Shown: positions 1 to 64,000 of the stretch, piece by piece | Position numbering within the stretch: the stretch's first letter is position 1 | Layout of the letters: each line of letters starts with the position of its first letter | Assembly: GCA_963827085.1 (NCBI GenBank) | Contig: CAWGZY010000002.1 | Coordinates: 261,889-325,888 of the forward strand | Direction: 5' to 3' | Source of the DNA: an uncultured Bacteroidota bacterium | GTDB lineage: Bacteria; Bacteroidota; Ignavibacteria; UBA10030; UBA8401 | Length of the DNA stretch: 64,000 bases | Made by a program: the position numbers and the translations under genes | Notes under the pieces: model-generated | What the model saw: only the letters and a program-made list of their open reading frames with translations | Database searches by the model: none | What the model was told of the DNA's origin: nothing

Positions 1-879
1 GCACCGAGGACCGTGGGTTTGCCGCGGTGCCACCACTCGACAAAGAGCCACGAAAGTGTTGCGGCAGCGGCGGCAAGATGCGTGGCAACAAAAGCGGAAG
101 TTGCGAGTGCGCCGGAGCCGAGGGCGCTCCCCGCGTTAAATCCAAACCACCCGAACCAGAGGAGTGCCGCACCAAGAAGCGTCAGAGTCAGGTTATGCGG
201 AGGCATCAATTCTCCGCTGTGTCCTCTCCTCTTGCCGATGATAATCGCCGCGACAAGAGCGGAGACTCCCGAGCTGATGTGAACAACAAGCCCTCCTGCG
301 AAATCGAGAGCGCCCAAATTATGAATCCATCCGCCGACTCCCCAAACCCAGTGTGCGATTGGTGCGTACACGAACGTAGACCAAAGGACAATAAACACGA
401 GGTACGTCTTAAATTTAAACCGTTCGGCGAATGCGCCCGTGATGAGTGCGGGAGTTATAACCGCAAACATCATCTGAAAAATCATAAACAATTGATGAGG
501 GATTGTGGCCGCATAGTCGGGGTTCGGTTCCAGCCCGACGCCGCGCAACCCCGCCCACTGCAATCCGCCGATAACGTGTCCGATATCCGGCCCGAACGCA
601 AGGCTGTAGCCGAACAGGATCCACTGGACGGAGATAACGCCGAGAGCGACAAAGCTTTGCATAACTGTCCCCAGAACATTCTTTTTCCGCACCATGCCTC
701 CGTAAAAAAGAGCGAGACCGGGTGTCATGAGCATAACAAGTGCGGTGGAGACCAACATCCACGCCGTATCGCCGGCGTCAATTTTTTGAACAGGTACCGC
801 GGATTGATTTTGTGCCGGCACCATAGCCGGCGTTAAGAAAAGCAGTAAGAATAGAATTGAAGCAGGAAATCGTCTCATT
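1..879 (-). CDS. amt: Ammonium transporter (Amt family), partial. The C-terminus lies beyond the window start. Missed by the ORF track because no stop codon falls inside the window.
   Basis: Reverse-strand translation from the ATG at 877-879 gives MRRFPASILFLLLFLTPAMVPAQ...DTAWMLVSTALVMLMTPGLALFYGGMVRKKNVL...DFAGGLVVHISSGVSALVAAIIIGKRRG...GWFGFNAG. These are canonical Amt/MEP motifs and the frame stays open to position 1. Confidence 0.9.
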
Positions 880-1207
880 GCAGACCTCATCTTGTTCGTT
901 GGAATAGTGCAGCATCATTTTCCACTTCCTTAGTTTGAGCTCTATATTTGCGTGAACATCCGGAAGTGAACATCCTTTTGAACCGCCAATTAACTAGTTA
1001 GGAAATTTTCCGAACCAAGATAAGTATTTTAGGAATTATTTCAAATAGGCTTAATTAAATTACTTGCTTCTTTCGCTTGTCTTTCGGAAAGTGATTCCTT
1101 ATTTTCAATCCCGGGCTAACGATGCAAATCTCATAAACGTCTATTTCAACGTATAATGCGTTTTTTGAAATGGATATTCGCCCCTTTTTTATCTCTTTAT
1201 ATAGATA

Positions 1208-1306
1208 GAGACATCTGAAAAATTGCCTCTCGCCAAGCCGCTGGCGAAGCCATCCCCCTCGGGATTTGCGCGAGACGTATTTTTGGAATTATTCAGAAGT
1301 CTCAGA
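1208..1306. repeat. MITE-like intergenic repeat, family 1 (TIR gagacWtctgaaWaat), copy A
   Basis: Left end agagacatctgaaaaat, right end attcagaagtctcaga. Near-identical to the copy at 5075-5170. Confidence 0.7.
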
Positions 1307-1389
1307 TAATGAATAAGGAAGATTTGTTATATTAGAAACGGTTGAAATCCTTAAACGGAGATATATCACACAGCAATGGAACCGATTGA

Positions 1390-2655
1390 ATGGGAAATAC
1401 ATTCTATAATGACTTCGATACGCAGTGTTTGACCAAAAAACGGGCTGCAGACTATCGTTCGCCTTTCGAAATCGATCGCGACCGGATCATTCATACATCT
1501 GCATTCAGAAGATTACAGGCGAAGACCCAGGTTTTTCTTTCGGGGGAATACGACTTCTACAGAACTCGGCTGACTCATTCGCTGGAAGTCGCCCAAATTG
1601 GCCGGTCGATCTGCAAGTTCCTCCAGCACGAAAGCCCCCTGCTTTCGAAAGAATTCACTGTTGACTCGAACCTCGTCGAAGCAATCTGCCTCTCGCACGA
1701 CCTCGGCCATCCTCCGTTCGGGCATTCCGGAGAACGGACGCTTAATGAATTGATGAAACCATACGGCGGCTTCGAGGGGAACGCCCAGACCATGCGCCTG
1801 ATCACGGAGACCATCTATTCTTCCGGCGGAGAACGGCAAGGGATGAATCCAACGCGCGCATTTCTCGACGGCATTTTGAAATACAAGACACCACACGGAG
1901 AATTGGAAAATCCGGAGAACCACTTTATCTACGATGAACAGCGGAGCTATGTGGAATTCGCTTTCGGCGGTGCTTCGCTCCCGAAAGAACTAAGCGCCGG
2001 GAAAAGACTCAATTCGTTCCGCAGCATCGAATGCCAAATCATGGACTGGTCGGATGACGCGGCGTATTCACTCAACGACCTCGCAGACGGCATTCACTCC
2101 GGCATCATCAATAAAGAGAAGATTGAACGATGGGCCGGCGAACAGCCGCTATCCGGCGATGAGAACCGCTCGCTCGAAGATATTCTTGATGCGATGACGG
2201 CGGGACAATTGGAAAAAATCATTGCAGGGAAGATCGGACATTTCATCCAGGCGTGCAGCATCAGCGAATGGAAAAACTTTATGAGCGGGACGACGAATCG
2301 TTATCGTTTTCGATTGGGAATTGATCAATCGATTGAGCGGGAAGCGGAATTGTATAAAAAAATATCCATCGATCTGGTCTTTCATTCGCCCCAACTTCAC
2401 CAGCTTGAGCACAAGGGGGGATATATTCTGAAAAAAATTTTCAACGCTTTCGAAGAAAACTATCTCGGAAAAGAAAATTCAAAAACAAATCTGCTGCCCC
2501 GGGATGCCGAGGAGAGCGTGCGGACCACGGCAAACCCCCGCCAGCGCATGCGGTTGCTGTGCGACCATATTGCCGGCATGACCGACGGCTTTGCCGTCCG
2601 CACCTATAAACGGCTCTTCGATGCTGAGTTCGGCTCGCTGGCAGATCTGATTTGA
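1390..2655 (+). CDS. dgt: dGTP triphosphohydrolase-like HD-domain phosphohydrolase
   Basis: 421 aa with an HD motif (LTHSLEVAQIGR...SHDLGHPPFGHSGE), typical of the dGTPase family. Confidence 0.85.
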   Translation: MGNTFYNDFDTQCLTKKRAADYRSPFEIDRDRIIHTSAFRRLQAKTQVFLSGEYDFYRTRLTHSLEVAQIGRSICKFLQHESPLLSKEFTVDSNLVEAICLSHDLGHPPFGHSGERTLNELMKPYGGFEGNAQTMRLITETIYSSGGERQGMNPTRAFLDGILKYKTPHGELENPENHFIYDEQRSYVEFAFGGASLPKELSAGKRLNSFRSIECQIMDWSDDAAYSLNDLADGIHSGIINKEKIERWAGEQPLSGDENRSLEDILDAMTAGQLEKIIAGKIGHFIQACSISEWKNFMSGTTNRYRFRLGIDQSIEREAELYKKISIDLVFHSPQLHQLEHKGGYILKKIFNAFEENYLGKENSKTNLLPRDAEESVRTTANPRQRMRLLCDHIAGMTDGFAVRTYKRLFDAEFGSLADLI

Positions 2656-2659
2656 TTTT

Positions 2660-2911
2660 TCAATGCGCCGCTTTCAACATCTCCGGCGTAAACTTATTCA
2701 GCTTTACGACCCTCGCTTCTTTCCGGCTCATTGACGGAACAACCATCCTCGCCTGCATCTCGTTCTCCGCTTCGATGATGACGAAACCTGTGTGGTCGCC
2801 GGAGGCGCATCCCCATTCAAAATGTGTCAGGTATCCCGGCGCTTCAACTTGCTTGAGGACATGGGCACAATCATCTTTTGTATGGGGCGATTCTATTAAG
2901 TATCTATCCAT
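2660..2911 (-). CDS. Small conserved hypothetical protein (83 aa from the ATG at 2911, or 105 aa from 2977)
   Basis: ORF with an aagggag RBS 6 nt upstream of the ATG at 2911. No recognisable family. Confidence 0.4.
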   Translation of the reverse strand: MDRYLIESPHTKDDCAHVLKQVEAPGYLTHFEWGCASGDHTGFVIIEAENEMQARMVVPSMSRKEARVVKLNKFTPEMLKAAH

Positions 2912-3003
2912 GCTAACTCCCTTCTTCCTATAGAACCAACTGGCTTCTTTCAACCATTGAAAAAAATTCTCTCTCAAATCCCAAGGGGGATGGCCTCGCC
3001 AGA

Positions 3004-3058
3004 CGCAAAGTCGCTAAGATTTCTTGATGAAATCCATTTTGCGTCTTAGCGACTTTGC
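3004..3058. repeat. Long perfect hairpin (16-bp arms cgcaaagtcgctaaga / tcttagcgactttgcg), family 4. Related to the hairpin at 40320-40399 and to the interior of the element at 56224-56358.
   Basis: Inverted repeat read directly in the sequence. The core gcaaag..cgctaaga is shared with the other copies. Confidence 0.7.
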
Positions 3059-3091
3059 GCAAGGTGTTGAATCCCAGATTTTTCATACGTC

Positions 3092-3700
3092 TTACTTCTT
3101 CGCGTGTTCGGCGTAATCGTAGGGGTAAAAAAGATACAGTGCGTCCGAACTTTCCGGAGACCACTCCGGCACCTTATGTTTCACCGGCTTGATATGGCGA
3201 AGATAAACAACGAGTGCGTGGCGGTCTTCCTCGGTCATGTTGGAAAATCCCGGCCATGGCATGGTCGTCGGCGCGAAAAATCTCCCATCATGCGAAATAC
3301 CGCTGCGCAACACCAGCTTCACCTCGTCATCCGTACGCCGGGCAAGACCTGTTTCGGCGTCAGGAGTCAGATTTCGTGAAAAAGAAGTTCCGGCTTGTTT
3401 AAGTTCAAACTTGGCTCCGCCCGCGAGGAATTCATTCCAGTTCGGCCCCTGGTCTCCCTGCGGCGTGTGGCAATCGCTGCAATCCGAGTATGACATGATA
3501 TATTGTCCCCGCTGGGCAAGAAGTCGTTCAACGGGATCGTCGATTTTCTCCAGCGACGATGCGACCGCTTCTGCGTGAGGGTTGCTAAATGCCTCACGGG
3601 GAAGCAAATCAAAGGGCGGAATAAGATACAGGAACGCAAGAAATCCTATCACTATCAAACATGCCGCTACGATACCGACCCATTTCAATATCTTCTTCAT
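3092..3700 (-). CDS. Membrane-anchored mono-heme c-type cytochrome
   Basis: N-terminal TM helix and a single CxxCH (CSDCH). 4-bp ATGA overlap with the upstream cytochrome gene. Confidence 0.8.
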   Translation of the reverse strand: MKKILKWVGIVAACLIVIGFLAFLYLIPPFDLLPREAFSNPHAEAVASSLEKIDDPVERLLAQRGQYIMSYSDCSDCHTPQGDQGPNWNEFLAGGAKFELKQAGTSFSRNLTPDAETGLARRTDDEVKLVLRSGISHDGRFFAPTTMPWPGFSNMTEEDRHALVVYLRHIKPVKHKVPEWSPESSDALYLFYPYDYAEHAKK

Positions 3701-5049
3701 GGCCGCACCTCCTTTGCTCGGTCAACACGCATCGCAAAATTTTTCTCTGCACCGGAAGAATTCTGTGATACGGGTTTTTGCTGATCATCCGCTTCTTTCA
3801 TGGGATAGACCGGCGTCGGAATCTGTTCTTTCAGGATTAGCATTCTAAATTTACCCCACAAATACGAGAAGATGTTCGGCTTATCAGGATCGGGGATTTT
3901 GTGACTCACGGCAGGAACCGTCCGCAGGTAGGCGACAATGGCGTTTTGATCATCTTCTTTTAATGCAGCAAGCGCCGCCCACGGCATCGGGAAGGGGAGA
4001 AACTTCCTTCCATCGCGCGAGATTCCCTGAGTAAATGCTCTTTTGATTTCCTGATCGGTCCAGTCCCCCAATCCGGTTTCCTTGTCCGAAGTGAGGTTCC
4101 GCGCAACGTACTTTCCGAACGGATAGAGGTCAAACGTCAATCCTCCCGATAACTGCGACCCCTCGACAATATGGAGATCTTCGGTATATCTGGAATGACA
4201 TCCCCCGCATCCGATGGTCCGGACGAGGTATTTTCCCCGCTGGACAGGGTCAGCCTTTGCTTGAGCATCGAGCTTGCTATAAAATTCCTTGACTTCATTT
4301 TCATTCATCTTCCACACGGGTTTGCGTGCGATTGAAACGATGTAGTTTGCAAGGTTCCACATCTCTTTGTCGCTCGCTGTGCCGGCGTACGACGGCATCG
4401 GTGTTCCGTCAATGCCTGTGCTGAACCGCAGATAAATATCTCGCGCGGTCGCCCCTCCGCGGAAGGTCCATGGCTCCGTCAGGTTCACCGCATTGGTTTC
4501 AAAATTCCATTCATCCTGAAAATCTGTTGCCGCCGCGCCCGTTCCGGCGCCGTCGGTTCCATGACAATCAGCGCACTGCAATTTTGCGTAGACTTTTTTC
4601 CCGGCTGCAATGCTTGCGGGCGAATACGGAACTGGAGTTCCTACACGAATGGGACGGGGTTTATCTTTTTGAAAGCGGGGCGAGAATGTCTTCACATAAT
4701 CGACCACTTCTTTTAATGAATCGCCTTTGATGAACGGCGACCAATCCGGCATTGAGGTCCCATGCAAGCCGTTTTTTATCGTTGTTGTCAGGTCTTCATC
4801 CGTCGGAAGGCTTCCGGATTCCGTCGAGCGAAACTTGAACATGCCAGAAGTAAAATTCCGGGGTCGGGGATTGAGCAGCGCCGAAGCGACGCCATCCCCT
4901 TTTCCCGTTGTCCCATGACATTGAACGCAATGCATAGTATAGATGGATTTTCCCACGGCGGACCGGGAAACCGCTTGCGGAAAGGCGGTCGACGCGCTCC
5001 ACATCAATACCGCAAAAACCATACACGTGGTTTTGGAAAACGGTTTCAT
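3697..5049 (-). CDS. Tri-heme c-type cytochrome (three class-I cytochrome c domains)
   Basis: Signal peptide MKPFSKTTCMVFAVLMWSASTAFPQA. Three CxxCH motifs (CVQCH, CADCH, CGGCH), each in a GxxGxG context. Start chosen at the ATG at 5049 rather than 5103. Confidence 0.8.
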   Translation of the reverse strand: MKPFSKTTCMVFAVLMWSASTAFPQAVSRSAVGKSIYTMHCVQCHGTTGKGDGVASALLNPRPRNFTSGMFKFRSTESGSLPTDEDLTTTIKNGLHGTSMPDWSPFIKGDSLKEVVDYVKTFSPRFQKDKPRPIRVGTPVPYSPASIAAGKKVYAKLQCADCHGTDGAGTGAAATDFQDEWNFETNAVNLTEPWTFRGGATARDIYLRFSTGIDGTPMPSYAGTASDKEMWNLANYIVSIARKPVWKMNENEVKEFYSKLDAQAKADPVQRGKYLVRTIGCGGCHSRYTEDLHIVEGSQLSGGLTFDLYPFGKYVARNLTSDKETGLGDWTDQEIKRAFTQGISRDGRKFLPFPMPWAALAALKEDDQNAIVAYLRTVPAVSHKIPDPDKPNIFSYLWGKFRMLILKEQIPTPVYPMKEADDQQKPVSQNSSGAEKNFAMRVDRAKEVRP

Positions 5050-5074
5050 TATTCCTCCGTGAAATGAAAAAATT

Positions 5075-5170
5075 AAGACATCTGAAAAAATCCTGCACGC
5101 CAAGTCGCTGGCGAAGCCATCCCCGGGATTTGCGCGAGACGTACTTTCAGGAACATTCAGAAGTCTCAGA
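5075..5170. repeat. MITE-like repeat family 1, copy B. Directly abuts the family-2 element at 5171-5346, forming a composite.
   Basis: aagacatctgaaaaaatcc ... cattcagaagtctcaga. The interior matches copy A. Confidence 0.7.
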
Positions 5171-5346
5171 TTATTAACTTATGTTACGCAAAAGCTCAAT
5201 GTTATCGCCACGAAGTCACAAAGTCATTAAGAAAAATAACCTTTTTTATTAATGGACTTAACAGAATTGAGCTTTCCCTAAAAAGTTTTTGTGGCTTCGT
5301 GCCATCGTGGCAAAGCTTTTAAACTCTGCGTAACATCAGTTATTAA
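5171..5346. repeat. MITE-like repeat family 2 (TIR ttaacttatgttacgca / tgcgtaacatcagttattaa), copy H1
   Basis: Shares more than 80% of its length with 25961-26176. Internal inverted repeat gccacgaagtcacaaag / ctttgtggcttcgtg. Confidence 0.7.
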
Positions 5347-5352
5347 TTCAAT

Positions 5353-5652
5353 TCATTCAACCACTGTGTAAATTTCGCGCCTGCCTGAATCGACCAACGG
5401 CGTAAACTTAGCATGATACCACTCGCCGAACTCTTTCATTCCAAGCTCGCTCTTCAACGACTGCTCAAAGGCTGTCAGATTTTCGAACGTATTCTCCAGG
5501 ATGAATATGTAGAACGGACCGGTGCAATCAGTGAGAACACGGCTTTCCGGAAGATTGTATTTCTTGCGAAGCGCTGCGAATTCTTTCCACGCAGCCTTCG
5601 CTTCTTTGGCTTTTCCAAATTTCAATTGAAATACCTCGCGGACGACTATCAT
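5353..5652 (-). CDS. Small alpha+beta protein, NIPSNAP/Dabb-like (99 aa)
   Basis: MIVVREVFQLKFGKAKEAKAAWKEF... RBS aaggag 6 nt upstream of the ATG at 5652. Confidence 0.45.
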   Translation of the reverse strand: MIVVREVFQLKFGKAKEAKAAWKEFAALRKKYNLPESRVLTDCTGPFYIFILENTFENLTAFEQSLKSELGMKEFGEWYHAKFTPLVDSGRREIYTVVE

Positions 5653-5910
5653 AGAAATCTCCTTTTGTTTGTTTAATTGGAATAAAAAGCACGAGAGCAT
5701 TGTTGCTGAAAAAAAACAGCAATACCTTGTGCTTAATGAATTTCGCGTTGGAAGTGATTTATACTAGCACGACCGGCTTACGATATGAATTCAAGCCCTA
5801 CATGCATTGAATCTCCCCGGTCTTTTGCCTACATTTGTGCGGTAATGTATGTTTTCGTAAAGATTAAGTCAAGAATAATTTCTTGCCACCCCCTTGAATT
5901 TCGACAATCC

Positions 5911-7578
5911 ATGACAATGCAGCCGCTCGTAGATTTTTTTGCAGAAAACCAGCTTCTTCTTTTCTTTACCGTCATCGGGCTCGGCTACCTTGCCGGCCAG
6001 ATCAAAGTGTTCGGGTTCAGCCTTGGCGTCTCGGCTGTGCTCTTTGTCGGGATAGCGTTCGGCGCGCTTGATAAAAGGCTCAGTCTCCCCGAATACATCT
6101 ACATCATCGGGCTTGTTCTTTTCGTGTATGCCGTCGGGCTGCAATCGGGTCCGAGCTTCTTTGCTTCATTCCAGAAACGCGGATTGCACACAAACGGACT
6201 CGCTGCACTTCTGCTCATCGCCGGAGCGTTGATGACGGTTGTCATTTGGAAAGTTCTTGGCATCTCTCCGTCGAGTGCGGCCGGACTTTTTTGCGGCGCG
6301 TTGACGAGCACTCCGGCACTCGCCGCAACTGTTGAGACTGCAAAATCTCTTTCTATAAACCTTCCGCGCGATGTTGCCGACCTCAACGCCAATAGTCCGG
6401 TAGTAACATACGGCCTTGCGTATCCGTTCGGCGTGCTTGGAGTCCTCTTATGGTCCTTTGTTTTCATAAAGATTTTTAAAATAGACTTTGCAAAGGAAGA
6501 AGCAACGCGCATGAGGGAATCCGGTTCGGACATCATCGTCAGCCGGACGTTTCATATAACGAATCCTGCAATCAATGGAAAAAGCGCCGAGGAATCCCTA
6601 CAGCTTCTCGGCCAACCGGCATTCACACTCAGCCGGATCAAAAAGGGAGCGAGCATCGAAATCGTCAGACCGGACACGATACTCTCCACGGGCGATCGGA
6701 TAGTAGCGGTTGGAACGCAGGATGCACTTGAGCGGGCACGAATATTGTTCGGCGAAGAGGCGGCGGATCATCTCCCTCTCGACAACACCGGAATCGATTT
6801 TCGGCGCATCTTCGTTTCCAACACATCTGTTGTCGGCAAACGTATTCACGAGCTTAATCTAGAAAAAGAATTCGGTGCCACAATCACCCGCTTGCGCCGC
6901 GGCGATGTCGATTTTGTTCCATCGCCGGATACCATTCTTGAAATGGGGGACAGAATCCGCGTTGTCACTCGTCTCGAAAATCTGGACCGCATCACAAAAT
7001 ATTTCGGCGACTCGATGAAAGCGATCTCCGAAACGGATTTTCTTTCCATTTCGTTCGGCATCGTACTGGGAGTGATGGTTGGCATGATCCCTCTTCCGCT
7101 TCCGCACGGAATGGTGTTTAAACTCGGATTTGCCGGCGGACCGCTCGTCGTTGCCCTCATCCTCGGCCGGCTCGAACGCACCGGGCCTATCCTCTGGGCG
7201 CTTCCATTCAACGCAAATCTTGTACTGAGGCAAACAGGGCTTGTCTTTTTCCTCGCGGGAATCGGTACAAAAGCCGGTTTCGGCTTTGGGACAATATTTC
7301 AATCGGGAGGATGGGAATTGATCGCGGCGGGTGCGCTCATAACCACATGCGTTGTCGTGTTAACAATACTTGTCTCCTATAAATACCTGAAGCTACCGAT
7401 GTCCGCAGTCGTAGGAATCGTGGCCGGCATGTCTACACAATCGGCTTGCCTTGCCTATGCGAACCAACAGACGCAAAACGAACAGCCGAACATCTGGTAC
7501 GCCACCGTATATCCGGCCTCGATGATCGCTAAAATCATCCTTGCACAAATCATCGTTTCTGTGCTGTGGATGCTATAA
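5911..7578 (+). CDS. YidE/YbjL-family (AspT-like) transporter with two TrkA-C (RCK_C) domains
   Basis: Duplicated transmembrane halves flank two cytoplasmic RCK_C-like segments (SRIKKGASIEIVRPDT..., TRLRRGDVDFVPSPDT...). Start taken at the ATG at 5911 (MTMQPLVDFF). Confidence 0.75.
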   Translation: MTMQPLVDFFAENQLLLFFTVIGLGYLAGQIKVFGFSLGVSAVLFVGIAFGALDKRLSLPEYIYIIGLVLFVYAVGLQSGPSFFASFQKRGLHTNGLAALLLIAGALMTVVIWKVLGISPSSAAGLFCGALTSTPALAATVETAKSLSINLPRDVADLNANSPVVTYGLAYPFGVLGVLLWSFVFIKIFKIDFAKEEATRMRESGSDIIVSRTFHITNPAINGKSAEESLQLLGQPAFTLSRIKKGASIEIVRPDTILSTGDRIVAVGTQDALERARILFGEEAADHLPLDNTGIDFRRIFVSNTSVVGKRIHELNLEKEFGATITRLRRGDVDFVPSPDTILEMGDRIRVVTRLENLDRITKYFGDSMKAISETDFLSISFGIVLGVMVGMIPLPLPHGMVFKLGFAGGPLVVALILGRLERTGPILWALPFNANLVLRQTGLVFFLAGIGTKAGFGFGTIFQSGGWELIAAGALITTCVVVLTILVSYKYLKLPMSAVVGIVAGMSTQSACLAYANQQTQNEQPNIWYATVYPASMIAKIILAQIIVSVLWML

Positions 7579-7614
7579 GCAGATGTCGGACATCTGTTGA
7601 AATTGCGAGCATGT

Positions 7615-7927
7615 GACCTTCATCTCGTTCCCAATCTCTGATTGGGAACGGAGTAAAGCTGAAGCTCCGCTTCACGGGTGGGTCGAAGGGACATCATTGG
7701 CTGCAACATTCGTTCCCAAACGGAGTTTGGGAACGAGATAAACTAGATAAAATCTGCATTTTAATTATATACCGAACATGAATTTTTATCATAACTTTCC
7801 GTTGACTTTCATCTCGTTCCCAATCTCTGATTGGGAACGGAGTATGGCAGAAGCTCGGCTTCACAAATGGAACGAAGGGACGACATTGGCGGCACAATTC
7901 GTTCCCAAACGGAGTTTGGGAACGAGA
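7615..7927. repeat. Tandem pair of a ~125-bp structured repeat (family 3): copy 1 at 7615-7738 and copy 2 at 7805-7927. Each is flanked by ~31-bp inverted ends that are themselves hairpins (gttcccaat ctctg attgggaac, and gttcccaaa cggag tttgggaac).
   Basis: Copies are ~88% identical. Each is preceded by a tgacYttcatctcg motif. A family-1 TIR fragment (ggacatctgttgaaattgc) sits at 7589-7608. Confidence 0.7.
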
Positions 7928-8058
7928 CAATAACAGCCGATCCGTAGCAGCGGGAGAGTTTAGGAACCAGATAAAAACAAGATAAAAGCGGCCGGGCTCA
8001 CCCAAATTGCGGCATACACTACTCACTTTTCGCTTCAAATCTTTCTCGCAACTTTCCG

Positions 8059-8087
8059 TTGACTTTTTTCCATTTTTTTGCTATAAT
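8059..8087 (+). promoter_or_regulatory. Sigma70-type promoter for rplU-rpmA: TTGACT, 17-bp spacer, TATAAT
   Basis: ttgact (8059-8064), spacer tttttccatttttttgc, tataat (8082-8087), about 45 nt upstream of the rplU start. Confidence 0.55.
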
Positions 8088-8133
8088 AGTAGTCCAATTT
8101 GAAAGACCATTATTTTGAGGAAGGATGTATCCG

Positions 8134-8442
8134 ATGTATGCAGTCGTTGAGATCGCCGGGCAGCAATACAAAGTGAACCCCGAAGAAAAGCTTTACGTGC
8201 CGAGGCTGGAAAATGAAGTCGGCAGCAGCGTGAAATTCGAAAAAGTGCTCCTGCTTTCCAACGACAAAGAAGTCAAAGTCGGCGCGCCCGTCGTTTCAGG
8301 CGCTTCGGTGAATGCAAAAGTACTTGCGCATGTGAAGGACGAAAAGGTTATTGTCTTCAAAAAGAAGAAGCGTAAAGGCTACCGCGTGAAACGCGGCCAT
8401 CGGCAGCAATACACCCACATAGAAATTACATCGATAGCGTAA
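8134..8442 (+). CDS. rplU: 50S ribosomal protein L21
   Basis: MYAVVEIAGQQYKV...KKKKRKGYRVKRGHRQ. Start preferred at the ATG at 8134 (10 nt after ggaagg) over 8125. Confidence 0.9.
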   Translation: MYAVVEIAGQQYKVNPEEKLYVPRLENEVGSSVKFEKVLLLSNDKEVKVGAPVVSGASVNAKVLAHVKDEKVIVFKKKKRKGYRVKRGHRQQYTHIEITSIA

Positions 8443-8456
8443 GGGAGATTTGAAGT

Positions 8457-8710
8457 ATGGCTCATAAAAAAGGGGGCGGAAGCTCCCGTAACGGACGAGA
8501 CAGCAATGCCCAGCGGCTTGGCGTAAAGCGCTTCAGCGGCCAAAAAGTTCTCGCTGGAACAATCTTAGTGCGCCAGCGGGGAACAAAATTTCATCCCGGC
8601 TCTAATGTGGCAAAGGGGGGGACGATACGTTGTTCGCCCTGACTGACGGCATAGTGAAGTTTCAACGGGTCGGAAAAACACGACAGGCAATTTCAATCGT
8701 CACGGCATAA
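8457..8710 (+). CDS. rpmA: 50S ribosomal protein L27, with an apparent single-base frameshift near 8612-8623
   Basis: Frame 0 reads [51 protein letters not shown] and then hits a premature stop ([11 protein letters not shown]). The +2 frame continues [33 protein letters not shown], the canonical L27 C-terminus. One G is missing in gtgg(g)c or in the G7 run. Confidence 0.8.
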
Positions 8711-8745
8711 ACGGAGACAACTTCTTCGTCTTCAAAAAATACCTC

Positions 8746-8779
8746 ATGCGTAAGAGTTTCGCTCTTACGCATTTTTTTT
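8746..8779 (+). terminator. Rho-independent terminator of rplU-rpmA
   Basis: atgcgtaagag tttcg ctcttacgcat followed by TTTTTTTT. Confidence 0.7.
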
Positions 8780-8781
8780 AG

Positions 8782-9879
<1,098 letters not shown>

Positions 9880-9902
9880 AAACGGGAGCTGACCCCACCC
9901 TG

Positions 9903-9929
9903 CCCTCCCCTGTTAGGGGAGGGTTTATT
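9903..9929 (+). terminator. Terminator hairpin after mdh (ccctcccc tgtta ggggaggg + tttatt)
   Basis: 8-bp GC-rich stem followed by a T-rich tail. Confidence 0.55.
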
Positions 9930-9937
9930 AGAGTACC

Positions 9938-10315
9938 TCACATTTTCATCGTCATCGTTACTTCATTGCCGTTCGTGTTAAAACCGACTTTATCCATCAG
10001 TTGATGCATCAAAAAAACACCCCTGCCGCTTTCGCGCAATAAGTTATCCTCGTGGATCGGGTTCGGGATGACGCTGGGATTGAACCCTTTTCCCTCGTCT
10101 TTAACTTTGATCACCAGAACATTCCCCCGGCGTGTGCATGACACAACGACTTTCTTCGCCGGATTCCGTTTGTTCCCGTGGATGATCGCATTATTCACCG
10201 CTTCAGTGACGACGACGAGCAATGAGCCGAACTTCTCGTCATCGATCTTGAATGCCGAGTTCATTTTCAGCAAAAATTCTTCCACGCGATGAATGTTCTT
10301 CGGGTCGCTTCCCAT
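9938..10315 (-). CDS. Anti-sigma regulatory factor (RsbW/SpoIIAB-like Ser kinase, HATPase_c)
   Basis: 126 aa from MGSDPKNIHRVEEF, with the N-box EAVNNAIIHG and G-box DEGKGF of GHKL ATPases. Confidence 0.7.
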   Translation of the reverse strand: MGSDPKNIHRVEEFLLKMNSAFKIDDEKFGSLLVVVTEAVNNAIIHGNKRNPAKKVVVSCTRRGNVLVIKVKDEGKGFNPSVIPNPIHEDNLLRESGRGVFLMHQLMDKVGFNTNGNEVTMTMKM

Positions 10316-10377
10316 TGTGATCCGAAAAGTCTTCTGCGCCGTCCGCCGCCGAGAGTGTGCTGCCACTGCAGTCCTTT

Positions 10378-12303
10378 TCAAAAATTCGCTTTTGCCGACA
10401 TCATGATATTCGACACATCGCGTGTCGGCTGGTTTATCTCTTTTTGAAATTCCTTCCACCCCTGAATTTCGAGCCGCCACCCCGAGCGCAACGTAAGCAA
10501 AATCGACGTTGTCGGCCCATAGCTGAAATAATTCCCGTTCGGTACGCGCGTCGTGCCGCTATACAGATAGCTGTTCTGCACAAATGAACGGAACCCCGCG
10601 CTGCAGACGAGCCTTTCCTGAATGGTGTACCGAAGCGCCGGAGAAAAAGTTACTTCCTGAAAATACTGTTGAGGCCGCTCCGAAAATTGCTGCCAGTCCA
10701 ACTGAGCGCGTTCATACAACCGAACATGTAAAAGAAAATCAAGCCCTATGCTTGAAGACATATCATACGACGTCGAATCGAGAAATGCAAATTGCCTGTA
10801 TGAATAGCTCTCAACCGTAGGCACAAGTGTCTCAAAATCGAACACCGTGTAATTGGCAAGTACCTCGAACGTATTAACCATCCTCATGGCTGGGGAGGGT
10901 GTATAGGTCAATTCCGGGGCTAATCGAAATATACGGTTCCAGTTGTTGTTCGCGCTCCGGGCCGCAAGCAGGTAGACCATGTGGTTCAGCGTTGCCTCGG
11001 CGGTAACGCTGATCTCAAAATAGTCATTCCAACGATGGGATTCCCGGCCGGAGAACGTAATGTAAAGTTCGTCGTGGTCGTCGGTGTTCGTCGAATCGGG
11101 GGTAACATAGTGAAGAATGCTGGCCGAGCTTTCAAAAGAAACGAAGTCGCTTGCAGACACCGGCATAGAAAAAATGCCGCGCAATGATGTTTTGCGCGCA
11201 TCATTGTCTAACTGCGATTCCTGTTCCGAGGCGCTTTGTTGGATATCCGGGTCCACCCCATCGATTTTCTGCAGAATATGCGTTTCATCCCGGTCGCTGG
11301 TATGGATACCGACCGAAACAAAGATGTTATTGATGTCGCGGTAGTTGAGGTCGATTCCCCCCTCGAGCCGTTGTTCCACCACGGTAACGTCGTACGGAAT
11401 CAATGTCGGCTCCGACAACGCTTTGTAGCGAAATGCGTTGCTGATCGTCCGTGTTTCGACGAGAGTCTGGACAACTGCCGAAAGTTCCTTTCCGACCGCG
11501 TAGTGAAGCGTGTTCGATACATTATAGATCTCGTCCACCCTGCTTCGAATGTTGTACTTCACTCCAAACTCCTTTTGCATGACGCTATCGGCAGGTACAT
11601 AAAAGTCCCAACGATTGTTCGACCATTGGAATCGAAGGCTGTCAAACGACCCTTCGAGAAAATCCTTCCCCAAAAACAATTGCGAGCCGTTGCTGCGGAA
11701 ATACCGGGGCGACAAATTGCTCACGTTCAACCGCAATGATGCAAGCGTTTCGTACCCGTCGATATCGACCGAATCCAGCTGAGAAGACAACTTGTAATTC
11801 CATCCCTGATCTGTTTGATCCTGCTGGCGGTCGACACGAAAACCGACAAGCGGGGAGACGGAGATATACGGCAAAGGCCGTATCGAGACGCCGACAAGGC
11901 CGGTTTGAAGCGCGGCGTTGCTAACGTCGAGCGATTGGTTGTCCGAAAGGGTAAATGTTGACGCTTCAAGGTCCATGTCCAGCATTGAAGACACCCTTCG
12001 CGACGCATTCAGCCACAGCGTATGCTCATCGCGAAGGGAGTTTTGATTCTGCTCGATAAATGATGAGCTGTAGCGGTCATGAACGTCCATGGAGAAACCG
12101 CTGTCGCGTCCGCTGTAATCGGCTTTGAAATTCCACAGGTACGTGTTCAGATTTCGTTCGAAGCTGATGCCTGCGTCATTGGAATCCCGCGCAGCAACAG
12201 CATTGTATCGCAGTGTGTCGGCCTGAGCATGAGCAATTGCCGGGAGAACGACAAGCAAGAAAATGCCGGCTCCAAAAAACAAATGTGAAATTGTATTCTT
12301 CAT
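10378..12303 (-). CDS. Outer-membrane beta-barrel protein (641 aa)
   Basis: Signal peptide MKNTISHLFFGAGIFLLVVLPAIAHAQA. Alternating amphipathic beta-strand pattern. C-terminal ...SAKANF ends in Phe. Confidence 0.6.
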   Translation of the reverse strand: MKNTISHLFFGAGIFLLVVLPAIAHAQADTLRYNAVAARDSNDAGISFERNLNTYLWNFKADYSGRDSGFSMDVHDRYSSSFIEQNQNSLRDEHTLWLNASRRVSSMLDMDLEASTFTLSDNQSLDVSNAALQTGLVGVSIRPLPYISVSPLVGFRVDRQQDQTDQGWNYKLSSQLDSVDIDGYETLASLRLNVSNLSPRYFRSNGSQLFLGKDFLEGSFDSLRFQWSNNRWDFYVPADSVMQKEFGVKYNIRSRVDEIYNVSNTLHYAVGKELSAVVQTLVETRTISNAFRYKALSEPTLIPYDVTVVEQRLEGGIDLNYRDINNIFVSVGIHTSDRDETHILQKIDGVDPDIQQSASEQESQLDNDARKTSLRGIFSMPVSASDFVSFESSASILHYVTPDSTNTDDHDELYITFSGRESHRWNDYFEISVTAEATLNHMVYLLAARSANNNWNRIFRLAPELTYTPSPAMRMVNTFEVLANYTVFDFETLVPTVESYSYRQFAFLDSTSYDMSSSIGLDFLLHVRLYERAQLDWQQFSERPQQYFQEVTFSPALRYTIQERLVCSAGFRSFVQNSYLYSGTTRVPNGNYFSYGPTTSILLTLRSGWRLEIQGWKEFQKEINQPTRDVSNIMMSAKANF

Positions 12304-12427
12304 CCAAACGTTTCACGAGGACAAAAAAATTTTATTACCGGCAGAGTGATATGCGGTGCAGGGAGTTCAATAGCCGGCAGGTTATCGACGCCGGCTTCGA
12401 TGTCAACAAGATTCGGCGTTGGCTTCA

Positions 12428-13276
12428 TCAGAAAAGGATATCCCGCACGGTATGCCGCGGTTCGTAACCGAGCATTTCGTGTGCCTTACGGTACGACAGC
12501 AAGGAGGCTGCGCCGGTGAAATCCTGTACGAAGTTTTTGACTTCGGGAAAATAATTTTTCAGCAAACTTTTAGAATCAATGCCCGTCCAATTATCTTTCG
12601 CGGAGATAAAGAATACCTCGTGGAGAGAATCCAGGTCTTTTTCCACCGCCAGCCTGTGCGCCTGCGCTGCATCATACACATGCACAAACGACCAAAGGTT
12701 GTTGCACCATTTATGATGTTCCGAAACGAGCGCTTTATACTTTTCCCGTTCACTCCCTTCGGGGACCCAAATCCACGGCTGGCGGAGGCAGACTGTGCGA
12801 ATGCCGTACCGAGCAGAATACGTCCGGCAAATTTGTTCACCGATCACTTTGCTCAATCCGTACGGGTCTTGCGGCCGCAGCGGATGCTTCTCATCAATCG
12901 GTATATATTCCGGAGCCATGTACTTCGTCATAAACGCAAAGCCGAGCGTTGACTCGCTCGACGTAAACACAACTTTCTTGACATTGCTCCGCGCCGCCGC
13001 CTCAAGCACGTTAAACGTGCCGCTGACATTGGCCGTAAACACCTTGTCTGCCGGATGGTTTAACGGATGGGAAATGCCGGCCATGTGGACGACAACATCG
13101 TAGCCTTTAAGCGCTTTCACCATATTCTCAAGGTTCAGGATATTAATATCATGAAACCAGATACCGGCCCTTGGAGGAACGACGTCGAGGACGCCGACAG
13201 TATGTTTGTGCTGCAGCAGTTCGTCGACAACATATTTACCGACTAAGCCGCTCCCGCCTGTAACGAGGATTTTCAT
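12428..13276 (-). CDS. NAD-dependent epimerase/dehydratase family (extended SDR)
   Basis: MKILVTGGSGLVGKYVV (GxxGxxG), YxxxK context, 282 aa. Confidence 0.8.
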   Translation of the reverse strand: MKILVTGGSGLVGKYVVDELLQHKHTVGVLDVVPPRAGIWFHDINILNLENMVKALKGYDVVVHMAGISHPLNHPADKVFTANVSGTFNVLEAAARSNVKKVVFTSSESTLGFAFMTKYMAPEYIPIDEKHPLRPQDPYGLSKVIGEQICRTYSARYGIRTVCLRQPWIWVPEGSEREKYKALVSEHHKWCNNLWSFVHVYDAAQAHRLAVEKDLDSLHEVFFISAKDNWTGIDSKSLLKNYFPEVKNFVQDFTGAASLLSYRKAHEMLGYEPRHTVRDILF

Positions 13277-13315
13277 GCTTGGCTCCTCAATAAAAACGCA
13301 AACGATAAAAAATAG

Positions 13316-13806
13316 TTAGATGCAGTTGGGAAAAAACAGCTGTACTTCGAACTTTTGCAGATGGACAGGAATCTGAATATTCCTGAATCCTTGCTTTGTC
13401 AACCCGCCCGAAAATTTTTCTGCCTGGTCGGGGTCTCCGTGAACAAGAAAGATATTTTTCAATTTGTGTTTCTTGACGACAAATTCACCATCGCCTCCTG
13501 GATGTATGCACTGTCCTTCAGCATTATGCCGCAAAGGTCGCGCGTTGCGGGAGTGCAGTAAATCGGTCCGTCGTAGCCGTTCTTGACAAGATTAGGAAGA
13601 TTGCCTGCGTGGTCGATATGTGCGTGCGACAAAACCGGCGCATCGATCGATGAGGGGTCGAACGGAAAATTCTTGTTCCGTTCAAACGTATCCGCTCGTT
13701 TGCCCTGGAACAAGCCGCAATTAAGAAGAATATTCTTTCCGTTGATATGAAGAAGGTGCATCGAACCGGTAACCGTCCGCGTCGCACCGATAAATTCAAC
13801 TATCAT
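13316..13806 (-). pseudogene. Remnant of an MBL-fold/beta-CASP RNA-metabolising hydrolase. The N-terminal 115 aa (HAHIDHAG motif) and the C-terminal ~70 aa (FLVHGDPDQ) survive in different frames; about 290 aa in the middle are missing.
   Basis: ORF 13459-13806 reads [23 protein letters not shown]...[15 protein letters not shown] 13316-13534 reads ...NIFLVHGDPDQAEKFSGGL. Full-length family members are ~450 aa. Confidence 0.55.
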
Positions 13807-13901
13807 AAGATGTACACCGGAATAAGATCGTTATGCCACGGTACGATACGAAAAGACGGGGCGGTTTTCAAGGACAGAGTCGCAATGAAAATTCTAATCG
13901 C

Positions 13902-15557
<1,656 letters not shown>

Positions 15558-15566
15558 TTAAAAATT

Positions 15567-15700
15567 GAGACTTCTGAAAAATGCTGGAGTAATGTCATTC
15601 TGAGGAGCACAGCGACTTCCGAAGGAATGCCTTCGGCATTCTCCCGCCGCTTTTCGGCGTGATCAGAATGACATTCCATTACCAATTATTCAGAAGTTTC
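15567..15700. repeat. MITE-like repeat family 1, copy C, with a large internal hairpin (gtaatgtcattctga ... tcagaatgacattcc)
   Basis: Left end gagacttctgaaaaatg, right end attattcagaagtttc. Confidence 0.65.
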
Positions 15701-15749
15701 AAATTAAGAGTTAGGAATTTACAATAGACTTTCACTGATCTCGGTAAAT

Positions 15750-16505
15750 TTATTTTGGGTTTTGAATTTTTATTTTTGCCCTTACCCGGTCGAGGTCTTC
15801 CTGTGTGTCGACCGGGATTGAATCGAATTCGGTGACGGCTACTTTAATGCGAAAACCGTGTTCAAGAATGCGTAGCTGCTCAAGCTTTTCAGCGCGTTCG
15901 AGCGGCGTTGATGCCAATGACGTGTAGTGCTGCAAGAAAGAACTTCGATAAACATAAATTCCAAAGTGCTTGTAGAACACTGCGCGTTTCAGCCAGTCTG
16001 TCGCTTCCTTTGAATCGCGGACAAACGGAACAAGTGAGCGGGTAAAATAAAGAGCATAGTTGTGTTTGTCGATCACGACTTTTACGATGTTTGGGGTCAA
16101 CAGCTCGTCGAGTGATGTAATCTTTTTCACTGCCGTGCCAACGACAGCCGCGGCATCGTCAATCAACAATTGAATCGTCTGATCGATCATCTCGGGCTCG
16201 ATCAACGGCTCGTCTCCCTGCACATTGACAATGATATCCGCCTCGAGGCTGCGGGCGACGAACGCGACCCTGTCGCTCCCGCTTTGAATCGTTGACGGTG
16301 TCATCACTGACTTCCCGCCGAATTTCTTCACAGCCGATTCTATTCGCTCGTCGTCCGTTGCAATAATAACATCGGTGAGCAATCGAGATTGTTTCGCCCT
16401 CTCGTAGACGCGCTGCACCATCGGCTTTCCGTGAATATCAGCCAGCGACTTTGCCGGAAGCCGCTGCGATGCATAACGGGACGGTATGATGCCTAGTATT
16501 TTCAA
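15750..16505 (-). CDS. kdsB: 3-deoxy-manno-octulosonate cytidylyltransferase (CMP-KDO synthetase). Start is ambiguous: TTG at 16505 or ATG at 16601.
   Basis: (M)KILGIIPSRYASQRLPAKSL...VNVQGDEPLI. The 32-codon extension up to 16601 overlaps a perfect 13-bp inverted repeat and is atypical for KdsB. Confidence 0.8.
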   Translation of the reverse strand: MKILGIIPSRYASQRLPAKSLADIHGKPMVQRVYERAKQSRLLTDVIIATDDERIESAVKKFGGKSVMTPSTIQSGSDRVAFVARSLEADIIVNVQGDEPLIEPEMIDQTIQLLIDDAAAVVGTAVKKITSLDELLTPNIVKVVIDKHNYALYFTRSLVPFVRDSKEATDWLKRAVFYKHFGIYVYRSSFLQHYTSLASTPLERAEKLEQLRILEHGFRIKVAVTEFDSIPVDTQEDLDRVRAKIKIQNPK

Positions 16506-16602
16506 TTGCCGATTGCCGATTTTCGATTGAAAGAAGTACTCTGCGACGAACAGGTTCGGATTTCCAATCGGCAATCGGAATTCGCCATTCGTAAATTCCA
16601 AA

Positions 16603-16890
16603 TCATCCGATCACCTTCGGCACTTTGAAAAGCGTGTCTTTCTTCGCGGGTGCATTCTTCAACGCCTCCTCGGGTGAAATTGACGGCTTCACAACATCGT
16701 CGCGAAAGACATTGCTCAATTCGATCACATGGGACAACGGTTCCACGTTCGACGTATCGAGTTCGTTTAATTTTTCGATGTATTTCAGGATATCGTTGAG
16801 CTCGTGGGTCAGTTTTTCTTTTTCTTTCTCGTCGAATTCCAGCCGCGCAAGCTCGGCAATGTGCTCGACATCTTTTATGGTTACAGACAT
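16603..16890 (-). CDS. gatC: Asp/Glu-tRNA amidotransferase subunit C
   Basis: MSVTIKDVEHIAELARLEFDEKEKEKL... Confidence 0.85.
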   Translation of the reverse strand: MSVTIKDVEHIAELARLEFDEKEKEKLTHELNDILKYIEKLNELDTSNVEPLSHVIELSNVFRDDVVKPSISPEEALKNAPAKKDTLFKVPKVIG

Positions 16891-16985
16891 TGTGGTTTCT
16901 CCGGATTAACAATGAATTCAGAATACAGGAGACGGGAGGCAGGAGACAGAATGAAGATCATTCTGCATCCTTTATCCCTTTCCAT

Positions 16986-17702
16986 TTAAGAAATATCTTC
17001 CCTGTAGCTCCGTTCTATGATGTTCCTCACTCTATTCATCAATGCAATTTCCTCTTCCCGATTTGCGATGTGCGAGGTGTCGATCGGTTTATCCATCAAC
17101 AATTCAATCGGGCTCGGCCGGATATCCAATGAAGACTTCGGCAATATTTTATAGCTCCCGTTAATTGTGATCGGGACAATCGGAACGCCCGATTTTGCCG
17201 CGAGCGCAAAGGCGCCCCGTTTAAACGGAAGCAATTTTCCGTCGCGCGTCCGTGTCCCCTCTGCAAAAAGAATCACGGAACCGCCTGTTTTGATCGCTTC
17301 CGCCGCACGGTTGAGACTTTTCATCGCTTCACTTCCTTTCGCGCGATCGACCATAATGTGATGCCCCCACTTCAGCGCCCATCCCCAGAGCGGCACATAG
17401 GATAATTCCTTTTTGAACATGATGCGCACACGAGGCAGCACCGACATAATCGCAGGGATATCGAACATACTTGCATGGTTCGTTACAAAAATGTATGCCC
17501 CATCGGGCGAAATATTTTCCATGCCGCGCACGTACACTTTGATACCCCAGATGTTCAAGACGAATTTCGACCAAGAACTTCCCGCCCAAAAATACGTGCG
17601 TCCGTCTTTTTCGACGAGAAGACTGATAAGCGCGATGATCGACAAGCAGGCATTCGCCGCAACAACGATAACGATCCGGCCGATTGTCAGCAACGTACGC
17701 AT
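16986..17702 (-). CDS. plsC: 1-acyl-sn-glycerol-3-phosphate acyltransferase
   Basis: NHASMFD (HX4D) and FAEGTRT motifs. Confidence 0.85.
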   Translation of the reverse strand: MRTLLTIGRIVIVVAANACLSIIALISLLVEKDGRTYFWAGSSWSKFVLNIWGIKVYVRGMENISPDGAYIFVTNHASMFDIPAIMSVLPRVRIMFKKELSYVPLWGWALKWGHHIMVDRAKGSEAMKSLNRAAEAIKTGGSVILFAEGTRTRDGKLLPFKRGAFALAAKSGVPIVPITINGSYKILPKSSLDIRPSPIELLMDKPIDTSHIANREEEIALMNRVRNIIERSYREDIS

Positions 17703-18952
17703 TACGCTTTCTCCGCAGCGCGAATTCTCTTTTCGATCGACGGGTGGCTGTAAAAAAGAAATTCTACCACCGGATGGGGGGCCGTATCGGCAAGGTTCAT
17801 GTCGGCCAGTTTCCTCATCGTTGACATGAACGCCGGGGCATTTCCCGTTCTCTCAAGCGCATAACGGTCGGCTTCGAACTCATATTTCCTCGACAAAACA
17901 TTCGACAAGGGCGACGTCAACAGCGAATAGACTCCAAGCCAGAGAGCCAACAGCGGCAGTGCCGCAAGCTGATCGACAGAAGAGAAACCAAACCATCCGA
18001 GCGAGAAAAAATAAAGTTTCGAAGTAATAAAAAGCCCGGCATAGATGCTCAGCGTCCCCACCAGGATGTTTTTCCAAATGTGCCCGTGGACGTAATGGCC
18101 GAGCTCATGCGCAAAAACAGTTTCGACCTCGTCATCCGAAAAGTGCTGCATCAGCGTATCGCCTAAAATGATCCTCTTCGATTTTCCGATGCCCGTAAAT
18201 CCTGCATTCGCTTTCTTCGTTGTCTTGCTAAGGTTGAAGGTGAATATTCCCGTTACGTTCATGCGGGTGTTCTTGCACAGGGAGAGAATTCGTTCTTTCA
18301 GAGCGTCGTTCTCCAGAGGAGTGAATTTGTAGAAGAGCGGCATGATGAACACCGGAGCAATCTTAGAAAGAAGCATCGACACAACAAACATCGCCGTCGC
18401 GACCGGCAGCCACCATAATGCCTGGTACGTTCTCAAGAAAAAATAAAACAGAAGCACCAACGGCACCGCGATAGGAATGCTGACGAGAAATGCTTTGACC
18501 TGTTCCCACAGCCATTGAAAGAAACTCTGGTTCGACAAATTATACCGATGTTCGAGAACGAAGCCAGAGTAAAAACTCAGCGGGAAAGAAATGACGCCGC
18601 TCAGCACGCCGAGCAACGCTCCAAAAAGAAGCAGGGCAACATACGGCGACTGGGTGTATAAATGGACAAAATTCTCCATGCGGAGAGAAAAGCCTGTCAT
18701 GACAATAGCCAATGTAACAATAAACGAAAACGTTGTCCCGATAAGAGACAACGTCAGCTTGATGCGGCTATATTTTTTTGCTTGAGATGATGGTGCCGGC
18801 GTGTTTGTGGGGTCTGCTTCAACGGCACGAAAGATTTTCATGGACGAAACAACGCGAGGGTTGGTCTTCTGTGGTTTTTCAATAATACAAAAAGTGGAGA
18901 AGAAAAACAAGGAGAAGATTGAGGGGGACGTGAAACATGTTTCACGGAACAC
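17702..18952 (-). CDS. M48-family (Ste24/HtpX-like) zinc metalloprotease, polytopic membrane protein
   Basis: HELGHYVHGH zinc motif and multiple TM helices. Stop overlaps the plsC start (TAATG). The start may instead be the internal Met of MKIFRAVEAD. Confidence 0.75.
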   Translation of the reverse strand: MFRETCFTSPSIFSLFFFSTFCIIEKPQKTNPRVVSSMKIFRAVEADPTNTPAPSSQAKKYSRIKLTLSLIGTTFSFIVTLAIVMTGFSLRMENFVHLYTQSPYVALLLFGALLGVLSGVISFPLSFYSGFVLEHRYNLSNQSFFQWLWEQVKAFLVSIPIAVPLVLLFYFFLRTYQALWWLPVATAMFVVSMLLSKIAPVFIMPLFYKFTPLENDALKERILSLCKNTRMNVTGIFTFNLSKTTKKANAGFTGIGKSKRIILGDTLMQHFSDDEVETVFAHELGHYVHGHIWKNILVGTLSIYAGLFITSKLYFFSLGWFGFSSVDQLAALPLLALWLGVYSLLTSPLSNVLSRKYEFEADRYALERTGNAPAFMSTMRKLADMNLADTAPHPVVEFLFYSHPSIEKRIRAAEKA

Positions 18953-18981
18953 GGTGAAGAATCGTCTGGCTCGTCTTTATG

Positions 18982-19797
18982 TCAGGAGATTGCTTTTACC
19001 GCCACCACCAGCAATCCTGTTCCCCGCGTGTTGGTAAATTTGTAGTCGGCGTACATTAGAAGGAGTGTAAGCCACAGTGTGAGAATGTAATAGAACGGAA
19101 GAAGGATGAAATACAGCTTACTTTTGTTCAGCATCTGCATTGGGTACTTGATGCCAAGCCGCCATGCGGCACTCCCAATGGGTCCGTAGGTATACGTAAC
19201 TTTTTCCATCTGAAAACCGGCGCTTTTCAGCTTTCGTGTGATGTCGTCGACGGAGTATCCGTTGCGGGCGTGCTCTTCGATAAAACTCGGATCGTTCTCG
19301 TCGTGAGCGTCCGAGCCGCCGAGGTTGGATGGAGTGTTAATAAGAACCTTACCGCCGGGCTTCAAGGCTCCGTAAAAATTCTTGAAGACCTGAACATCCT
19401 CCTGAATATGTTCCATAACGTCGACGGACAAAATAAAATCAAATCGCCCGCTGTGCTTGGGAATTGTCAGGTCTTCGACTTCGAACGAAACATTCCGGAG
19501 TTTCTCCTTCGCGAAGAAGGAGCGGCAATCCGCAATCTGTTCTTCCTTCACATCTACTGCGTGGATGGCCGCAGAACGAAAATGCTTCGCACAGTAGTAG
19601 GAATACTGTCCAAAGCCGCTTCCGGCGTCGAACATTGTGAACGGCTCTTTCTTCCTGCCCAGCAATTCCCGGAGCGCGCGTTTGACATACCATTCACGCA
19701 AAAACATGATGCCGAGAATCGCGTAGAAGAACCTCCGCACGAGCGGGCTCGTCCGCGCAACATTGCCGATAACATTTTTTATAGGGTCGTACTGCAT
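18982..19797 (-). CDS. Class I SAM-dependent methyltransferase with a C-terminal TM segment
   Basis: DAGSGFGQYS (motif I), 272 aa from the ATG at 19797. Confidence 0.7.
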   Translation of the reverse strand: MQYDPIKNVIGNVARTSPLVRRFFYAILGIMFLREWYVKRALRELLGRKKEPFTMFDAGSGFGQYSYYCAKHFRSAAIHAVDVKEEQIADCRSFFAKEKLRNVSFEVEDLTIPKHSGRFDFILSVDVMEHIQEDVQVFKNFYGALKPGGKVLINTPSNLGGSDAHDENDPSFIEEHARNGYSVDDITRKLKSAGFQMEKVTYTYGPIGSAAWRLGIKYPMQMLNKSKLYFILLPFYYILTLWLTLLLMYADYKFTNTRGTGLLVVAVKAIS

Positions 19798-19803
19798 CTT
19801 CAA

Positions 19804-19861
19804 TTATCAATGATCAATAAACAATTATCATTATATCCTTTTCATTGATCATTGATAATTG
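19804..19861. promoter_or_regulatory. Perfect 18-bp inverted repeat (caattatcaatgatcaat ... attgatcattgataattg) that fills the entire GT4-stop to methyltransferase-start gap
   Basis: Read directly. One arm covers the GT4 stop codon; the other ends 6 nt from the methyltransferase ATG. The flanks carry more caattatca / aattgttca direct repeats. Confidence 0.5.
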
Positions 19862-20979
19862 TTCATTGTTAATTGTTCAATTGCGTTCACCATGTTCTCC
19901 CACGAATACTTTTTCTTTTCCCGCGCTGCGCCGGCAGAAAGCGTCTCTTCAAGATTTGCGGAATAAAACCGCAGTACCGCGTCTGCGAGTTTCGACGGGT
20001 TATTCGGCGGCACGATCAATCCCGATACCCCGTCAACGACAACTTCGGCAAGTCCGCCGACGTCGGTCGCGATGACCGGTTTATCGAAGTTGCAGGCTAT
20101 CTGAGCAATTCCGCTCTGAGTCGCGGAGAGGTACGGCAGGACAACGGCGTCCGCAGCAGAAAAATATTCTCCCACTTTTTCGTTCGGGACATAGTCGGAA
20201 ACGACATCGACAACGTCGCGGACCTGCGCGTCCGAGATGTGCCATCGGTACTGCTCTTCGTCATCGTAGAATTCGCCGACGACGAGCAGTTTGACGCGGA
20301 GAGATTTCTTAAGCTCTTTCATCGCGTCGATCATCACATGCAGTCCTTTGTACGGGCGGATGTAACCGAAAAAGAGAATCACTTTTTCATCACGGATGCC
20401 CAGCGCTGCACGCGCTTCTTTTTTATTTCTGCGCGGTCCAAAAATTTCATAGACCGGATGCGGGACTTTCCGGTAGCGGGGGTTCTCCACCGTTGCCAGC
20501 AAATCCTTTTCGACGGTATCCGATTGAACAATATATGCATCCACAAATTTGAATGCGTACCACGTAAACAGTCCGTCGCCGGGACGGTGCTCGTGGGGAA
20601 TCACGTTATCGCAGATGGCAACAACTTTCGTCTTCCTCCGATATTTCAACAGCGCGCAGATCGTTCCAAAACATGGTCCGAAGAACGGGAGCCAGTACTT
20701 AAAAATCACGGCATCGGGATTTCGTTTGCGAAGCGCTATTCCGACCCGAATCCAATTCAACGGGTTCACCGAGTCGATCAACGGCTCGCTTGTTACCGGC
20801 AGGCCGGGGTCTCCTTCTTCCTTCTGCGTCTTCCCCGGAAAAAACATTTTGGGATACTGTCTCTTGAAGGAAATTATCTCTACGTGGTGATTTTTCTTCA
20901 GATGGGTATACAGAAGAGCGTTGTAGTGTGCTATGCCGCCGCGAAGAGGATACGCCGTGCCGAGAATAAGGATGTTCAT
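19849..20979 (-). CDS. Glycosyltransferase family 4 (GT-B, group 1)
   Basis: 376 aa with a C-terminal EX7E-type GT4 region (GGLAEVVVDGVSGLIV). Confidence 0.85.
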   Translation of the reverse strand: MNILILGTAYPLRGGIAHYNALLYTHLKKNHHVEIISFKRQYPKMFFPGKTQKEEGDPGLPVTSEPLIDSVNPLNWIRVGIALRKRNPDAVIFKYWLPFFGPCFGTICALLKYRRKTKVVAICDNVIPHEHRPGDGLFTWYAFKFVDAYIVQSDTVEKDLLATVENPRYRKVPHPVYEIFGPRRNKKEARAALGIRDEKVILFFGYIRPYKGLHVMIDAMKELKKSLRVKLLVVGEFYDDEEQYRWHISDAQVRDVVDVVSDYVPNEKVGEYFSAADAVVLPYLSATQSGIAQIACNFDKPVIATDVGGLAEVVVDGVSGLIVPPNNPSKLADAVLRFYSANLEETLSAGAAREKKKYSWENMVNAIEQLTMNNYQ

Positions 20980-20989
20980 TGCCTGCGCA

Positions 20990-22057
20990 TCAACCGGATG
21001 CTCCCAGAAGTTGCTTGACTGATGTTATCACGCGTTCGGGGTAGAGATATTGCATACAATTATTGGGGCATGTCGGAGAATAATAGCATGTACACTCGAA
21101 CTCGGGTTCCAGGATTTCCCCGAGCCCGTACAACTCAAATTCATTTTTGTTAAAAATATTATTGAACAATACAATCTTCTTTTCCCGCCCGATCGTGATG
21201 TGCATCGCCATCGTTACTGCGGTCACGACGAGGTCGCACTGGTCGATGAGATTGATAAATTGCTTCAATGGATAGTGGCCGAAATATTTTGCCTTCGTCG
21301 CCTTCGCAATCTTCATGTTTTTCTTATGCTCTTGTTCCCCTCCGAGAAGGAATACTTCGTAGCCGGCTTTCCTGAGCCCAATTGCCGCTGCGATCCAATA
21401 TTTTTCAGGCCAGAGGCGCGACGTCCAGCGTCCGCCGCAGCCGGTATTAAGGCCGACGACTTTTTTCTTTCCGCTGACCTCCCATCGTTTGTCTTTCCAC
21501 GGCTCGAACGGAAGGATATATTTCTCTCCGTTGAATTTGAACCCGCACACTTCAAAAATTTCCTGCGGATAGCTTTTGGTGTTTGCCTTGTTCGTGTCGT
21601 CGAACACACCGGTGAGAAATTTCGCTTCGGCATCTTTGTCCACGGGAGCGCACGCCCCGTTTTTCAAAACGAATCCTTTTTTAACATCCGCGGCAATCTG
21701 GAGGGCAAGCGCGCACGCCTCGCTGTCTTTGTCCAGGTTGTAAAGGATGTCGAATTTCATGGAACGCAGCGCGACAACATTTTCCAGCGTAAATTTCATC
21801 CGGACATCGACGGACTCCGGCAGCATTTCCGGAGTCAGCGTAAGCCACCAGATTTTTGCGTGCGGAAATTCTTTTTGCAGGCGGTGAAGAAGCGGGGTCG
21901 TTCGGATAATGTCGCCGATAGCGCCGAGTTTGATGATCAGGATATTCTTGTCGATGCTGTCGTAATACGTACAGCTCTCGCAGTGAACGCCGTGCAGCTT
22001 ATGGGGTTTGCAAGGAACATCGCCGCGGAAGGAACGGCAGTCGGTCTTCAGAATCAT
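20990..22057 (-). CDS. Glycosyltransferase family 9 (heptosyltransferase-like)
   Basis: ...ILIIKLGAIGDIIRTTPLLHRL... typical of the GT9 N-terminus. 355 aa. Confidence 0.8.
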   Translation of the reverse strand: MILKTDCRSFRGDVPCKPHKLHGVHCESCTYYDSIDKNILIIKLGAIGDIIRTTPLLHRLQKEFPHAKIWWLTLTPEMLPESVDVRMKFTLENVVALRSMKFDILYNLDKDSEACALALQIAADVKKGFVLKNGACAPVDKDAEAKFLTGVFDDTNKANTKSYPQEIFEVCGFKFNGEKYILPFEPWKDKRWEVSGKKKVVGLNTGCGGRWTSRLWPEKYWIAAAIGLRKAGYEVFLLGGEQEHKKNMKIAKATKAKYFGHYPLKQFINLIDQCDLVVTAVTMAMHITIGREKKIVLFNNIFNKNEFELYGLGEILEPEFECTCYYSPTCPNNCMQYLYPERVITSVKQLLGASG

Positions 22058-22152
22058 GAGTTTAGATAATACCGTTAGCTATGGTTGGCTGTATTCCAGA
22101 AAAGAGACACTTGATTCCTGCGAAGTGCGCGTGTTCCATCTCTCTTCGCACA

Positions 22153-23310
22153 TCACTTTATGATTTCCCTGATCGAGTATTCCTTTTCAACGTGTTGTCC
22201 TTTCGTGATCATCTCACCGAGCAAACCGATCGACACGAACTGGATTCCGACGATAATAAGGATCAACCCGACAAGGAACAGCGGACGATTGCTCAGCGCC
22301 GTCCTGCCGGCAATCCACTCTGCGGCAAGGTACCCATCAATGCACAGGCCGGCAAAAGCAGATACCATTCCCCACACGCCGAACAAATGGAGCGGCCGCG
22401 CAATATAGCGGGTGGTAAAGAGGACGGTGAGCAAATCGAGAAATCCTTTAAGAAATCTCCCCGTACCAAATTTCGTCTTCCCGTATTTTCTGGCGCGATG
22501 CTGGACGACGACCTCGCCGATCCGGAATCCCTGCCAGTGTGCAAGCGCCGGAATGTAGCGGTGCAATTCGCCGTAGACGTTGACGCTTTTTACCACGTCG
22601 CGGCGGTAAGCTTTCAAACCGCAGTTTGAATCGTGAATTTTTACACCCGTCATCACGCTCGTGACAAAATTGAAAAACTTTGACGGAAGTGTTTTTGTGA
22701 TGGGGTCGTGGCGTTTTTTCTTCCATCCTGAGACAACATCGTAGCCGGCTTTTATTTGTCTGATCAGGTTTGGAATTTCTGCCGGGTCATCCTGCAAATC
22801 GGCATCCATCGTGACGACATAATCGCCCTGCGCCCGCTGGAAACCGACCATCAGAGCAGCGCTCTTGCCATAGTTCCTGCGGAAGCGGATGACTTTAATG
22901 CGGTTGTTTCGAAAGTGAAGGTCGCGCAGTACCCGGAACGAATTATCGGTACTGCCGTCGTCGACAAAAATCAGCTCGTAGCGTCCGCCGAAGCGAACGA
23001 GAGTATTTTTCAATTGGTCGGCGAGTTCTTTCAGCGATTGTTCTTCATTATAGAGAGGGATGACGACGGAAATTTCGATGTTCTGCTGACGATGTTGGTT
23101 TGCCTGTTGCGGTGCTTTGTTCTCCTGCGGGGCTGCCACGGCACCCGTTGCTTCGCTCAGCGGAACGGATGAGGCAGGCGATTCAACGGCCGGCATTCCC
23201 TCCGTTGAAGCAGGTTCCGGCGGTTTCCTGTTCGGCCGGCGGTAACGAGGGTACCGGGAACGCCGAAATGATTCATCGCGCGGCTTCTGTTCGTTCGTTT
23301 CTTCTGCCAT
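22153..23310 (-). CDS. Glycosyltransferase family 2 (polyprenyl-phosphate sugar transferase, GtrB/ArnC-like) with a ~75-aa disordered N-terminal extension and two C-terminal TM helices
   Basis: ISVVIPLYNEE...DDGSTD...VTMDADLQDDP (DxD). C-terminal TM pair. Confidence 0.8.
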   Translation of the reverse strand: MAEETNEQKPRDESFRRSRYPRYRRPNRKPPEPASTEGMPAVESPASSVPLSEATGAVAAPQENKAPQQANQHRQQNIEISVVIPLYNEEQSLKELADQLKNTLVRFGGRYELIFVDDGSTDNSFRVLRDLHFRNNRIKVIRFRRNYGKSAALMVGFQRAQGDYVVTMDADLQDDPAEIPNLIRQIKAGYDVVSGWKKKRHDPITKTLPSKFFNFVTSVMTGVKIHDSNCGLKAYRRDVVKSVNVYGELHRYIPALAHWQGFRIGEVVVQHRARKYGKTKFGTGRFLKGFLDLLTVLFTTRYIARPLHLFGVWGMVSAFAGLCIDGYLAAEWIAGRTALSNRPLFLVGLILIIVGIQFVSIGLLGEMITKGQHVEKEYSIREIIK

Positions 23311-23604
23311 ACATCGCCATTTTTAGTAAACGTTCAGTGACTGAACAAAAGTAACACAATTCGCTTAGAAATGCAACGTTCGCAGTAGTTGTCGGTCACC
23401 TGTAACGTTCAACCGGAATCGACGGCGGTAAAATACTTCTTGCCATTCACGTGAAACTCCAGTAAATTTTTCCATTGCTTCCTACCGAGCGACAACGCCG
23501 AACAGCCAGTTCTTTATACCGGTATCGAACACGCGCGGCTTGTATTACCTAAAGCTTCGCGAAGCAAAGCTCTGAACAATCAGCGACTATCGAAAGAGAG
23601 CCAG

Positions 23605-25125
23605 ATGCTCCTTCACCACCAATTTGTCCGGATTGCCAAACAATTCGAAAACAAAATTGCCATCGTCGACCGCACGACAAACAGGCGAATGACGTACGGG
23701 AAGGCGCTTATCGCTGCGTTGATTCTTTCGGAGAAACTCAAGAAGTACGATGAGGGGTTTATCGGGATCATGATCCCGACCTCCGCCGGATGTGCATTAG
23801 CCGTTCTCGGAGCGTTGATGAACGGACGGATACCGGTGATGATCAACTATTCAACCGGGGCGGCCGCCAATGCGGAATACGCACAAAAAAAATGCGGGTT
23901 TAAAACAATTATCACATCGAAAGCGCTGCTGGATAAAATCAACTGCCGCAAAGTCGACGGAATGGTATTTATCGAAGACATCATGGAAAGCGTATCGATG
24001 TTCGATAAAATCAAGACCGCCTTGAAATCGAAGCTCCCCGCGCAAAACATCCTAAAAAAAATTTACGGCGGCGATGAGAATGATACACTCTTCATTCTTT
24101 TCACCAGCGGCAGCGAGAAGGAGCCAAAAGCGGTCCAGCTCACACACCGCAATATCGCCTCCAATATCGATAGCCTTGAAAAAGTGTACGGCCTCGCATC
24201 GACCGATACGTTTCTTGCCAACCTTCCGTATTTTCACATCTTCGGCCAAACCGCCAACCTTTGGGCGCCTCTCTATTTCGGCATGACGATTGTGACGTAT
24301 GCAAACCCTTTGGATTCCAAAGCAATTTGTACAATTGCACGCGAGGAAAAAGTCACGTTGATGGTCGGAACGCCGACATTCTTCTGGGGTTATTTGAATA
24401 AATCGGAAAAGGGGGATTTTGCATCTGTGCGAATCATGATTACCGGTGCGGATAAATGCCCGGAAGGGCTGCGACAAGGGTTCCTCGAGAAGCACGGGAT
24501 TGCGCTCCTTGAGGCATACGGTGCAACGGAAACGAGTCCTGCGATTACGGTCAACACCCACAGCAACAACAGGCCGGGGAGCGTCGGCAAGGTGATCCCA
24601 AACGTCCAGGTAAGGATGGAGAATTACGAAACGGGTGAACAATGCGCAGTGAACGAGATCGGAAAAATTCTCGTGAGGGGGGACAATATTATGAAGGGAT
24701 ATTTCGACGATTTCGAGCAGACGTCGTTAAGCATTCGCCACGGCTGGTATGACACCGGCGACATGGGGTATATGGATGAAGACGGGTATCTCTGGCATGT
24801 GGGAAGGTTGAAACGTTTTATGAAAATCGGCGGCGAGATGGTCTCGCTCGTCAAAGTTGAGGATATCCTGGAAAGGTTTCTCGCGCGCGATGTCCAATGC
24901 TGCGTAGTGGAAGTTCCCGACCATTTACGGGGAGCAAAGATTGTTGCCGTCGTAACGCAAAAGCTCGATGAAAAAGCAATCCTAAAAAAAATGTCCGAAC
25001 ATCTTCCGAACATCGCTCTCCCAAAACAATTCGTCGTCCTTGACGATCTTCCGAAAATGGGAAGCGGCAAGGTCGATTTCAGAAAAATTACGGACATGGT
25101 CCGTGATATGGTTCAATCACGATAA
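23605..25125 (+). CDS. AMP-dependent synthetase/ligase (acyl-ACP or acyl-CoA synthetase, Aas-like)
   Basis: ILFTSGSEKEPKAV (AMP-binding motif), TGDMGYMDEDGYL, GGEMVS. 506 aa. Confidence 0.8.
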   Translation: MLLHHQFVRIAKQFENKIAIVDRTTNRRMTYGKALIAALILSEKLKKYDEGFIGIMIPTSAGCALAVLGALMNGRIPVMINYSTGAAANAEYAQKKCGFKTIITSKALLDKINCRKVDGMVFIEDIMESVSMFDKIKTALKSKLPAQNILKKIYGGDENDTLFILFTSGSEKEPKAVQLTHRNIASNIDSLEKVYGLASTDTFLANLPYFHIFGQTANLWAPLYFGMTIVTYANPLDSKAICTIAREEKVTLMVGTPTFFWGYLNKSEKGDFASVRIMITGADKCPEGLRQGFLEKHGIALLEAYGATETSPAITVNTHSNNRPGSVGKVIPNVQVRMENYETGEQCAVNEIGKILVRGDNIMKGYFDDFEQTSLSIRHGWYDTGDMGYMDEDGYLWHVGRLKRFMKIGGEMVSLVKVEDILERFLARDVQCCVVEVPDHLRGAKIVAVVTQKLDEKAILKKMSEHLPNIALPKQFVVLDDLPKMGSGKVDFRKITDMVRDMVQSR

Positions 25126-25170
25126 GATTTGTTCTCCCTTCGTTGAGGGGGGACTGCAAAAAGCCCGGCG

Positions 25171-25842
25171 TTAAGCTCCTTCTTTGTTGACAATGAACCC
25201 GTAATCCTTGGCGAACTGAACAAGGTTTACGATATCATAAATATCAAGTTTCTTTTTCAAAGCGGTAAAATGTTTGTCGACGGATGATTTGCTCATCGAG
25301 AGCCGTTCGCCGATTTTTTCGGTTTTAAGCCCTTGCGTCAGAAATGAAAGAATTTCCATCTCGAGGTCTGTTAAGGGCTCACGAATATGCGATAGCTTTT
25401 CCAGCTCGGCAGAATGTTTCTTGAGCAATCCCTCAACCATAATACGCGAGACGCTCGGGCTGAAGAATCGCTTCCCTTCCGCGACGATCCGAATAGCGTC
25501 CGCCAACTCATCCTTCCCGACGTTCTTCACAACATAGCCGCCTGCGCCTGACCTAAGAATTTGCGTAACGTACTTTTCATTCTCAAAGCCGCTCAGAATG
25601 AGTATTTTCGTTTTGGGATATTTGAGTTTAATGATCTTGGCGGCCTCAACCCCCGACATTTTCGGCATTTCAAGGTCGAGAATGACGACATCGGGAGTGT
25701 GTTTCTTCACTGCGGCAACCGCTGCTTCTCCGTCGGAAGCCTGGCCGACGACCTCAAAACCGTCGACGGTTGAAAGTAATGCTGATATTCCAAGGCGAAC
25801 AACATCGTGATCGTCCGCCATAACGATGCGAATCTTTTTCAT
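25171..25842 (-). CDS. NarL/FixJ-family response regulator (REC + LuxR-type HTH)
   Basis: IRIVMADDHDVVR...DVVILDLEMP...LTDLEMEILSFLTQGLKTEKIGERL. Confidence 0.85.
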   Translation of the reverse strand: MKKIRIVMADDHDVVRLGISALLSTVDGFEVVGQASDGEAAVAAVKKHTPDVVILDLEMPKMSGVEAAKIIKLKYPKTKILILSGFENEKYVTQILRSGAGGYVVKNVGKDELADAIRIVAEGKRFFSPSVSRIMVEGLLKKHSAELEKLSHIREPLTDLEMEILSFLTQGLKTEKIGERLSMSKSSVDKHFTALKKKLDIYDIVNLVQFAKDYGFIVNKEGA

Positions 25843-25960
25843 AATTCTTCCTTTTGTTTCATATGATAACTCTTTTCTATTAAAAAGTATTTAATAGAGA
25901 AGCCAATGTCAAGGTCGGAATCATTCAAAGTATGCCGCGTCGGATATAGCTGTCAGACAC

Positions 25961-26176
25961 CTTAACTTATGTTACGCAAAAGCCCAATGTTATCGCCACG
26001 AAGTCACAAAGTTACTAAGAAAAACAACCTTTTTTATTAATGCACTTAACAGAATTACGATTTCCTTAAAAGTCTTTGAACTTGGTGCCTTCTGCCAGCG
26101 GCATCTCCCAACGGGATCGCTTCGCGAACGTTGGGAGTGGCAAAGCTTTTAAACTCTGGCAACATCAGTGATTAAA
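25961..26176. repeat. MITE-like repeat family 2, copy H2
   Basis: ttaacttatgttacgcaaaag ... ggcaaagcttttaaactctggcaacatcagtgattaaa. The interior carries a tctcccaacgggatcgcttcgcgaacgttgggag hairpin that is shared with 58385-58565. Confidence 0.7.
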
Positions 26177-26322
26177 TAATCGTCGACGTTAATCGAGAAG
26201 GTGTCCAACAGCTCTCGAAACAGTGCCGCTGTCCCATCCTTTTCGTTGACAAACCAGAAACTGTTTGCTATATTTTTCCACAAATAAACGCCGATAAAAC
26301 AGATCCAACCAGTTGGCATTGA

Positions 26323-27141
26323 GTGAACCGGCCAAAAAAATCTCTCGGACAGAACTTTCTTATCGACCCGAACGTGGCGCGGAAAATTGTCCGGTCGCTG
26401 GAACTCCGGAGATCTGACCGTGTCCTCGAAATCGGCCCCGGAAAAGGCGCATTGACGGCACTTCTGCTGGCTGAATTACCCGCAATCACTGCCGTCGAAA
26501 TCGACGATCAGCTCGCCGCGGAATTACGGGCAACGCACGGAAACGCATTGACTCTTTATCACGACGATGTGCTGAATCTTGACCCGCGCTCCATCGCAAA
26601 AGGACAGAACGGAAAGCTACGCATCGTCGGGAATATCCCTTACAACATTACCAGCCCAATCCTTTTCTGGGCCATCGATTCTTCCGATGTCATCATGGAC
26701 TGCACGTTGATGATTCAGCACGAGGTAGCACGGCGGCTGGTGGCAAAGCCGCGTTCAAAGGAGTACGGAATTCTGTCGGTTTTTGCACAGTATTACTCTG
26801 CACCGGAATTGAAATTCACCGTTGCTCCCGGCTCATTTTATCCTGTACCTGAGGTAACGTCCGCAGTGGTATTGCTGGATTTCCAACGGCCGCATCTTTC
26901 ACGTGCTGCTGATGATGCGATGTTCCGCGCGGTAGTGCGGGGAACGTTCGGCCAGCGGCGCAAAATGCTGCGCAACGGTTTGCGGACGCTTAATGTGCCG
27001 TCAGATTTTTTTCAGAAATCCGCCGTGAATTTCAGCCGACGCCCCGAGGAGTTATCCGTCGAAGATTTTGTCAACCTTTCAAACGAACTATCGTTATTCA
27101 CCGGCGAGCGACCGCCAAAAACATTCCGCACTGCGCCATGA
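26323..27141 (+). CDS. ksgA: 16S rRNA (adenine1518/1519-N6)-dimethyltransferase
   Basis: SLGQNFLIDPNVARKIV...LEIGPGKGALT. Confidence 0.9.
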   Translation: MNRPKKSLGQNFLIDPNVARKIVRSLELRRSDRVLEIGPGKGALTALLLAELPAITAVEIDDQLAAELRATHGNALTLYHDDVLNLDPRSIAKGQNGKLRIVGNIPYNITSPILFWAIDSSDVIMDCTLMIQHEVARRLVAKPRSKEYGILSVFAQYYSAPELKFTVAPGSFYPVPEVTSAVVLLDFQRPHLSRAADDAMFRAVVRGTFGQRRKMLRNGLRTLNVPSDFFQKSAVNFSRRPEELSVEDFVNLSNELSLFTGERPPKTFRTAP

Positions 27142-28103
27142 CTTTCTCCTCCCGCCTTCGCATCACGTTGTTAACCACGGGCGATATAGCGACAATACTA
27201 TTTCTCTCCGTTCTTTCGTTGTTAAATATATTTTTTTTTAGTGTAATCCCGTATTGGTTTGTTCTTGTCGGATGCAACGTTCTTTTCATTTGCCTCATCC
27301 TCTTTTTCGCTCAGAAAGCAAAGGAGACCCGCTTCCGTCTCGTCGGGCATATCCGCGACTGGTATCCGGTCCCGATGATTTTTTTCGTTTTTAAAGAAAC
27401 ATATCTCATGGTCCATCCGATTCATCCTCAGGACTATGACTGGCTGCTCATCAACATCGACAGATGGATCTTCGGCGGCGACCCAACACGCTGGCTCTCA
27501 ACCTTTGCGCATCCATTCGTGACTGAAATCCTTCAGATCAGTTATGCAAGCTATTACCTCATTTTGTTGAGCGTGTTCTTCGAGTTGAGCATCGAGAGGC
27601 GCCACACGGAATATTTTTTGGGATCGTTTCTGGTTATTTATGGATTCTATCTGTCGTATATCGGCTATTTTTTGCTGCCGGCCGTCGGTCCTCGATTTAC
27701 GCTGTACGATTTTAATTCTTTGGACAGTTCATTGCCAGGAATCTGGGCGACGAATGCACTGCGCGATTTTGTGAACGCGGGTGAATCGATACCGAGAAAC
27801 GTACCGAACGCGATCGACTTCGCACAGCGTGATGCATTCCCGAGCGGACACACGCAGCTCACTCTCACCATTCTTTACATTGCATTTACGAATAACATTA
27901 AAAGCCGCTGGGTGTTGCTGGTCGCCGGTTCGCTGCTCATTATTTCAACCGTCTACCTTCGTTACCATTACGCCATAGATGTGATTGCAGGAGTTATCTT
28001 TTTCCTTTTTACAGTTTGGAGCGGGAAAAAAATCGATATGGGTTGGAGAAAGTTCAAAAAAAAATTGCGGACTGCCGAGGATGGAATTATACAGACGAAG
28101 TAA
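27138..28103 (+). CDS. PAP2-superfamily membrane phosphatase/transferase
   Basis: PSGHT and SRxxxxxHxxxD-like YLRYHYAIDV motifs, multiple TM helices, ATGA overlap with ksgA. Confidence 0.7.
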   Translation: MTFSSRLRITLLTTGDIATILFLSVLSLLNIFFFSVIPYWFVLVGCNVLFICLILFFAQKAKETRFRLVGHIRDWYPVPMIFFVFKETYLMVHPIHPQDYDWLLINIDRWIFGGDPTRWLSTFAHPFVTEILQISYASYYLILLSVFFELSIERRHTEYFLGSFLVIYGFYLSYIGYFLLPAVGPRFTLYDFNSLDSSLPGIWATNALRDFVNAGESIPRNVPNAIDFAQRDAFPSGHTQLTLTILYIAFTNNIKSRWVLLVAGSLLIISTVYLRYHYAIDVIAGVIFFLFTVWSGKKIDMGWRKFKKKLRTAEDGIIQTK

Positions 28104-28151
28104 ATACGCCTTGCCTTCCAGGGAGAATTTTCGTACTTTTGTGATGCTAAA

Positions 28152-28179
28152 AAGCCTGTCGTAACACGACGGGCTTTTT
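28152..28179 (+). terminator. Terminator hairpin after the PAP2 gene
   Basis: aagcctgtcg taaca cgacgggctt + ttt. Confidence 0.5.
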
Positions 28180-28187
28180 GAATCTAT

Positions 28188-28262
28188 GGTGGCCATAGTT
28201 CAGTTGGTTAGAACGCTAGGTTGTGGCCCTAGAGGTCGTGGGTTCAAGTCCCACTGGCCACC
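28188..28262 (+). tRNA. tRNA-His (GUG) with an encoded G-1
   Basis: Cloverleaf: acceptor GTGGCCA/TGGCCAC, D-arm GTTC..GAAC, anticodon stem CTAGG/CCTAG with loop TTGTGGC, T-arm GTGGG TTCAAGT CCCAC, discriminator C. Confidence 0.85.
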
Positions 28263-28396
28263 CGAGAGTAATTAAAAATTAATAATTAGGAATTATGAAT
28301 TGAAAGTTAAAAGTAGTTGAATTGAGCAGGATCCAATGACCGCGAGGTGTCGGTCCAATTTTTGATTTTTAATTCATAACTACTAATTGCTTTATC

Positions 28397-28469
28397 GTCC
28401 CCATCGTCTAGAGGCCTAGGACCGGAGCTTTTCAAGCTTCTAACACGAGTTCGAATCTCGTTGGGGACA
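28397..28469 (+). tRNA. tRNA-Glu (UUC)
   Basis: GTCCCCATCGTCTAGAGGCCTAGGAC C GGAGC TTTTCAA GCTTC ... ACGAG TTCGAAT CTCGT TGGGGAC A. Closely resembles bacterial tRNA-Glu. Confidence 0.9.
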
Positions 28470-28477
28470 CACAATCG

Positions 28478-28513
28478 CCACTTAATTCGAAAGTTTTAAG
28501 TGGTTTTGTTTTT
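28478..28513 (+). terminator. Terminator after tRNA-Glu (ccacttaa ... ttaagtgg + TTTTGTTTTT)
   Basis: 8-bp stem, 10-nt loop, T-run. Confidence 0.65.
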
Positions 28514-28692
28514 TCATCCCACACCACATTTTGTATAAAAATTAGCAACACTTTATACAAAAGTGATCTGCACCCCAAAAAGTATACACGTAGTTAAGCC
28601 ACAGTTTGCTTGAGCAGTTGATGTTCAAATTGCTCGGACGATAGGTATCCGAGCGCGGAATGCTTGGCATGTGCAAACGGATGGTTTCTATA

Positions 28693-29232
28693 TTATTCCT
28701 GATTATGCACCTTGGCCGAAGCCAGCCGGACAAACACTGGCACTATCATCCTATGGAGGAGAAATGCTATCGGGGGGCCGATGAGAGCCCATGCAACGAT
28801 CGCGTGCAGTGTTGCCCACCACAACGAACGGATTGCGCCAAGAGTATCTGTGTGCACCATCGCTAGTATTTGAAAAGCAGAGAGAGAGATGGGCGAGGCA
28901 CCGGAAAGAACCTCACCGAGTCGTATAAGCACCGGAAGAAGAAGCAACTGGAGCGGAAACGCAAAATAATTCACGAGTTGGACGGCGGGGAGGTTCAGGT
29001 CGAAGGCAATGCTCGCGGCTGTGCACAGGATGGTCGTTGATCCAATCACGGGAAATGTGCTGATCGTAGCCCCGGACACAACACTCAACGCCAGCTTCTC
29101 CGGAGAAAGTCCCTGAGTCAGAAGGGAGAGAAGCGGGCGGAGAAGCGTTCGCTGAAGGAAAAGTTTTATCTGCTGTATGACGAGCATTAGTTCATCGGAA
29201 AGGGGATGTTTGAAATTATGGACGAAGCTCAC
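28693..29232 (-). CDS. Small polytopic membrane protein (DUF2062-like)
   Basis: ...LTQGLSPEKLALSVVSGATISTFPVIGSTTILCTAASIAFDLNLPAVQLVNYFAFPLQ... Transcribed divergently from the CarH-like promoter. Confidence 0.5.
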   Translation of the reverse strand: MSFVHNFKHPLSDELMLVIQQIKLFLQRTLLRPLLSLLTQGLSPEKLALSVVSGATISTFPVIGSTTILCTAASIAFDLNLPAVQLVNYFAFPLQLLLLPVLIRLGEVLSGASPISLSAFQILAMVHTDTLGAIRSLWWATLHAIVAWALIGPPIAFLLHRMIVPVFVRLASAKVHNQE

Positions 29233-29346
29233 AATCTACGTGATTGAACATCAAGTTCTTTCCGCTGGTTCCGCAATGGTGGTCGAAGAGGCAGCGACCG
29301 TTCTCACCTGTCCGGCGGGAATCTGAGGGGGGTATGCAAAAAAAAC

Positions 29347-29398
29347 TTGACAAATCGAAATTTCTACATTATCTTAAACCGTGCATATCGTGCATATC
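29347..29398 (+). promoter_or_regulatory. Promoter of the CarH-like operon: TTGACA, 17 bp, TATCTT, immediately followed by the tandem direct repeat CGTGCATAT CGTGCATAT (candidate operator)
   Basis: ttgaca at 29347-29352, tatctt at 29370-29375, repeats at 29380-29397. Sits inside the N-terminal extension of the track ORF, so the true start is the GTG at 29419. Confidence 0.5.
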
Positions 29399-29418
29399 AT
29401 CTAAAACAGGTATTTGCG

Positions 29419-30312
29419 GTGAAAGCGACCTACTCAACGGCGGATCTCGCCAAGCTCTTCGACGTCAACGAATCGACCGTTAAACGGTGGTCGGACGCTG
29501 GTGATTTGCAGTGTGTTAAGACTCGGGGGGGACACCGGCGGTTTTCCGTGGGATCGGTCATGCAGTTCGTGCATCAACACAAACTCTCTGCACCCCTTCT
29601 TTCCGCTGAGGGCATCAAGGACGAAAATCTCCGAGTCCATGTAATCGCAGGCAATATTCAGAAGCTAGTACCGGAATTCAAAAAGGAAATACTCGCAGGA
29701 AATGTGAATGGGGCACTAAATGTTGTCCGAACTGCCTTCGCCGCGAAGCCAAGTTTTCTTGAAATCTGTTCAACGGTTGTCTTCCCTGCCCTCAGGGAAA
29801 TCGGCGAAGAATGGCATGCGAAAACAATTTCCATCGACCGGGAACACGTCGCCACCAACACCGTAAAGGAAGCGTTGACCCTCTTCCAGTCGGATATCCA
29901 CCACAAAGAACCGAACGGATTGAAAGCCCTGTGTGCCTGTATTGAAGGAGATTTGCACGATGTTGCAATCCGTTGCGTAGGATATTACCTCGAGACTGAA
30001 GGCTGGCACGTTACGTTTCTCGGGCAATCGTCTCCGTCGAAGTCGGTCGTCAATGCGATCAATGCAAACAAGCTGGACCTTATTGCACTCAGCGCAACGA
30101 TCGTAGAGAATGAACGAAAATTTCTTCATGCGATGAATAACGACATCCAACCTGCAGCCCGTCGCACGCGAGCAATGCTGGCTGTCGGCGGACATAATAT
30201 CAGGGCACGATTTGGCAAACGGATTAAGGCCGATCATCTTTGCGATTCAATCGCTGAGTTTGAATTAATCGCCCGCCCGGACAACTACAACCATCGAAAG
30301 AATGGCCGATGA
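29419..30312 (+). CDS. CarH/LitR-type light-sensing transcription regulator: MerR-type HTH fused to an adenosylcobalamin-binding domain
   Basis: HTH reads (M)KATYSTADLAKLFDVNESTVKRWSDAGDLQCVKTRGGHRRFS. Four-helix-bundle signature EEWHAKTISIDREH (W-x9-E-H). B12-binding core GDLHDVAIRCVGYYLETEGWHVTFLG...AVGG. Confidence 0.8.
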   Translation: MKATYSTADLAKLFDVNESTVKRWSDAGDLQCVKTRGGHRRFSVGSVMQFVHQHKLSAPLLSAEGIKDENLRVHVIAGNIQKLVPEFKKEILAGNVNGALNVVRTAFAAKPSFLEICSTVVFPALREIGEEWHAKTISIDREHVATNTVKEALTLFQSDIHHKEPNGLKALCACIEGDLHDVAIRCVGYYLETEGWHVTFLGQSSPSKSVVNAINANKLDLIALSATIVENERKFLHAMNNDIQPAARRTRAMLAVGGHNIRARFGKRIKADHLCDSIAEFELIARPDNYNHRKNGR

Positions 30313-30341
30313 AACAATCGGGCAGTCTCTATGAGGATTAG

Positions 30342-31366
30342 GTGATTACAGCTTTGCTCGAACATAATGTCCTCCCCGATTGGCTGATCCGGATCGGTAT
30401 TCGGAGGCTGCTGCATCGGCGGCTAAAGGAAGAGGCCAAAGCCGACTGCGAACTGCAGCAACAGCACTTCATGAATCTCGTCGAGGAATTGAGAAAGAGT
30501 CCGATCGCGATCCACACTGACGATGCGAACGAACAGCATTATGAGCTTCCCACAGAATTTTTCAAACTCATCCTCGGGAAGCACATGAAGTACAGTTCGG
30601 GGTACTGGAACGACGGCGTTAACAATTTGGACCGATCAGAAGCTGACATGCTTGCGCTCACCTGCCAACGAGCGCAGATCACCGACGGGATGAGCATTCT
30701 TGAATTAGGGTGCGGATGGGGATCCTTGTCGTTGTTTATGGCGGAGCAATTTCCAAAGGCGCATATTACGGCCGTCTCAAACTCGCGCACGCAGAAATCT
30801 TTTATCGACGGCGAATCTGCCCGGCGCGGCCTGAAGAACGTCGCTGTTATCACTGCGGACATCAACAACTTCCAACCGATGAACAATTCGACCGGGTCAT
30901 ATCGGTGGAAATGTTCGAGCACATGAGAAATTATGAAAGGTTGATGGCAAAGGTGGCCGGATTCTTACATCCCGCGGGGAAACTCTTCGTCCACATTTTC
31001 ACTCATAAAGATTTTGCCTATACATTTGAGGTCAGGGATAACTCCGACTGGATGTCACAATATTTCTTCACCGGCGGAATCATGCCCAGTGATCATTTGC
31101 TCCTCTATTTCTCGAAAAACCTGGCGGTCGAAGAACATTGGAGAGTCTCGGGCATCCACTACCACAAAACGAGTGAAGCCTGGCTTGCCAACATGGATGC
31201 CCACAAAGAAAAGATCTTCCCGATTCTTGCTCAAACCTATGGCAACGGCCAGGCTACAAAATGGTGGGTATCCTGGAGAGTATTTTTTATGTCATGTGCT
31301 GAATTGTGGGGTTTCAACGGCGGCGAAGAATGGTTTGTGAGTCACTACTTTTTCACGAAAAGGTAA
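30342..31366 (+). CDS. Cyclopropane-fatty-acyl-phospholipid-synthase-like SAM methyltransferase, interrupted by a 1-nt frameshift near 30896
   Basis: Frame 1 (30342-30926) reads ...LELGCGWGSLSLFMAEQFPKAHITAV...ITADINNFQP. Frame 2 continues DEQFDRVISVEMFEHM...GFLHPAGKLFVH, which is the canonical CMAS motif. GTG start with a gagga RBS. Confidence 0.75.
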
Positions 31367-31371
31367 CCTGC

Positions 31372-32681
31372 ATGAGTAAGAAACATTCAGCGAGGACAAG
31401 CATCGGAATTGTCGGCACCGGCATCGCGGGGATGGGTTGCGCATACTTTTTGCATACGACCCACGACATCACAATCTACGAGCAAAATAATTACATCGGG
31501 GGGCACACAAATACGGTGACGGTGGACGAGGACGGCACGGAGATACCTATCGATACCGGCTTCATGGTCTACAATGAGGTTACCTATCCGAACCTTGTAA
31601 GACTGTTTCATGAGTTGAATGTTGAAACAAAGAACACTTCCATGTCGTTCAGCGTTCAGCATCTGCCATCGGGTCTTGAGTATTCCGGATCAAGTCTGAA
31701 CCATTTATTCGCGCAACGCAAGAATATCCTCAGTCCGCGTTTTATCCGGATGATATGGCAGATCAACCGTTTCAATAACGAGTGTCCTGAAGTTCTGGCA
31801 GATAAGAAATTCGCATCCTATACACTGAAGAGTATGTGCGGGAACGAAGATTCGGCGACGATGTTTTGAAAAAATACCTTGTACCCATGAGCTCTGCGGT
31901 CTGGTCAACACCTCCGGACCAGATGCTCCGGTTTCCGGCTGTCACGCTCGTGCGGTTCTTTAAGAATCACGGGTTTCTTGGCCTGGACACGCAACACCAA
32001 TGGCGCACCGTTGTTAACGGCACAAGAAGTTACCGGGATAAGCTCATCGCTCCGTTTGCAAAAAGAATCCTTACCGGCAACCCGGTCGTGAATGTCATGC
32101 GCAAGAAAAGGAAGGTCGAACTGCGGCTCAAAGATGGCGGGAGAGCGCTGCACGATCGCGTAATCCTTGCTTGCCATGCGGACGAGGCTCTGAACATGCT
32201 GGACAAGCCCACGACGCTCGAAAAGCGATTGCTCGGAGAATTCAAATACCAGCACAACAGGGCCACACTTCACACTGATGCGAGTCTTATGCCGAAGACA
32301 AAGCTCGCGTGGTCATCATGGAATTACCGCCTCGACACCAATGCCGACGGAACCTCAAAATCTTCCACGATCTACTACATGAACAGTCTTCAGAACGTGT
32401 CGAAAAAGAGGGATTATTTTATTTCCATCGATGATCCCGGGACTGTTAATCCCGGTTCGATATTAAAAGAAATTGATTACACGCATCCGGTCTTTTCCCT
32501 GGGAGCGATCACGGCGCAGAGAGAGCTGTCCCTTATCAATAAGGAAGGTCCGTTATATTTCTGCGGCAGTTATTTCAAATATGGGTTTCATGAAGATGCG
32601 TTCACTTCAGCCCTCGAACTTTGCAGGTCATTGATGGACGTGCCGATTTGGCCACCCCGGGAGGAGTTGCGTCAGCCATGA
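31372..32681 (+). CDS. NAD/FAD-binding amine-oxidase-like oxidoreductase (fatty-acid desaturase-like, UfaD-type), interrupted by a 1-nt frameshift near 31840
   Basis: IGIVGTGIAGMGCAYFL (dinucleotide-binding fold) ...; second frame ERRFGDDVLKKYLVPMSSAVWSTP... One G is missing in cggg(g)aacg. ATGA overlap with the next gene. Confidence 0.75.
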
Positions 32682-33451
32682 ATTCACGCATGTTCGACTG
32701 CACTGTGATGCATCACCGTCTTGAACCTCTCAGGCACAGATTTGTGTACAAAGTTTTTATGTTCTATCTCGATCTCGATGAGTTGGACGCCATCGATGCC
32801 GGCCTTACGTTCTTCAGCAGGAATCGGTTTAATCTCTTTACCCTCCGCGACCGGGACCATTTGACCTTTCATAAGTCGTCCATCAAGGAGAATATCAGGG
32901 AATACTTGAAATCCGCGGGGATCGATATCGGCAGCGGCAAGATCTATCTACTGACCAATCTCCGCACGGCGGGATACGTTTTCAATCCCGTATCGTTCTA
33001 CTTTTGCTTCGATGAAAAGGGCGATCCTGTGTGTGCCATTCCCGAAGTTGGAAACACATTCAGCGAGCTAAAACCATATCTGCTCACCCGCGATAGCTTT
33101 CGGAAGGGTACGTTCCGGGAGCGGATAGTGAAATACTTTTACGTGTCGCCATTTTTTGATCTCGACACAACATTCGATTTTCAGCTCCGGGTACCCGGCG
33201 AGACACTCCGTATCCAGATCGATGATTACAAGGAAGGGAGAAAAGCATTTCTCAGCTCTCTTGTCGGAAGAGAAAAGCCCCTGACCGATTTCAATCTTCT
33301 CCGTTCCTTTTTCCGCATTCCCTTTGTTACGCTGAAGGTGATTGCGCTCATCCACATTCAAGCAGGATTGCTCTATCTGAAGAAGCTCCCTTATCACAAA
33401 AAATCTGAAAACCCGGACCTACAAAAGGAAGTTTACATATGGAACAAGTGA
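32678..33451 (+). CDS. DUF1365-family protein
   Basis: MNSRMFDCTVMHHRLEPLRHRFVYKVFMFYLDLDEL... is typical of DUF1365, always found beside CFA-synthase-like genes. Confidence 0.75.
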   Translation: MNSRMFDCTVMHHRLEPLRHRFVYKVFMFYLDLDELDAIDAGLTFFSRNRFNLFTLRDRDHLTFHKSSIKENIREYLKSAGIDIGSGKIYLLTNLRTAGYVFNPVSFYFCFDEKGDPVCAIPEVGNTFSELKPYLLTRDSFRKGTFRERIVKYFYVSPFFDLDTTFDFQLRVPGETLRIQIDDYKEGRKAFLSSLVGREKPLTDFNLLRSFFRIPFVTLKVIALIHIQAGLLYLKKLPYHKKSENPDLQKEVYIWNK

Positions 33452-34701
33452 CACGACAGCCAATGGCGCTCCCCCGCTTGCTCGGCAGGCTTACCTCTCT
33501 CTACCAACGGATTGTTTTGGGCCTTCTGTCAGAAATGACGCAGGGCTTCATGAGGATTGTGCTGCCGGACGGCAAGGTTTTCGAGTTTGGCGACAAGAAT
33601 TCTCCGGACAAAGCAACGATCCGCATCATTTGCGAATCCTTTTTCCGGAAGTGTGTTCTCTACGGCGATGTCGGATTCGGAGAAGCATATGTGGACGGAG
33701 ACTGGGACACTGACAGCGTCGCAGCCGTTATCAAGTGGTTTTTGCTCAATGTCGAAAATGCTCCCACCGTATCGGGTTCCAGGAAAAAATTCATTCCGGG
33801 GAATTTCCTCAAGGTGCTTAACAGGATCTATCACAAACTCCGGGCAAACAGCATCCGGGGAAGCCAGAAGAACATTGCCGAGCACTACAACCTGAGCAAC
33901 GATTTCTTCAAACTATTTCTGGATAAAACGATGACGTACTCCAGCGCGTTCTTTTCGAGAGGTGACGAGACGCTGGAAAGTGCCCAGGAAGAAAAATATG
34001 ACCGGCTTTGCCGCAAATTAAGGCTTCAGCCTTCCGACCGTCTCCTCGAGATTGGCAGCGGATGGGGTGCTTTCGCACTCTATGCAGCCAGGAATTATGG
34101 CTGCAGAATTACGACAACGACAATTTCGGAAGAGCAGTACACGTATGCTAAGGAGCTGTTTCAGCGCGAGCATCTCGACAAGCGGATCGAAATCAAGCTT
34201 GCTGATTATCGGACGCTCAATGGATCTTACGACAAGATCGTCTCTATCGAGATGCTCGAAGCAGTGGGACACGAGTACCTCGAAACGTATTTTGCGAAAT
34301 GCCACGAGCTTCTGAAGAAGAACGGTATTCTTGCGTTTCAGGTCATTACCTGCGCTGATTCACGATACGAGTCGTTGCGAAAGAGCATCGATTGGATTCA
34401 AAAACACATTTTCCCCGGCTCTCTGCTTCCGTCGATCGGTGTTCTGAACAAGGCCATCAACAGAACTGGGGACCTGGTGATGCAGCATATGGAGGAGTTC
34501 GGCCTTAGCTACGCACGAACACTGGCACAATGGAGAGAAAATTTCAATAGCCGGGTCGGTCAGGTTCGCCTGCTGGGGTTTGATGAGAGATTCATTCGTA
34601 CGTGGAACTATTATCTCTCCTATTGCGAAAGTGCGTTTGCGATGCGCAACATCAGCGTTGTGCAGATGGTCTATACAAGACCAAATAACCTTTCGCTCTA
34701 A
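33439..34701 (+). CDS. Cyclopropane-fatty-acyl-phospholipid synthase family methyltransferase (intact, 420 aa)
   Basis: LEIGSGWGAFALYAA...DYRTLNGSYDKIVSIEMLEAVGHEY. Confidence 0.85.
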   Translation: MEQVTRQPMALPRLLGRLTSLYQRIVLGLLSEMTQGFMRIVLPDGKVFEFGDKNSPDKATIRIICESFFRKCVLYGDVGFGEAYVDGDWDTDSVAAVIKWFLLNVENAPTVSGSRKKFIPGNFLKVLNRIYHKLRANSIRGSQKNIAEHYNLSNDFFKLFLDKTMTYSSAFFSRGDETLESAQEEKYDRLCRKLRLQPSDRLLEIGSGWGAFALYAARNYGCRITTTTISEEQYTYAKELFQREHLDKRIEIKLADYRTLNGSYDKIVSIEMLEAVGHEYLETYFAKCHELLKKNGILAFQVITCADSRYESLRKSIDWIQKHIFPGSLLPSIGVLNKAINRTGDLVMQHMEEFGLSYARTLAQWRENFNSRVGQVRLLGFDERFIRTWNYYLSYCESAFAMRNISVVQMVYTRPNNLSL

Positions 34702-34736
34702 GACTGATCACCTACAACTTAGAACACCATCATACA

Positions 34737-35360
34737 ATGAAATATTTTGTCTCTTCATTATTTACGTTACTTTTTGCAGGAGCAACATGCATGGCCACCA
34801 AAGAACCAGCATACAAGGTGATCAAGGCGGATGGAGATTTCGAAATCCGGGAATACGTATCGTACTGTGTCGCAGAAACCTTTACAGACACCTCCGACTT
34901 CGATGAAGCATCGAACCAAGCATTCAGAAAGCTGTTCCGGTATATCTCGGGAGACAACCGTTCAAAGACAGAAATTGAGATGACGGCCCCCGTAACGACA
35001 TCGAAGTCTGAGAAGATAGAAATGACAGCGCCGGTGACATCGACAAAAACGGCCGGCGGGTATCTAACTGCCTTTGTTATGCCGGCGCAATTATCCCTCG
35101 GTACGACGCCTATACCCAATGATTCATCCATACAGATCCGAGAAATTCCTTCGCGCAGAGTTGCAGTAATAAAGTTTTCAGGCCGTTGGACTTCTTCGTC
35201 GATGGACGAACATGGAGGGCGACTGATGGAGTGGATCTCAAAAAACGGACTCGTCCCGACGGGTGAACCTGTTATTGCCCGATATGATCCTCCGTTTATG
35301 CCATGGTTTCTACGGAGAAATGAGATACAGATTCAGATAAGACCGTCGCAAGAACCGTAG
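34737..35360 (+). CDS. SOUL/HBP heme-binding family protein with a signal peptide. Contains the tandem peptide repeat EIEMTAPVT(T/S).
   Basis: Signal MKYFVSSLFTLLFAGATC, then ...YxVIK..DFEIREY... and a C-terminal RYDPPFMPWFLRRNEIQIQI. Confidence 0.65.
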   Translation: MKYFVSSLFTLLFAGATCMATKEPAYKVIKADGDFEIREYVSYCVAETFTDTSDFDEASNQAFRKLFRYISGDNRSKTEIEMTAPVTTSKSEKIEMTAPVTSTKTAGGYLTAFVMPAQLSLGTTPIPNDSSIQIREIPSRRVAVIKFSGRWTSSSMDEHGGRLMEWISKNGLVPTGEPVIARYDPPFMPWFLRRNEIQIQIRPSQEP

Positions 35361-35446
35361 TTGTTACCCGGAAACGATCTCATGGCGGCGCTCGTTGAGC
35401 AACGAGCCGTATTGCATTCAACTTACACTTAACCACACGGTGACTT

Positions 35447-35845
35447 ATGTTCATAAAACTCTATCTCATCACGCTCCCTGTGTTTTTTGCAATTGATATG
35501 ATTTGGCTTGGGGTTGTCGCCAAGAACTTCTATCGCGAACAAATTGGCTTCTTGATGACACCGGATATTAACTGGCCCGCAGCCATCATCTTCTATCTGC
35601 TTTTCATTGCCGGATTAATTCTCTTTGTTATTTCTCCGGCCGTGGAAAAACGGATGTGGCTTGATGCGCTGCTGATGGGTGCGCTGTTTGGTCTCATAAC
35701 ATACGCCACTTACGACCTCACAAACCTCGCAACAGTGAAGAACTGGCCGGTACTGGTCACAATAGTGGATTTAGCGTGGGGAGCAACATTGTCAGCGTCG
35801 GTCTCACTGATAAGCTATCTCATCGTCACAAAATTTGTATTATGA
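35447..35845 (+). CDS. DUF2177-family small membrane protein
   Basis: Four TM segments, 132 aa, ATGA overlap with the next gene. Confidence 0.55.
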
Positions 35846-36606
35846 ACTACTACCTTATCCTAGCTTCAGCGCTCTTTTCGTACATGACATTGTGCTTCAT
35901 TGTTTCTCTCATAAAAAAAAGAAATGATGTCGCCGACATCGCATGGGGGCTTGGCTTTGTTCTGCTTGCTTGGCTGGCTGAGTATTTTTCCAGATTTGCG
36001 GTTCGATCGTTGCTTGCCAATCTGCTGGTTACTCTTTGGGGATGCCGGCTGGCGTGGCATATATACCGTCGCAATCGGAATAAGGCTGAAGATTATCGTT
36101 ATCAGGCATGGCGAAAGGAATGGAAAAACTTTGCGCTTCGAAGCTTTCTCCAAGTCTATATGTTGCAGGGCATTCTCCTGTACGTCACCGCCCTTCCTGT
36201 GCTTTTCATCAATCACGCTCCGGCATCGCCGTTGGGATGGACGGATCTTGTCGGAATGGTGATTTGGTTGATCGGCTTTTCTTTTGAAAGCATCGGCGAC
36301 CGTCAACTGCGAGAATTCATCCGGCATCCGGCTAACAAAGGAAGAATCATGGATAAAGGCCTTTGGCGGTACAGCCGTCATCCCAACTATTTTGGTGAGG
36401 TCACTCAATGGTGGGGAATATTCATCGTTGCCCGATCACTGCCCGAGAGCTGGTGGACTGTCATTGGCCCGCTGACCATAACCGTCCTCATACTTTTTGT
36501 TTCTGGGGTCCCGCTTCTCGAGAAAAAGTACGTGGGGAGAGATGATTTTGAGGAGTATAAGAACCGTACGAGTATCTTCTTTCCACTGCCGCCAAAAGCG
36601 TCATGA
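35842..36606 (+). CDS. DUF1295-family membrane protein (steroid-5alpha-reductase / ICMT-like fold)
   Basis: ...[14 protein letters not shown]... motif, multi-TM. Confidence 0.7.
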
Positions 36607-36857
36607 AACCGCTTGAGGACCACGTCTTTTATTAATGGTTCAAAATCGTCTACATAGAGATTCTAGGATTTTTTCGAGTCAGAGTTAATAAGGAGTTCTT
36701 CAAAACAAATTAGCTTCGCTCACTTGATGTTTCCATCTTTAATTACTACGTTTTCCCGTGTTAGTTTTTGGAACGGAATTGCTAACAGACTGCTAACACG
36801 GTTCCCGAAAATCACCACGATTTTTGGCGAATCCAGACGAAATTCGATACCGAACCA

Positions 36858-36992
36858 GCTTTTCAAGCTTCTAACACGAGTTTGAATCTCGTTGGGGACA
36901 CACGATAACCACTTAGTTCGAGAGTTCTAAGTGGTTTTGTTTTTCTATCCCACGCCACATTTTGTATAAAATTGGGGACAATTTATACAAAA
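36858..36992 (+). repeat. Diverged duplicate (~87% identity) of the 3' half of tRNA-Glu plus its terminator and downstream ttgtataaa..tttatacaa palindrome. The original is at 28426-28562.
   Basis: agcttttcaagcttctaacacgagtttgaatctcgttggggacac ... ccacttagttcgagagttctaagtgg + ttttgttttt. The stem carries a compensatory a->g / t->c pair. Confidence 0.75.
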
Positions 36993-37199
36993 ATTATACT
37001 CCTCGTTATACACTCTCCTCAATGAACTTTTCTCAGCAACATATTCACTTACTGTAGGGGTGAATTGTATTTTGCCGGGAGGAGCGTTGAATGTAAAGGC
37101 AATAATGACTACTTTTGATTTACGATCAAAAACTGCAGTGCACTTGCATGAAAGACCTCACCTTTACACCTATTTATCAACCCGTCGGAGAATATTGAT

Positions 37200-38045
37200 A
37201 TGAATCTTCAGAACAAGACCGCCGTTGTCACCGGCGGAGCAATGGGAATCGGACTGGCGACTGCCCGCCGTCTTGTGGCAGAGGGATGCATTGTGACGCT
37301 CTGGGATCTAAACGAAAAAGCGCTTAACGAAGCGCAGAACGAACTCGCTTCCCAAGGGACCGCGTATGCCCATCGGTGCGATGTCACCGATAAGAACCTC
37401 GTCTATCAGCTCGCGAAGAAAGCCGAAGAGGAAATGGGAAGGGTCGACATCCTTATCAACAATGCCGGGTACGTCTCCGGCGGGGATCTCCTCGACCGCC
37501 CGGATGATGAATGGGAGCGTACGATCGACGTGAACCTGACCGCTCTCATCTATACGACGCGTGCGTTTCTGCCGGGAATGTACAAACGAGACTGCGGTCA
37601 TGTCGTCAACATCTCTTCTGCCGCCGGCACCATCGGGGTACCCGGACTTGCCGTCTACGCTGCGACAAAATGGGGCGTATGGGGATTGACCGAGTCGCTC
37701 CGGATGGAGGCCTACAACAACAAGAAATACGGAGTGAAGTTTTCGACAATCCATCCGAGCTACATCGCGAGGGGAATGTTCGAAGGGGCGCGGCTCGGTT
37801 TTCCGGGGCGGCTGATTGTTCCGTTGGTGAAAAGCCACGACGTGATTGCCGGTGCGATTGTCGACTCTGCTTTGAAGAAAGGGCGTTATTCCCCCAAGCG
37901 GCCGAGGACAGTCAACATGAACATCCGATTTCGTGCGCTCATGCCGGACAGCTGGTTTCAGCACTTCCTCATACTGATGGGCGTCGGCGGAAGCATGAAG
38001 TCGTGGTATGGACGAACCAAAGAAGAAACCGCGGTGAAGCCATGA
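37200..38045 (+). CDS. Short-chain dehydrogenase/reductase (SDR)
   Basis: TAVVTGGAMGIGLA...NNAG...YAATK. Confidence 0.85.
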   Translation: MNLQNKTAVVTGGAMGIGLATARRLVAEGCIVTLWDLNEKALNEAQNELASQGTAYAHRCDVTDKNLVYQLAKKAEEEMGRVDILINNAGYVSGGDLLDRPDDEWERTIDVNLTALIYTTRAFLPGMYKRDCGHVVNISSAAGTIGVPGLAVYAATKWGVWGLTESLRMEAYNNKKYGVKFSTIHPSYIARGMFEGARLGFPGRLIVPLVKSHDVIAGAIVDSALKKGRYSPKRPRTVNMNIRFRALMPDSWFQHFLILMGVGGSMKSWYGRTKEETAVKP

Positions 38046-39625
38046 CGACAACATCGACATCGATCAGGGAAAGTGTTCCGTCCGTGAATCCCGCGACAGG
38101 GGAAACCATCGGGATGACGGAAGTGAATACCGTTGCCGATCTCAACGATGCAGTCGCTGGGGCCCGGAAGGTCCAGCCTGCCTGGGAGGCGGCCGGTTAT
38201 AGAGAACGTCGACGGCATCTCCTCCTCGTTCGCGACTATATCGTGACGAACGCGGAATTGCTCGCAGACATTATCTCCCGCGACACCGGAAAGACGAAAA
38301 TCGATGCGCTCAGTACCGAAGTGATGTCGGCAGCGATGGCGGTCAGCTACTATGCCGCGCACGCAGAAAAGATACTAAGGCGTAAGCGACTGAGCGGCGG
38401 GAGCCTTCTCACCTTCAACAAGCGCTCGTACGTCGACCGGGTGCCAATGGGTGTCGTGGGCATTATCAGTCCGTGGAATTATCCGTTCGCGATTCCAATC
38501 CACGAAGTTGCGATGGCGCTCATTACAGGAAACGCGGTCATTCTGAAGGTTGCCTCTCAGACACTCCTAGTCGGAAAGGCAATCCAGGATGCCGTGGCGG
38601 CGGGGAATTTTCCCCCCGGCATTTTCACGCTCATAAATTTGCCCGGGACGGTCGCGGGGAAAGGATTCCTCGAGTCGGACATCAACAAACTTTTCTTCAC
38701 CGGCTCCGTTGCCGTCGGCAAGCAGCTGATGGCGAAAGCGGCCGAGCGGCTGATTCCCGTCTCGCTCGAGCTTGGCGGAAACGATGCAATGATCGTCTGC
38801 CGGGATGCGAACGTGCACCGCGCTGTGAACGGAGCGCTTTGGGCAGGAATATCGAACGCCGGACAATCGTGCGCCGCAGTGGAGAGAATTTATGTCGAAG
38901 ATCCTCTCTATGAAGCGTTCGTCGCTCTTCTCAAGGAAAAGATGCATGGGCTGAAACAAGGACCGGATCAGAACTGTGACTTCGATGTGGGGGCGATGAC
39001 AACGAAAGAACAGATGAAGAAAGTGCAGGATCAGCTCCGCGACGCCAGATCGAAGGGGGGAAAAATATTTGAGAACCCTCCCTCCAACGGTGCGAATCTT
39101 ACGGGCATGTTCATCTCGCCGACAATAGTCGAAGACGCCACCGACGACATGATGCTGATGAAAGAGGAAATCTTCGGTCCGGTCCTTGGTGTCGCCAGGG
39201 TGAAGGACGTGGATGAAGCAGTACCAAAGGCAAATGCCTCAAGACTGGGGCTGACGGCTTCTGTCTGGTCCCGCAACAAGAAAAAGGCCCGCAGCATCGC
39301 CGCCCGGCTCGAAGTAGGATCGGTGATGATCAACGACCACCTCATGAGCCACGGACTTGCCGAGACACCGTGGGGCGGCTTCAAGGAATCCGGGATCGGC
39401 CGCACGCACGGTTATCTCGGACTGGAAGAGATGACGCAGCCCCGTGTCGTCATCGATGACATCCTGCCGGGCATGCAGAAAAATATGTGGTGGTATCCGC
39501 ACAACAGAAGGGTCTTCGATGGACTCCTTGGCGGACTACACGTCCTCTATTCAAAGAGTCTGACGAAGCGTCTGGCCGGCGTCTTTAAGCTTGTTCCGGT
39601 CTTCTTACGGAGTTTTCAAAAATAG
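38042..39625 (+). CDS. Aldehyde dehydrogenase family protein (ATG at 38042, ATGA-coupled to the SDR). The 704-aa track ORF beginning at 37511 is an artefact of an open upstream frame.
   Basis: ...ELGGNDAMIV...GQSCAAVERIYV... catalytic Glu and Cys motifs. Confidence 0.9.
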   Translation: MTTTSTSIRESVPSVNPATGETIGMTEVNTVADLNDAVAGARKVQPAWEAAGYRERRRHLLLVRDYIVTNAELLADIISRDTGKTKIDALSTEVMSAAMAVSYYAAHAEKILRRKRLSGGSLLTFNKRSYVDRVPMGVVGIISPWNYPFAIPIHEVAMALITGNAVILKVASQTLLVGKAIQDAVAAGNFPPGIFTLINLPGTVAGKGFLESDINKLFFTGSVAVGKQLMAKAAERLIPVSLELGGNDAMIVCRDANVHRAVNGALWAGISNAGQSCAAVERIYVEDPLYEAFVALLKEKMHGLKQGPDQNCDFDVGAMTTKEQMKKVQDQLRDARSKGGKIFENPPSNGANLTGMFISPTIVEDATDDMMLMKEEIFGPVLGVARVKDVDEAVPKANASRLGLTASVWSRNKKKARSIAARLEVGSVMINDHLMSHGLAETPWGGFKESGIGRTHGYLGLEEMTQPRVVIDDILPGMQKNMWWYPHNRRVFDGLLGGLHVLYSKSLTKRLAGVFKLVPVFLRSFQK

Positions 39626-39647
39626 AGGGAACTTCAGCCAGCGCATA

Positions 39648-39677
39648 ATGCCCAATAATTTATTGGGCATTTTTTTA
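39648..39677 (+). terminator. Strong Rho-independent terminator after the ALDH gene
   Basis: atgcccaataat|ttattgggcat is a perfect palindrome, followed by TTTTTTT. Confidence 0.75.
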
Positions 39678-39844
39678 TAAGGGATTTTTCCTCCTCACAA
39701 TAGGATGGAAATGACTGATTGCGCATACTTTACACGCGGACTCTCCTGCCCCGCAGCTCTCCTCTCGACAAGTTGCATGATATCGGCATTACGTCTTTCA
39801 CGAATCCCGGGGACACAATATATGACAGCTGTTTAGGTCCTTGC

Positions 39845-40204
39845 TCATCCAGACGACCTCTGCGCGTCATTATTCTTAATGACCGCGTATTTCTCAAGTA
39901 CTGTGATCAAATCATGAACAGGTTTGCTGCCGCTTCCTACGATAATGCCGCTCAATAAAACACTAAGGTACGGATGTCGAACCGAAGCCGTTAGCATTTG
40001 GACAAAATTTACAGAAAATACAGAACATACGGCGATACCGAACGCTGATGCAAGAATCCAGAGCCAAATGGTGCGATGCCGTTTTATTGAAGGGTCAGTT
40101 GAATCTGGGTCCCCCAAAATTTTGAATTCGCTTAGCAATTCCACAATTCGCTCAACTGCTTGCGCTAAGACGTAAAGTAATGCCAACACCGGGCTGTTAA
40201 GCAT
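39845..40204 (-). CDS. Hypothetical small membrane protein (low-GC segment)
   Basis: 119-aa ORF with two predicted TM helices and no recognisable family. Confidence 0.35.
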   Translation of the reverse strand: MLNSPVLALLYVLAQAVERIVELLSEFKILGDPDSTDPSIKRHRTIWLWILASAFGIAVCSVFSVNFVQMLTASVRHPYLSVLLSGIIVGSGSKPVHDLITVLEKYAVIKNNDAQRSSG

Positions 40205-40319
40205 ACTACCTCCTTATGGACTTATTACATCATGTTCATGTGTTGTTGTATCTATGAGTGTTTTCGTTCTCAATGTTCGTCGAGCTAGTGCTGTTTCCGA
40301 TATTAAATCTTGTATTAGA

Positions 40320-40399
40320 ACCGCAAAGGACGCTAAGATCGCAAAGAAGTTTTTGTAGAAAAAACTACAAAAATCCTCGCGTCCTTAGCGACCTTTGCG
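40320..40399. repeat. 80-nt hairpin of family 4 (arms ccgcaaaggacgctaag / cttagcgacctttgcgg) with a nested palindromic loop tttttgtagaaaaaactacaaaaa
   Basis: Read directly. The core gcaaag..cgctaaga is shared with 3004-3058. Confidence 0.65.
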
Positions 40400-40445
40400 G
40401 TGAATTAGTAATAGGAAAACACAATATTTGTTTTGAGAAACAGCA

Positions 40446-40841
40446 TTAGTATCTGATTTCGTTCAATTCTCTTTGCGAGACTTTTCTTAAAAATTCAACC
40501 AGCTCGTTGTCTCCTATTATTTTCCCATCGTACATTCTCTTTCCATCTTCCAATAACGCTTTAATTTGAAAATTCAAATTTGATCTCTCCCTAAATTTAT
40601 ATATTGAGTTTATTACCGTAAGAACCATTGAAAGAAGCGAAGACCATATAATCAATGAGTCAAACGTATTTTGAATGTCAAGAGCGTAGTGTTGTTTGAG
40701 GAGCAACATAGATGGTATCGCCAGAACTATCATGATGCTAATAGCTCCGCACCAATTCCCGACTAGTCTGTTCATTGTGCCCCGTTTGTGTTGAAAATCT
40801 ATTTTTCTTAATAAGTCTTCATACGTTGGATTAATTTCCAT
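40446..40841 (-). CDS. Hypothetical membrane protein
   Basis: 131-aa ORF with two TM helices and low GC. Confidence 0.4.
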   Translation of the reverse strand: MEINPTYEDLLRKIDFQHKRGTMNRLVGNWCGAISIMIVLAIPSMLLLKQHYALDIQNTFDSLIIWSSLLSMVLTVINSIYKFRERSNLNFQIKALLEDGKRMYDGKIIGDNELVEFLRKVSQRELNEIRY

Positions 40842-41165
40842 AATAGCCCGTTAGCTTGATTTATTGTATCCTTGACGGCAATTCGTATTAAAACTCTTTC
40901 ACACTGATTTCTTCAATTGCCTTCACAGTGGTTTCCCCCGCCGATGATAACTGCGCGCTCAACCGACTTTTTTTCCGTCATACGTTTCATGTCATACCTT
41001 CAAACGAAGCCCCCTATTATATGTATCCTCCAAATAGGGCTGAATGAAGTTTCCTGTGCTATTTGCCGTGAACAAATTCTCCTTAAAATCGGGTGGTTTT
41101 CTGCATTCCCGTGCATTTTTCGCGAGAAGTTGATTGTCAATGATTCATGTTGCATATTCCGATAC

Positions 41166-41222
41166 AAAAAATGCCGCACGGAACGCGCTTGGTTGAGCTA
41201 TGCTCGCGTGCGGCATTTTTTA
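41166..41222. terminator. Bidirectional terminator-like hairpin (aaaaaatgccgcac ... gtgcggcatttttt)
   Basis: 14-bp arms with an A-run and a T-run on either side. Confidence 0.5.
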
Positions 41223-41246
41223 AGGACATGCGGCGACTCCCGCAGT

Positions 41247-41426
41247 TTAGCAGGCCCTCGGAGGTGGAGGGGAAGGGAGTGGAGGCTGCACCCCTCCATC
41301 TTCAACAAGTAGTCTCTGTGAGCTTGTTGCTGCGGTACTAGAAGTAACGGGAAATTTGTGGTTTGAGGCTGTCAATAAGATCAGTGCCACAACGGTTGTG
41401 ATGATAAAACGATCCAAGTTTCTCAT
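41247..41426 (-). CDS. 59-aa predicted membrane/secreted peptide with a Pro-rich C-terminus. Below the ORF-track length cut-off.
   Basis: MRNLDRFIITTVVALILLTASNHKFPVTSSTAATSSQRLLVEDGGVQPPLPSPPPPRAC. Strong aaggag RBS 8 nt upstream and the terminator hairpin just downstream. Confidence 0.3.
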   Translation of the reverse strand: MRNLDRFIITTVVALILLTASNHKFPVTSSTAATSSQRLLVEDGGVQPPLPSPPPPRAC

Positions 41427-41552
41427 GGCTAAATCTCCTTTTCTTGATGAGTTGAATTGTAGATGGTTAGTCCACCTACTTCATTGCTTATATACTCTTG
41501 CGGACCCAACCGTTGAAGTTTTAGCCGCACTGCACAACGCTTTTTCTAACTC

Positions 41553-44500
41553 ATGGAACCTACTGTGATTGGGTCCTCACATAGCAGCGTTATGCCTTCC
41601 TCCTACAGATATACACGACCAAGACCAACCAAGAATCTTCTTATCTCCTTTCTTTGTTCTCTCGTGTTCACAATCGGTGCGAGCGCCCAATCGGTCGGAT
41701 CGAAACTCACAGATGCTGATCAACTCGAAATACGCGCTTACGAATTCTTTGTATCCGCCTGTTATGACAGCTCCCTTGCTTGTTACGAGAAGGCAGAGAA
41801 CCTGTATGCCAATGTTGGCAACTGGGCAGAAGTTCTTGAGTGCCTCAACCGGGAAGCAGACGTGCTTGCAAGATTAGCGCAGTATGAAAAAGCAGTGATG
41901 TGTTTGGAAAAGGCAAGAGAGATCGCTGCTGACAAGCTCCCACCGGACGACCCAATACTAGGAACAACATATAGCCTTCTGGGGTATATCTACCACCACG
42001 AGCAGGCATACAGCGAGGCTGTTCGCTATCTCCAAGAAGGATTGAGAATCAGATTAAAGGCATATGGTCCGATGAATATTGAGGTCGGCCGCTCTTACTA
42101 CTTGCTTGCGACGACTTACAGAACAATGGGAAAATATGATGAAGCTCAATTAGCTATTACACAAGCCTTGGACTTAAGCGGAAAAGTGGGAAATCAAGAA
42201 GACATGGCAATGAATATGCTCGCATTGGCAAACATACTATCTGACAAAGGTGAGTACGCAGGTTCGATAAATATTGAGAGGATCATAGAAGACACTCTCG
42301 TCAAGGCTGGGAAAAAGTCGAGTGCTCTGCTCGCAACGTGCTATTTCTATCATGGGAGAGACCTCCTCCATGAGAACCAATACAAAAGCGCAGTTTCCTA
42401 TCTATCAAGATCACTTTCTCTTTTTACCGGACTCTATGGGGAGAATCATCCTGATGTTTCAGGGTGCTTAATGAAACTAGGCGAGGCCTATTCACTTCAG
42501 GGAGATTTTACGCAGGCACAGTCATATTTCACTAAAAGCCAAGAAGTCCTGCTCAAAATAAACGGCCCAAATCATTCCAGCATGGCAGAATTATACGCTT
42601 ATCTCAGCGACTTGTATTTGAGAAAACACGATTTGGATAGTGCGCTTTCCTTTGGACAGAAGTCAACGCAAATACAACGGATCTACTACGGGGGATCACA
42701 TATCTCTACAGCAAATAGTCTCGAGAAGCTTTCTCGTGTATTTGAACGAAAGGGTGATTATAACGCTGCACTCGCCACCCTGGACAGTTCTCTTGTGATA
42801 AAGCTGGCAATCAACCCCAGCTCCGTGGAGGTGGCCAGGCTATATTTGTCAATCGGGGTTGTTCATTCGAAATCAGACCGCGCAGACAAGGCGGATTTCT
42901 ATTTTCGGCTAGCTCGAGAGGTTTTTGATAGTTCGCATTCTACCGACACTACTTTTCTAGTATTACTGCAAAATTCTTACGGCGATATGTTTCTTAGAAA
43001 GAAAAACTTTCACTCGGCCCTCGATCACTATAAGGAAGCTGCATTACTCTTGCAGGGAGGATCGGGCGAAAGAATGTTCACCTCCTCCGTACGCAACGAG
43101 CTTTCAAGCTCGGACGAGCTCAGACTCCACTACTTGTTGTCGGCTTCAAGGGCGTACGAATCGCTTGACTCAGTTTCCGGCAACTTTCATTATCTCGATA
43201 GTGCCTATTGCGACCTTGAGAATGCGATGTCCATTCAAACAATGATTCGAAGGGGATACAAGGCAGAGGGATCGAAGATCTATTTTGACGAAGAATCCTA
43301 TGATGTCAACAAAAATGCTGTGGAGGACGCGTTGGCACTGTATTCCAAAACAAAGGATAAGAAGTATCTCCAGAAGGCATTCCAGTGTTCCGAAAAATCG
43401 AAAGCGAATCTCTTGTTTGATAAGATGATTCAGTCTGAAGCACTGCATTCTTCCGGAGCGCCCGATAGTATGCTGCAAAGAGAAGAACTTCTGAGGACCA
43501 ACATTGCAAGTTCAAATTATAAAGTGGGAGAGACAAATCTACAGAGCGACCCCAAAGGACAACATTCCGACTACTTTGCTAATCTTGTTGCCTATGACAG
43601 GTTAATGGATTCCCTCGAGAACTATTTTCCTAATTACTATGATCTGAAGTACCGGGTGGAAGAAATCGCGCTCCCTCCGATCCAAAAACGTCTTCCTTCC
43701 ACCTCTGTGATTCTTGAATACTTCTTTGCAAAAGACAGGCTTTGTATTTTCACCATATCGAAAGACAAATTTGATCTCACGGTCGTACGGAGAACGTCGG
43801 AGATCAAAGAAGCCGCGTTGGCCATGAGGAAATCTTTGAGGACCGTCGACAGGCGTGAATACTTAAAACAAGCTTCCGATCTCTACAGAATGATCGTGCA
43901 GCCGGTGGAGAAATTTTTAAAAGGAAAACAACTGATCGTAATCCCTGACGGAGAATTGTACTACATACCGTTTGAATCTCTTCTCACCGCGCCGCAGTCA
44001 AACGAGACTTTTTCTAATTATTCAAGTCTTCCGTTTCTTATTAAGACACACACAGTATCGTACGCTTATTCCACCTCCTTGTTCATGGAACGGCGGCTGA
44101 GTCCGCCGCACACCGAGAAGAGCTTTGTCGGTTTCGCTCCAGTGTTCGACGATTCCACAAACAAGAATCTTGGGGAAACATCAAAAAAGGATTTCGCGGA
44201 GCTTCGCTCATTTTCTTTAGATGGAAAAAAATACGGCGACTTGGAATATAGTCAGGAGGAGGTGGAGGATATTGCCGCGCTCTTTGAAAACAAGAATTTG
44301 AAATCGAAAATATTCTTACATGATGAGGCCAGTGAAAGCAACTTCAAACAGGCTGTTCATGATTACAGCTTCGTGCATATTGCCAGCCATGGATTTGCCG
44401 ACGAAATTCATCCGGATTTATCGGCGCTCTTATTTTCAGAAGCCGGCGGACATCAAACGAGAGAAGATGGAATTTTGAACGCAAGTGAGACGTATGACCT

Positions 44501-44807
44501 TAAATTGAACGCAGACCTTGTTGTTCTGAGCAGCTGTGAGAGCGGGATTGGAAGGCTCGTGAAGGGTGAAGGCCTGATGGCGATTACCAGAGGATTCTTT
44601 TATTCAGGCGCCAGAAATGTGCTTTTCTCGTTGTGGAAAATTTCAGATAAGAGTACCAGCAAACTCATGGTCGATTTTTATCGGTCTATTCTCGCCGGTG
44701 ATAGTTTCCCCCGAGCACTGCAGGAGACAAAGTTGAATGTGATCCGTAATAATCCGTACGACTTCCCCAGCGAATGGGCGGGATTTCTTCTCATTGCCTC
44801 GAATTAA
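41553..44807 (+). CDS. Secreted TPR-repeat protein with a C-terminal CHAT (caspase-like) protease domain
   Basis: Signal peptide (KNLLISFLCSLVFTIGASAQ), about 12 TPR-like repeats, and a CHAT His/Cys dyad (FVHIASHGF ... LVVLSSCESG). Confidence 0.85.
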   Translation: MEPTVIGSSHSSVMPSSYRYTRPRPTKNLLISFLCSLVFTIGASAQSVGSKLTDADQLEIRAYEFFVSACYDSSLACYEKAENLYANVGNWAEVLECLNREADVLARLAQYEKAVMCLEKAREIAADKLPPDDPILGTTYSLLGYIYHHEQAYSEAVRYLQEGLRIRLKAYGPMNIEVGRSYYLLATTYRTMGKYDEAQLAITQALDLSGKVGNQEDMAMNMLALANILSDKGEYAGSINIERIIEDTLVKAGKKSSALLATCYFYHGRDLLHENQYKSAVSYLSRSLSLFTGLYGENHPDVSGCLMKLGEAYSLQGDFTQAQSYFTKSQEVLLKINGPNHSSMAELYAYLSDLYLRKHDLDSALSFGQKSTQIQRIYYGGSHISTANSLEKLSRVFERKGDYNAALATLDSSLVIKLAINPSSVEVARLYLSIGVVHSKSDRADKADFYFRLAREVFDSSHSTDTTFLVLLQNSYGDMFLRKKNFHSALDHYKEAALLLQGGSGERMFTSSVRNELSSSDELRLHYLLSASRAYESLDSVSGNFHYLDSAYCDLENAMSIQTMIRRGYKAEGSKIYFDEESYDVNKNAVEDALALYSKTKDKKYLQKAFQCSEKSKANLLFDKMIQSEALHSSGAPDSMLQREELLRTNIASSNYKVGETNLQSDPKGQHSDYFANLVAYDRLMDSLENYFPNYYDLKYRVEEIALPPIQKRLPSTSVILEYFFAKDRLCIFTISKDKFDLTVVRRTSEIKEAALAMRKSLRTVDRREYLKQASDLYRMIVQPVEKFLKGKQLIVIPDGELYYIPFESLLTAPQSNETFSNYSSLPFLIKTHTVSYAYSTSLFMERRLSPPHTEKSFVGFAPVFDDSTNKNLGETSKKDFAELRSFSLDGKKYGDLEYSQEEVEDIAALFENKNLKSKIFLHDEASESNFKQAVHDYSFVHIASHGFADEIHPDLSALLFSEAGGHQTREDGILNASETYDLKLNADLVVLSSCESGIGRLVKGEGLMAITRGFFYSGARNVLFSLWKISDKSTSKLMVDFYRSILAGDSFPRALQETKLNVIRNNPYDFPSEWAGFLLIASN

Positions 44808-44814
44808 TCGGCTG

Positions 44815-45537
44815 CTATTCGACAAAAAACTTCCCGACATACAGAAGCTCGTCTGCCGTTTCCAGCCTCCAATAGTAAAGCCCCCGCTCCAAAGTTCCGG
44901 AGAACTGGTATCCATTTTCATTTGTCCGTGCAACAACGACTTCTTTCCCCTTGTTGTTGACTATTTTAAGAATAACTTTCTCCTCCTCACCACGGGCCCA
45001 TTTGAAAGTAACCTTGCCATGAATTCTCTCACCGAGAGTTGGGGACTCTACTTCAATGTCGTTTGATCGATAATGAACGCCGATCAGTCCCTCAAGCTCG
45101 GGCGATACGGCATAATTATCGGATAGGAGACCCTTGCCTGTCCCCTTTGACGAGCTATCAATCCCCGCGGTTAACGGAGGAATACTCTGTGTTGAACCTT
45201 CTATCTTGCTCCGGCCATGTCCCGGTAAACCTAGCCTAGTGATTCCGTAAAGTCCAAAACCGATGAGTACAACGGCCGCAATTCTATAGAAAATAGTACG
45301 ATTCAAATTTTCCAGCTTCTGCCTTGGCCCGAAAAAGAAAAGTCGTTTCTCAGGCTTCCCAACCTCTTCTTCAAGCAGCTGAAATAGCTCTTCTATATTG
45401 AGCTTGCACGCGGCACATTCTGAAACATGTTCCAGAACCGGTTCCGGGAGTTGTTCAAGTGTATTAAGCTTCAATGCATCAACATAGAGGGCTATGCCTT
45501 CCTCGTTCAGATGCAAGTTTTCGTCGAAAAGCTTCAT
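44815..45537 (-). CDS. Membrane-spanning anti-sigma factor (zinc-finger HxxxCxxC N-terminus, one TM, periplasmic C-terminal domain)
   Basis: LEHVSECAACK motif, TM IAAVVLIGFGLYGI, directly downstream of an ECF sigma gene. Confidence 0.55.
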   Translation of the reverse strand: MKLFDENLHLNEEGIALYVDALKLNTLEQLPEPVLEHVSECAACKLNIEELFQLLEEEVGKPEKRLFFFGPRQKLENLNRTIFYRIAAVVLIGFGLYGITRLGLPGHGRSKIEGSTQSIPPLTAGIDSSSKGTGKGLLSDNYAVSPELEGLIGVHYRSNDIEVESPTLGERIHGKVTFKWARGEEEKVILKIVNNKGKEVVVARTNENGYQFSGTLERGLYYWRLETADELLYVGKFFVE

Positions 45538-45586
45538 TAGCTCACCTAAGTCATATTATATGTACTTATATATCTTCAAACTATGC

Positions 45587-46333
45587 TTAAATGGAGAAAT
45601 ATTTTTCAGCCAATATTTTCAGGGTTTCTTTATCATAGGATGATTCGCTCTTGCTGCCATTCAGAAGCTGGATTATTTCGCGAACCCTCACCTCCGACCA
45701 ATTTCTTACTGCATCGACGGTGTTGCTTTTGCCTTCGTATTTATTCAGGAGAGGGGTAACAATCCGATAGACATCTTTTGACTCAATTTCATCATAGTGA
45801 GTCCCAAAATTACTTAAGAAAACGAGAATGTCCTCTTCAGAGCAAGTCGGAAAACAGGCTATTACATCTTCCTTGTTTATCCTCAGGCGAAAATAAAGCT
45901 TGACACACAGGATGACCTTTTCCCTTTTTTTGTGAAAATATTTGAATATCCTCTTTAGCCGCTCCAGGTCGATTTCTATCGCAAGGTTCCTGGTGGCGGT
46001 TTCTTCGATGATCGGATCCTCGACATTCAGGGGAATTACCCTGATTTCCCTCTTTTTTTTATCATAAATCTTTAAACAGGAGTTCCTAACGATGGCCGAA
46101 AAGTACGTTTTGAGCAGTGCCATGCCATTATATTGGTCGCGGATCCTTTCCGATTTGCCGAGCAAGTCCTCGTTAACAGCCTGGACGACATCCTCAAAAT
46201 CGGAGGGCGAGAACATTCTGCCGGCAATATATTTTTTAACGATTATTTGTATGATCTCTTGATACTTAATAATGAGCTCGCGAGGCTGCTCTCTAAGCAA
46301 CTTCACATCCTGCTGATTCCTATTACGAAACAT
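45587..46333 (-). CDS. ECF-type sigma-70 family sigma factor with a C-terminal extension
   Basis: Region-2-like ELIIKYQEIIQIIVKKYIAG...SDFEDVVQAVNEDLLGK...YFSAIVRNSCLKIYDKKKRE. Region-4-like segment ...KVILCVKLYFRLRINKEDVIA. Confidence 0.55.
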   Translation of the reverse strand: MFRNRNQQDVKLLREQPRELIIKYQEIIQIIVKKYIAGRMFSPSDFEDVVQAVNEDLLGKSERIRDQYNGMALLKTYFSAIVRNSCLKIYDKKKREIRVIPLNVEDPIIEETATRNLAIEIDLERLKRIFKYFHKKREKVILCVKLYFRLRINKEDVIACFPTCSEEDILVFLSNFGTHYDEIESKDVYRIVTPLLNKYEGKSNTVDAVRNWSEVRVREIIQLLNGSKSESSYDKETLKILAEKYFSI

Positions 46334-47126
46334 AGCTCTCCGGCGAAATACAAAACCAAGTTACTTCTTATTATGGAGTGTATCAAGTTTGCCGAAGTAT
46401 GTCCCGGTCTTTGAAACGGGAATCAATTCATCTTTTTCGATCGTTGGTGGAGCCCTTCCTGATGAAGGATCAATTAGTAGATAATGTTCCCATCACTGTG
46501 ACTCGTCAGCTAAGCGAAAACACCGACTCTTTTTTCTGCAACTTGATGGAGCAAGCAAAAGAAGACTGGTGTCTCCTCATCCTCGCGGCAATTCATTACA
46601 ATTTATGCCATTACTTCATGAGCAGCCGTGCATCATAAGATAAAAGAAGTGCCAGCGATGATCTGTTAAGGATTGGGTCGGAAACGCCGCACTCCTTTTC
46701 GTGCAGAAAATGCCCGAGCCTTCGGTCGCCTGAAAAAAGGCCGGCAATGCCTTTTTTTAGCCTGATTTCCTATTGTTCAATGCCGAATCACATCCTGTCG
46801 TTGAAACAGGATTAATCCTTTTTTCATCCTTTCGGGCTATTACTTTTCAATGCCATCATTAGTACAATTTTTCATGATTCCGGTGAAAAATTGCTGCGTC
46901 CTTTTTGGTCGCATCAAAACTGCGGCACTATTGTAATAATGGCTCATCAATGGAAAAAACGATTTCATTTTTCTCTTTTCATTATCCGAACTTTGTTCAT
47001 GGCTGATCTTCAAAGTTAAAAAAAAGTGCGAGGAAATAACCTAATTGAGATTGTGTATTAATTCTTCTTTGATTCAAAACTGACTTTTAAAAAAGCGTTT
47101 GCGAGGTTTTGCCCTTGAATATATTA

Positions 47127-48590
47127 ATGGTGTATCCGATGTACCCCGATACATTTTGGAGTTTCAAACATGCGTTAAAATTTGTATCGAAAAAAGCAAG
47201 CTTCCCTCCTTTGGGACTATTAACTGTTGCTGCATTGCTGCCGAGAGAATGGAACAAAAAACTTATCGATACGAACGTCAGGGATCTCGCCGATGAAGAC
47301 ATCCTGTGGGCGGATTATGTTTTTATCAGCGCCATGTCCATTCAGAGTGAATCGGCACATCAAATAATCGATCAATGTAAAAAACTGCATGCAAAAATCG
47401 TAGCCGGCGGACCGCTTTTTACGAGCAGCTCTGAATACTACGAACACATCGATTATCTCGTGCTTGATGAAGCCGAAATCACTCTCCCGCAATTTTTACA
47501 CGACCTGAGCGAGGGAAAAGCGAAACATCTATACACGACGGACGAATGGGCGAATATTACCACCACTCCGCTCCCTCTTTGGGATCTTATATCGAGTAAT
47601 GATTATACTTCAATGAATGTGCAGTACTCACGCGGCTGTCCCTTCGATTGCGATTTCTGCGATATTACCGTTCTCTACGGAAGAATACCCAGAACCAAAA
47701 CCCAACCGCAGGTGATGGCCGAATTGGACGCATTGTCCCGCAGCGGCTGGAGAGGTCCGGTTTTTTTTGTCGATGATAATTTTATCGGGAACAAAGGGAA
47801 ATTGAAAAAAGATATTCTCCCTGCAATTATTGAGTGGAACGAGAGAAACAATACTCCATTTTACTTTAGCACGGAAGTCTCAATCAATCTTGCCGACGAT
47901 GATACCCTGATGCAGCTTATGGTGAAAGCAGAATTTGAAGCCGTGTTCATCGGCATCGAGTCTCCGAACGAAGAGAGTCTGATCGAATGCAATAAGATCC
48001 AGAACAGAAACCGCGATCTGATTGCAAGTGTGAAAAAGATTCAACGCGCGGGTCTGGAAGTTCAAGGAGGGTTCATCGTCGGGTTTGATAACGATCCTCA
48101 TACAATCTTCGATACGCTGACAAACTTCATCCAGGAAAGCGGTATTGTAACGGCGATGGTCGGATTATTAAACGCACCGAGAGGAACGAAACTCCACAAA
48201 AGACTTCTTAACGAAGGAAGATTGTTAAACGATTTTACCGGAAACAATACCGATTTTTCTATGAACTTCGTTCCGCAGATGAATTCCCAGAAACTCATCG
48301 ATGGATATAAGACGATCCTGGACACTATCTATTCTCCCAAATACTATTATCAACGCGTCACTCTTTTTTTGAAAGATTTCAAACCGAAGAAGAAGGTGTT
48401 TCATCTTAATCCAAATTACATCCTCGCGCTGCTGCGATCGATGTTTAAACTAGGCGTAATAGGCGAAGAAAGAATTTATTACTGGAAGTTATTCCTGTGG
48501 TCGTTGTTTTGTAAACCCCAGCTTTTCTCGTTGGCAATATTGTATACGATTTACGGATTCCATTTCAGAAGGATCTCCACGAGTATTTAA
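47127..48590 (+). CDS. B12-binding radical SAM protein with a C-terminal DUF4070
   Basis: N-terminal B12-binding domain (KILMVYPMYPDTFWSF...), the CPFDCDFC CxxxCxxC cluster, and DUF4070-like ...LFCKPQLFS...YGFHFRR. ATG at 47127 preferred over TTG at 47109. Confidence 0.85.
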   Translation: MVYPMYPDTFWSFKHALKFVSKKASFPPLGLLTVAALLPREWNKKLIDTNVRDLADEDILWADYVFISAMSIQSESAHQIIDQCKKLHAKIVAGGPLFTSSSEYYEHIDYLVLDEAEITLPQFLHDLSEGKAKHLYTTDEWANITTTPLPLWDLISSNDYTSMNVQYSRGCPFDCDFCDITVLYGRIPRTKTQPQVMAELDALSRSGWRGPVFFVDDNFIGNKGKLKKDILPAIIEWNERNNTPFYFSTEVSINLADDDTLMQLMVKAEFEAVFIGIESPNEESLIECNKIQNRNRDLIASVKKIQRAGLEVQGGFIVGFDNDPHTIFDTLTNFIQESGIVTAMVGLLNAPRGTKLHKRLLNEGRLLNDFTGNNTDFSMNFVPQMNSQKLIDGYKTILDTIYSPKYYYQRVTLFLKDFKPKKKVFHLNPNYILALLRSMFKLGVIGEERIYYWKLFLWSLFCKPQLFSLAILYTIYGFHFRRISTSI

Positions 48591-48607
48591 CAATACGGTT
48601 AAACGTC

Positions 48608-49012
48608 ATGGATCCATCTTCTCAGCGCTACTCGGCTCTTATAATCGATGACTCCCCGCACATGCGAATCCTCATGTCAAAGCTGCTGCTCCGCAGCGGG
48701 TTCACGCTCGTCGACGTTGCCGTCAACGGTGCCGACGGACTGCAGCACTTCACCGCATCCAATCCCGATATTGTTTTTCTTGATGCAGTGATGCCCGAGA
48801 TCGACGGACTGGATGTATTGCGAAAAATTAAGTCCCTCAAACCCGACACCATCGTCGCCATGACGACCTCGCTGTCGGAAAAGGAAAAAGTATTGAGGTT
48901 CAAGGAAGCGGGAGCCGATTACTACCTGCTTAAACCATTTGAAGAGGGAAAATTCATGGAGACCCTGCAAAAAATGGTCGCGATTCTCGACCGACGTTCG
49001 AAAAAGGAATAA
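48608..49012 (+). CDS. Single-domain response regulator (CheY-like receiver)
   Basis: ALIIDDSPHMR...DIVFLDAVMPEIDG...YLLKPF. Confidence 0.85.
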   Translation: MDPSSQRYSALIIDDSPHMRILMSKLLLRSGFTLVDVAVNGADGLQHFTASNPDIVFLDAVMPEIDGLDVLRKIKSLKPDTIVAMTTSLSEKEKVLRFKEAGADYYLLKPFEEGKFMETLQKMVAILDRRSKKE

Positions 49013-49016
49013 GGCG

Positions 49017-49352
49017 ATGGAATGCCCGAAATGCAATCTGGTCAATGACGATACCCAGCGCTTTTGCTCATCATGCGGCACTGCGCTCGGCAATGTGTGC
49101 AAACGGTGCGGAACCGCCGGCAAGCACGAAGCCAAATTTTGCGGTATGTGCGGAGCTGCGTTTCCTGTTTCAGGCGAGCAGCAGCGACTCTTTACACACG
49201 CGGCCATCACTCCGTCGCACACACCTCGACAATACACGGCTGAAGAAATTGAGGACCTTCTTTCTCTGCAAAAGCTCGCCCGCCAAGAAGCGCTGAATTC
49301 GGAGCAGTTGTCGCAAAAAGACCTCGACACTCTCTTCCAAAAATCAGAATAG
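49017..49352 (+). CDS. Double zinc-ribbon domain protein
   Basis: MECPKCNLVNDDTQRFCSSCG...CKRCGTAGKHEAKFCGMCG. Four CxxC pairs. Confidence 0.55.
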   Translation: MECPKCNLVNDDTQRFCSSCGTALGNVCKRCGTAGKHEAKFCGMCGAAFPVSGEQQRLFTHAAITPSHTPRQYTAEEIEDLLSLQKLARQEALNSEQLSQKDLDTLFQKSE

Positions 49353-49355
49353 ACC

Positions 49356-51056
49356 ATGACAACCGAAGACCAGAAATTTCTCACGGCACTTGTAGAACAG
49401 GGAACGCTTGATCGTGATTTGCTGAAAGCAAGGGGAGGTGTTCTTGAAACTTCCATGCGAGAAAAAGGAATGGCTCGCGCCCTTCTGTCGACTTTCAATC
49501 TCACCGAGGAAATTATTGCCGATACCCTGAGCAGAACATTTGCTCTGGGAAAGATGACCATTGCCGCCGAGATCGAGACGGCTCCGGAACAGCTCTTCAC
49601 GGAGGATGAGATACGGTCATTCAGGACAATACCGGTGTTCCGGATTGGATTGGAATTGACCATGGCGTTTATCGATCCACCGGTCAAACAATTGCTCCTC
49701 CGATTGCAGCAATTGACCGGGTATAGAGTTCTTCCTGTCTTCACGACGGCTTCCGATTTTGACGCAGCGTTGAAAAAATACCGAGGGTCAATCGACCGCA
49801 TTCAATCTCTGAAGTCATCTATCGTCCTGGAGAAGTACGATATCCGTAACGTGAAGGGGAAAGAGGGCCCGTTCCCTGCCGACGGCAAGATCGAAGCAAC
49901 AATGGCACAGGTGATGGACGAGATCATGCTGCGGGCAGCTAAGGCGGGTGCGAGCGACATCCATATTGAGCCTTCAGACACGGAGTTGATGATACGCTTC
50001 CGCGTCGACGGCGTGCTTCAACGAGTCGTCTCCTTCCCCCTTTCATATCACCCCGGAATGATTTCTGTGATCAAGTCCAAGGCGAAAATGGACATTTTCG
50101 AACACGCCATCCCGCAAGACGGAAGAATGGAGTTGACGTTTGCCGACCGCGTCTTCGACGTTCGGGTCAGCAGCCTCCCTCTCCTGAAAGGTGAAAAGGT
50201 CGTGATGCGCCTCCTCGGGAAATCGGCGATGATGATTGATCTCGCAAATCTCGGCTTTTCACCGCGGAATCTCAGCCTCTTTCGTATGCTCTTGAAACTC
50301 CCGAATGGGGTTGTCCTCGTCACGGGCCCAACGGGAAGCGGAAAAACAACGACTCTCTATTCGGCGTTGAACGAGAAGAAAAATATTACAACAAATATAA
50401 CGACCGTAGAGAATCCGGTAGAGTACACGCTACCGCTCATCAATCAAGTTCAAGTAGCTTCAGAACGCGGGTTGACGTTTGCAACTTCTCTGCGCGCCAT
50501 TCTCCGCCAGGACCCCGATGTAATTCTGATTGGAGAAATCCGCGACGCCGAAACGGGTATGATTGCAACGGAAGCTGCATTGACCGGACATCTCGTACTG
50601 AGCACACTCCATACCAATGACGCCATCGGCGCAATTTCCCGGATGGTAAACCTCGGTATTGCCTCCTTTTGGGTGAGCGCTTCGGTTATTGGAGTAGTCT
50701 CGCAGCGCCTCGTCAGAAAAATTTGTGTGCGGTGCAAACAAGAGTACACGCCCGACGACGAATCCCTATCGTTGCTCGGCCTTTCAGGTGTGCCCCGCGG
50801 TACCACGCTTTTCAGGGGAAAGGGGTGCGCTTTCTGCAGCGGCACAGGATACAAAGGGAGAATCGCAATCCACGAGGTCTTTATCATCACCGAAGAAATG
50901 CGGGATATCATCGTTGGCGAAGTAACAACGAGCAAACTCCGACAGCTTGCCATCGAAAACAATTTCCGCGACATGTTTTATGACGGAATACAGAAAGCCC
51001 TTGCGGGTATTACATCCGTCGAAGAGGTGCAACGGGTCACTCGTCGTCTTTCCTGA
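49356..51056 (+). CDS. GspE/PilB-family secretion ATPase with an N-terminal MshEN/T2SSE_N-like domain
   Basis: Walker A LVTGPTGSGKTTTL, Asp box, His box, and a C-terminal tetracysteine CVRC...CAFC. Confidence 0.85.
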   Translation: MTTEDQKFLTALVEQGTLDRDLLKARGGVLETSMREKGMARALLSTFNLTEEIIADTLSRTFALGKMTIAAEIETAPEQLFTEDEIRSFRTIPVFRIGLELTMAFIDPPVKQLLLRLQQLTGYRVLPVFTTASDFDAALKKYRGSIDRIQSLKSSIVLEKYDIRNVKGKEGPFPADGKIEATMAQVMDEIMLRAAKAGASDIHIEPSDTELMIRFRVDGVLQRVVSFPLSYHPGMISVIKSKAKMDIFEHAIPQDGRMELTFADRVFDVRVSSLPLLKGEKVVMRLLGKSAMMIDLANLGFSPRNLSLFRMLLKLPNGVVLVTGPTGSGKTTTLYSALNEKKNITTNITTVENPVEYTLPLINQVQVASERGLTFATSLRAILRQDPDVILIGEIRDAETGMIATEAALTGHLVLSTLHTNDAIGAISRMVNLGIASFWVSASVIGVVSQRLVRKICVRCKQEYTPDDESLSLLGLSGVPRGTTLFRGKGCAFCSGTGYKGRIAIHEVFIITEEMRDIIVGEVTTSKLRQLAIENNFRDMFYDGIQKALAGITSVEEVQRVTRRLS

Positions 51057-51177
51057 TGTATCTGAGGCGTGGAATTCGCCGAAAGCCCGCCGACTCCCCC
51101 CCTTCCGCGGCACAGGAAGTTTTTCTTCAAGTCGGCTTAGACGCGATCTCAAATGCAGCATGACAATATTCATTGTC

Positions 51178-51237
51178 AGAGGCATCTGAAAAATCATCTC
51201 TCGCCAAGCCGCACTTTTGGGATTATCCTGAAGTCTC
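51178..51237. repeat. Degenerate short copy of MITE family 1
   Basis: agaggcatctgaaaaatcatctctcgccaagccgc ... cctgaagtctctg. Confidence 0.5.
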
Positions 51238-51335
51238 TGTTAAGATTTCTCCTTGTCCGTTTTTGCATCCTCAATAAGAAAAGGTTCCATTATTGAGGAT
51301 TCTCGCTTCGTACATTAATCGCCTAATGTGCATTT

Positions 51336-54300
51336 ATGGATGACACAAGACCACAATCGCACCGTCAGTATTTACCATTGTGGAATTTCTGGCTTGCAGC
51401 GGCAGTCTGGACAGCCCTCATCGGTTTCTCCTTTGTGTACAATGTACATTCGACACGCTCCATGATGTCGCAAATGGCTCTCTTCGAAGCACGCAGGATT
51501 TTTGAGAGAAACATCGCAAGCAGTCATTGGGAGGCTGGTTCGCTCGGCCTTCAGCTCAACTTCGGATCGAACGCACTCACGCAAGGCCGCATCACGAGTT
51601 TAAAACTCGTCGACGAGAAAAACGCCCCCGATGTCTGGGAACGCACTTCCGTCGAGCGGCTTTCGCACGGAGAAGTTGAAATAGCCGATGTCATGACGGT
51701 CGATGGGTTTCCGTATCTTCGCGTGATGAAACCGCTCGTCGTTACCAGGCGCTGCCTGGATTGCCACTCGGCGCAAGGCTACTCCGAGGGAGAAATAAGG
51801 GGCGGGATAAGCGTTGCCGTACCGCTCAAATCTTCGCAGGAAATCGAAGCAAGAGATCAGAAGGCTTCCCTTCTGTGGCATTTCATTATCTATCTTGTCG
51901 GGCTCGGCGGAATCATAGGGGGAACGATAAGCGTTCAGAAGAAAAGGCGGGCTCACGAATTTGCCCGTGAGGCTCAAGTCTCCGCAGAAAGGAAGCTGGC
52001 ATCTCAGGAGCAATATCTTAAAGCGATCGTTCAGGGCTCGCCGATTGCTGTGGTCGTTTTGGATTTACATCAGATCATCGAGTCATGCAACGAAGCATTC
52101 GAGAACATTTTCGGATACTCCATAACGGAAGCGGTCGGCAAGAACCTGGATGATTTGATCGTTCCGGCTGACCGCAGAACTGAAGCGGAACAATTGACGC
52201 GATCGTCCAACAGCGACGGAAGGGTTCACAAGGAATTGACGTGCCGCCGGAAGGACGGATCACTTGTCGCTGTCAAGGTTTTCGCCAAGTCGATTTCCAT
52301 TAATGGACTCGAAGTGGGAGTCGTAGCGCAGTACGTCGATATCAGCGAGCAGAAGCAATCTAAGGAGAACCTGCAGAGAGAGAGAACGCTCCTTCGGACA
52401 CTCATCGACAACCTGCCAGACGCAATCTACGCCAAAGACACTTCCTGCCGTAAGACCATTGCCAATCCTGCAGACGTGCATAATATGGGGTTGCAGTCAG
52501 AAGCTGACGTCTTAGGCAAAGACGACTTTGACCTTTTCCCAAAAGATGTCGCGGAGGGATTCTTTGCTGACGACCAATCGGTTATTCAAACCGGCATACC
52601 CGTGCTCAATAGAGAAGAATATTTCATTGACGCAGAAGGCCGAAAGCGCTGGCTGGAAACTTCTAAACTTCCTTTGAAGGATGAGCGGGACAAAATTATT
52701 GGCATCATCGGCATCGGTCGCGAAATTACGAAAAGAAAAAATGCCGAAGAAGCACTCAAGCATGAAAAAAGTGTTATGGAAGCCCTGATGGACAACGTCC
52801 CGGACAGCATCTACTTTAAAGACCGCCAATGCCGGCTGACGAAAATCAGCCGAAAGATGTTGAATGATTTGAAAATGAATGATATGAGCCAGGTCATCGG
52901 AAAAACGGACGTGGATTTGTTCGGCGAGGAATTTGGCCGGAAAACACTGGAGAACGACGAGCGCCTGATGGCAATAGGTAAACCAATCGTGGGGTTAACC
53001 GAGAGCAGGAAGTTGGAGGACGGGAGTTTCTATTGGACGTCAACCACGAAGGTACCGCTTCGGGACAACAGCGGCCAAATCGTCGGGCTGGTCGGCATCA
53101 CACGCGAAATCAATGAGTTCATGAAGGCGCAGGAGGAGCGCGAACGTGAACGTAACCTCCTCCGCACGCTTATTGATAACATACCTGACTACATCTATGT
53201 GAAAGACCGGGACGGCCGTTTTATTGTATCCAATACAGCCGTCGTGCATCAAATGGGGCTTGCTTCCGAGAACGAGCTTTTAGGAAAAACTGATTTCGAC
53301 TTTTTCCCCCACGATCTGGCTGCAAAATACTACGCAGAAGAACAAGCGATTATCCAGGCTGATAAGGGAATCTACAATCATGAAGGTCCCTCCGTCGATG
53401 CCAGCAAAGAAGAGAAAGATCGATGGGTTACGACGAACAAAGTCATTCTTCGGGATGGTCAAGGCAGCATCACCGGGTTCGTCGGTATCGGCCGCGACAT
53501 CACTGAGCGAAAACGGGCGGAAGAACAAATTCGTTCCCAATTATCGATTATCGAGGAACAGAATCTCGCGCTCACAACTGCAAATGAGAAAGCACTGGAA
53601 GCCACTAAAGCAAAAAGTGCATTTCTCGCCAGCATGTCGCATGAGCTGCGAACTCCTCTGAATGCCATCATCGGCTACAGCGAAATGCTGGACGAAGAAA
53701 TGGGCGACAATGGCGACGACCGGTATCGCGCAGATGTTGAGAAGGTACGTTCGGCCGGCAAACATCTTTTAGGATTGATCAACGATATTCTCGATCTCTC
53801 GAAGATCGAATCCGGCAAGATGGAGTTGTATCTCGAAGAGTTCGACCTGAAAAACGTGATCGGGGAAGTGGCTTCGATGGTTCAGCCCCTGATCGCTCAG
53901 AATGAGAATACTTTTGTGTTGACGGGGAACGAGGAGTCTCGGCTTGTGCGGCTCGATCTCACGAAGGTCCGACAGATCCTCTTTAATCTTATCAGTAATG
54001 CGTCGAAGTTTACGCAGAATGGCACCGTGTCGCTCGAGGTCGCTTCCGTTCCCGGCGACGCCGCTCCACGGCCGGCAATTCGCTTCAGGGTTTCCGATAC
54101 CGGAATAGGAATTACGAAAGAACAAGAAGAACGGCTTTTTAAAGAGTTTGCTCAAGCGGACGGCTCCACGACTCGCAGGTACGGCGGCACCGGCCTTGGC
54201 CTTGCGATCTCGAAACGATTTTGTGAAATGATGGGAGGTTCGATAGGCATAGAAAGTTCCTCAAGTAAAGGAACTACATTTGTCGCTACTTTACCGCAGC

Positions 54301-55118
54301 GAATTGAGGAACCCCACGAAGGGACGATCCCTATAACAGTACCGTCGATTATCGCAGACAGAGTCTTCCCGAAAAAATCGTGTATCCTTATTATCGATGA
54401 CGATCCCGGTGTGCTGGATTTGTTGACCCGTTATCTTACGAAAGAGGGCTATCTCACTGTAGCCGTCTCGAGCGGCGACGAAGGCCTGCAGCGCGCAAGA
54501 GAAATCATACCTCTCGCAATTATTCTCGATGTTGTGATGCCGTCAAAAGATGGGTGGGCTGTCTTGCAGGAAATAAAGAGCGATCCGGCCTTGGAAGACG
54601 TCCCCGTCGTCATGCATACGATGGTGGACGACAAGAATTTCGGGCTTGCGGTCGGGGCTTCGGAATACCTGACCAAGCCGGTCGATAAAGAAAAGATCCT
54701 GCACGTCATCCAACGGCTCACACCCAAGGTCAAACGCAGCTACGTCCTTGTTGTCGATGACGATTCGGACGCTCGCACTACCATCTGCCGTCCAATCGAG
54801 AAAGCAGGGTGGGAAGTGCGGACTGCCGACAACGGAAAATCAGCCATCGCAATTCTCGAGAAAGAAATCCCCGGCATCATCTTCCTGGATCTCATGATGC
54901 CCGTCATGGATGGATTTGAGTTTCTTGCCATTCTCCAAAACAAAAAAGAGTGGACTCAAATTCCCGTGGTCATCGTCACATCGAAGGACCTCACGATCGA
55001 CGAACGTCAACGATTGAATCGATCCGTCATGAACGTCATCCAGAAGGGGGACCTGACGCCGGACAAACTCCTCAAACAGTTGACGATGCTTGTTCCCCGC
55101 ATGTCGCAGAAACCATAA
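51336..55118 (+). CDS. Hybrid sensor histidine kinase: DUF3365-type heme-c sensor domain (CLDCH), TM, about five PAS/PAC domains, HisKA, HATPase_c, two REC domains
   Basis: RRCLDCHSAQGY (CxxCH). H-box SHELRTPLNAIIGY. G-boxes DTGIGI and GGTGLGL. Receiver Asp contexts IIDDDPG and VVDDDSD. Confidence 0.9.
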   Translation: MDDTRPQSHRQYLPLWNFWLAAAVWTALIGFSFVYNVHSTRSMMSQMALFEARRIFERNIASSHWEAGSLGLQLNFGSNALTQGRITSLKLVDEKNAPDVWERTSVERLSHGEVEIADVMTVDGFPYLRVMKPLVVTRRCLDCHSAQGYSEGEIRGGISVAVPLKSSQEIEARDQKASLLWHFIIYLVGLGGIIGGTISVQKKRRAHEFAREAQVSAERKLASQEQYLKAIVQGSPIAVVVLDLHQIIESCNEAFENIFGYSITEAVGKNLDDLIVPADRRTEAEQLTRSSNSDGRVHKELTCRRKDGSLVAVKVFAKSISINGLEVGVVAQYVDISEQKQSKENLQRERTLLRTLIDNLPDAIYAKDTSCRKTIANPADVHNMGLQSEADVLGKDDFDLFPKDVAEGFFADDQSVIQTGIPVLNREEYFIDAEGRKRWLETSKLPLKDERDKIIGIIGIGREITKRKNAEEALKHEKSVMEALMDNVPDSIYFKDRQCRLTKISRKMLNDLKMNDMSQVIGKTDVDLFGEEFGRKTLENDERLMAIGKPIVGLTESRKLEDGSFYWTSTTKVPLRDNSGQIVGLVGITREINEFMKAQEERERERNLLRTLIDNIPDYIYVKDRDGRFIVSNTAVVHQMGLASENELLGKTDFDFFPHDLAAKYYAEEQAIIQADKGIYNHEGPSVDASKEEKDRWVTTNKVILRDGQGSITGFVGIGRDITERKRAEEQIRSQLSIIEEQNLALTTANEKALEATKAKSAFLASMSHELRTPLNAIIGYSEMLDEEMGDNGDDRYRADVEKVRSAGKHLLGLINDILDLSKIESGKMELYLEEFDLKNVIGEVASMVQPLIAQNENTFVLTGNEESRLVRLDLTKVRQILFNLISNASKFTQNGTVSLEVASVPGDAAPRPAIRFRVSDTGIGITKEQEERLFKEFAQADGSTTRRYGGTGLGLAISKRFCEMMGGSIGIESSSSKGTTFVATLPQRIEEPHEGTIPITVPSIIADRVFPKKSCILIIDDDPGVLDLLTRYLTKEGYLTVAVSSGDEGLQRAREIIPLAIILDVVMPSKDGWAVLQEIKSDPALEDVPVVMHTMVDDKNFGLAVGASEYLTKPVDKEKILHVIQRLTPKVKRSYVLVVDDDSDARTTICRPIEKAGWEVRTADNGKSAIAILEKEIPGIIFLDLMMPVMDGFEFLAILQNKKEWTQIPVVIVTSKDLTIDERQRLNRSVMNVIQKGDLTPDKLLKQLTMLVPRMSQKP

Positions 55119-55137
55119 CATTGAGAATCGGCAGCCA

Positions 55138-55506
55138 ATGGCCCAAATACTTCTCGTCGAAGACAATGATGCAAACCGTGAAATGCTCTCCCGCCGCCTC
55201 AAAAGACGCGGGTTTACAATCATCGAGGCCGTGGATGGCCAGCGTGCAATCGAGACTGCACAATCTGCAAGACCTGACCTCATCCTCATGGACATGAGTC
55301 TCCCCGTGATTGACGGATGGGAAGCGACAAAGCGGATCAAGGGAGATCCGGAGCTCAAGCACATACCCATTGTCGGATTGACGGCGCACGCTATGGTTGG
55401 AGATCGTGAAATGGCATTACAGGCTGGATGTGACGAGTATGCAACGAAACCGGTGGACTTTGAACGGTTGGTAGAGACGATCAATCGGCTTCTTGCAAAT
55501 CCCTAA
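55138..55506 (+). CDS. Single-domain response regulator (CheY-like)
   Basis: MAQILLVEDNDANREML...LILMDMSLPVIDGWE...KPVD. Confidence 0.85.
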   Translation: MAQILLVEDNDANREMLSRRLKRRGFTIIEAVDGQRAIETAQSARPDLILMDMSLPVIDGWEATKRIKGDPELKHIPIVGLTAHAMVGDREMALQAGCDEYATKPVDFERLVETINRLLANP

Positions 55507-55569
55507 CGGCACTATGAGTTGTCGACCGGATTCCTTACCGTAAACTCCAACCCTTTTCCTTTCTTAGCC

Positions 55570-56022
55570 TCACCGAAGCACCACGCCCGATTCCCCGGAT
55601 GTTGCGAGAACTGCGCCCGTATTCGAACCTTTGACTCTAATCCCCGAATGTCCCGCAGCTTGAACATTCGCATAATACGAATCCAACAGAAGAGCGACAG
55701 CTTTCTTGTCATCTTCGCTGTAACTGTTCCATCGCTCTTCGTTAAATACGCATGTCGATGACGGTGTATGGTACTCGATCACGAATCCTACTTGGATCCA
55801 GCTTTCAACGATGTGGCGCCTCACTTCCGGATCGTTGGTATAGATATCGTCGGCGTTCCGGCTTCCAAGATAACCTTTGATCACGAAAACGGCGCCACCA
55901 AGGACAAACAACAAGAGAACAAATACGATTTTTCTGTTCTTCCGATTGCGCTTCAAAATAAGTTCGGAGTTGGCCTTCATACCCTCCGTAAACATCTTTT
56001 CTTCATCTTCTGCAAATCCCAT
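55570..56022 (-). CDS. Hypothetical membrane-anchored protein
   Basis: 150-aa ORF with one TM helix (IVFVLLLFVLGGAVFVI). Confidence 0.4.
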   Translation of the reverse strand: MGFAEDEEKMFTEGMKANSELILKRNRKNRKIVFVLLLFVLGGAVFVIKGYLGSRNADDIYTNDPEVRRHIVESWIQVGFVIEYHTPSSTCVFNEERWNSYSEDDKKAVALLLDSYYANVQAAGHSGIRVKGSNTGAVLATSGESGVVLR

Positions 56023-56074
56023 GAGAGCATCTCCTTTTTAGGGTGCAACAGAAACTATTCCGTTGAATGGTCGA

Positions 56075-56220
56075 CTGATGTTACGCAAAAATCCTTTTTG
56101 ACACACCCCCAACCCCTCTCTCTTTCGCCGCACGCTCACACACAGAGGGGAGCGGCGGGGTGTGTCCTTTGTTTAGTGGAGCACTTCCTTCATAAATTTT
56201 TCAGAATGCGTAACATCAAT
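56075..56220. repeat. MITE family 2, copy H4, in inverted orientation. Abuts the family-1 element at 56224-56358, giving a composite that mirrors 5075-5346.
   Basis: ctgatgttacgcaaaaatcc ... cagaatgcgtaacatcaat. Confidence 0.65.
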
Positions 56221-56223
56221 AAT

Positions 56224-56358
56224 TAGAGACTTCTGAATAATTCCAAAAGTCTGCTCACGCAAAGGTATAGCTTCGCCAGACGCAAAGTCGCAAAATGATT
56301 TAAAAATAGGCTCCTTGCGCCTTGGCGGCTTGGCGCGAGACGATTTTTCAGATGTCTC
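56224..56358. repeat. MITE family 1, copy E, in inverted orientation. Its interior contains the family-4 motif cgccagacgcaaagtcgc.
   Basis: agagacttctgaataattcc ... atttttcagatgtctc. Confidence 0.7.
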
Positions 56359-56473
56359 AATTAACTCTGAATTCCGCGTCAAGCGCGGAATGACATGCTT
56401 TTTCTCTTCATCGACCTCGATCTTTGATGATGGACTTTCACTCTACCTTCCTTTTTGCACCGCAAACATCATT

Positions 56474-57388
56474 CTATAGATAAATCCCGTACCAAATGAC
56501 GGAGGGGCTGAGTCTAACTGCCGGCATCGGCAGGTGTATATAGTTAAGAAACTTCCACACTTTTCGGAGTAACGGCGAATCGCCGGGAAGCTTCCGCAAA
56601 TCGAGGTCGAGCGCCAGATACAGCCCGGCGGATGGGTTGCCGCTCTGCAGTCCTTGTACCGTTCGCCCGACAGCAAGTCCGATAATCGGAGGCCAATAAC
56701 CCCGGAGATTTTCCGGCAGCAGATCGTGGACGGTGATTCCGATCCAGAATTTTTGCCCTTCATTGTCTTCAAGAAAACCTGGCTGCATCTGGCCTGGTGC
56801 AAGAACGTTATTCTTGGACGCAACGTACGAAAATTTTGGCGTGAAACTGTTCAGCAATGGGACATAATACTGCGCGACCGGGTACCCGGCCCCCAATACA
56901 TTGGCCAACTCTTTGACAGGGTCGAATCCAATGTAATTAACATGCCCGTCTTCTATCTTCATGAAAGTGAAAAAAGCGAGGGAAGTTGCCGCTCCGTAAA
57001 GAACCGCATCCCGGTCATCATAGCCTGCCCATGAAAATCCCATTGTGGAAATTACGTTTCCCATTGCGCTTCCGTAAAAATGAAGAAGCTTATCCTGATT
57101 TCGAGCAGCAAAATCTTGGCGAAAAAAAAACGACGTGTAATGCTCCTTCCACAGCGGCTCGTACCGGGCGAAGTAGACTGCAGCCCCGCTCGCTAAAACA
57201 GTGCTGCCAAAAACGGAAAGCCGTGTTATGCTGATTTGAGATGAATCTGCAGGCATTGTATTTATTCTTTGGGGTTGTGGTACGACAAGACCGGTGGGCA
57301 GAAAGCAGCAGATTATCAAAAAAAAATGCTGAAACAATGCATCTCCTCGCCGCCTTTTAGAGAGAAACCTTCTTGTCAGGATTGTCAT
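56474..57388 (-). CDS. Hypothetical exported/membrane protein. Start may be the internal Met corresponding to coordinate 57256.
   Basis: 304-aa ORF with N-terminal hydrophobic segments and no recognisable family. Confidence 0.45.
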   Translation of the reverse strand: MTILTRRFLSKRRRGDALFQHFFLIICCFLPTGLVVPQPQRINTMPADSSQISITRLSVFGSTVLASGAAVYFARYEPLWKEHYTSFFFRQDFAARNQDKLLHFYGSAMGNVISTMGFSWAGYDDRDAVLYGAATSLAFFTFMKIEDGHVNYIGFDPVKELANVLGAGYPVAQYYVPLLNSFTPKFSYVASKNNVLAPGQMQPGFLEDNEGQKFWIGITVHDLLPENLRGYWPPIIGLAVGRTVQGLQSGNPSAGLYLALDLDLRKLPGDSPLLRKVWKFLNYIHLPMPAVRLSPSVIWYGIYL

Positions 57389-57529
57389 TTCTTTGCCTTA
57401 TTGTCCACATTCGCAATAAGGAATCCTCGCTGCAAGCAGCGATGTATTTTTGTCATGCCCACCTAGGCGGACATCCAGATTCCGGATTCTCGGCAAATCT
57501 TAGATTCGTGGAACGACCCTGCGGTCTTT

Positions 57530-58090
57530 TTAGGTCAATTCAACTTTTTCAGGAACGGCCATCGCACCGATCGTATTGCATACCTGCTCGACTTCATACT
57601 TCCGTGTTTCACTGAAACTTTTCAACACTTGTGCAATTCGTTTCGATTCTTTTTCTATCGAATTGATATCCATCGTCAGTTCCTGCGACAGCTGAACCGA
57701 CCGTCTGACTTTGCCGAGTGTAAGGGCTATAACGGCAAGCGGATTATTGACTTGATGCTGTAAACCTAATACCACTTCCCGCATTGTGGAAAGTTGGGTT
57801 TCTTTTGTCTGCAATTCCTGCTCTTTTATTAATCTTTGAGTTTCACTTTCGTGAAGTCTTGCGCGGATGTTCAATACTTTTACCCACGTCATTGCCAACA
57901 GCCACATGAAAGGAAGGGCGTTGAACAATTCCAGAACATCATAAACAGTTACTGCCGCGTGCCTTGCAATGATAAAAAGCCTGATCATCACCATGAATAA
58001 ATACAAATAGATAATATAACCGGAAATGACAGCCGGATATTTTGTCGGCAATTCTCTGATCGAGCGGAAAAGATTGACAAGTGTTTTCAT
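57530..58090 (-). CDS. Membrane protein with a HisKA-like phosphoacceptor/dimerisation domain but no ATPase domain
   Basis: Two TM helices, then an H-box-like LGLQHQVNNPLAVI. 186 aa in total. Confidence 0.5.
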   Translation of the reverse strand: MKTLVNLFRSIRELPTKYPAVISGYIIYLYLFMVMIRLFIIARHAAVTVYDVLELFNALPFMWLLAMTWVKVLNIRARLHESETQRLIKEQELQTKETQLSTMREVVLGLQHQVNNPLAVIALTLGKVRRSVQLSQELTMDINSIEKESKRIAQVLKSFSETRKYEVEQVCNTIGAMAVPEKVELT

Positions 58091-58384
58091 AACAAGTGAA
58101 GGCTCCTTTTGGTGTCTCAGTTTGTCGGAGAAACGATTTCGTGCCTTAGTAACTCAGTGGCTCATGAAAGTTTTTTCCAGCAACCTGCTGGAAATGCGGC
58201 CGATAAGTTCGACTCTGGGTTTTTCTCCGTGGTTCCCTGAGCCGCTTTTGTGTTTCTCTATGAAACAGTCTTTTGCGACACTGAGTGGCACCGAGATTCA
58301 CAGAGCTCCACAGAGAAAATGGGTTTCCGACCCGATCTTTAGTGCTGTTTCTCAAAAATAATCTTGTATTTTTTTAACCGCGAA

Positions 58385-58565
58385 GACGCCAAGCACGCCA
58401 AGAAGCGATGAGTATAAAGAATTACAATACTCTTGGCGTTCTCCGCGCCTTGTGCCGACCCGAAGGTCCAAAGGACTCCATTGGAGGTTCCCTTGGAAAG
58501 GCATCTCCCAACGGGATCGCTTCGCGAACTTCGTGAGCGGTAAAACACAAGATTATGTATTGGAA
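58385..58565. repeat. Family-2-related repeat fragment. Shares the 30-bp core ggcatctcccaacgggatcgcttcgcgaac with 25961-26176.
   Basis: Exact 30-mer match plus the flanking cgccaag / cttggcg inverted repeats. Confidence 0.55.
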
Positions 58566-59701
58566 ATGTCACTTATTTCTTTCAACAACCTTATCCTTAC
58601 GGTTGTACCTATCTTCTCTGCATTTTCAATCGTGAGGCTCCCGCCGTAGAGTTCTGCAAGGGTTTTTGCGATAACCAGACCAAGACCTGCCCCTTGCTGC
58701 TCATAATGACGGCGTTCAAATTGCTGGAATGCGGCGACGTTACGTATTTGCTCCTTAGACATACCGCGGCCTTCATCCCGCACTGTGATCGTTACCTCGT
58801 CGTTAATTTCCTCGCTCGAAATATATATCTTTGTTCCGGGTTCCGAGAATTTTAACGCGTTGTTAATAACCTCCTCAACGATTTTTGTCAGATGCTCCGA
58901 CGTTATTTTTACTGAAAGTTCATTGACTGCAATGAGAATTGAATCCGGGCGCTTCTGGGCCACTGCTTCCTGCTCCGCGGCCGACCGGACGACCTCACGC
59001 AATAATGCCGCTGATTCCCGGCGCATTGTCGCGATGCTGTTTTGATCGTTCATCCAAAACTGTAATTCTCCGAAAAGAATCATGTTTTCCAACAAATGAT
59101 GGAGCCGCCGTCCCGATTTGTGAATGAATGCACCGATCTCTTTTATTTCCTCAGCGGGCAGATCGCTTTCTTCTTGCAGAATCTGAGCATACCCGAGTAT
59201 GGCATGCAGGGGAGTGCGAAATTCATGCGGCAGAGACTGTACAATACTTGTTTTAATGTCGTCAAAGTGTGATTCGTAATATTTCTGCAATCCTTTTTTT
59301 TGAATGAGCCGCGCCTTTATTGCACTGATAAGGTCACCGGAGGTAAATGGTTTTGTGAGATAGTCATCTGCACCAAGCTGCATCCCTTGCCGCAAATCGC
59401 TCTTTTCCGCATTGCCTGTCAAAAAAATAAACGGGATGGCGGCACATTCGGGATCCTCTTTCAACATGCCGAGCAATGTGTGGCCATCCATCTTCGGCAT
59501 CTTAATGTCGCAAAGGACAAGGTCCGGGTGGTGTATTTTTACAGCCGTCAAACCATCCAGGCCGTTGATTGCCTCGATAGTGTCATAGCCTATCGTGTTG
59601 AGTGTCGCCGATATCATCGCACGGTAGTCGTCATCATCGTCAATGACAAGGATCTTCTGCTGCGGAACGTGAGACAGTGTATTCGTCGCTGCATGTTTCA
59701 T
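58553..59701 (-). CDS. Response-regulator / histidine-kinase hybrid (REC-HisKA-HATPase_c)
   Basis: ILVIDDDDDYR...LCDIKMPKMDG (REC). HEFRTPLHAILGY (H-box). GAGLGL (G2). Confidence 0.85.
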   Translation of the reverse strand: MKHAATNTLSHVPQQKILVIDDDDDYRAMISATLNTIGYDTIEAINGLDGLTAVKIHHPDLVLCDIKMPKMDGHTLLGMLKEDPECAAIPFIFLTGNAEKSDLRQGMQLGADDYLTKPFTSGDLISAIKARLIQKKGLQKYYESHFDDIKTSIVQSLPHEFRTPLHAILGYAQILQEESDLPAEEIKEIGAFIHKSGRRLHHLLENMILFGELQFWMNDQNSIATMRRESAALLREVVRSAAEQEAVAQKRPDSILIAVNELSVKITSEHLTKIVEEVINNALKFSEPGTKIYISSEEINDEVTITVRDEGRGMSKEQIRNVAAFQQFERRHYEQQGAGLGLVIAKTLAELYGGSLTIENAEKIGTTVRIRLLKEISDISNT

Positions 59702-59725
59702 GTCGATGGATTCCTCTCCATCCCC

Positions 59726-62700
59726 TCATTGTACGTCAATCGCTTTACGGATCTTCTGTAAAACTTCATCCTGCATATACGGCTTCTGAATAAAATCCTT
59801 CAGCCCGGCCTTGAACATCTCGGACTTCGTTTCCGGATCGAAAAATCCGCTTGCGAAGATTACTTTTGCTTCCGGGTTGATTGCTCGAATTTTCCTGAAT
59901 ACGTCATGACCGCCAAGGGCAGGAAGCCCGATGTCGGAGAGAATAACGGCTATTTCTTTTTGATGGCTCCGGTACATTTCCACTCCTTGCAGGCCGTCTT
60001 CTGCGGTCAATACCGCGTAACCCTTCAAAACAAGAATGCTCTTTGCAAGAGTCCTCAGGACCTCTTCGTCCTCGATCAACAAAATTGTCTCCGTCCCGCC
60101 CGGTATTCCCTCAAGGTTTTTTTTTGCTGCTGCCATTTCTACGCCTGCTCGCTCCGGTATCGGAAGATACACGGTGAAACTCGTTCCTTCGCCGAGTACG
60201 CTCCGAACATCAATAAAGCCGTGGTGGTGTTCCACGATGCCAAACACCACAGCAAGACCTAAGCCGGTTCCTTTTCCGGGACCTTTTGTTGTAAAGAAGG
60301 GTTCAAAGATTCTCTGACGCGTTGATTCGTCCATTCCAATTCCCGTATCGGCGACTTCAACCTTGACATACTGCCTGGCAGTTGCGTTTGTGAATCGCGA
60401 GCTAATAGTTTCACCTTTGACGGCCCTGGTTGTAATTGAAAGCATTCCGCTGCTTGGCATTGCGTCCCGTGCATTCACGAGGAGGTTCAACAACAGTTGA
60501 TGAATCTGGCTCGAATCGGCAACGATCGCGGGTAAATCTTGCTGGAGAGATGTAGAGATGGTGATGGTCTTGGAAAATGTCTCTTGCAGAAGTTTGGTGA
60601 TTTCCCTTATGGTGTCGTTGATTTTAACCGATTCTAAAACTGGTTCAGTTTTCCGTGCAAAGAGCATGAGCTGTTTGACCAACGAAGCGCCGCGCTGCGA
60701 TGCCTTCATAATTGCAGCGACGCTCTCTGCATACATTTTCGAATCTTCCCGCAGGCGTTCCAGGAGGCTTGTATGGCCCATAATGATGCCGAGAATGTTA
60801 TTGAAATCGTGGGCGATCCCACTGGCGAGTGTTCCGATGCTTTCAAGTTTTTGAGCTTGAATTAGCTGTGATTCTAAGGAAAGCTCTGAGGTAATGTCGC
60901 GTTTCACTCCGACATAATTGATGATTTTTCCCTTCTCGTTGAAAACGGGTGAGATGGACGTCTCATCGGTGAACAATGTTCCATCCTTCTTTTTGTTGAT
61001 GAATCTGCCGCTCCATTTTCCCCCCGTGGAGATCGTTTCCCAAAGGTTCTCATAAAACTCGGTGTTTTGCCGTCCGCTTTTCAAGATGCGTGGATTCTGA
61101 CCAATCACCTCCGAACGCCGATGGCCGGTGATTCGTTCAAATGCCGGGTTGACATATTGAACGATGCCTTGGGGATCAGTGACAAGAATGGCTTCTGCAG
61201 TCTGCTCAAAAGCAGTTATCAAGCGCTGCCGTTCTTCTTCAGCTCGCTTGCGCTCGGTGATGTCGCGATCGATGCTGATGGAGTGCAGCTTTCCTCTCCA
61301 AATGATCGGCATGCCCGTGTACTCAATAATATTATCTTTTCCATCAGGCCGAATCCACGAGAAGGAACCCACATATCCCGATCCCGGGGTACGGGATTCC
61401 GAACTCTTGTCTTTTGCTGTGTCTGTAAGGGGTATCTGGAGTCCCAGCGTATTTCCCAGCGTGAGCAGTTCTTCGCGAGTCCGGCCTGCCATGCCGGCAT
61501 ATTGATTATTACACTCGACCAGTCTTCGTTTGGCAGGGTTAGGGTCTTCAATGTAAATACTGATGCCGTCAAAGATATTCTCGAACACCATCCGAAACCT
61601 TTCTTCAGACTCCCGAACTGCATCGTCCACCCGTTTCCGCTCGGTGATATCGGTGATCATCGCAAAGCTGCCGATGAACACTTCTTGACTGTCCATAATT
61701 ACTTTGGCGGAAAACAAGAACCATTTTTCGCTGCCATCTTTGCACCGGAGTCTTCGGTCATACTGTCCGCTTATTCCGCGTTTACGCCGCTGGAATTCTT
61801 CTGCCTGCATGGAACGCTCATCGTCGACCACGAGGTCGATGAACGGTTTGCCGATCAACTCCTCGGGAGCATACCCCAGCATACGCACAACCGCATCGTT
61901 CACCTCGGTTGTTCTAAATTCGCTGTCGAGAAACCATACTCCTTCGAGCGCCGTTTCAATAACGCGCCGGAATTTTTCCTCACTTTTCTGCAGCGCCTGT
62001 TCCGCTTGCTTGCGCTCGCTAACATCGGAGGCAACGCCGACGAGCGCGACGGCACATCCCTTATCATCACGCACAATGGATGTGGAAAGAGACGCGAAAA
62101 ATTCGCGACCGTCTTTTGCCCGGTTCAAAAGTTCTCCGTGCCAGCCATCATCCCGCGCCGCGTTGTAAATTGCGGCGGCAAGATTTGGAGGATTGTTCGG
62201 CGAGTGAAGGATGTTGACATTCTTTCCCAGTATTTCATGCTCGGCGTACCCGTATGTGGTCAGAAACGCATCGTTGACAAAGAGGATGGTGTCATCCATG
62301 TCAGTGATGCTCACACATTCGCCGATGCATTTTACCGTGTGGGCAAGCAAGTTGATCTGTTTCTCTGCCCGCTTGCGCTCGGTGATATCCTCCATGATGA
62401 TATGCACCAGGGTCACCTGATTGTGATCGTCAAGTATAGGGACATACCGCAAATAGGTATAAATGGTTTTTTCCCATTTGGAGGTATACGGATACTCGCC
62501 GAAGCTGGCCCGACCCTTTTCAATACAGGATTTGAGCGCAGCCGAGATGCCGGACTTGATGAGCGGTTGAAATGTCAACAGGTTTATTTTCTTTGTCTCC
62601 TCGACAGATGGGGACCCTAGAATTTGGAGTGCTGCGGGGTTCACCTCAAGGATTTGTCCTGATCCATTCGCAAGCAGGATCCCAAGCGGCGCATGTTCGT

Positions 62701-64000
62701 ACAGCAATTTGAAGCGTTCCTCGCTTTGGCTCAGTGCCTTTTCCGCCTGCTTGCGTTCGGTAATCTCAATATGATTGGCCTGATGATACAGTATCTTGTC
62801 CGATGTATCTCTAATTTCCTTTACAGACACGAGAACGAAGATTCGACTCCCATCACGTCGTAGCACTTCGATCTCTCTCGGTTCCATAACACCATTTTTG
62901 GCAAGTATCCGCAGTACTTCCTTTCTATCGTCTGGGTTCGCGTACAGTTGACCAACGTTAGCCACTTCAGCCATCATCTCGCCCGGGTTACCGTAGCCGT
63001 ACATCTGCGCATAGGCCATGTTGCAATGAAGCAGATGCCCGTCGGTTGCGGCCGTTGAAATTCCCATGATGGAATTCTCGAACAGAGATCGGTATTGCGA
63101 TTCAGAATCCCGTAACGCTTCTTCCGCGCGCTTGCGCTCGGTGATGTCCTGATATATTCCCGTCCACTTGACCACTTTACCCTTGGCATCCAACACTGCT
63201 TCGCCGCGGCCATGCACGTAGCTGACGCTGCCATCGGGCTTGAGTATCCGGCCTTCAATAGGCTGTGGCTTGAGGTTGTTCAACGTCTTGCGGGCGGCTT
63301 CCACAACCATGGCGCGGTCTTCGGGATGGAACGCCTGTATAGTCATCTCCGCGGTGAGGGGGACAGTCCCCGGCGCGATGCCAAAAATGGCGTACATTTC
63401 GGGAGACCAGATTACCTTGTCTTCAGCGGGTATCCATTCCCAGCTGCCAATCCTGCCGATGCGCTGAGCTTCGGTCAAGCGGCGCTCGCTCACCTTCAGC
63501 GTATCCTCGGCCTGCTTGCGCTTTGTGATATCTGTCGCGATTCCTAATCTGCCGACTGCTCTCCCGGACGCATCCCGCAAAATAGAACCTGAAAGGAGCA
63601 TAGGGAGGGTGCTCCCGTCTTTCCGTTGGAACTCTATTTCGGCCTCCGCTGAACCTACCCGATCTACGCGATTCCTTAACTCATCCAACAATGCCACAGA
63701 GTGTTTGGGAATAATAATGTCCAACGTTTTCTTTCCCAATACTTCTTCGGATTTCCAGCCATAGACCGTTTCTGCAAATTTGTTCCAATAGAAGATGACA
63801 TCGGCGAGGTCGGTCGCAACCGCCGCGCTGGTAAACTGGTCCAGAAGCGTAGCCTGGAATTTAATCTTATCCTCTGCCCGTACGTGCTCTTTCCGAATTT
63901 TTGCTTCACGCAGCTCACGTCGAATGGCGGGAGTCAACCGCTCAAGGTTCCCTTTCATCACATAATCATGGGCGCCGGCTTTCATCGCTTCGACTGCTGT
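59726..64000 (-). CDS. Very large multi-PAS hybrid sensor histidine kinase (more than 1419 aa). The N-terminus lies beyond the window end: partial N-terminal REC, about 9 PAS/PAC domains, HisKA, HATPase_c, C-terminal REC.
   Basis: The ORF is open to the window edge and the first residues GAHDYVMKG are the end of a REC domain. Repeated ITERK(R/Q)AE PAS-PAC linkers. H-box SGIAHDFNN. G-boxes DTGIGM and GTGLGL. C-terminal REC ILLIEDEE...LSDIGLP. Confidence 0.9.
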   Translation of the reverse strand, partial: TAVEAMKAGAHDYVMKGNLERLTPAIRRELREAKIRKEHVRAEDKIKFQATLLDQFTSAAVATDLADVIFYWNKFAETVYGWKSEEVLGKKTLDIIIPKHSVALLDELRNRVDRVGSAEAEIEFQRKDGSTLPMLLSGSILRDASGRAVGRLGIATDITKRKQAEDTLKVSERRLTEAQRIGRIGSWEWIPAEDKVIWSPEMYAIFGIAPGTVPLTAEMTIQAFHPEDRAMVVEAARKTLNNLKPQPIEGRILKPDGSVSYVHGRGEAVLDAKGKVVKWTGIYQDITERKRAEEALRDSESQYRSLFENSIMGISTAATDGHLLHCNMAYAQMYGYGNPGEMMAEVANVGQLYANPDDRKEVLRILAKNGVMEPREIEVLRRDGSRIFVLVSVKEIRDTSDKILYHQANHIEITERKQAEKALSQSEERFKLLYEHAPLGILLANGSGQILEVNPAALQILGSPSVEETKKINLLTFQPLIKSGISAALKSCIEKGRASFGEYPYTSKWEKTIYTYLRYVPILDDHNQVTLVHIIMEDITERKRAEKQINLLAHTVKCIGECVSITDMDDTILFVNDAFLTTYGYAEHEILGKNVNILHSPNNPPNLAAAIYNAARDDGWHGELLNRAKDGREFFASLSTSIVRDDKGCAVALVGVASDVSERKQAEQALQKSEEKFRRVIETALEGVWFLDSEFRTTEVNDAVVRMLGYAPEELIGKPFIDLVVDDERSMQAEEFQRRKRGISGQYDRRLRCKDGSEKWFLFSAKVIMDSQEVFIGSFAMITDITERKRVDDAVRESEERFRMVFENIFDGISIYIEDPNPAKRRLVECNNQYAGMAGRTREELLTLGNTLGLQIPLTDTAKDKSSESRTPGSGYVGSFSWIRPDGKDNIIEYTGMPIIWRGKLHSISIDRDITERKRAEEERQRLITAFEQTAEAILVTDPQGIVQYVNPAFERITGHRRSEVIGQNPRILKSGRQNTEFYENLWETISTGGKWSGRFINKKKDGTLFTDETSISPVFNEKGKIINYVGVKRDITSELSLESQLIQAQKLESIGTLASGIAHDFNNILGIIMGHTSLLERLREDSKMYAESVAAIMKASQRGASLVKQLMLFARKTEPVLESVKINDTIREITKLLQETFSKTITISTSLQQDLPAIVADSSQIHQLLLNLLVNARDAMPSSGMLSITTRAVKGETISSRFTNATARQYVKVEVADTGIGMDESTRQRIFEPFFTTKGPGKGTGLGLAVVFGIVEHHHGFIDVRSVLGEGTSFTVYLPIPERAGVEMAAAKKNLEGIPGGTETILLIEDEEVLRTLAKSILVLKGYAVLTAEDGLQGVEMYRSHQKEIAVILSDIGLPALGGHDVFRKIRAINPEAKVIFASGFFDPETKSEMFKAGLKDFIQKPYMQDEVLQKIRKAIDVQ

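Follow-up and report, generated by a model that had tools for sequence, protein, structure and literature searches.

A putative B12-photoreceptor-type repressor with a direct-repeat operator heads a furan-fatty-acid/CFA-like operon in an uncultured Bacteroidota bacterium

In the 64,000-nucleotide stretch of DNA analysed here (the window), a furan-fatty-acid/CFA-like operon is headed by a putative B12-photoreceptor-type repressor whose own promoter bears a predicted direct-repeat operator. This operon is probably derepressed by light through its AdoCbl regulator and would serve furan-fatty-acid-type lipid remodelling. In a preliminary description, the locus had been read as a light-derepressed, photo-oxidative lipid pathway, the core of which is upheld by sequence comparison, with the SDR and ALDH then included falling outside the unit. 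The claim that the regulator-effector pairing is novel was not sustained, since the literature already describes light-inducible ufaM/CFA-type clusters under LitR-family regulators or ChrR in Pseudomonas, Burkholderia, Vibrio and Rhodobacter (PMC9758184, PMC5241685, PMC7380195). The features of the locus are as follows.

28397-28470: tRNA-Glu
28426-28540, + strand: left copy of a direct repeat of at least 115 nt, comprising the 3' 45 nt of tRNA-Glu, a terminator hairpin and flank
28693-29232, - strand: gene for a DUF2062 membrane protein (Pfam DUF2062), divergent from the regulator gene
29347-29375, + strand: sigma-70-type promoter, with -35 TTGACA (29347-29352), a 17-bp spacer and -10 TATCTT (29370-29375)
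29377-29412, + strand: predicted operator, four tandem 9-bp direct repeats, AACCGTGCA TATCGTGCA TATCATCTA AAACAGGTA
29419-30312, + strand: regulator gene, GTG start, 297 aa, candidate CtMerR-type AdoCbl photoreceptor
30342-31366, + strand: CFA-synthase-family SAM methyltransferase 1 (CMAS1), 341 aa when intact, 1-nt deletion at 30873
31372-32681, + strand: FAD amine-oxidase-family enzyme, 436 aa when intact, 1-nt deletion at 31827/8
32678-33451, + strand: DUF1365 protein, UfaO-like (Pfam DUF1365, E=1e-74)
33439-34701, + strand: CFA-synthase-family SAM methyltransferase 2 (CMAS2), 412-420 aa (Pfam CMAS, E=4e-87)
34737-35360, + strand: SOUL/haem-binding-family protein (Pfam SOUL, E=1.5e-49), kept in loci L001, L002, L009 and L062
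35447-35845, + strand: DUF2177 membrane protein (Pfam), kept in close relatives
35842-36606, + strand: DUF1295 (steroid-reductase/ICMT-like) membrane protein (Pfam), last operon gene
36857-36971: right copy of the direct repeat, 91% identical to the left copy
36907-36945, + strand: probable operon terminator, hairpin and U-tract (RNA fold: 10-bp stem, -22 kcal/mol, z=-2.4)

The regulator and its predicted operator

The regulator gene was confirmed to start with the GTG at 29419, as earlier proposed, and to encode an HTH together with two B12-binding domains (Pfam HTH_17/MerR_1, B12-binding_2 and B12-binding); a TTG at 29347 was rejected as gene start, being part of the -35 box. Residues ~3-50 correspond to a BldC-like winged HTH, the middle part to a four-helix bundle with GEEW...EH, and the Rossmann B12 domain bears GDLH and GQSSP. 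The two motifs on which the earlier assignment to a light sensor was based, namely W132-x9-E142-H143 and the His-ligand motif D178-x-H180-x-x-A183 (i.e., DxHxxA, not ExHxxG), were found to be invariant in an alignment of 21 family members. All four SignatureFinder elements (GxxW, EH, GxxH and GxxxP) are likewise present and invariant in 21 relatives, and these elements, together with Wx9EH, are published light-sensor signatures (PMC11796333; PMC8156234). Judged by these features, the regulator is very probably a repressor that employs vitamin B12 as light sensor.

While the photoreceptor signatures are thus all there, placement of the protein in the CarH/LitR/AerR class required revision. Its top PDB sequence match is CtMerR of Chloracidobacterium thermophilum (8jbs, E=6e-35, residues 3-259), the B12 domain of which, on its own, is light-responsive in vitro (PDB 8JBS/8JBT; Yu et al. 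2024, PMC11796333). Although only ~30% identical, the two proteins share the same three-part architecture, align all the way from HTH to Rossmann domain, and present the same signature, DxHxxA included, as well as an S-to-GG spacing of 29 residues, as opposed to 22-27. The DxHxxA motif and this spacing count against the light-switch reading. When an AlphaFold model of the regulator (pLDDT 86) was submitted to Foldseek, 8jbs/8jbt ranked first, with the predicted B12 domain superposing at a TM of 0.90 and an rmsd of 2.0 A, ahead of TtCarH and photocobilins and, after these, methionine synthase. PDB matches to the N-terminal 70 aa were confined to CtMerR and BldC, with the regulator matching NCBIfam HTH_BldC at E=1e-13 and having an NCBIfam BldC score under the cut-off (50.5 against 77).

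Class I CarH/LitR proteins (Thermus thermophilus CarH, Bacillus megaterium LitR and Myxococcus CarH) resemble the proposed system in having an AdoCbl light module with Wx9EH, in acting as repressors at a tandem direct-repeat operator that overlaps a sigma-A promoter, and in their frequent autoregulation and photoprotective cargo. By contrast, their sequence match to the regulator is weak (E=1.6e-8), they rely on a classical MerR DNA-binding domain rather than one of the BldC/HTH_17 type, their repeats are of 11 bp (nAnnTnnACAn) rather than 9 bp (AAWCGTGCA), and the genes controlled here would be those of a lipid-modification operon. Assignment as a CarH equivalog was ruled out by the NCBIfam score (54.5 bits; cut-off 400). 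Streptomyces BldC (PDB 6AMA/6AMK; PMC5859096) also contains a winged HTH with a T-x-GGHRR wing motif, yet is a 68-residue stand-alone protein without a sensor domain, with a repeat consensus of AATTxxxxC. Taken by its sequence, the regulator is a CtMerR-type protein whose DNA-binding domain is BldC-like and whose repeats measure 9 bp, not 11 bp.

The promoter given in the preliminary description was recovered at the positions listed above. The tandem repeat reported to follow it, CGTGCATAT CGTGCATAT, is exact at 29380-29397, and these two copies form part of a four-unit 9-bp array that begins 2 nt past the -10 box and stops 6 nt ahead of the start codon. Given this position, the predicted operator would span the predicted transcription start and 5' UTR. 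With a PWM score of 25 bits, as compared to ~13 bits or less for the next-best site, it is single in the window. Tandem repeats of the family-wide consensus AAWCGTGCA are found just 5' of the regulator gene in ~45 loci (25-93% protein identity), of which ~25 present a recognisable TTGACA-N17-TAnnnT, the array there beginning right after the -10 box; promoter hexamers and spacing are kept in ~25 orthologous loci, with the spacer sequence being variable. The -35/-10 pair was found at 8/8 ufa-type loci examined, and repeat loci with a promoter include crt/photolyase operon heads and the Chloracidobacterium locus (L060), which has 9-bp repeats of this kind upstream but adjoins carotenoid genes, not a lipid operon. 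When both strands of 955 kb were scanned strictly for the array, 27 sites were obtained, 27/27 just 5' of a regulator gene and none away from regulator promoters. As such, the predicted operator is footprinted phylogenetically. Each BldC subunit occupies one 9-bp site, the direct repeats being arranged head to tail in twos or fours (PMC5859096), such that a BldC-like domain is consistent with the 9-bp array. Because repeats 3 and 4 are degenerate in the window and distant relatives show two clear repeats only, matching four domains to four repeats is a guess.

The operon and its likely product

The regulator gene is trailed by seven genes with overlaps or small gaps, the largest being 86 bp (gaps of 29 nt or less, or overlaps, for the first genes), rather than by the nine co-directional genes with tiny gaps counted previously. 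SDR (37200) and ALDH (38042) were ruled out as operon members by a 593-bp gap that holds the probable terminator; both fall outside the cassette-bracketing repeat and are absent downstream of the cluster in all close relatives. Every Pfam family named in the preliminary description was found. The terminator hairpin sits within the right copy of the repeat derived from tRNA-Glu, and the left and right copies together bracket the DUF2062-regulator-operon cassette. The DUF2062 gene adjoins the regulator in L001, L002, L005, L009 and L062 and forms part of DUF1365 clusters at 12 or more metagenome loci, being a regular member of the lipid cluster in other lineages. The DUF1295 gene is followed by convergent genes in L001 and L002 and lies within the cluster in most metagenome loci, and DUF2177 also adjoins a CarH-type regulator in L099.

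The core order amine oxidase, DUF1365 and CFA-synthase-like corresponds to ufaD-ufaO-ufaM. The same order of UfaD, UfaO and a CFA-synthase-like gene, induced under photo-oxidative stress, is seen in Rhodobacter sphaeroides RSP1091-1087 and R. palustris RPA2571-2568 (PMC7380195), where UfaD (RSP1091) is an FAD enzyme, UfaO (RSP1090) contains DUF1365 and catalyses the O2-dependent furan-forming step, and the CFA-like gene RSP1089 is dispensable for FuFA synthesis (PMC7380195). The parallel drawn earlier with RSP1091-1087 hence holds for UfaD and UfaO and fails for the SDR, which is not part of the unit here; a second methyltransferase, SOUL, DUF2177, DUF1295 and DUF2062 are additional. Control also differs, with the Rhodobacter genes answering to the sigmaE-ChrR singlet-oxygen response and no photoreceptor (PMC7380195). 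In the window, the FAD enzyme is a candidate UfaD-like desaturase, CMAS2 is a UfaM-like candidate by family and position (order as RPA2571-2570-2569), and CMAS1 is a candidate second lipid methylase with a possible FufM-like role.

It is conceivable, albeit unlikely, that regulation is as proposed while the product comprises cyclopropane, methyl-branched or other acyl chains, not furan fatty acids. Both methyltransferases belong to the CFA-synthase family, yet both fall under the NCBIfam Cfa equivalog cut-off (CMAS2, 290 bits against 400), and UfaM, FufM and Cfa are not assignable by sequence. RSP1089-1087 have no role in FuFA synthesis, SOUL, DUF2177, DUF1295 and DUF2062 are families without assigned function, and a V. 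cholerae CFA-synthase gene is induced by blue light (PMC5241685); the sole characterised DUF1365 proteins (UfaO of two species), however, form the furan ring and need a UfaD-type FAD partner, and such a partner adjoins DUF1365 here, in the same order.

Conservation of the pairing, the signal and gene integrity

A ufa-like cluster lies 3' of the regulator in the window, L001, L002, L005, L006, L007, L009, L023, L062 and L065, the pairing being conserved over 44-93% regulator identity, as the neighbourhood check suggested earlier had sought. In L073, L082 and L099, this lipid cluster contains canonical MerR-type, Wx9EH-bearing B12 regulators, an independent recurrence of the association. Across 37 species-level loci of the regulator family, carotenoid, photolyase and/or folE genes lie downstream on the same strand in 28, and the lipid cluster in two. 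Carotenoid genes, previously described as the usual CarH targets and absent here, are indeed absent, but are the commonest cargo of this same family.

Were the regulator instead to sense cobalamin supply, with AdoCbl as a plain corepressor and the operon tracking B12 status, B12 binding would be expected irrespective of any light role. A TonB-dependent receptor, of a class that includes B12 importers, lies directly 3' of the regulator in L003/L004, L010, L011 and L023, although light-induced B12 uptake would be sensible too, because photolysis uses up the chromophore. The source is a MAG without known light exposure, and its closest relative, L009, likewise comes from an environmental MAG. Still, a Wx9EH/GxxW cap covering the adenosyl group is a property of light-sensing B12 domains alone, enzyme B12 domains and B12-independent CarA lacking it (PMC8156234, PMC11796333), and the cargo at the 28 family loci has no tie to B12 nutrition, making this reading improbable.

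That the operon is decaying, with both frameshifts being real pseudogenising mutations and the circuit dead in this genome, is very doubtful: two 1-nt deletions do lie less than 1 kb apart in the first two enzymes (dividing the Pfam CMAS model of CMAS1, and NAD_binding_8 and Amino_oxidase of the FAD enzyme, over two frames), an ORF map and a single Pfam sample of 10 proteins brought up no further clear split gene (with uninterrupted ORFs of 1086, 1264 and at least 1425 aa), and the L001 amine-oxidase gene likewise has two indels, but contig L062, from an independent read-set assembly and 99.93% identical over 8211 bp, differs by 4 substitutions and exactly the two missing bases, leaving CMAS1 (341 aa) and the amine oxidase (436 aa) whole. 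The CMAS1 deletion is evident relative to L009, L001 and L002 as well, the amine-oxidase gene is also intact in L009 and L002, and the other operon genes are undamaged. Single-base deletions are typical consensus errors in long-read assemblies.

The proposed circuit and related systems

In the proposed light-derepressed circuit, AdoCbl-loaded regulator would oligomerise in the dark, probably as a tetramer, as do CarH and CtMerR, such that four BldC-like winged HTHs could line up head to tail along the four 9-bp repeats just past the -10 box, blocking expression of the regulator gene and of all seven operon genes downstream. On exposure to UV, blue or green light, the Co-C bond would break, whereupon the oligomer would come apart, release the DNA and allow the operon to be switched on. 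The enzymes would then remodel unsaturated phospholipid acyl chains, with CMAS2 methylating, the FAD enzyme desaturating, the DUF1365 protein inserting oxygen to yield a furan ring and CMAS1 possibly supplying a further methyl group. Within the membrane, the furan or methyl-branched fatty acids so formed would act as scavengers of singlet oxygen and radicals.

The nearest parallels in physiology are LitR-family systems. According to PMC9758184 (citing Sumi et al. 2020), the Pseudomonas class II LitR proteins PplR1/PmlR1 receive their light signal from LOV proteins, a LitR-family repressor renders a cluster encoding an SDR, an FAD oxidoreductase, ufaM and hypothetical proteins light-inducible, and the regulons also take in photolyase and folE; the physiological idea is the same and the gene families overlap. 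The Burkholderia and Vibrio class III/IV LitR-type systems are close relatives of these regulons (PMC5241685). Class II, III and IV proteins are without the B12 Rossmann domain, whereas here a full putative AdoCbl sensor is present and the regulator itself heads the operon. The locus can accordingly be viewed as a credible and conserved variation on sunscreen circuits already known from bacteria, rather than as a new type of system.

A CtMerR-type regulator with photoreceptor signatures

The preliminary description had assigned the first gene of the cluster, encoding a 297-aa regulator in which a DNA-binding domain precedes two B12-binding domains, to the CarH/LitR class of light sensors. CarH homologues are defined by the motif Wx9EH together with ExHxxG-x41-SxV/T-x22-27-GG (PMC8156234), and the light-response signature of SignatureFinder comprises GxxW, EH, GxxH, and GxxxP (PMC11796333). 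The W-x9-E-H signature reported earlier is indeed present, as W132-HAKTISIDR-E142-H143, and is invariant in 21 relatives; likewise, GEEW-x9-EH, GDLH, and GQSSP are all invariant columns in the alignment of 21 relatives, in which identity falls to 29%. The His-ligand motif, announced as DxHxxA/G, reads D178-x-H180-x-x-A183 and is followed by x41, S225-x-T227, x29, and G257-G258. Compared with the CarH motif, the His, the Ser, and the GG pair are present, an alanine takes the place of the glycine, and the last spacer is longer by two residues. The DxHxxA deviation is common to CtMerR, an AdoCbl-binding regulator from Chloracidobacterium thermophilum.

By sequence, CtMerR was the top solved relative of the regulator (8jbs_A; E=6.2e-35, residues 3-259), with Thermus thermophilus CarH (TtCarH) reaching just E=1.6e-8. 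Against the curated CarH model (NCBIfam NF052513), the regulator scored 54.5 bits, below the 400-bit cut-off. As such, the photoreceptor signatures behind the earlier class assignment hold, whereas the protein is not a CarH equivalog and lies closest to CtMerR. When an AlphaFold model of the regulator (pLDDT 86) was used as query in Foldseek, 8jbs and 8jbt came first (TM 0.90, rmsd 2.0 Å), values that speak for the fold of the B12 domain alone, since the solved 8jbs structure comprises only the B12-binding domain. TtCarH and photocobilins came next and methionine synthase later. The B12 domain of CtMerR is light-responsive in vitro, CtMerR being the only regulator of its type for which a spectral response of the AdoCbl-bound form was shown, and its DNA site has been described just as 'alternative' (PMC11796333). 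Membership of the regulator in class II LitR, the Pseudomonas type, is excluded, because PF02310, corresponding to the Rossmann B12 domain, was detected (52 bits) with the His ligand in place; class II LitR consists of the four-helix bundle without the Rossmann domain, whereas the regulator considered here has both.

The predicted operator and the limits of the operon

When the N-terminal 70 residues of the regulator were considered separately, CtMerR (E=6e-14) and BldC (E=4e-7) were the only PDB matches. The curated BldC model (NF033787) gave 50.5 bits (E=1.3e-13) for a cut-off of 77 bits, such that the domain resembles BldC in sequence yet falls short of the curated threshold for family membership. 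BldC, a winged HTH protein similar to MerR, places one subunit on each 9-bp site, and its subunits follow one another head to tail along two or four direct repeats (PMC5859096). A BldC-like domain recognizing sites of this type would fit the operator predicted at the promoter, namely a four-unit array of 9-bp direct repeats at 29377-29412 (family consensus AAWCGTGCA). The tandem repeat following the promoter had already been proposed as a plausible operator, a proposal that sequence conservation supports, but the two CGTGCATAT copies are just two units of the four-unit array. The array begins 2 nt past the -10 box and stops 6 nt ahead of the start codon. Its 9-bp repeats are unlike the CarH operator, in which an 11-bp unit (nAnnTnnACAn) occurs three or four times in tandem.

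The same arrangement was seen in other genomes. All eight ufa-type loci examined, i.e., those with a furan-fatty-acid-like operon, present TTGACA, 17 bp, TAnnnT, and then four repeats, with the spacer sequence free to vary. Tandem AAWCGTGCA-type repeats lie immediately 5' of the regulator gene in ~45 loci spanning 25-93% protein identity, with a recognizable -35/-10 pair in about half of these; the repeat-bearing loci include operons in which carotenoid or photolyase genes come first (L008, L061), as well as the Chloracidobacterium locus. When both strands of 955 kb were scanned under strict settings, 27 arrays were returned, each directly upstream of a regulator gene and on the coding strand, and in the window the operator scored 25 bits, as opposed to ~13 bits or less for any other site. 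Given these conserved arrays, the result of the strict scan, and the score in the window, the operator assignment represents a strong phylogenetic footprint. Operator scans revealed a second operator neither in the window nor in any of the loci retrieved; a weak two-unit site, GGTCATGCAGTTCGTGCA (29556-29573; ~10 bits), found within the coding region of the regulator, is probably there by chance. CarH/LitR class I proteins form a tetramer in the dark that depends on AdoCbl and comes apart in light; the four domains of such a tetramer are predicted to read the four repeats. Activation by MerR-style spacer distortion is ruled out, as the 17-bp spacer is already optimal and the repeats are situated 3' of the -10 box.

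The genes considered are as follows.

Genes of the regulator and lipid cluster, as supported by Pfam
28693-29232 (-), DUF2062 gene, divergent from the regulator gene
29419-30312 (+), regulator gene (HTH_17/MerR_1, B12-binding_2, B12-binding)
30342-31366 (+), CFA-synthase-family methyltransferase (CMAS1)
31372-32681 (+), FAD amine-oxidase-family enzyme (AOX; NAD_binding_8 and Amino_oxidase)
32678-33451 (+), DUF1365 gene (PF07103, E=1.2e-74, full length)
33439-34701 (+), second CFA-synthase-family enzyme (CMAS2)
34737-35360 (+), SOUL protein gene
35447-35845 (+), DUF2177 gene
35842-36606 (+), DUF1295 gene

A Pfam search detected all of the families named in the preliminary description, and its choice of GTG at 29419 as the start of the regulator is borne out by orthologues, whose ATG or GTG start codons fall at that same position; the TTG at 29347 belongs to the -35 hexamer and is no start codon. 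Eight co-directional genes occupy the plus strand, from the regulator gene through the DUF1295 gene. A 593-bp non-coding stretch separates the end of the latter from an SDR gene (37200), with an ALDH gene at 38042, both of which had been counted as operon members. DUF1295 closes the cluster in three close relatives (L001, L002, and L009), with convergent genes coming next in L001 and L002, and neither SDR nor ALDH was found downstream of DUF1295 in any relative compared. Moreover, the 593-bp gap contains a hairpin with a 10-bp stem followed by a U-tract (36907-36945), and the operator scan of the window yielded no operator-like site there. The co-directional run through DUF1295 thus stands, whereas SDR and ALDH are ruled out as members and are neighbors instead. 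An Rfam search of the whole window returned two tRNAs only; neither the 5' UTR nor the 593-bp gap gave a match to a riboswitch or other known RNA.

The cassette formed by DUF2062, the regulator, and the operon is bracketed exactly by a direct repeat of 115 nt or more (28426-28540 and 36857-36971; 91% identical, spacing 8431 bp). The repeat contains the 3' 45 nt of tRNA-Glu (anticodon loop onward), the terminator hairpin, and ~30 nt of flank, and a partial tRNA copy is also found behind the operon in L001 and L009 (L001 3685-3728 and 17436-17480; L009 16963-17006). The direct repeat resembles an att scar, as would be left by an island that had integrated at tRNA-Glu. However, no integrase was detected between its two copies in the window, and the copies in the loci of the relatives yielded no full tRNA. 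Elsewhere, the window encodes a B12-binding radical-SAM enzyme with DUF4070 beside a response regulator (47091-48590 and 48515-49012) and a 1084-aa TPR-CHAT protein (41553-44807), for none of which was a link to the lipid operon seen. A 207-aa ORF at 57530-58153 (-), with a HisKA domain and no ATPase domain, may represent a histidine kinase that is truncated or frameshifted.

The lipid genes and their integrity

In Rhodobacter, UfaD (RSP1091) is a desaturating FAD enzyme and UfaO (RSP1090), a DUF1365 protein, inserts O2 and closes the furan ring (PMC7380195). In the window, AOX, UfaD-like at the family level only, lies directly upstream of DUF1365, with overlapping stop and start codons. The match to the Rhodobacter ufa set proposed earlier thus extends to the families and their order, at the family level only, with an extra methyltransferase being present here. 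UfaM is a SAM methylase that gives 11Me-12t-18:1 rather than a cyclopropane ring. Against the Cfa equivalog model (cut-off 400 bits), the two CMAS-family proteins scored 290 and 165 bits, and no model splits UfaM/FufM from Cfa. A furan fatty acid is the putative product of the operon.

A metagenome scan with a DUF1365 alignment yielded 80 loci, revealing DUF1295, CMAS1, AOX, DUF1365, CMAS2, and often DUF2062 to be a widespread conserved cluster. In L007, a 52%-identity relative, the lipid operon extends with a membrane fatty-acid desaturase and a B12-binding radical-SAM enzyme (16013-18131), while a desaturase and DUF1475 head the lipid operon of L082, a metagenome locus. The accessory genes of the cluster thus differ from locus to locus.

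The CMAS1 and AOX genes are each broken across two reading frames, with the Pfam model running on past the break. Alignment with L009, L001, and L002 placed one missing base at 30873 (CMAS1) and one at 31827/8 (AOX). The DUF1365 protein of the window has a database entry that is 100% identical and whose carriers include L062, a contig from an independent assembly (run ERR11571142). Across 28591-36799, L062 and the window share 99.93% identity, the differences being four substitutions and exactly those two single-base gaps; in L062, CMAS1 and AOX are intact (341 and 436 aa). An ORF map and one sample of 10 proteins searched against Pfam, a non-systematic look, turned up no other split genes in the window. 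Based on these observations, the two deletions are read as local consensus errors or rare variants, and not as pathway loss, with consensus error in long-read assemblies being the likely cause. A generally error-ridden assembly is an unsupported explanation, given that ORFs of 1086, 1264, and at least 1425 aa run through the window without interruption and that the neighboring genes sampled have complete Pfam domains. In L001, the AOX gene contains two different single-base insertions (12662, 13130).

Cargo of the regulator family and recurrence of the pairing

A scan of one genome per species yielded 51 loci, nearly all from Ignavibacteria, Kryptoniota, or unclassified 'Bacteroidota' MAGs, together with a few from Blastocatellia. 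Cargo was counted in the 37 loci that extend 3 kb or more downstream. In 28 of these, the downstream genes on the same strand include carotenoid genes (crtI-crtB-crtY and others), photolyase, and/or folE; a TonB-dependent receptor was found in three and the lipid cluster in two, and none of these in five. This cargo corresponds to the classical CarH/LitR light regulon and offers the best indirect evidence that the family would sense light in vivo. The check on neighborhood conservation called for in the preliminary description found the lipid cluster kept behind the regulator, with some gene reshuffling, in nine loci beyond the window (L001, L002, L005, L006, L007, L009, L023, L062, and L065; 44-93% regulator identity). 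The lipid operon is a minority but conserved cargo of the regulator family.

In a sub-clade whose regulators are 56-59% identical, a TonB-dependent receptor (CarboxypepD_reg) lies right behind the regulator (L003/L004 10882-13197; L010 2914-5190; L011 1552-3852; L023 1050-3353), with a DUF1731 epimerase coming next in some cases; in L023, the receptor separates the regulator from the lipid cluster. This placement may reflect light-induced uptake of cobalamin or another compound. Also frequent downstream, beside carotenoid and photolyase genes, is folE, encoding GTP cyclohydrolase I (L013 11528-12487; L012, L014, L015, L021, L024, L027, L049, and L056), in parallel to the light-induced folE of the Pseudomonas LitR regulon.

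Of the metagenome loci, 49 are 8 kb or longer, and four of these contain a Wx9EH-bearing B12 regulator in the lipid cluster. One, L065, is of the CtMerR/BldC type and has the operator; the other three have a classical MerR_1 domain.

Classical MerR_1 and B12 regulators with Wx9EH and xxHxxG, within DUF1365 lipid clusters
L082, 2765-3700 (-)
L099, 4571-5539 (-)
L073, ~2756-3802 (-)

The source organisms of these three are unrelated, one being low-GC and one high-GC. In L082, the genes directly downstream of the regulator on the same strand, for a glutathione peroxidase and DUF1295, may be co-transcribed with it, and the regulator faces a desaturase-CMAS-AOX-DUF1365-CMAS-DUF2062 operon. With L065 on the one hand and L073, L082, and L099 on the other, the B12 photoreceptor candidates coupled to the lipid cluster are of two kinds as regards the DNA-binding domain.

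Induction of this lipid gene set by light or singlet oxygen is already published. In Rhodobacter, the set is under sigmaE-ChrR (PMC7380195), and in Pseudomonas, class II LitR acts with LOV proteins, with an SDR, an FAD oxidoreductase, ufaM, phrB, and folE being light-induced (PMC9758184). These published regulators are without a functional B12 domain, whereas the regulator in the window has B12 domains. In the literature covered, itself incomplete, we found no paper on a B12-type photoreceptor heading the lipid cluster, nor one defining the CtMerR operator.

Judged by sequence comparison, the regulator, its predicted operator, and the operon are a real, conserved regulatory unit. Among the new points, the most useful concern the operator of four 9-bp units, the BldC-like domain that would read it, the revised boundaries of the operon, and the repeated occurrence of the pairing; nothing known is overturned. 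Taken together, the data can be read as follows, a proposal that could equally well prove right or wrong. CtMerR-type proteins would be a distinct class of B12 photoreceptors, with a BldC-like domain instead of a classical MerR domain on a CarH-type light module, the AdoCbl tetramer reading four head-to-tail AAWCGTGCA repeats over the transcription start. One Ignavibacteria-like clade would gate furan-fatty-acid synthesis directly by light, and the pairing would apparently have arisen separately with canonical CarH-type regulators (L073, L082, L099). If so, both the mode of DNA recognition and the operator code would be new among B12 photoreceptors. Known until now just from its B12 domain in vitro, the CtMerR family has thereby gained a predicted operator and a predicted regulon, and in optogenetics there is demand for compact green-light switches whose operator, here of 36 bp, is defined. 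The link between light and furan or methyl-branched lipids, held in Proteobacteria by sigmaE-ChrR and non-B12 LitR, is extended in that a direct B12 photoreceptor may serve this role in uncultured Ignavibacteria-like bacteria, which suggests that furan-type lipids are in widespread use for light shielding, in place of carotenoids or alongside them.

Follow-up and report, generated by a model that had tools for sequence, protein, structure and literature searches.

Four genes in a 64-kb stretch of DNA from an uncultured Bacteroidota bacterium (64,000 nucleotides, hereafter the window) form a conserved module, not a chance neighbourhood. They encode a TPR-CHAT protein predicted to be exported, an anti-sigma-like membrane protein, a divergent relative of ECF sigma factors and a Pro-rich peptide (Table 1). 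We propose, at a probability of roughly 45%, that they constitute a split DdvA-like extracytoplasmic signalling module, in which the exported CHAT would act in trans as the site-1 protease of the anti-sigma factor. Domain identities, predicted topology, conservation of the catalytic residues and genomic linkage are documented below; cleavage and its position, the triggering cue, the regulon and the binding of zinc and of the sigma are what we infer.

Table 1. Features of the module, with positions in the window or residues of the encoded protein.
Feature	Position	Strand	Description or basis
Intrinsic terminator 3′ of the peptide gene	41165-41222	-	A-run, GC-rich hairpin, U-run
Small peptide gene	41247-41426	-	ORF present, 59 aa
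Conserved block within the divergent peptide/CHAT intergenic region (126 bp)	41462-41527	.	presumed shared promoter/operator
TPR-CHAT gene	41553-44807	+	ORF present, 1084 aa from first ATG
Sec-type signal peptide of TPR-CHAT (predicted), M14-A45	41592-41687	+	read from sequence; Q46 first mature residue
CHAT caspase-like domain	43869-44795	+	Pfam; His946 at 44388-44390, Cys995 at 44535-44537
Anti-sigma-like gene	44815-45537	-	ORF present, 240 aa
Periplasmic Ig-like beta-sandwich, anti-sigma residues 160-240, T9SS-CTD-like	44818-45060	-	
Periplasmic disordered linker, anti-sigma residues 102-158, acidic island at 127	45064-45234	-	candidate site-1 cleavage region
Transmembrane helix, anti-sigma residues 79-101	45235-45303	-	predicted helix and conserved hydrophobic segment
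ZAS-type motif H9 ... H37-x3-C41-x2-C44, cytoplasmic three-helix domain	45406-45513	-	invariant residues and model
Divergent ECF-like sigma gene	45587-46333	-	ORF present, 248 aa
Sigma-2 domain	residues ~15-98 of the sigma-like protein	-	region 2 HMM across family, and fold
Low-confidence linker	residues 97-115 of the sigma-like protein	-	
Atypical helical C-terminal domain	residues 116-248 of the sigma-like protein	-	

The anti-sigma-like gene lies 49 bp 3′ of the sigma-like gene on the same strand and, as the preliminary description had it, the TPR-CHAT gene converges on this pair, with 7 bp between stop codons in the window and 7-10 bp across related loci where the gap was measured. This order recurs in about 20 Bacteroidota/Ignavibacteriales loci and is kept down to ~40% sigma identity, with flanking genes that are unrelated between loci. 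It was seen in each related locus of sufficient length except the most distant sampled (L016 and possibly L031). L016, the most distant family member sampled, has the sigma/anti-sigma pair and lacks the CHAT gene; the protease is therefore not obligatory for the pair. Wherever DNA downstream is available, a ZAS-motif membrane protein is encoded directly 3′ of the sigma gene, and in all loci the anti-sigma and TPR-CHAT are two genes on opposite strands. The neighbourhood on which the preliminary description had made its proposal depend is thus shared by about 20 loci for sigma, anti-sigma and CHAT, and by six lineages for the peptide.

Neighbouring genes in the window encode kinases, a T2SSE ATPase, a radical SAM enzyme and dehydrogenases, the large neighbouring ORFs being PAS hybrid kinases. 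A PADLOC run for defence systems returned zero matches; the window contains no cas genes and, across its 64 kb, no CRISPR array or tandem repeats. We considered the module as the controller of an adjacent anti-phage defence island and rejected this, given the lack of a PADLOC match or CRISPR array and flanks that vary by locus. Membership of a type III-E Craspase was also rejected, as neither Cas7-11 nor a CRISPR array is found in the 64 kb and the large neighbours are the PAS hybrid kinases.

The TPR-CHAT protein matches the Pfam CHAT family (PF12770) over residues 773-1081 (E = 1.1e-60; 206 bits, the cut-off being 24) and contains six TPR_12 stretches (E = 3.9e-50). Both residues of the catalytic dyad, His946 (HIASHG) and Cys995 (SSCESG), are invariant in 11 TPR-CHAT orthologues, so proteolysis is under selection. 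When the CHAT domain was searched against PDB sequences, the sole match was DdvA (8ROT_B, E = 0.0023), whose H862 and C907 align with H946 and C995. The earlier reading of a 1084-aa TPR protein with a signal peptide and a CHAT dyad was borne out, with one amendment: translation likely starts at the ATG at 41592 (M14), giving 1071 aa, and the gene caller put the start of an orthologue (that of L001) at the equivalent position. Inspected by eye, the N-terminus shows a basic n-region and a hydrophobic core ending in ASA followed by Q; a hydrophobic N-terminus ending in xAQ is found in 11/11 orthologues, with Q46 invariant. This residue, the first of the predicted mature protein, fits the Bacteroidetes Q-rule (PMC5837995). 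We predict that the protein is exported to the periplasm, which would place it in the same compartment as the anti-sigma linker.

The anti-sigma-like protein is defined by four residues (H9, H37, C41 and C44) that are invariant in 24-27 homologues. Its structure model has helices at residues 12-23, 32-40 and 42-58, followed by the transmembrane helix, the disordered region and the beta-sandwich listed in Table 1; pLDDT is 82-90 for residues 1-50 and below 50 for residues 59-137. A hydrophobic YRIAAV... segment is conserved in the transmembrane helix, where A87/A88 are invariant, and the periplasmic beta-sandwich is well folded in the model and conserved. The disordered linker between the two varies in sequence except for an acidic island: all 24 sequences have Asp or Glu at residue 127, and the next residue is Ser or Thr in 21 of them. 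We regard the modelled linker as a candidate site-1 cleavage region. The zf-HC2 HMM (PF13490) matched 0/27 family members at E up to 1, and an anti-sigma profile searched against the PDB found no match and no ZAS structure. The zinc-finger anti-sigma assignment of the preliminary description was thus retained in part: it rests on the HxxxCxxC motif, the predicted three-helix domain and the gene position, and not on a family HMM. Binding of zinc and of the sigma partner is presumed.

An ECF-like sigma factor had also been anticipated, with region 2 and region 4 recognizable by HMM; across the family, the former is matched and the latter is not. Sigma70_r2 (PF04542) matches 23/23 family members, with the window protein sub-threshold (19.9 bits, where 24 are required), so that region 2 is backed by family-wide HMM evidence and by fold. 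The region-4 models (PF04545 and PF08281) match 0/23 members, the C-terminal half has roughly double the usual sigma-4 size, and a profile of this domain (133 aa) found no sequence relative in the PDB. Over the whole protein, the general ECF model TIGR02937 scores 34.3 bits, below its curated cut-off of 42.9, with an alignment that reaches residue 220. Residues 177-232 align weakly with region 4 of sigma-28 (E = 0.037), and a helix-turn-helix-like pattern (...TPLLNKYEGKSNTVDAVRNW...) is conserved. Because region 4 goes unmatched and the C-terminal half is oversized, the protein stands, by its sequence, as a divergent relative of ECF sigma factors and not as a validated ECF member; with the C-terminal domain also lacking a PDB sequence relative, its function as a sigma is best taken as putative. 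The subfamily comprises 464 clusters at 50% identity (E ≤ 1e-10).

A periplasmic TPR-CHAT fused to a zinc anti-sigma factor has been described in the DdvA-DdvS system of Myxococcus xanthus (PMC11506125). The DdvA CHAT was proposed to act on the linker as a site-1 protease, with RseP next, which is still a hypothesis: dyad mutants have no phenotype in unperturbed cells, and CHAT autoproteolysis is unproven (PMC11506125). Reports of such fusions are confined to Myxococcota and a single Comamonas. Both systems have an anti-sigma whose three-helix cytoplasmic domain carries a zinc motif and is joined by one transmembrane helix to a flexible linker in the periplasm; both also have a periplasmic TPR-CHAT (predicted, in the window) with its His/Cys dyad, and a partner ECF-type sigma. 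Whereas DdvA is one polypeptide, the TPR-CHAT of the window is separate, signal-peptide-bearing and convergent, and its anti-sigma bears, in place of TPR-CHAT, a small Ig-like domain in the periplasm. The zinc motif begins with His in the window protein (HHCC) and with Cys in DdvA (CHCC); the sigma is ~250 aa long with an atypical C-terminal domain; and the module is found in Bacteroidota, has an extra Pro-rich peptide gene and lacks a CBASS or CRISPR neighbourhood.

In the mechanism that we propose, the single-pass anti-sigma would hold the ECF-like sigma in the cytoplasm through its zinc-motif three-helix domain, while the TPR array would sense a cue in the periplasm, either a protein or a peptide. 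The CHAT would then make the first cut, as a site-1 protease in trans, in the disordered periplasmic linker, with acidic residue 127 as the candidate site; intramembrane (RseP-type) and cytoplasmic proteolysis could follow and free the sigma. The small Pro-rich peptide may be a fourth part, membrane-anchored or secreted. We favor this site-1 reading because of the DdvA fusion precedent, DdvA being the sole PDB match, the conserved linkage, the invariant dyad and the acidic island; against it, the CHAT gene is transcribed convergently, outside the sigma operon, and is missing next to the pair of L016.

Classical RIP of anti-sigma factors, as in RseA/DegS/RseP of E. coli and RsiW/PrsW/RasP of B. 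subtilis (PMC10028731, PMC11506125), has in common with this proposal a single-pass anti-sigma clipped extracytoplasmically by a separate, dedicated site-1 protease before site-2 cleavage. Here, however, the proposed site-1 protease is a CHAT cysteine protease with a ~700-residue TPR sensor, not a DegS/PrsW-type serine protease or metalloprotease. A further precedent is Craspase/CASP (type III-E CRISPR), in which a TPR-CHAT protease is also genetically linked to a sigma and its sigma-binding inhibitor: Csx29 cleaves Csx30, relieving the inhibition of CASP-sigma, an ECF-type factor (PMC10028731). Craspase is cytoplasmic, RNA-guided and Cas7-11-bound, whereas the protease described here is predicted to be exported, in a window free of cas genes and CRISPR arrays; PDB searches with the window proteins gave no sequence match to Csx29 or Csx30.

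The preliminary description had also pointed to a divergent 59-aa Pro-rich membrane peptide with a good ribosome-binding site and its own terminator, and all these elements were recovered. The peptide has a hydrophobic N-terminal segment (signal or anchor) and a Pro-rich C-terminal tail, ...LLVED-GG-VQPPLPSPPPPRAC, with AAGGAG 7-8 nt 5′ of its ATG. The hairpin downstream folds with a dG of -41.5 kcal/mol (z = -4.97; 0/200 shuffles as stable) and was also picked up by a terminator scan; with an A-run before it and a U-run after it, the terminator is bidirectional in form. Small ORFs built alike are found at the equivalent position in six lineages (the window, L001, L003, L007, L021 and L029), with the Asp/Gly motif variants VEDGG, VEDAG, TEDRG, VQDNG, ADGEG and AGDPN, each before a Pro-rich tail, and pN/pS against L001 is 0.41. 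Positions of the intergenic block are conserved in five lineages, although the non-coding DNA around it has diverged between them, and its pattern occurs once in the window. No promoter motif was found to be shared between the DNA upstream of the sigma gene and the CHAT/peptide intergenic region.

The first suggestion, that the CHAT has either the anti-sigma factor or the peptide as its target, is plausible and has in DdvA a precedent that the preliminary description did not name; the second of these options would extend our main model. The peptide could be a CHAT substrate, cut at the acidic-x-Gly motif, or a TPR ligand bound through its Pro-rich tail, and so set protease activity on the anti-sigma in a peptide-gated, possibly autoinducing loop. 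Its gene diverges from CHAT across the conserved intergenic block, the small ORF is kept under the pN/pS and in the six lineages given above, and TPR domains often bind extended peptides. We nonetheless think this unlikely: clade B loci (sigma identity ≤45%) have a conserved non-coding element in place of the peptide, CHAT specificity in separase and Craspase is not Asp-directed, and a search of the protein database did not find the peptide. Less likely still is a caspase-like cascade in which peptide cleavage at acidic-x-Gly, or peptide binding by the TPRs, would turn the protease towards the acidic site of the anti-sigma linker, releasing a new ~250-aa class of sigma that drives the divergent peptide/CHAT promoter, in a self-amplifying, quorum-like periplasmic circuit.

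Two further alternatives concern the TPR-CHAT and the sigma-like protein. The TPR-CHAT may be an output or partner and not the activating protease, either as a target of the sigma or as a co-sensor or protector that binds the Ig-like domain, in the way that RseA is protected by RseB; the proteins that it really cuts would then be others, from the envelope or of foreign origin. Transcription of CHAT as a convergent unit of its own, the pair without CHAT in L016, a large TPR scaffold suited to protein binding and a folded, conserved periplasmic domain that could serve as a docking site all fit this idea, which we hold to be improbable since the invariant dyad indicates selection for proteolysis, and tight linkage to the anti-sigma gene together with the DdvA fusion points to direct functional coupling. 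The 248-aa protein, for its part, might be a sigma-2-fold regulator that no longer recognizes the promoter -35 element, in a module that regulates something besides transcription initiation. The lack of a Sigma70_r4 match in all 23 members, the C-terminal profile without a PDB relative and whole-protein scores under curated cut-offs would agree with such a role, but the extent of the TIGR02937 alignment, the weak sigma-28 match, the helix-turn-helix-like pattern and a ZAS-motif partner that is always next to it make it very doubtful.

That a periplasmic CHAT could make the site-1 cut in an anti-sigma factor has so far been proposed for one system, DdvA, where protease and substrate are fused. 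The natural split described here leaves enzyme and substrate as separate polypeptides and so makes the site-1 hypothesis directly testable in trans, on a 55-residue linker. Our findings extend the coupling of periplasmic TPR-CHAT and anti-sigma from Myxococcota to Bacteroidota, delineate a sigma subfamily that had no annotation, has an unusual C-terminal domain and runs to several hundred clusters at 50% identity, and point to a small, likewise unannotated protein that may be a ligand or a substrate.

The module in the window consists of a gene for a sigma-like protein followed by one for a zinc-motif (ZAS) anti-sigma-like protein, a gene for a TPR-CHAT protein predicted to be exported and an ORF for a proline-rich peptide, and all four reading frames claimed in the preliminary description are present in the ORF listing, placed as claimed. 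The TPR-CHAT and anti-sigma-like genes converge, and their stop codons lie 7 bp apart (44808-44814). The gap is 7-10 bp in the related loci checked (e.g., L001, L003, L005, and L007). This leaves no space for terminators between the two genes, so that the 3' ends of both transcripts probably overlap. A segment of ~8 kb (40001-48000) has a G+C content of 0.43-0.45 vs 0.48-0.54 in the flanks, which may be a sign of horizontal acquisition; it spans a SLATT-like ORF, the module and a radical SAM gene. The SLATT-like ORF has a weak, sub-threshold match to SLATT_1 (E 1.3e-4, 21.9 bits vs a cut-off of 41) and none in PADLOC, and it is not kept beside the module in other loci. The radical SAM gene and the response regulator after it diverge from the sigma gene on its upstream side; they are locus-specific and outside the conserved module.

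Features of the module, its surroundings and the clade B non-coding element (positions in the window, or in the related locus named)
Feature	Position	Strand	Remarks
Two-TM ORF, 131 aa	40446-40841	-	Downstream of the peptide gene's terminator
Peptide ORF, 59 aa	41247-41426	-	ORF listing; divergent from TPR-CHAT gene across 126 bp
TPR-CHAT ORF, 1084 aa	41553-44807	+	ORF listing
Anti-sigma-like ORF, 240 aa	44815-45537	-	ORF listing; convergent with TPR-CHAT
Sigma-like ORF, 248 aa	45587-46333	-	ORF listing; 49 bp upstream of 240-aa ORF, same strand
B12-binding radical SAM enzyme with DUF4070, 493 aa, then stand-alone response regulator	47109-49012	+	TTG start (radical SAM enzyme)
Clade B element, L009	12210-12391
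Clade B element, L011	12209-12391
Clade B element, L008	12231-12414
Clade B element, L012	12349-12532
Clade B element, L015	12198-12379
Clade B element, L005	13208-13390
Clade B element, L025	10950-11130
Clade B element, L013	13463-13642
Clade B element, L010	5926-6085

The large protein carries a CHAT domain (Pfam, E 1.1e-60, residues 773-1081); Pfam also places six TPR_12 stretches in it, along with numerous TPR models that overlap one another. The His/Cys dyad first read from the sequence was borne out: the caspase-type residues H946 (HIA[ST]HG) and C995 (LSSC[EQ]SG) are invariant in an alignment of 11 orthologues 30-80% identical to the window protein. In all aligned sequences the N-terminus is basic, then hydrophobic, and ends in xAQ, with Q46 invariant across the 11 orthologues. 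This matches the "Q-rule" for Bacteroidetes proteins that are exported by Sec and cut by signal peptidase I (PMC5837995), and export to the periplasm is predicted from the sequence on that basis. The true start is probably the ATG at 41592 (M14), since the same start is called in the orthologue of L001. A search of all PDB sequences with just the CHAT domain hit one chain, 8ROT_B (E 0.0023), in an alignment that pairs both catalytic residues; 8ROT is DdvA-DdvS, an anti-sigma/sigma pair of Myxococcus xanthus. DdvA surfaced only with the CHAT domain alone, as TPR proteins swamped the PDB results for the whole protein or its profile.

The 240-aa protein had been described as a zinc-finger anti-sigma factor, a description that the motif bears out but family models do not: H9, H37, C41, and C44 never vary in alignments of 24 and of 27 homologues (33-84% identity), and no Pfam or NCBIfam anti-sigma model matches the protein or any of 27 homologues. 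Judged by these residues, H-x3-C-x2-C with a putative fourth ligand ~28 residues upstream is the ZAS arrangement; the zinc ligands of RsrA are C11/H37/C41/C44. Neither the single sequence nor a profile found a meaningful match among PDB sequences. An AlphaFold model built on 27 sequences has N-terminal helices (12-23, 32-40, and 42-58; pLDDT 82-90), a transmembrane helix (79-101), a low-confidence linker and a C-terminal eight-stranded beta-sandwich (160-240; pLDDT 83-91). Residue 127 of the linker is Asp/Glu in 24/24 sequences, and the residue after it is Ser/Thr in 21 of them, the rest of the linker being variable. A reading of the C-terminal domain as T9SS cargo was dropped, as the similarity was sub-threshold and barely above that to generic Ig-like folds.

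We treat the 248-aa protein as a divergent ECF-like sigma factor with an established region 2 and a weak hint of region 4; the proposed identification holds for one of its two regions. Sigma70_r2 scores 19.9 bits in the window protein (cut-off 24) and matches 23/23 family members (best E 4.8e-8), while region-4 models match 0/23. The general ECF model TIGR02937 aligns with residues 18-220 at 34.3 (cut-off 42.9). The AlphaFold model (pLDDT 83) matches sigmaE region 2 in Foldseek with a target TM-score of 0.67 and a probability of 1.0, and when the family was compared by hhalign with a single canonical ECF of L005, the alignment took in region 2 only, at low probability. The C-terminal 130 residues are conserved, helical and about twice the size of sigma-4; a PDB profile search with this domain found no sequence relative, and region 4 is hinted at solely by residues 177-232, which align weakly with sigma-28 (E 0.037). 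The whole protein likewise had no meaningful match among PDB sequences, as single sequence or profile. In an exhaustive HMM search, 546 clusters (50% identity) passed E <= 1e-3, of which 464 also passed E <= 1e-10; the best 150 listed are mostly ~250 aa and matched over nearly their full length. Precomputed Pfam annotation was absent from most close homologues in the first search. Together, these results point to a sizeable, unannotated sigma subfamily.

Contexts were collected by exact-protein look-up, from a set with a single genome for each species (11 loci, Bacteroidota or Ignavibacteriales MAGs throughout) and from JGI metagenomes (10 loci), and also by re-scoring all ORFs against the window proteins. 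A sigma gene followed by a ZAS-motif gene convergent with TPR-CHAT was found in every sufficiently long locus except those at the edge of the family. The neighbourhood is thus conserved, as the preliminary description would have it: gene order recurs from 94% down to ~40% sigma identity among unrelated flanking genes. Two loci depart from it. L016 (35% sigma identity) has the sigma/ZAS pair with a sirtuin and a primase downstream, not CHAT, and L031 has a short ZAS-like ORF with no CHAT detectable in its DNA stretch. From these exceptions, the core is the sigma/anti-sigma pair, which the CHAT gene accompanies very often but not always. L006 and L014 are contigs of the same MAG (CAYTOA01) with two paralogous modules (sigma identity to the window protein 81% and 42%), showing that clade A and clade B versions (clade B: sigma identity 45% or less) coexist in one organism.

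In six lineages (the window, L001/L006/L019, L003/L020, L007, L021, and L029), a small ORF is found in the same place and pointing the same way. Its predicted products of 52-71 residues share an N-terminus that is short and basic, a hydrophobic stretch, an acidic/Gly motif (VEDGG, VEDAG, TEDRG, VQDNG, ADGEG, or AGDPN) and a proline-rich tail, and pN/pS between the window and L001 is 0.41. The ribosome-binding site and terminator ascribed to the window copy were both found, as AAGGAG upstream of the start codon and a hairpin with a U-run after the ORF (dG -41.5 kcal/mol, z -5). The 59-aa peptide is absent from the protein database and hence unannotated. Between the peptide and CHAT genes, a block (41462-41527) is conserved across five lineages; its pattern occurs once in the 64-kb window, no exact 4+4 dyad common to four lineages was found, and a sigma-70 consensus scan stayed at background level. 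Neither a sigma-dependent promoter nor a regulon could be assigned from this intergenic DNA. Clade B loci lack the small ORF and carry instead one copy each of a ~185-nt, highly conserved non-coding element (nhmmer E 1e-17 to 1e-59), which lies ~400 bp before the start of TPR-CHAT and which no Rfam family matches. On the strand toward the CHAT gene it folds at -37.5 kcal/mol with 45 pairs, 11 of them with compensatory changes, vs -30.2 on the other strand. The element is a candidate for a small RNA or a structured leader.

Among known systems, DdvA-DdvS comes closest. DdvA, a zinc anti-sigma factor that crosses the membrane once, has TPR-CHAT as its periplasmic domain, and this domain has been proposed to cut the flexible linker in trans, as the site-1 step ahead of RseP; the authors of that proposal describe this step as unvalidated and DdvA-type anti-sigma factors as confined to Myxococcota and one Comamonas (PMC11506125). 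The window module divides between two proteins the functional parts that DdvA unites in one, which favors a reading in which TPR-CHAT would act as a site-1 protease cutting the anti-sigma linker in trans. We put this, by analogy, at slightly below even odds (about 0.45). In the predicted topology, the protease, the anti-sigma linker with its Ig-like domain and the peptide tail share one compartment, and the peptide may be a ligand or substrate modulating the protease. Alternatively, TPR-CHAT may be an output or partner of the sigma/anti-sigma pair instead of its activating protease; the pair occurs with other neighbors in L016. The original interpretation, a surface signalling unit with the protease acting on the anti-sigma factor or the peptide, is thus supported in part, and the observation behind it is confirmed.

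A cytoplasmic analogue is Craspase, whose Csx29 cuts Csx30, an inhibitor of a sigma factor (PMC10028731). The window showed neither cas genes nor a CRISPR array, and PADLOC gave no hits in it; a defense-island context was rejected because array and PADLOC hits are missing and the neighbors are signalling or metabolic genes. The caspase, ECF and DUF1822 systems of Kaur et al. have a different architecture, with EACC2 and TRADD-N domains (PMC8195603), and CHAT is unmentioned in the main text of the ECF classification paper (PMC7826278).

Taken together, the module represents the TPR-CHAT/anti-sigma/ECF design in a split form from Bacteroidota, accompanied by a small protein that is unannotated and by a divergent sigma subfamily. 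The chief interest of the module is that the split offers a cleaner route to testing the hypothesis that CHAT serves as a site-1 protease.

Follow-up and report, generated by a model that had tools for sequence, protein, structure and literature searches.

The conserved functional unit at this locus is a 2.4-kb triad of genes for a CheY-like receiver (REC), a small double-zinc-ribbon protein (DZR) and a PilB/GspE-family ATPase, which lies inside a sensor-kinase cluster of an uncultured member of the Ignavibacteria and is apparently undescribed so far. The triad was found in a contiguous 64,000-nucleotide stretch of DNA (the window), across which domains were assigned with Pfam and NCBIfam HMMs; its genes are separated by 4 bp (REC to DZR) and 3 bp (DZR to ATPase). 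In a genome scan, REC and DZR genes were located immediately upstream in 54 of the 56 family ATPases whose upstream DNA was readable, and directly upstream in only 2 of 18 outgroup ATPases. The first-pass annotation of this region had read the ATPase as an orphan tied to the receiver and zinc-ribbon proteins, and triad conservation upholds that part of its reading; it had missed the 2.4-kb core and a FliM-like motif in DZR. The combination of a GspE ATPase with REC and DZR partners, which it had marked as worth seeking in other genomes, gave a strongly positive result.

Gene content and organization

The genes and motifs of the region are as follows, in window coordinates:

47127-48590, + strand: B12-binding radical SAM gene (rSAM); Pfam B12-binding, Radical_SAM and DUF4070
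48608-49012, + strand: REC134, CheY-like single-domain response regulator, 134 aa; Pfam Response_reg, 91 bits
49017-49352, + strand: DZR, small double-zinc-ribbon protein, 111 aa, eight Cys; Pfam DZR
49023-49079 and 49098-49154, + strand: zinc knuckles of DZR, with a disordered linker after the second
49230-49268, + strand: DZR motif A, QYTAEEIEDLLSL, from family alignments
49308-49337, + strand: DZR C-terminal motif B, LSQKDLDTLF, from family alignments
49356-51056, + strand: PilB/GspE-family hexameric ATPase, 566 aa; Pfam T2SSE (410 bits) and MshEN (32 bits)
51336-55118, + strand: HK1260, hybrid histidine kinase; TM, Tll0287-like (DUF3365), TM, 4 PAS, HisKA, HATPase, 2 REC
51753-51767, + strand: CLDCH of HK1260 (residues 140-144), with hydrophobic segments (~15-35 and 181-203) on either side
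55138-55506, + strand: REC123, second single-domain receiver, partner of HK1260; Pfam
55570-56022, - strand: conserved hypothetical protein, 150 aa; no family match
56474-57388, - strand: DUF2279 predicted lipoprotein; Pfam, 35 bits
57530-58090, - strand: HisKA(DHp)-only membrane-anchored protein, 186 aa; Pfam HisKA, 26.6 bits (cutoff 26.9)
58553-59701, - strand: RECHK382, REC-HisKA-HATPase kinase; Pfam
59726-64000 (window edge), - strand: PASHK, PAS-array hybrid kinase, at least 1419 aa; 8 PAS, HisKA, HATPase, REC

The locus is read from the + strand through 55506 and from the - strand starting at 55570, and a 279-bp gap separates the ATPase gene from HK1260; the earlier view of the seventeen kilobases as a single unit is not supported. 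Each domain call of the first-pass annotation was reproduced with Pfam and NCBIfam, the HisKA-only protein falling just under its cutoff, and the many PAS domains it had noted number eight in PASHK and four in HK1260 by Pfam. Its gene list was confirmed as far as it went; the DUF2279 lipoprotein and the 150-aa ORF had been overlooked. The length of PASHK is a lower bound because no in-frame stop occurs before base 64000, and the N-terminus lies beyond the window. Another possible start of rSAM is a TTG at 47109.

Conservation and distribution of the triad

All six relatives retrieved via the ATPase, with identities as low as 62%, contain the triad. Some Ignavibacteria carry tandem arrays of two or three whole triads (L040-L048, L051, L052, L054), and several MAGs contain two or three ATPase copies. 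Pairwise distances of the three proteins correlate with one another (r = 0.83-0.88), and paralogue classes are consistent among REC, DZR and ATPase; the triad has been duplicated as a whole cassette, and its three proteins co-diverge.

Versions of the triad occur in Ignavibacteria, in one deltaproteobacterial MAG and on unassigned high-GC (67-70%) contigs, an evidence base that consists almost entirely of MAGs and metagenome contigs. Among the distant versions, L080 (70% GC) has the order REC-DZR-ATPase-CheX, CheX being a CheY-P phosphatase, and the deltaproteobacterial L053 has the order DZR-ATPase-REC; L077 and the P0145 contig have a REC-DZR pair. REC is not universal, since L075 lacks DZR, L081 has a DZR-ATPase pair with no adjacent REC, and in L079 a GGDEF protein replaces REC and is followed by DZR and a protein with an MshEN N-terminus.

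The ATPase

Walker A (G324PTGSGKT), Walker B (VILIGEIRD at 389), the His box (TGHLVLSTLHTND at 410) and a tetracysteine Zn site (CVRC at 457, CAFC at 491) are intact in the window ATPase and conserved in its family; with these motifs, the Zn site and the T2SSE score, the protein is a member of the PF00437 assembly ATPases. It reaches neither the NCBIfam equivalog cutoff for PilB (TIGR02538; 521.5 bits vs. 675.65) nor that for GspE (TIGR02533; 491.3 bits vs. 630.25). In a PDB search the solved PilF, PilB and EpsE sequences scored about alike against it, and the NCBIfam model of the archaellum ATPase FlaI matched weakly. In the array ATPases at positions 2 and 3 of the tandem triads, both His-box histidines are lost.

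The c-di-GMP-binding MshEN consensus consists of two 24-residue motifs, (R/K/L)LGxx(L/V/I)(L/V/I)xxG(L/V/I)(L/V/I)xxxxLxxxxLxxQ, placed 5 residues apart (PMC11731258). Both are degenerate in the window ATPase, which retains 6 of 11 and 5 of 11 key positions, with the second motif misplaced; an alignment with Geobacter PilB shows substitutions at the motif residues R, G, G and Q. This counts against the c-di-GMP-linked switch proposed in the first-pass annotation. Among the distant DZR-linked ATPases, some (L053, L079) retain intact MshEN motifs.

The HMM domain search found no pilus or secretion partner genes (PilC, GspF, PilM-Q, pilin) in the 64-kb window, and platform, alignment and pilin genes (PilC, PilM-Q) adjoin none of the inspected copies (flanks of L001, L003, L005-L007, L040, L046, L047, L053, L080 and L081). 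The ATPase is an orphan relative to pilus and secretion genes in the window and in every inspected context; for this region itself, the same had been noted from the sequence.

Receiver and zinc-ribbon protein

REC134 is a stand-alone CheY-like single-domain response regulator that retains the acidic pocket (D14/D15), the phospho-acceptor D59, S90, Y106 and K109; D14, D15, D59, S90 and K109 are invariant across the REC family alignment, with Y106 conserved in 90% or more. Its best NCBIfam match is CheY, though under that model's cutoff, and CheY accounts for 8 of the 10 solved sequences nearest to it in a PDB comparison. Neither the window nor the surroundings of the Ignavibacterial triads yielded che genes, an Hpt domain or CheX in the domain search.

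DZR matches PF12773 with 40.8 bits and has two CxxC...CxxC knuckle pairs, with Cys at positions 3, 6, 17, 20, 28, 31, 42 and 45, seven of the eight being invariant in the family alignment. Its AF2 model consists of zinc-ribbon hairpins, a disordered stretch (52-66) and two helices (75-94, 100-108). Motif B has the family form LSQxD(I/L)DxLF (consensus LSQDDIDKLF); of 57 triad DZRs, 50 fit a loose pattern of it and 41 a strict one, and a search of 2134 other ORFs with the strict pattern matched only duplicated DZRs. Conservation of the motif extends over all DZR classes; when 1.84 billion proteins were searched, 90 of the 114 small representatives taken from the best hits carried it.

The CheY-P-binding motif of flagellar FliM is LSQXEIDALL (PMC6700473). 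LSQKDLDTLF is identical to it at 5 of the 9 positions that are specified and differs conservatively at 3 more, and the DZR consensus is identical at 6 of 9; the consensus match and the AF2 helix 100-108 after a disordered linker are both features of the FliM type. Motif B resembles the FliM docking peptide for CheY-P and is a candidate docking peptide itself. The motif is N-terminal in FliM and C-terminal in DZR. A partner other than REC, such as the ATPase or another protein, is possible for motif B.

Flanking kinases and other neighbors

The kinase pairs HK1260-REC123 and PASHK-RECHK382 are conserved neighbors of the triad only inside one subclade, where they are retained in spite of rearrangement; L015 has the collinear order rSAM-PASHK-RECHK-REC-DZR-ATPase-HK-REC. 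HK1260 orthologs (45-73%) adjoin the triad in L001, L003, L009 and L011-L018, with REC123 orthologs (67-76%) downstream of HK in L001, L003, L011-L018 and L025. In L012, L013 and L015, RECHK382 orthologs (68-79%) are encoded immediately 5' of the triad and in its orientation; those of L013 and L015 are preceded by PASHK homologs (42-50%). The kinase modules were rightly counted as members of the locus in the first-pass annotation. Its suggestion of heme c as a general input is not supported: HK1260 carries a predicted periplasmic heme-c sensor domain of the Tll0287-like type with a CxxCH site (PF11845, 43.2 bits; cutoff 24.1), and among relatives this domain is limited to the closest ones, L008 and L009. 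The last PAS domain of PASHK is NifL/LOV-like but lacks the Cys. The HisKA-only protein has an H-box (LQHQVNNPL) and a hydrophobic N-terminus and is possibly a phosphotransferase or kinase modulator; L001, L013 and L029 encode homologs (34-38%) no more than 10 kb from the triad.

The rSAM protein belongs to class B (PF02310, PF04055 and PF13282 above cutoffs; CPFDCDFC present), and no functional equivalog passed its NCBIfam cutoff (best 78 bits vs. 360). Its gene ends 17 bp upstream of REC134. Homologs occur near the triad only in L008, which is of the same species as the window, and in L015, and are absent at most triad loci; rSAM is a lineage-specific neighbor. The thematic link once drawn between this B12 enzyme and a B12 photoreceptor at 29419 is not supported, as the two are 17 kb apart with unrelated genes between them and rSAM adjoins the triad in two lineages only. 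The 150-aa ORF, for which no Pfam-scale family was found, has a homolog directly 3' of the ATPase in L003 (48%) and one in L008 (99%); the + strand ORF that overlaps it (55768-56226) has no homolog beyond L008. The DUF2279 lipoprotein gene was matched only in L008 and is not conserved as a neighbor.

Proposed function and alternative explanations

The triad is probably, although by no means certainly, a phosphorylation-controlled module of receiver, adaptor and motor ATPase, in which REC~P docks on the adaptor and the output is a filament machine. Sensor kinases adjoining the triad would phosphorylate REC134; RECHK382 is the likeliest direct phosphodonor, with PASHK acting above it, and HK1260-REC123 may form a second signaling branch. 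DZR, in which a flexible linker joins two zinc ribbons to a pair of predicted acidic amphipathic helices, would be the adaptor: REC134~P may bind its FliM-like C-terminal peptide LSQxD[IL]DxLF, and perhaps also the related motif A, while the zinc-ribbon end would hold the ATPase, so that docking could switch motor activity, assembly or localization. As output, the ATPase would probably power a type-IV-filament machine, for pilus extension or for secretion of a type-II-like kind, whose genes would lie elsewhere in the genome; this is an assumption, since no PilC, PilM-Q or pilin gene stands beside any copy. We infer both protein contacts, the kinase feeding REC134 and the ATPase output.

REC and DZR would be merely generic neighbors if the ATPase were the ordinary housekeeping PilB or GspE of a pilus or secretion system with dispersed genes. 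The scattering of pilT, pilQ, pilB and pilC in Melioribacter (PMC3534657) and the full-length alignment of the ATPase to the PilB model, with every catalytic motif kept, lend this some credit; yet it appears very unlikely, given that REC and DZR are kept at 54 of 56 loci and duplicate along with the ATPase, that the three co-diverge, that the ATPase is present two or three times in several MAGs, and that the ATPase scores under both equivalog cutoffs. Somewhat less improbable, but still rather unlikely, is a genuine triad whose ATPase serves in signaling or drives an unrecognized machine, with tandem paralogs perhaps forming mixed hexamers. Its conserved Zn site and GSPII-type N-domain are typical of assembly ATPases, pilus genes are commonly dispersed, and no conserved alternative partner is nearby; on the other hand, platform, alignment and pilin genes are never adjacent in contexts from at least three lineages, the His boxes of the tandem copies are degenerate, and a review of PilB has a section on "PilB as a regulator of other processes" and considers that ATPases like PilB and TfpB may be mixed or paired.

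The roles within the triad could also be distributed differently: the acidic C-terminal motifs of DZR might bind the ATPase or another protein, and REC might act straight on the ATPase in the manner of PATAN-REC proteins, direct binding of REC proteins to PilB1 being known from cyanobacteria (bioRxiv 10.1101/2021.06.11.447907). The DZR-ATPase pair of L081 and the GGDEF protein in the position of REC in L079 are consistent with this arrangement, which nevertheless has a low probability in view of the near match of motif B to the CheY-P docking consensus, the retention of REC at nearly all loci, and the CheX that accompanies the L080 version. Finally, it is extremely improbable that the entire 17 kb, B12 radical-SAM enzyme included, constitutes a single switch linked to redox/oxygen and c-di-GMP. 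The periplasmic CxxCH domain of HK1260, the Pfam MshEN match and the position of rSAM 5' of REC, seen again in L015, could suggest such a switch, but the MshEN motifs are degenerate, the heme-c domain is confined to closest relatives, most triad loci are without rSAM, the domain search found no GGDEF, EAL or PilZ genes in the locus, and the genes lie on both strands; synteny largely refutes it.

Comparison with known systems

The phosphorylation-controlled module favored here has partial counterparts in several systems. The window ATPase shares the GSPII/MshEN-type N-domain, T2SSE ATPase domain and Zn site of the c-di-GMP-binding MshE/PilB ATPases, and differs from them in its degenerate 24-residue motifs. 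In type IV pilus extension of Xanthomonas and Pseudomonas, the small adaptor PilZ bridges the REC-containing FimX to the assembly ATPase PilB (PMC11656802); the triad would likewise place a small adaptor between a REC-bearing signaling protein and a PilB-type ATPase. Its proposed adaptor, however, is a double zinc ribbon that ends in a FliM-like tail and lacks a PilZ domain, REC134 keeps the phospho-acceptor Asp that is missing from the FimX REC, the signal is presumably phosphorylation rather than c-di-GMP, and the genes form a fixed operon distant from pilus genes. In Synechocystis phototaxis, the kinase-fed PATAN-REC regulators PixE and PixG act directly on PilB1 (bioRxiv 10.1101/2021.06.11.447907; PMC11181946) and similarly link a response regulator to a PilB-type motor ATPase; in contrast, the triad, known from Ignavibacteria, a deltaproteobacterial MAG and high-GC contigs, lacks a PATAN domain and has a separate zinc-ribbon gene between REC and ATPase.

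Archaeal CheY-P works via a dedicated adaptor, CheF, on the archaellum motor with its secretion-superfamily ATPase (PMC9126983), a sequence of receiver, adaptor and ATPase that the bacterial triad would parallel; the window ATPase also matches FlaI weakly. CheF, however, is a PH-domain dimer unrelated to DZR and binds CheY near the phosphorylation site, not via an EIDALL-type peptide. Such a peptide is found at the N-terminus of FliM/FliY, with which the DZR motif agrees at most positions and shares a disordered region predicted to turn helical and, as presumed partner, a CheY-like receiver; in DZR, the predicted docking motif is C-terminal on a zinc-ribbon protein tied to a PilB-family ATPase instead of the flagellar C-ring. 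A more far-reaching interpretation, which we regard as distinctly unlikely, is that DZR-linked ATPases represent a distinct and widespread output device of CheY-type signaling, in which a FliM-like peptide was transplanted onto a zinc ribbon, phospho-CheY directs a PilB-family motor that works without depending on the classical operons for type IV pili or type II secretion, and tandem cassettes in some Ignavibacteria may form mixed hexamers with degenerate subunits. If true, this would be a third coupling of CheY to a motor, the other two being the flagellar switch and, in archaea, the link from CheF to the archaellum; a phosphorylation-controlled module would represent a new variation on the regulation of PilB.

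Genes of the locus

Open reading frame (ORF) listing and HMM scans reproduced the domain calls of the first-pass annotation with minor additions, and its gene list is borne out.

Genes of the locus (coordinates, strand, description; basis or remark in brackets)
47127-48590, +, rSAM, B12-binding radical SAM/DUF4070 enzyme (HMM scans; alternative TTG start at 47109)
48608-49012, +, REC134, receiver, 134 aa (ORF listing and HMM scans)
49017-49352, +, DZR, double-zinc-ribbon protein, 111 aa (ORF listing and HMM scans)
49356-51056, +, T2SSE ATPase with MshEN-type N-domain, 566 aa (HMM scans)
51336-55118, +, HK1260, hybrid kinase, 1260 aa (HMM scans)
55138-55506, +, REC123, second receiver (HMM scans)
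55570-56022, -, conserved ORF, 150 aa
56474-57388, -, DUF2279 lipoprotein (HMM scans)
57530-58090, -, HisKA-only protein, membrane-anchored (Pfam borderline, 26.6 against a cutoff of 26.9)
58553-59701, -, RECHK382, REC-HisKA-HATPase kinase
59726 to window edge, -, PASHK, hybrid kinase with eight PAS domains (no stop before base 64000)

HK1260 is separated from the ATPase gene by a gap of 279 bp; its Tll0287-like (DUF3365) domain carries the putative heme-c site C140LDCH between two hydrophobic segments. This site, the agreement of HMM and ORF results, and the lack of pilus genes in the 64-kb window confirm what the first-pass annotation had observed. PASHK runs off the window edge, so that its length of at least 1419 aa is a lower bound; its last PAS domain (residues 924-1053; 60827-61216, minus strand) is NifL/LOV-like (GQNPRILKSG) and lacks the photoactive Cys, which points to a flavin redox sensor and not to a photoreceptor. 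ORF 55768-56226 (+) was dropped as a gene in favor of the conserved opposite-strand ORF at 55570-56022. A 775-bp AT-rich non-coding stretch 5' of rSAM (46334-47108), with no Rfam element inside, presumably serves as promoter region for rSAM-REC-DZR-ATPase; a riboswitch 5' of rSAM was rejected, as Rfam gives only two tRNAs in the window. Promoter and terminator scans, run with a sigma-70 model that is inappropriate for the phylum, returned counts near the shuffled expectation and were not used to define operons. PADLOC gave no meaningful matches, and a role in defence was set aside.

A conserved REC-DZR-ATPase triad

Close homologs of the ATPase occur by the hundreds in Ignavibacteria and 'Bacteroidota' MAGs. 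All six relatives found via the ATPase (99% to 62% identity) share the order REC (132-135 aa), DZR (102-111 aa), ATPase; the three genes lie a few bases apart, and those around this triad vary among the relatives. A locus scan with one genome per species yielded 68 loci, whose six-frame ORFs were searched with our own REC, DZR and ATPase profiles; the count covered 74 distinct ATPases preceded by 900 bp or more of sequence, and 56 of these reached 500 bits or more with the family profile and were taken as family members. The first-pass annotation had proposed looking for GspE ATPases with REC and DZR partners in other genomes, and the outcome was positive: REC and DZR lie directly upstream of 54 of the 56 family ATPases. 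Nearly all data of this analysis are from MAGs. The two exceptions are L053, with a frameshifted DZR and REC downstream, and L075 (9495-11662), where REC is followed directly by the ATPase, about 75 bp apart and with no DZR gene; a deletion or a faulty assembly might account for this. Of the remaining 18 ATPases, all more distant (Planctomycetota, Patescibacteria, other Proteobacteria), only two have a DZR beside them, and both are degenerate third copies of tandem arrays. REC-DZR-ATPase is thus a widespread 2.4-kb module, undescribed so far as the literature could show, and its three genes very probably form a functional unit.

A second Ignavibacterial lineage contains two or three complete triads head to tail (L040-L048, L051, L052, L054; in L040 at 9190-11590, 11609-14015 and 14030-16481), set among fatty-acid, histidine-biosynthesis and repair genes, where pilus neighbors are also absent. 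Pairwise distances of REC, DZR and ATPase across 57 distinct triads are correlated (r = 0.83-0.88), and grouping by ATPase (main class; tandem positions 1, 2, and 3) gives the same classes as grouping by REC or by DZR, a pattern consistent with entire cassettes having been duplicated, after which cognate partners diverged together. All catalytic motifs are intact in main-class and position-1 ATPases; position-2 and -3 ATPases have lost both His-box histidines and have variant Walker A loops, which suggests regulatory or pseudo-enzyme subunits.

The proposed adaptor and its receiver

Four elements are common to all DZRs: two zinc-knuckle pairs, a variable linker, motif A (Q[YF][ST]xxE[IL]xELL), and motif B ([LV][ST]Qx[DE][ILV]Dx[LI]F), which ends 0-5 residues before the stop codon. 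Motif B reads LSQKDLDTLF in the window and LSQDDIDKLF in the family consensus; the strict pattern matches 41 of 57 triad DZRs, and among 2134 other ORFs (529,000 residues) it matches duplicate DZR copies only. At the sequence level, motif B is a close likeness of LSQXEIDALL, the phospho-CheY docking motif of FliM/FliY (PMC6700473; PMC9126983); the candidate REC134-binding peptide of DZR is EQLSQKDLDTLFQKSE. A PDB sequence search with the C-terminal half of DZR gave no match in a library that excludes peptide chains under 20 residues. The AF2 model of DZR, which reaches only moderate confidence (mean pLDDT 63.9; near 84 in helix 75-94), shows β-hairpin zinc ribbons, disordered residues 52-66, and helices at 75-94 and 100-108. 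REC134 resembles CheY: of the ten solved proteins nearest to it, eight are CheY, including T. maritima CheY of entry 4iga, CheY is also its best NCBIfam match, and D14, D15, D59, S90 and K109 are invariant, with Y106 nearly so.

Reach beyond Ignavibacteria

Word-indexed searches with DZR reached close relatives only, and an exhaustive HMMER search was needed; the DZR profile gave 874 matches at E ≤ 1e-10 among 1.84 billion representatives. The best 150 of these include 114 small proteins, many from high-GC lineages, with motif B at the end in 90 of the 114. On a 1.5-Mb contig of 70% GC (L080:9575-12575), REC, DZR and an MshEN/T2SSE ATPase are immediately followed by CheX, a CheY-P phosphatase family; an HDOD/HD protein lies divergently upstream of this triad. 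CheX was also searched for near Ignavibacterial triads and not found there. DZR-ATPase occurs in L081, REC-DZR in L077 and on the P0145 contig, and DZR-ATPase-REC in the deltaproteobacterial MAG of L053. On the short contig L079 (3-970), the C-terminus of a GGDEF protein takes the place of REC, followed by DZR and a protein opening with canonical MshEN motifs, which hints at a c-di-GMP-wired variant of the module. The ATPases of L080 and L081 match triad ATPases best among all those collected. The distant contexts retrieved mark DZR-ATPase as the broadest pair, REC as its usual third member, and CheX or GGDEF as occasional extras.

Kinases and rSAM beside the triad

Within the clade of at least about 63% ATPase identity, orthologs of HK1260 (45-73%) and REC123 (67-76%) adjoin the triad (L001, L003, L009, L011-L018, L025). 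In L012, L013 and L015, the gene immediately 5' of REC, in the same orientation, is a RECHK382 ortholog (68-79%), with PASHK homologs before these orthologs. L015 is collinear (rSAM-PASHK-RECHK-REC-DZR-ATPase-HK-REC123), and the window therefore contains these same genes, except that PASHK-RECHK has been inverted and relocated to the downstream side. Triads farther away in sequence are accompanied by different kinases or by none at all. The kinases are an accessory at the level of the clade and lie outside the triad core.

The first-pass annotation had tentatively interpreted the 17-kb locus as redox or oxygen signalling to an orphan ATPase with c-di-GMP and B12 connections. This is supported in part: the orphan ATPase tied to REC and DZR holds, and the two kinase modules are conserved neighbors in related genomes, but c-di-GMP, heme-c as a general input and the B12 link lack support. 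The Tll0287-like heme-c domain is restricted to the window species and to L008 and L009, its closest relatives, the c-di-GMP motifs of MshEN are degenerate in the window ATPase, and rSAM, which matches no functional equivalog in NCBIfam, accompanies the triad only in L008 and L015. Nothing connects rSAM with the CarH-like B12 protein at 29347-30312.

Proposed mechanism and output

Neighboring kinases would phosphorylate REC134, and RECHK382-type kinases are the most probable direct phosphate donors, given their position immediately upstream of REC in several genomes. REC134~P may then dock on the C-terminal motif of DZR, which, held on the ATPase by its zinc-ribbon head, would modulate the motor. 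This proposal rests on a near-obligate, co-duplicating and co-diverging triad, intact ATPase motifs, a CheY-like receiver and a FliM-like terminal peptide.

The ATPase is an orphan, as had been noted from the sequence: across the 64-kb window there is no gene for PilC/GspF, PilM-Q, a prepilin peptidase or a pilin. Its output is probably a type-IV-filament machine encoded elsewhere; in the Ignavibacterial genus Melioribacter, pilB, pilC, pilQ and pilT are dispersed (PMC3534657). Since platform genes are constantly absent beside it, the ATPase may instead have a pilus-independent role. For the docking mechanism and a pilus-type output, our confidence is moderate, with chances close to even.

Other genes of the window

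The region at 29347-36606 resembles a lipid-modification cluster for light or singlet-oxygen stress: a CarH/LitR-like regulator (HTH_17, B12-binding_2, B12-binding) comes first, then cyclopropane-fatty-acid-synthase-like genes, one of which seems fragmented, as does an amine-oxidase gene, and then a SOUL heme-binding protein and DUF1295. The region at 41553-46333 encodes a 1084-aa TPR-CHAT protein and, after it on the opposite strand, a 240-aa ORF without family match and a 248-aa protein that weakly matches sigma-70 region 2; none of these genes is kept beside the triad elsewhere. A 641-aa ORF (10378-12303, minus strand) matches no Pfam family at E ≤ 1e-5. Two adjoining c-type cytochrome genes (3092-5103, minus strand), one with cbb3-type subunit III-like domains, lie near an ammonium transporter at the window start.

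Comparison with known systems

How type IV filament assembly ATPases are switched is an active question. The triad, read as regulation of PilB-family motors by receivers through an adaptor, would add a phosphorylation-driven route of motor control and suggest that the CheY-peptide interaction was co-opted beyond flagella; it would also offer an entry point to hundreds of 'orphan' PilB/GspE genes and to unannotated small 'zinc ribbon domain-containing' proteins. Full-text literature on PilB or GspE with a zinc ribbon yielded nothing relevant, within a coverage that leaves out most subscription-journal papers, so that an earlier description is possible; a 2024 review of PilB cofactors lists nothing resembling the triad. 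Known PilB cofactors are c-di-GMP, PilZ-FimX, CpiA, phage peptides and cyanobacterial PATAN receivers (PMC11656802). The triad ATPase itself falls below the PilB and GspE equivalog cutoffs of NCBIfam. As in FimX-PilZ-PilB, an adaptor would join a signalling protein to PilB, but the triad has no PilZ domain; cyanobacterial PATAN-REC regulators bind PilB1, and the triad lacks PATAN. CheY-P docking on FliM and archaeal CheY-CheF-archaellum coupling are also similar in concept, and the triad has neither a C-ring nor CheF; it belongs to none of these four systems and combines a receiver, a zinc-ribbon adaptor and a PilB/GspE-family ATPase in adjacent genes.
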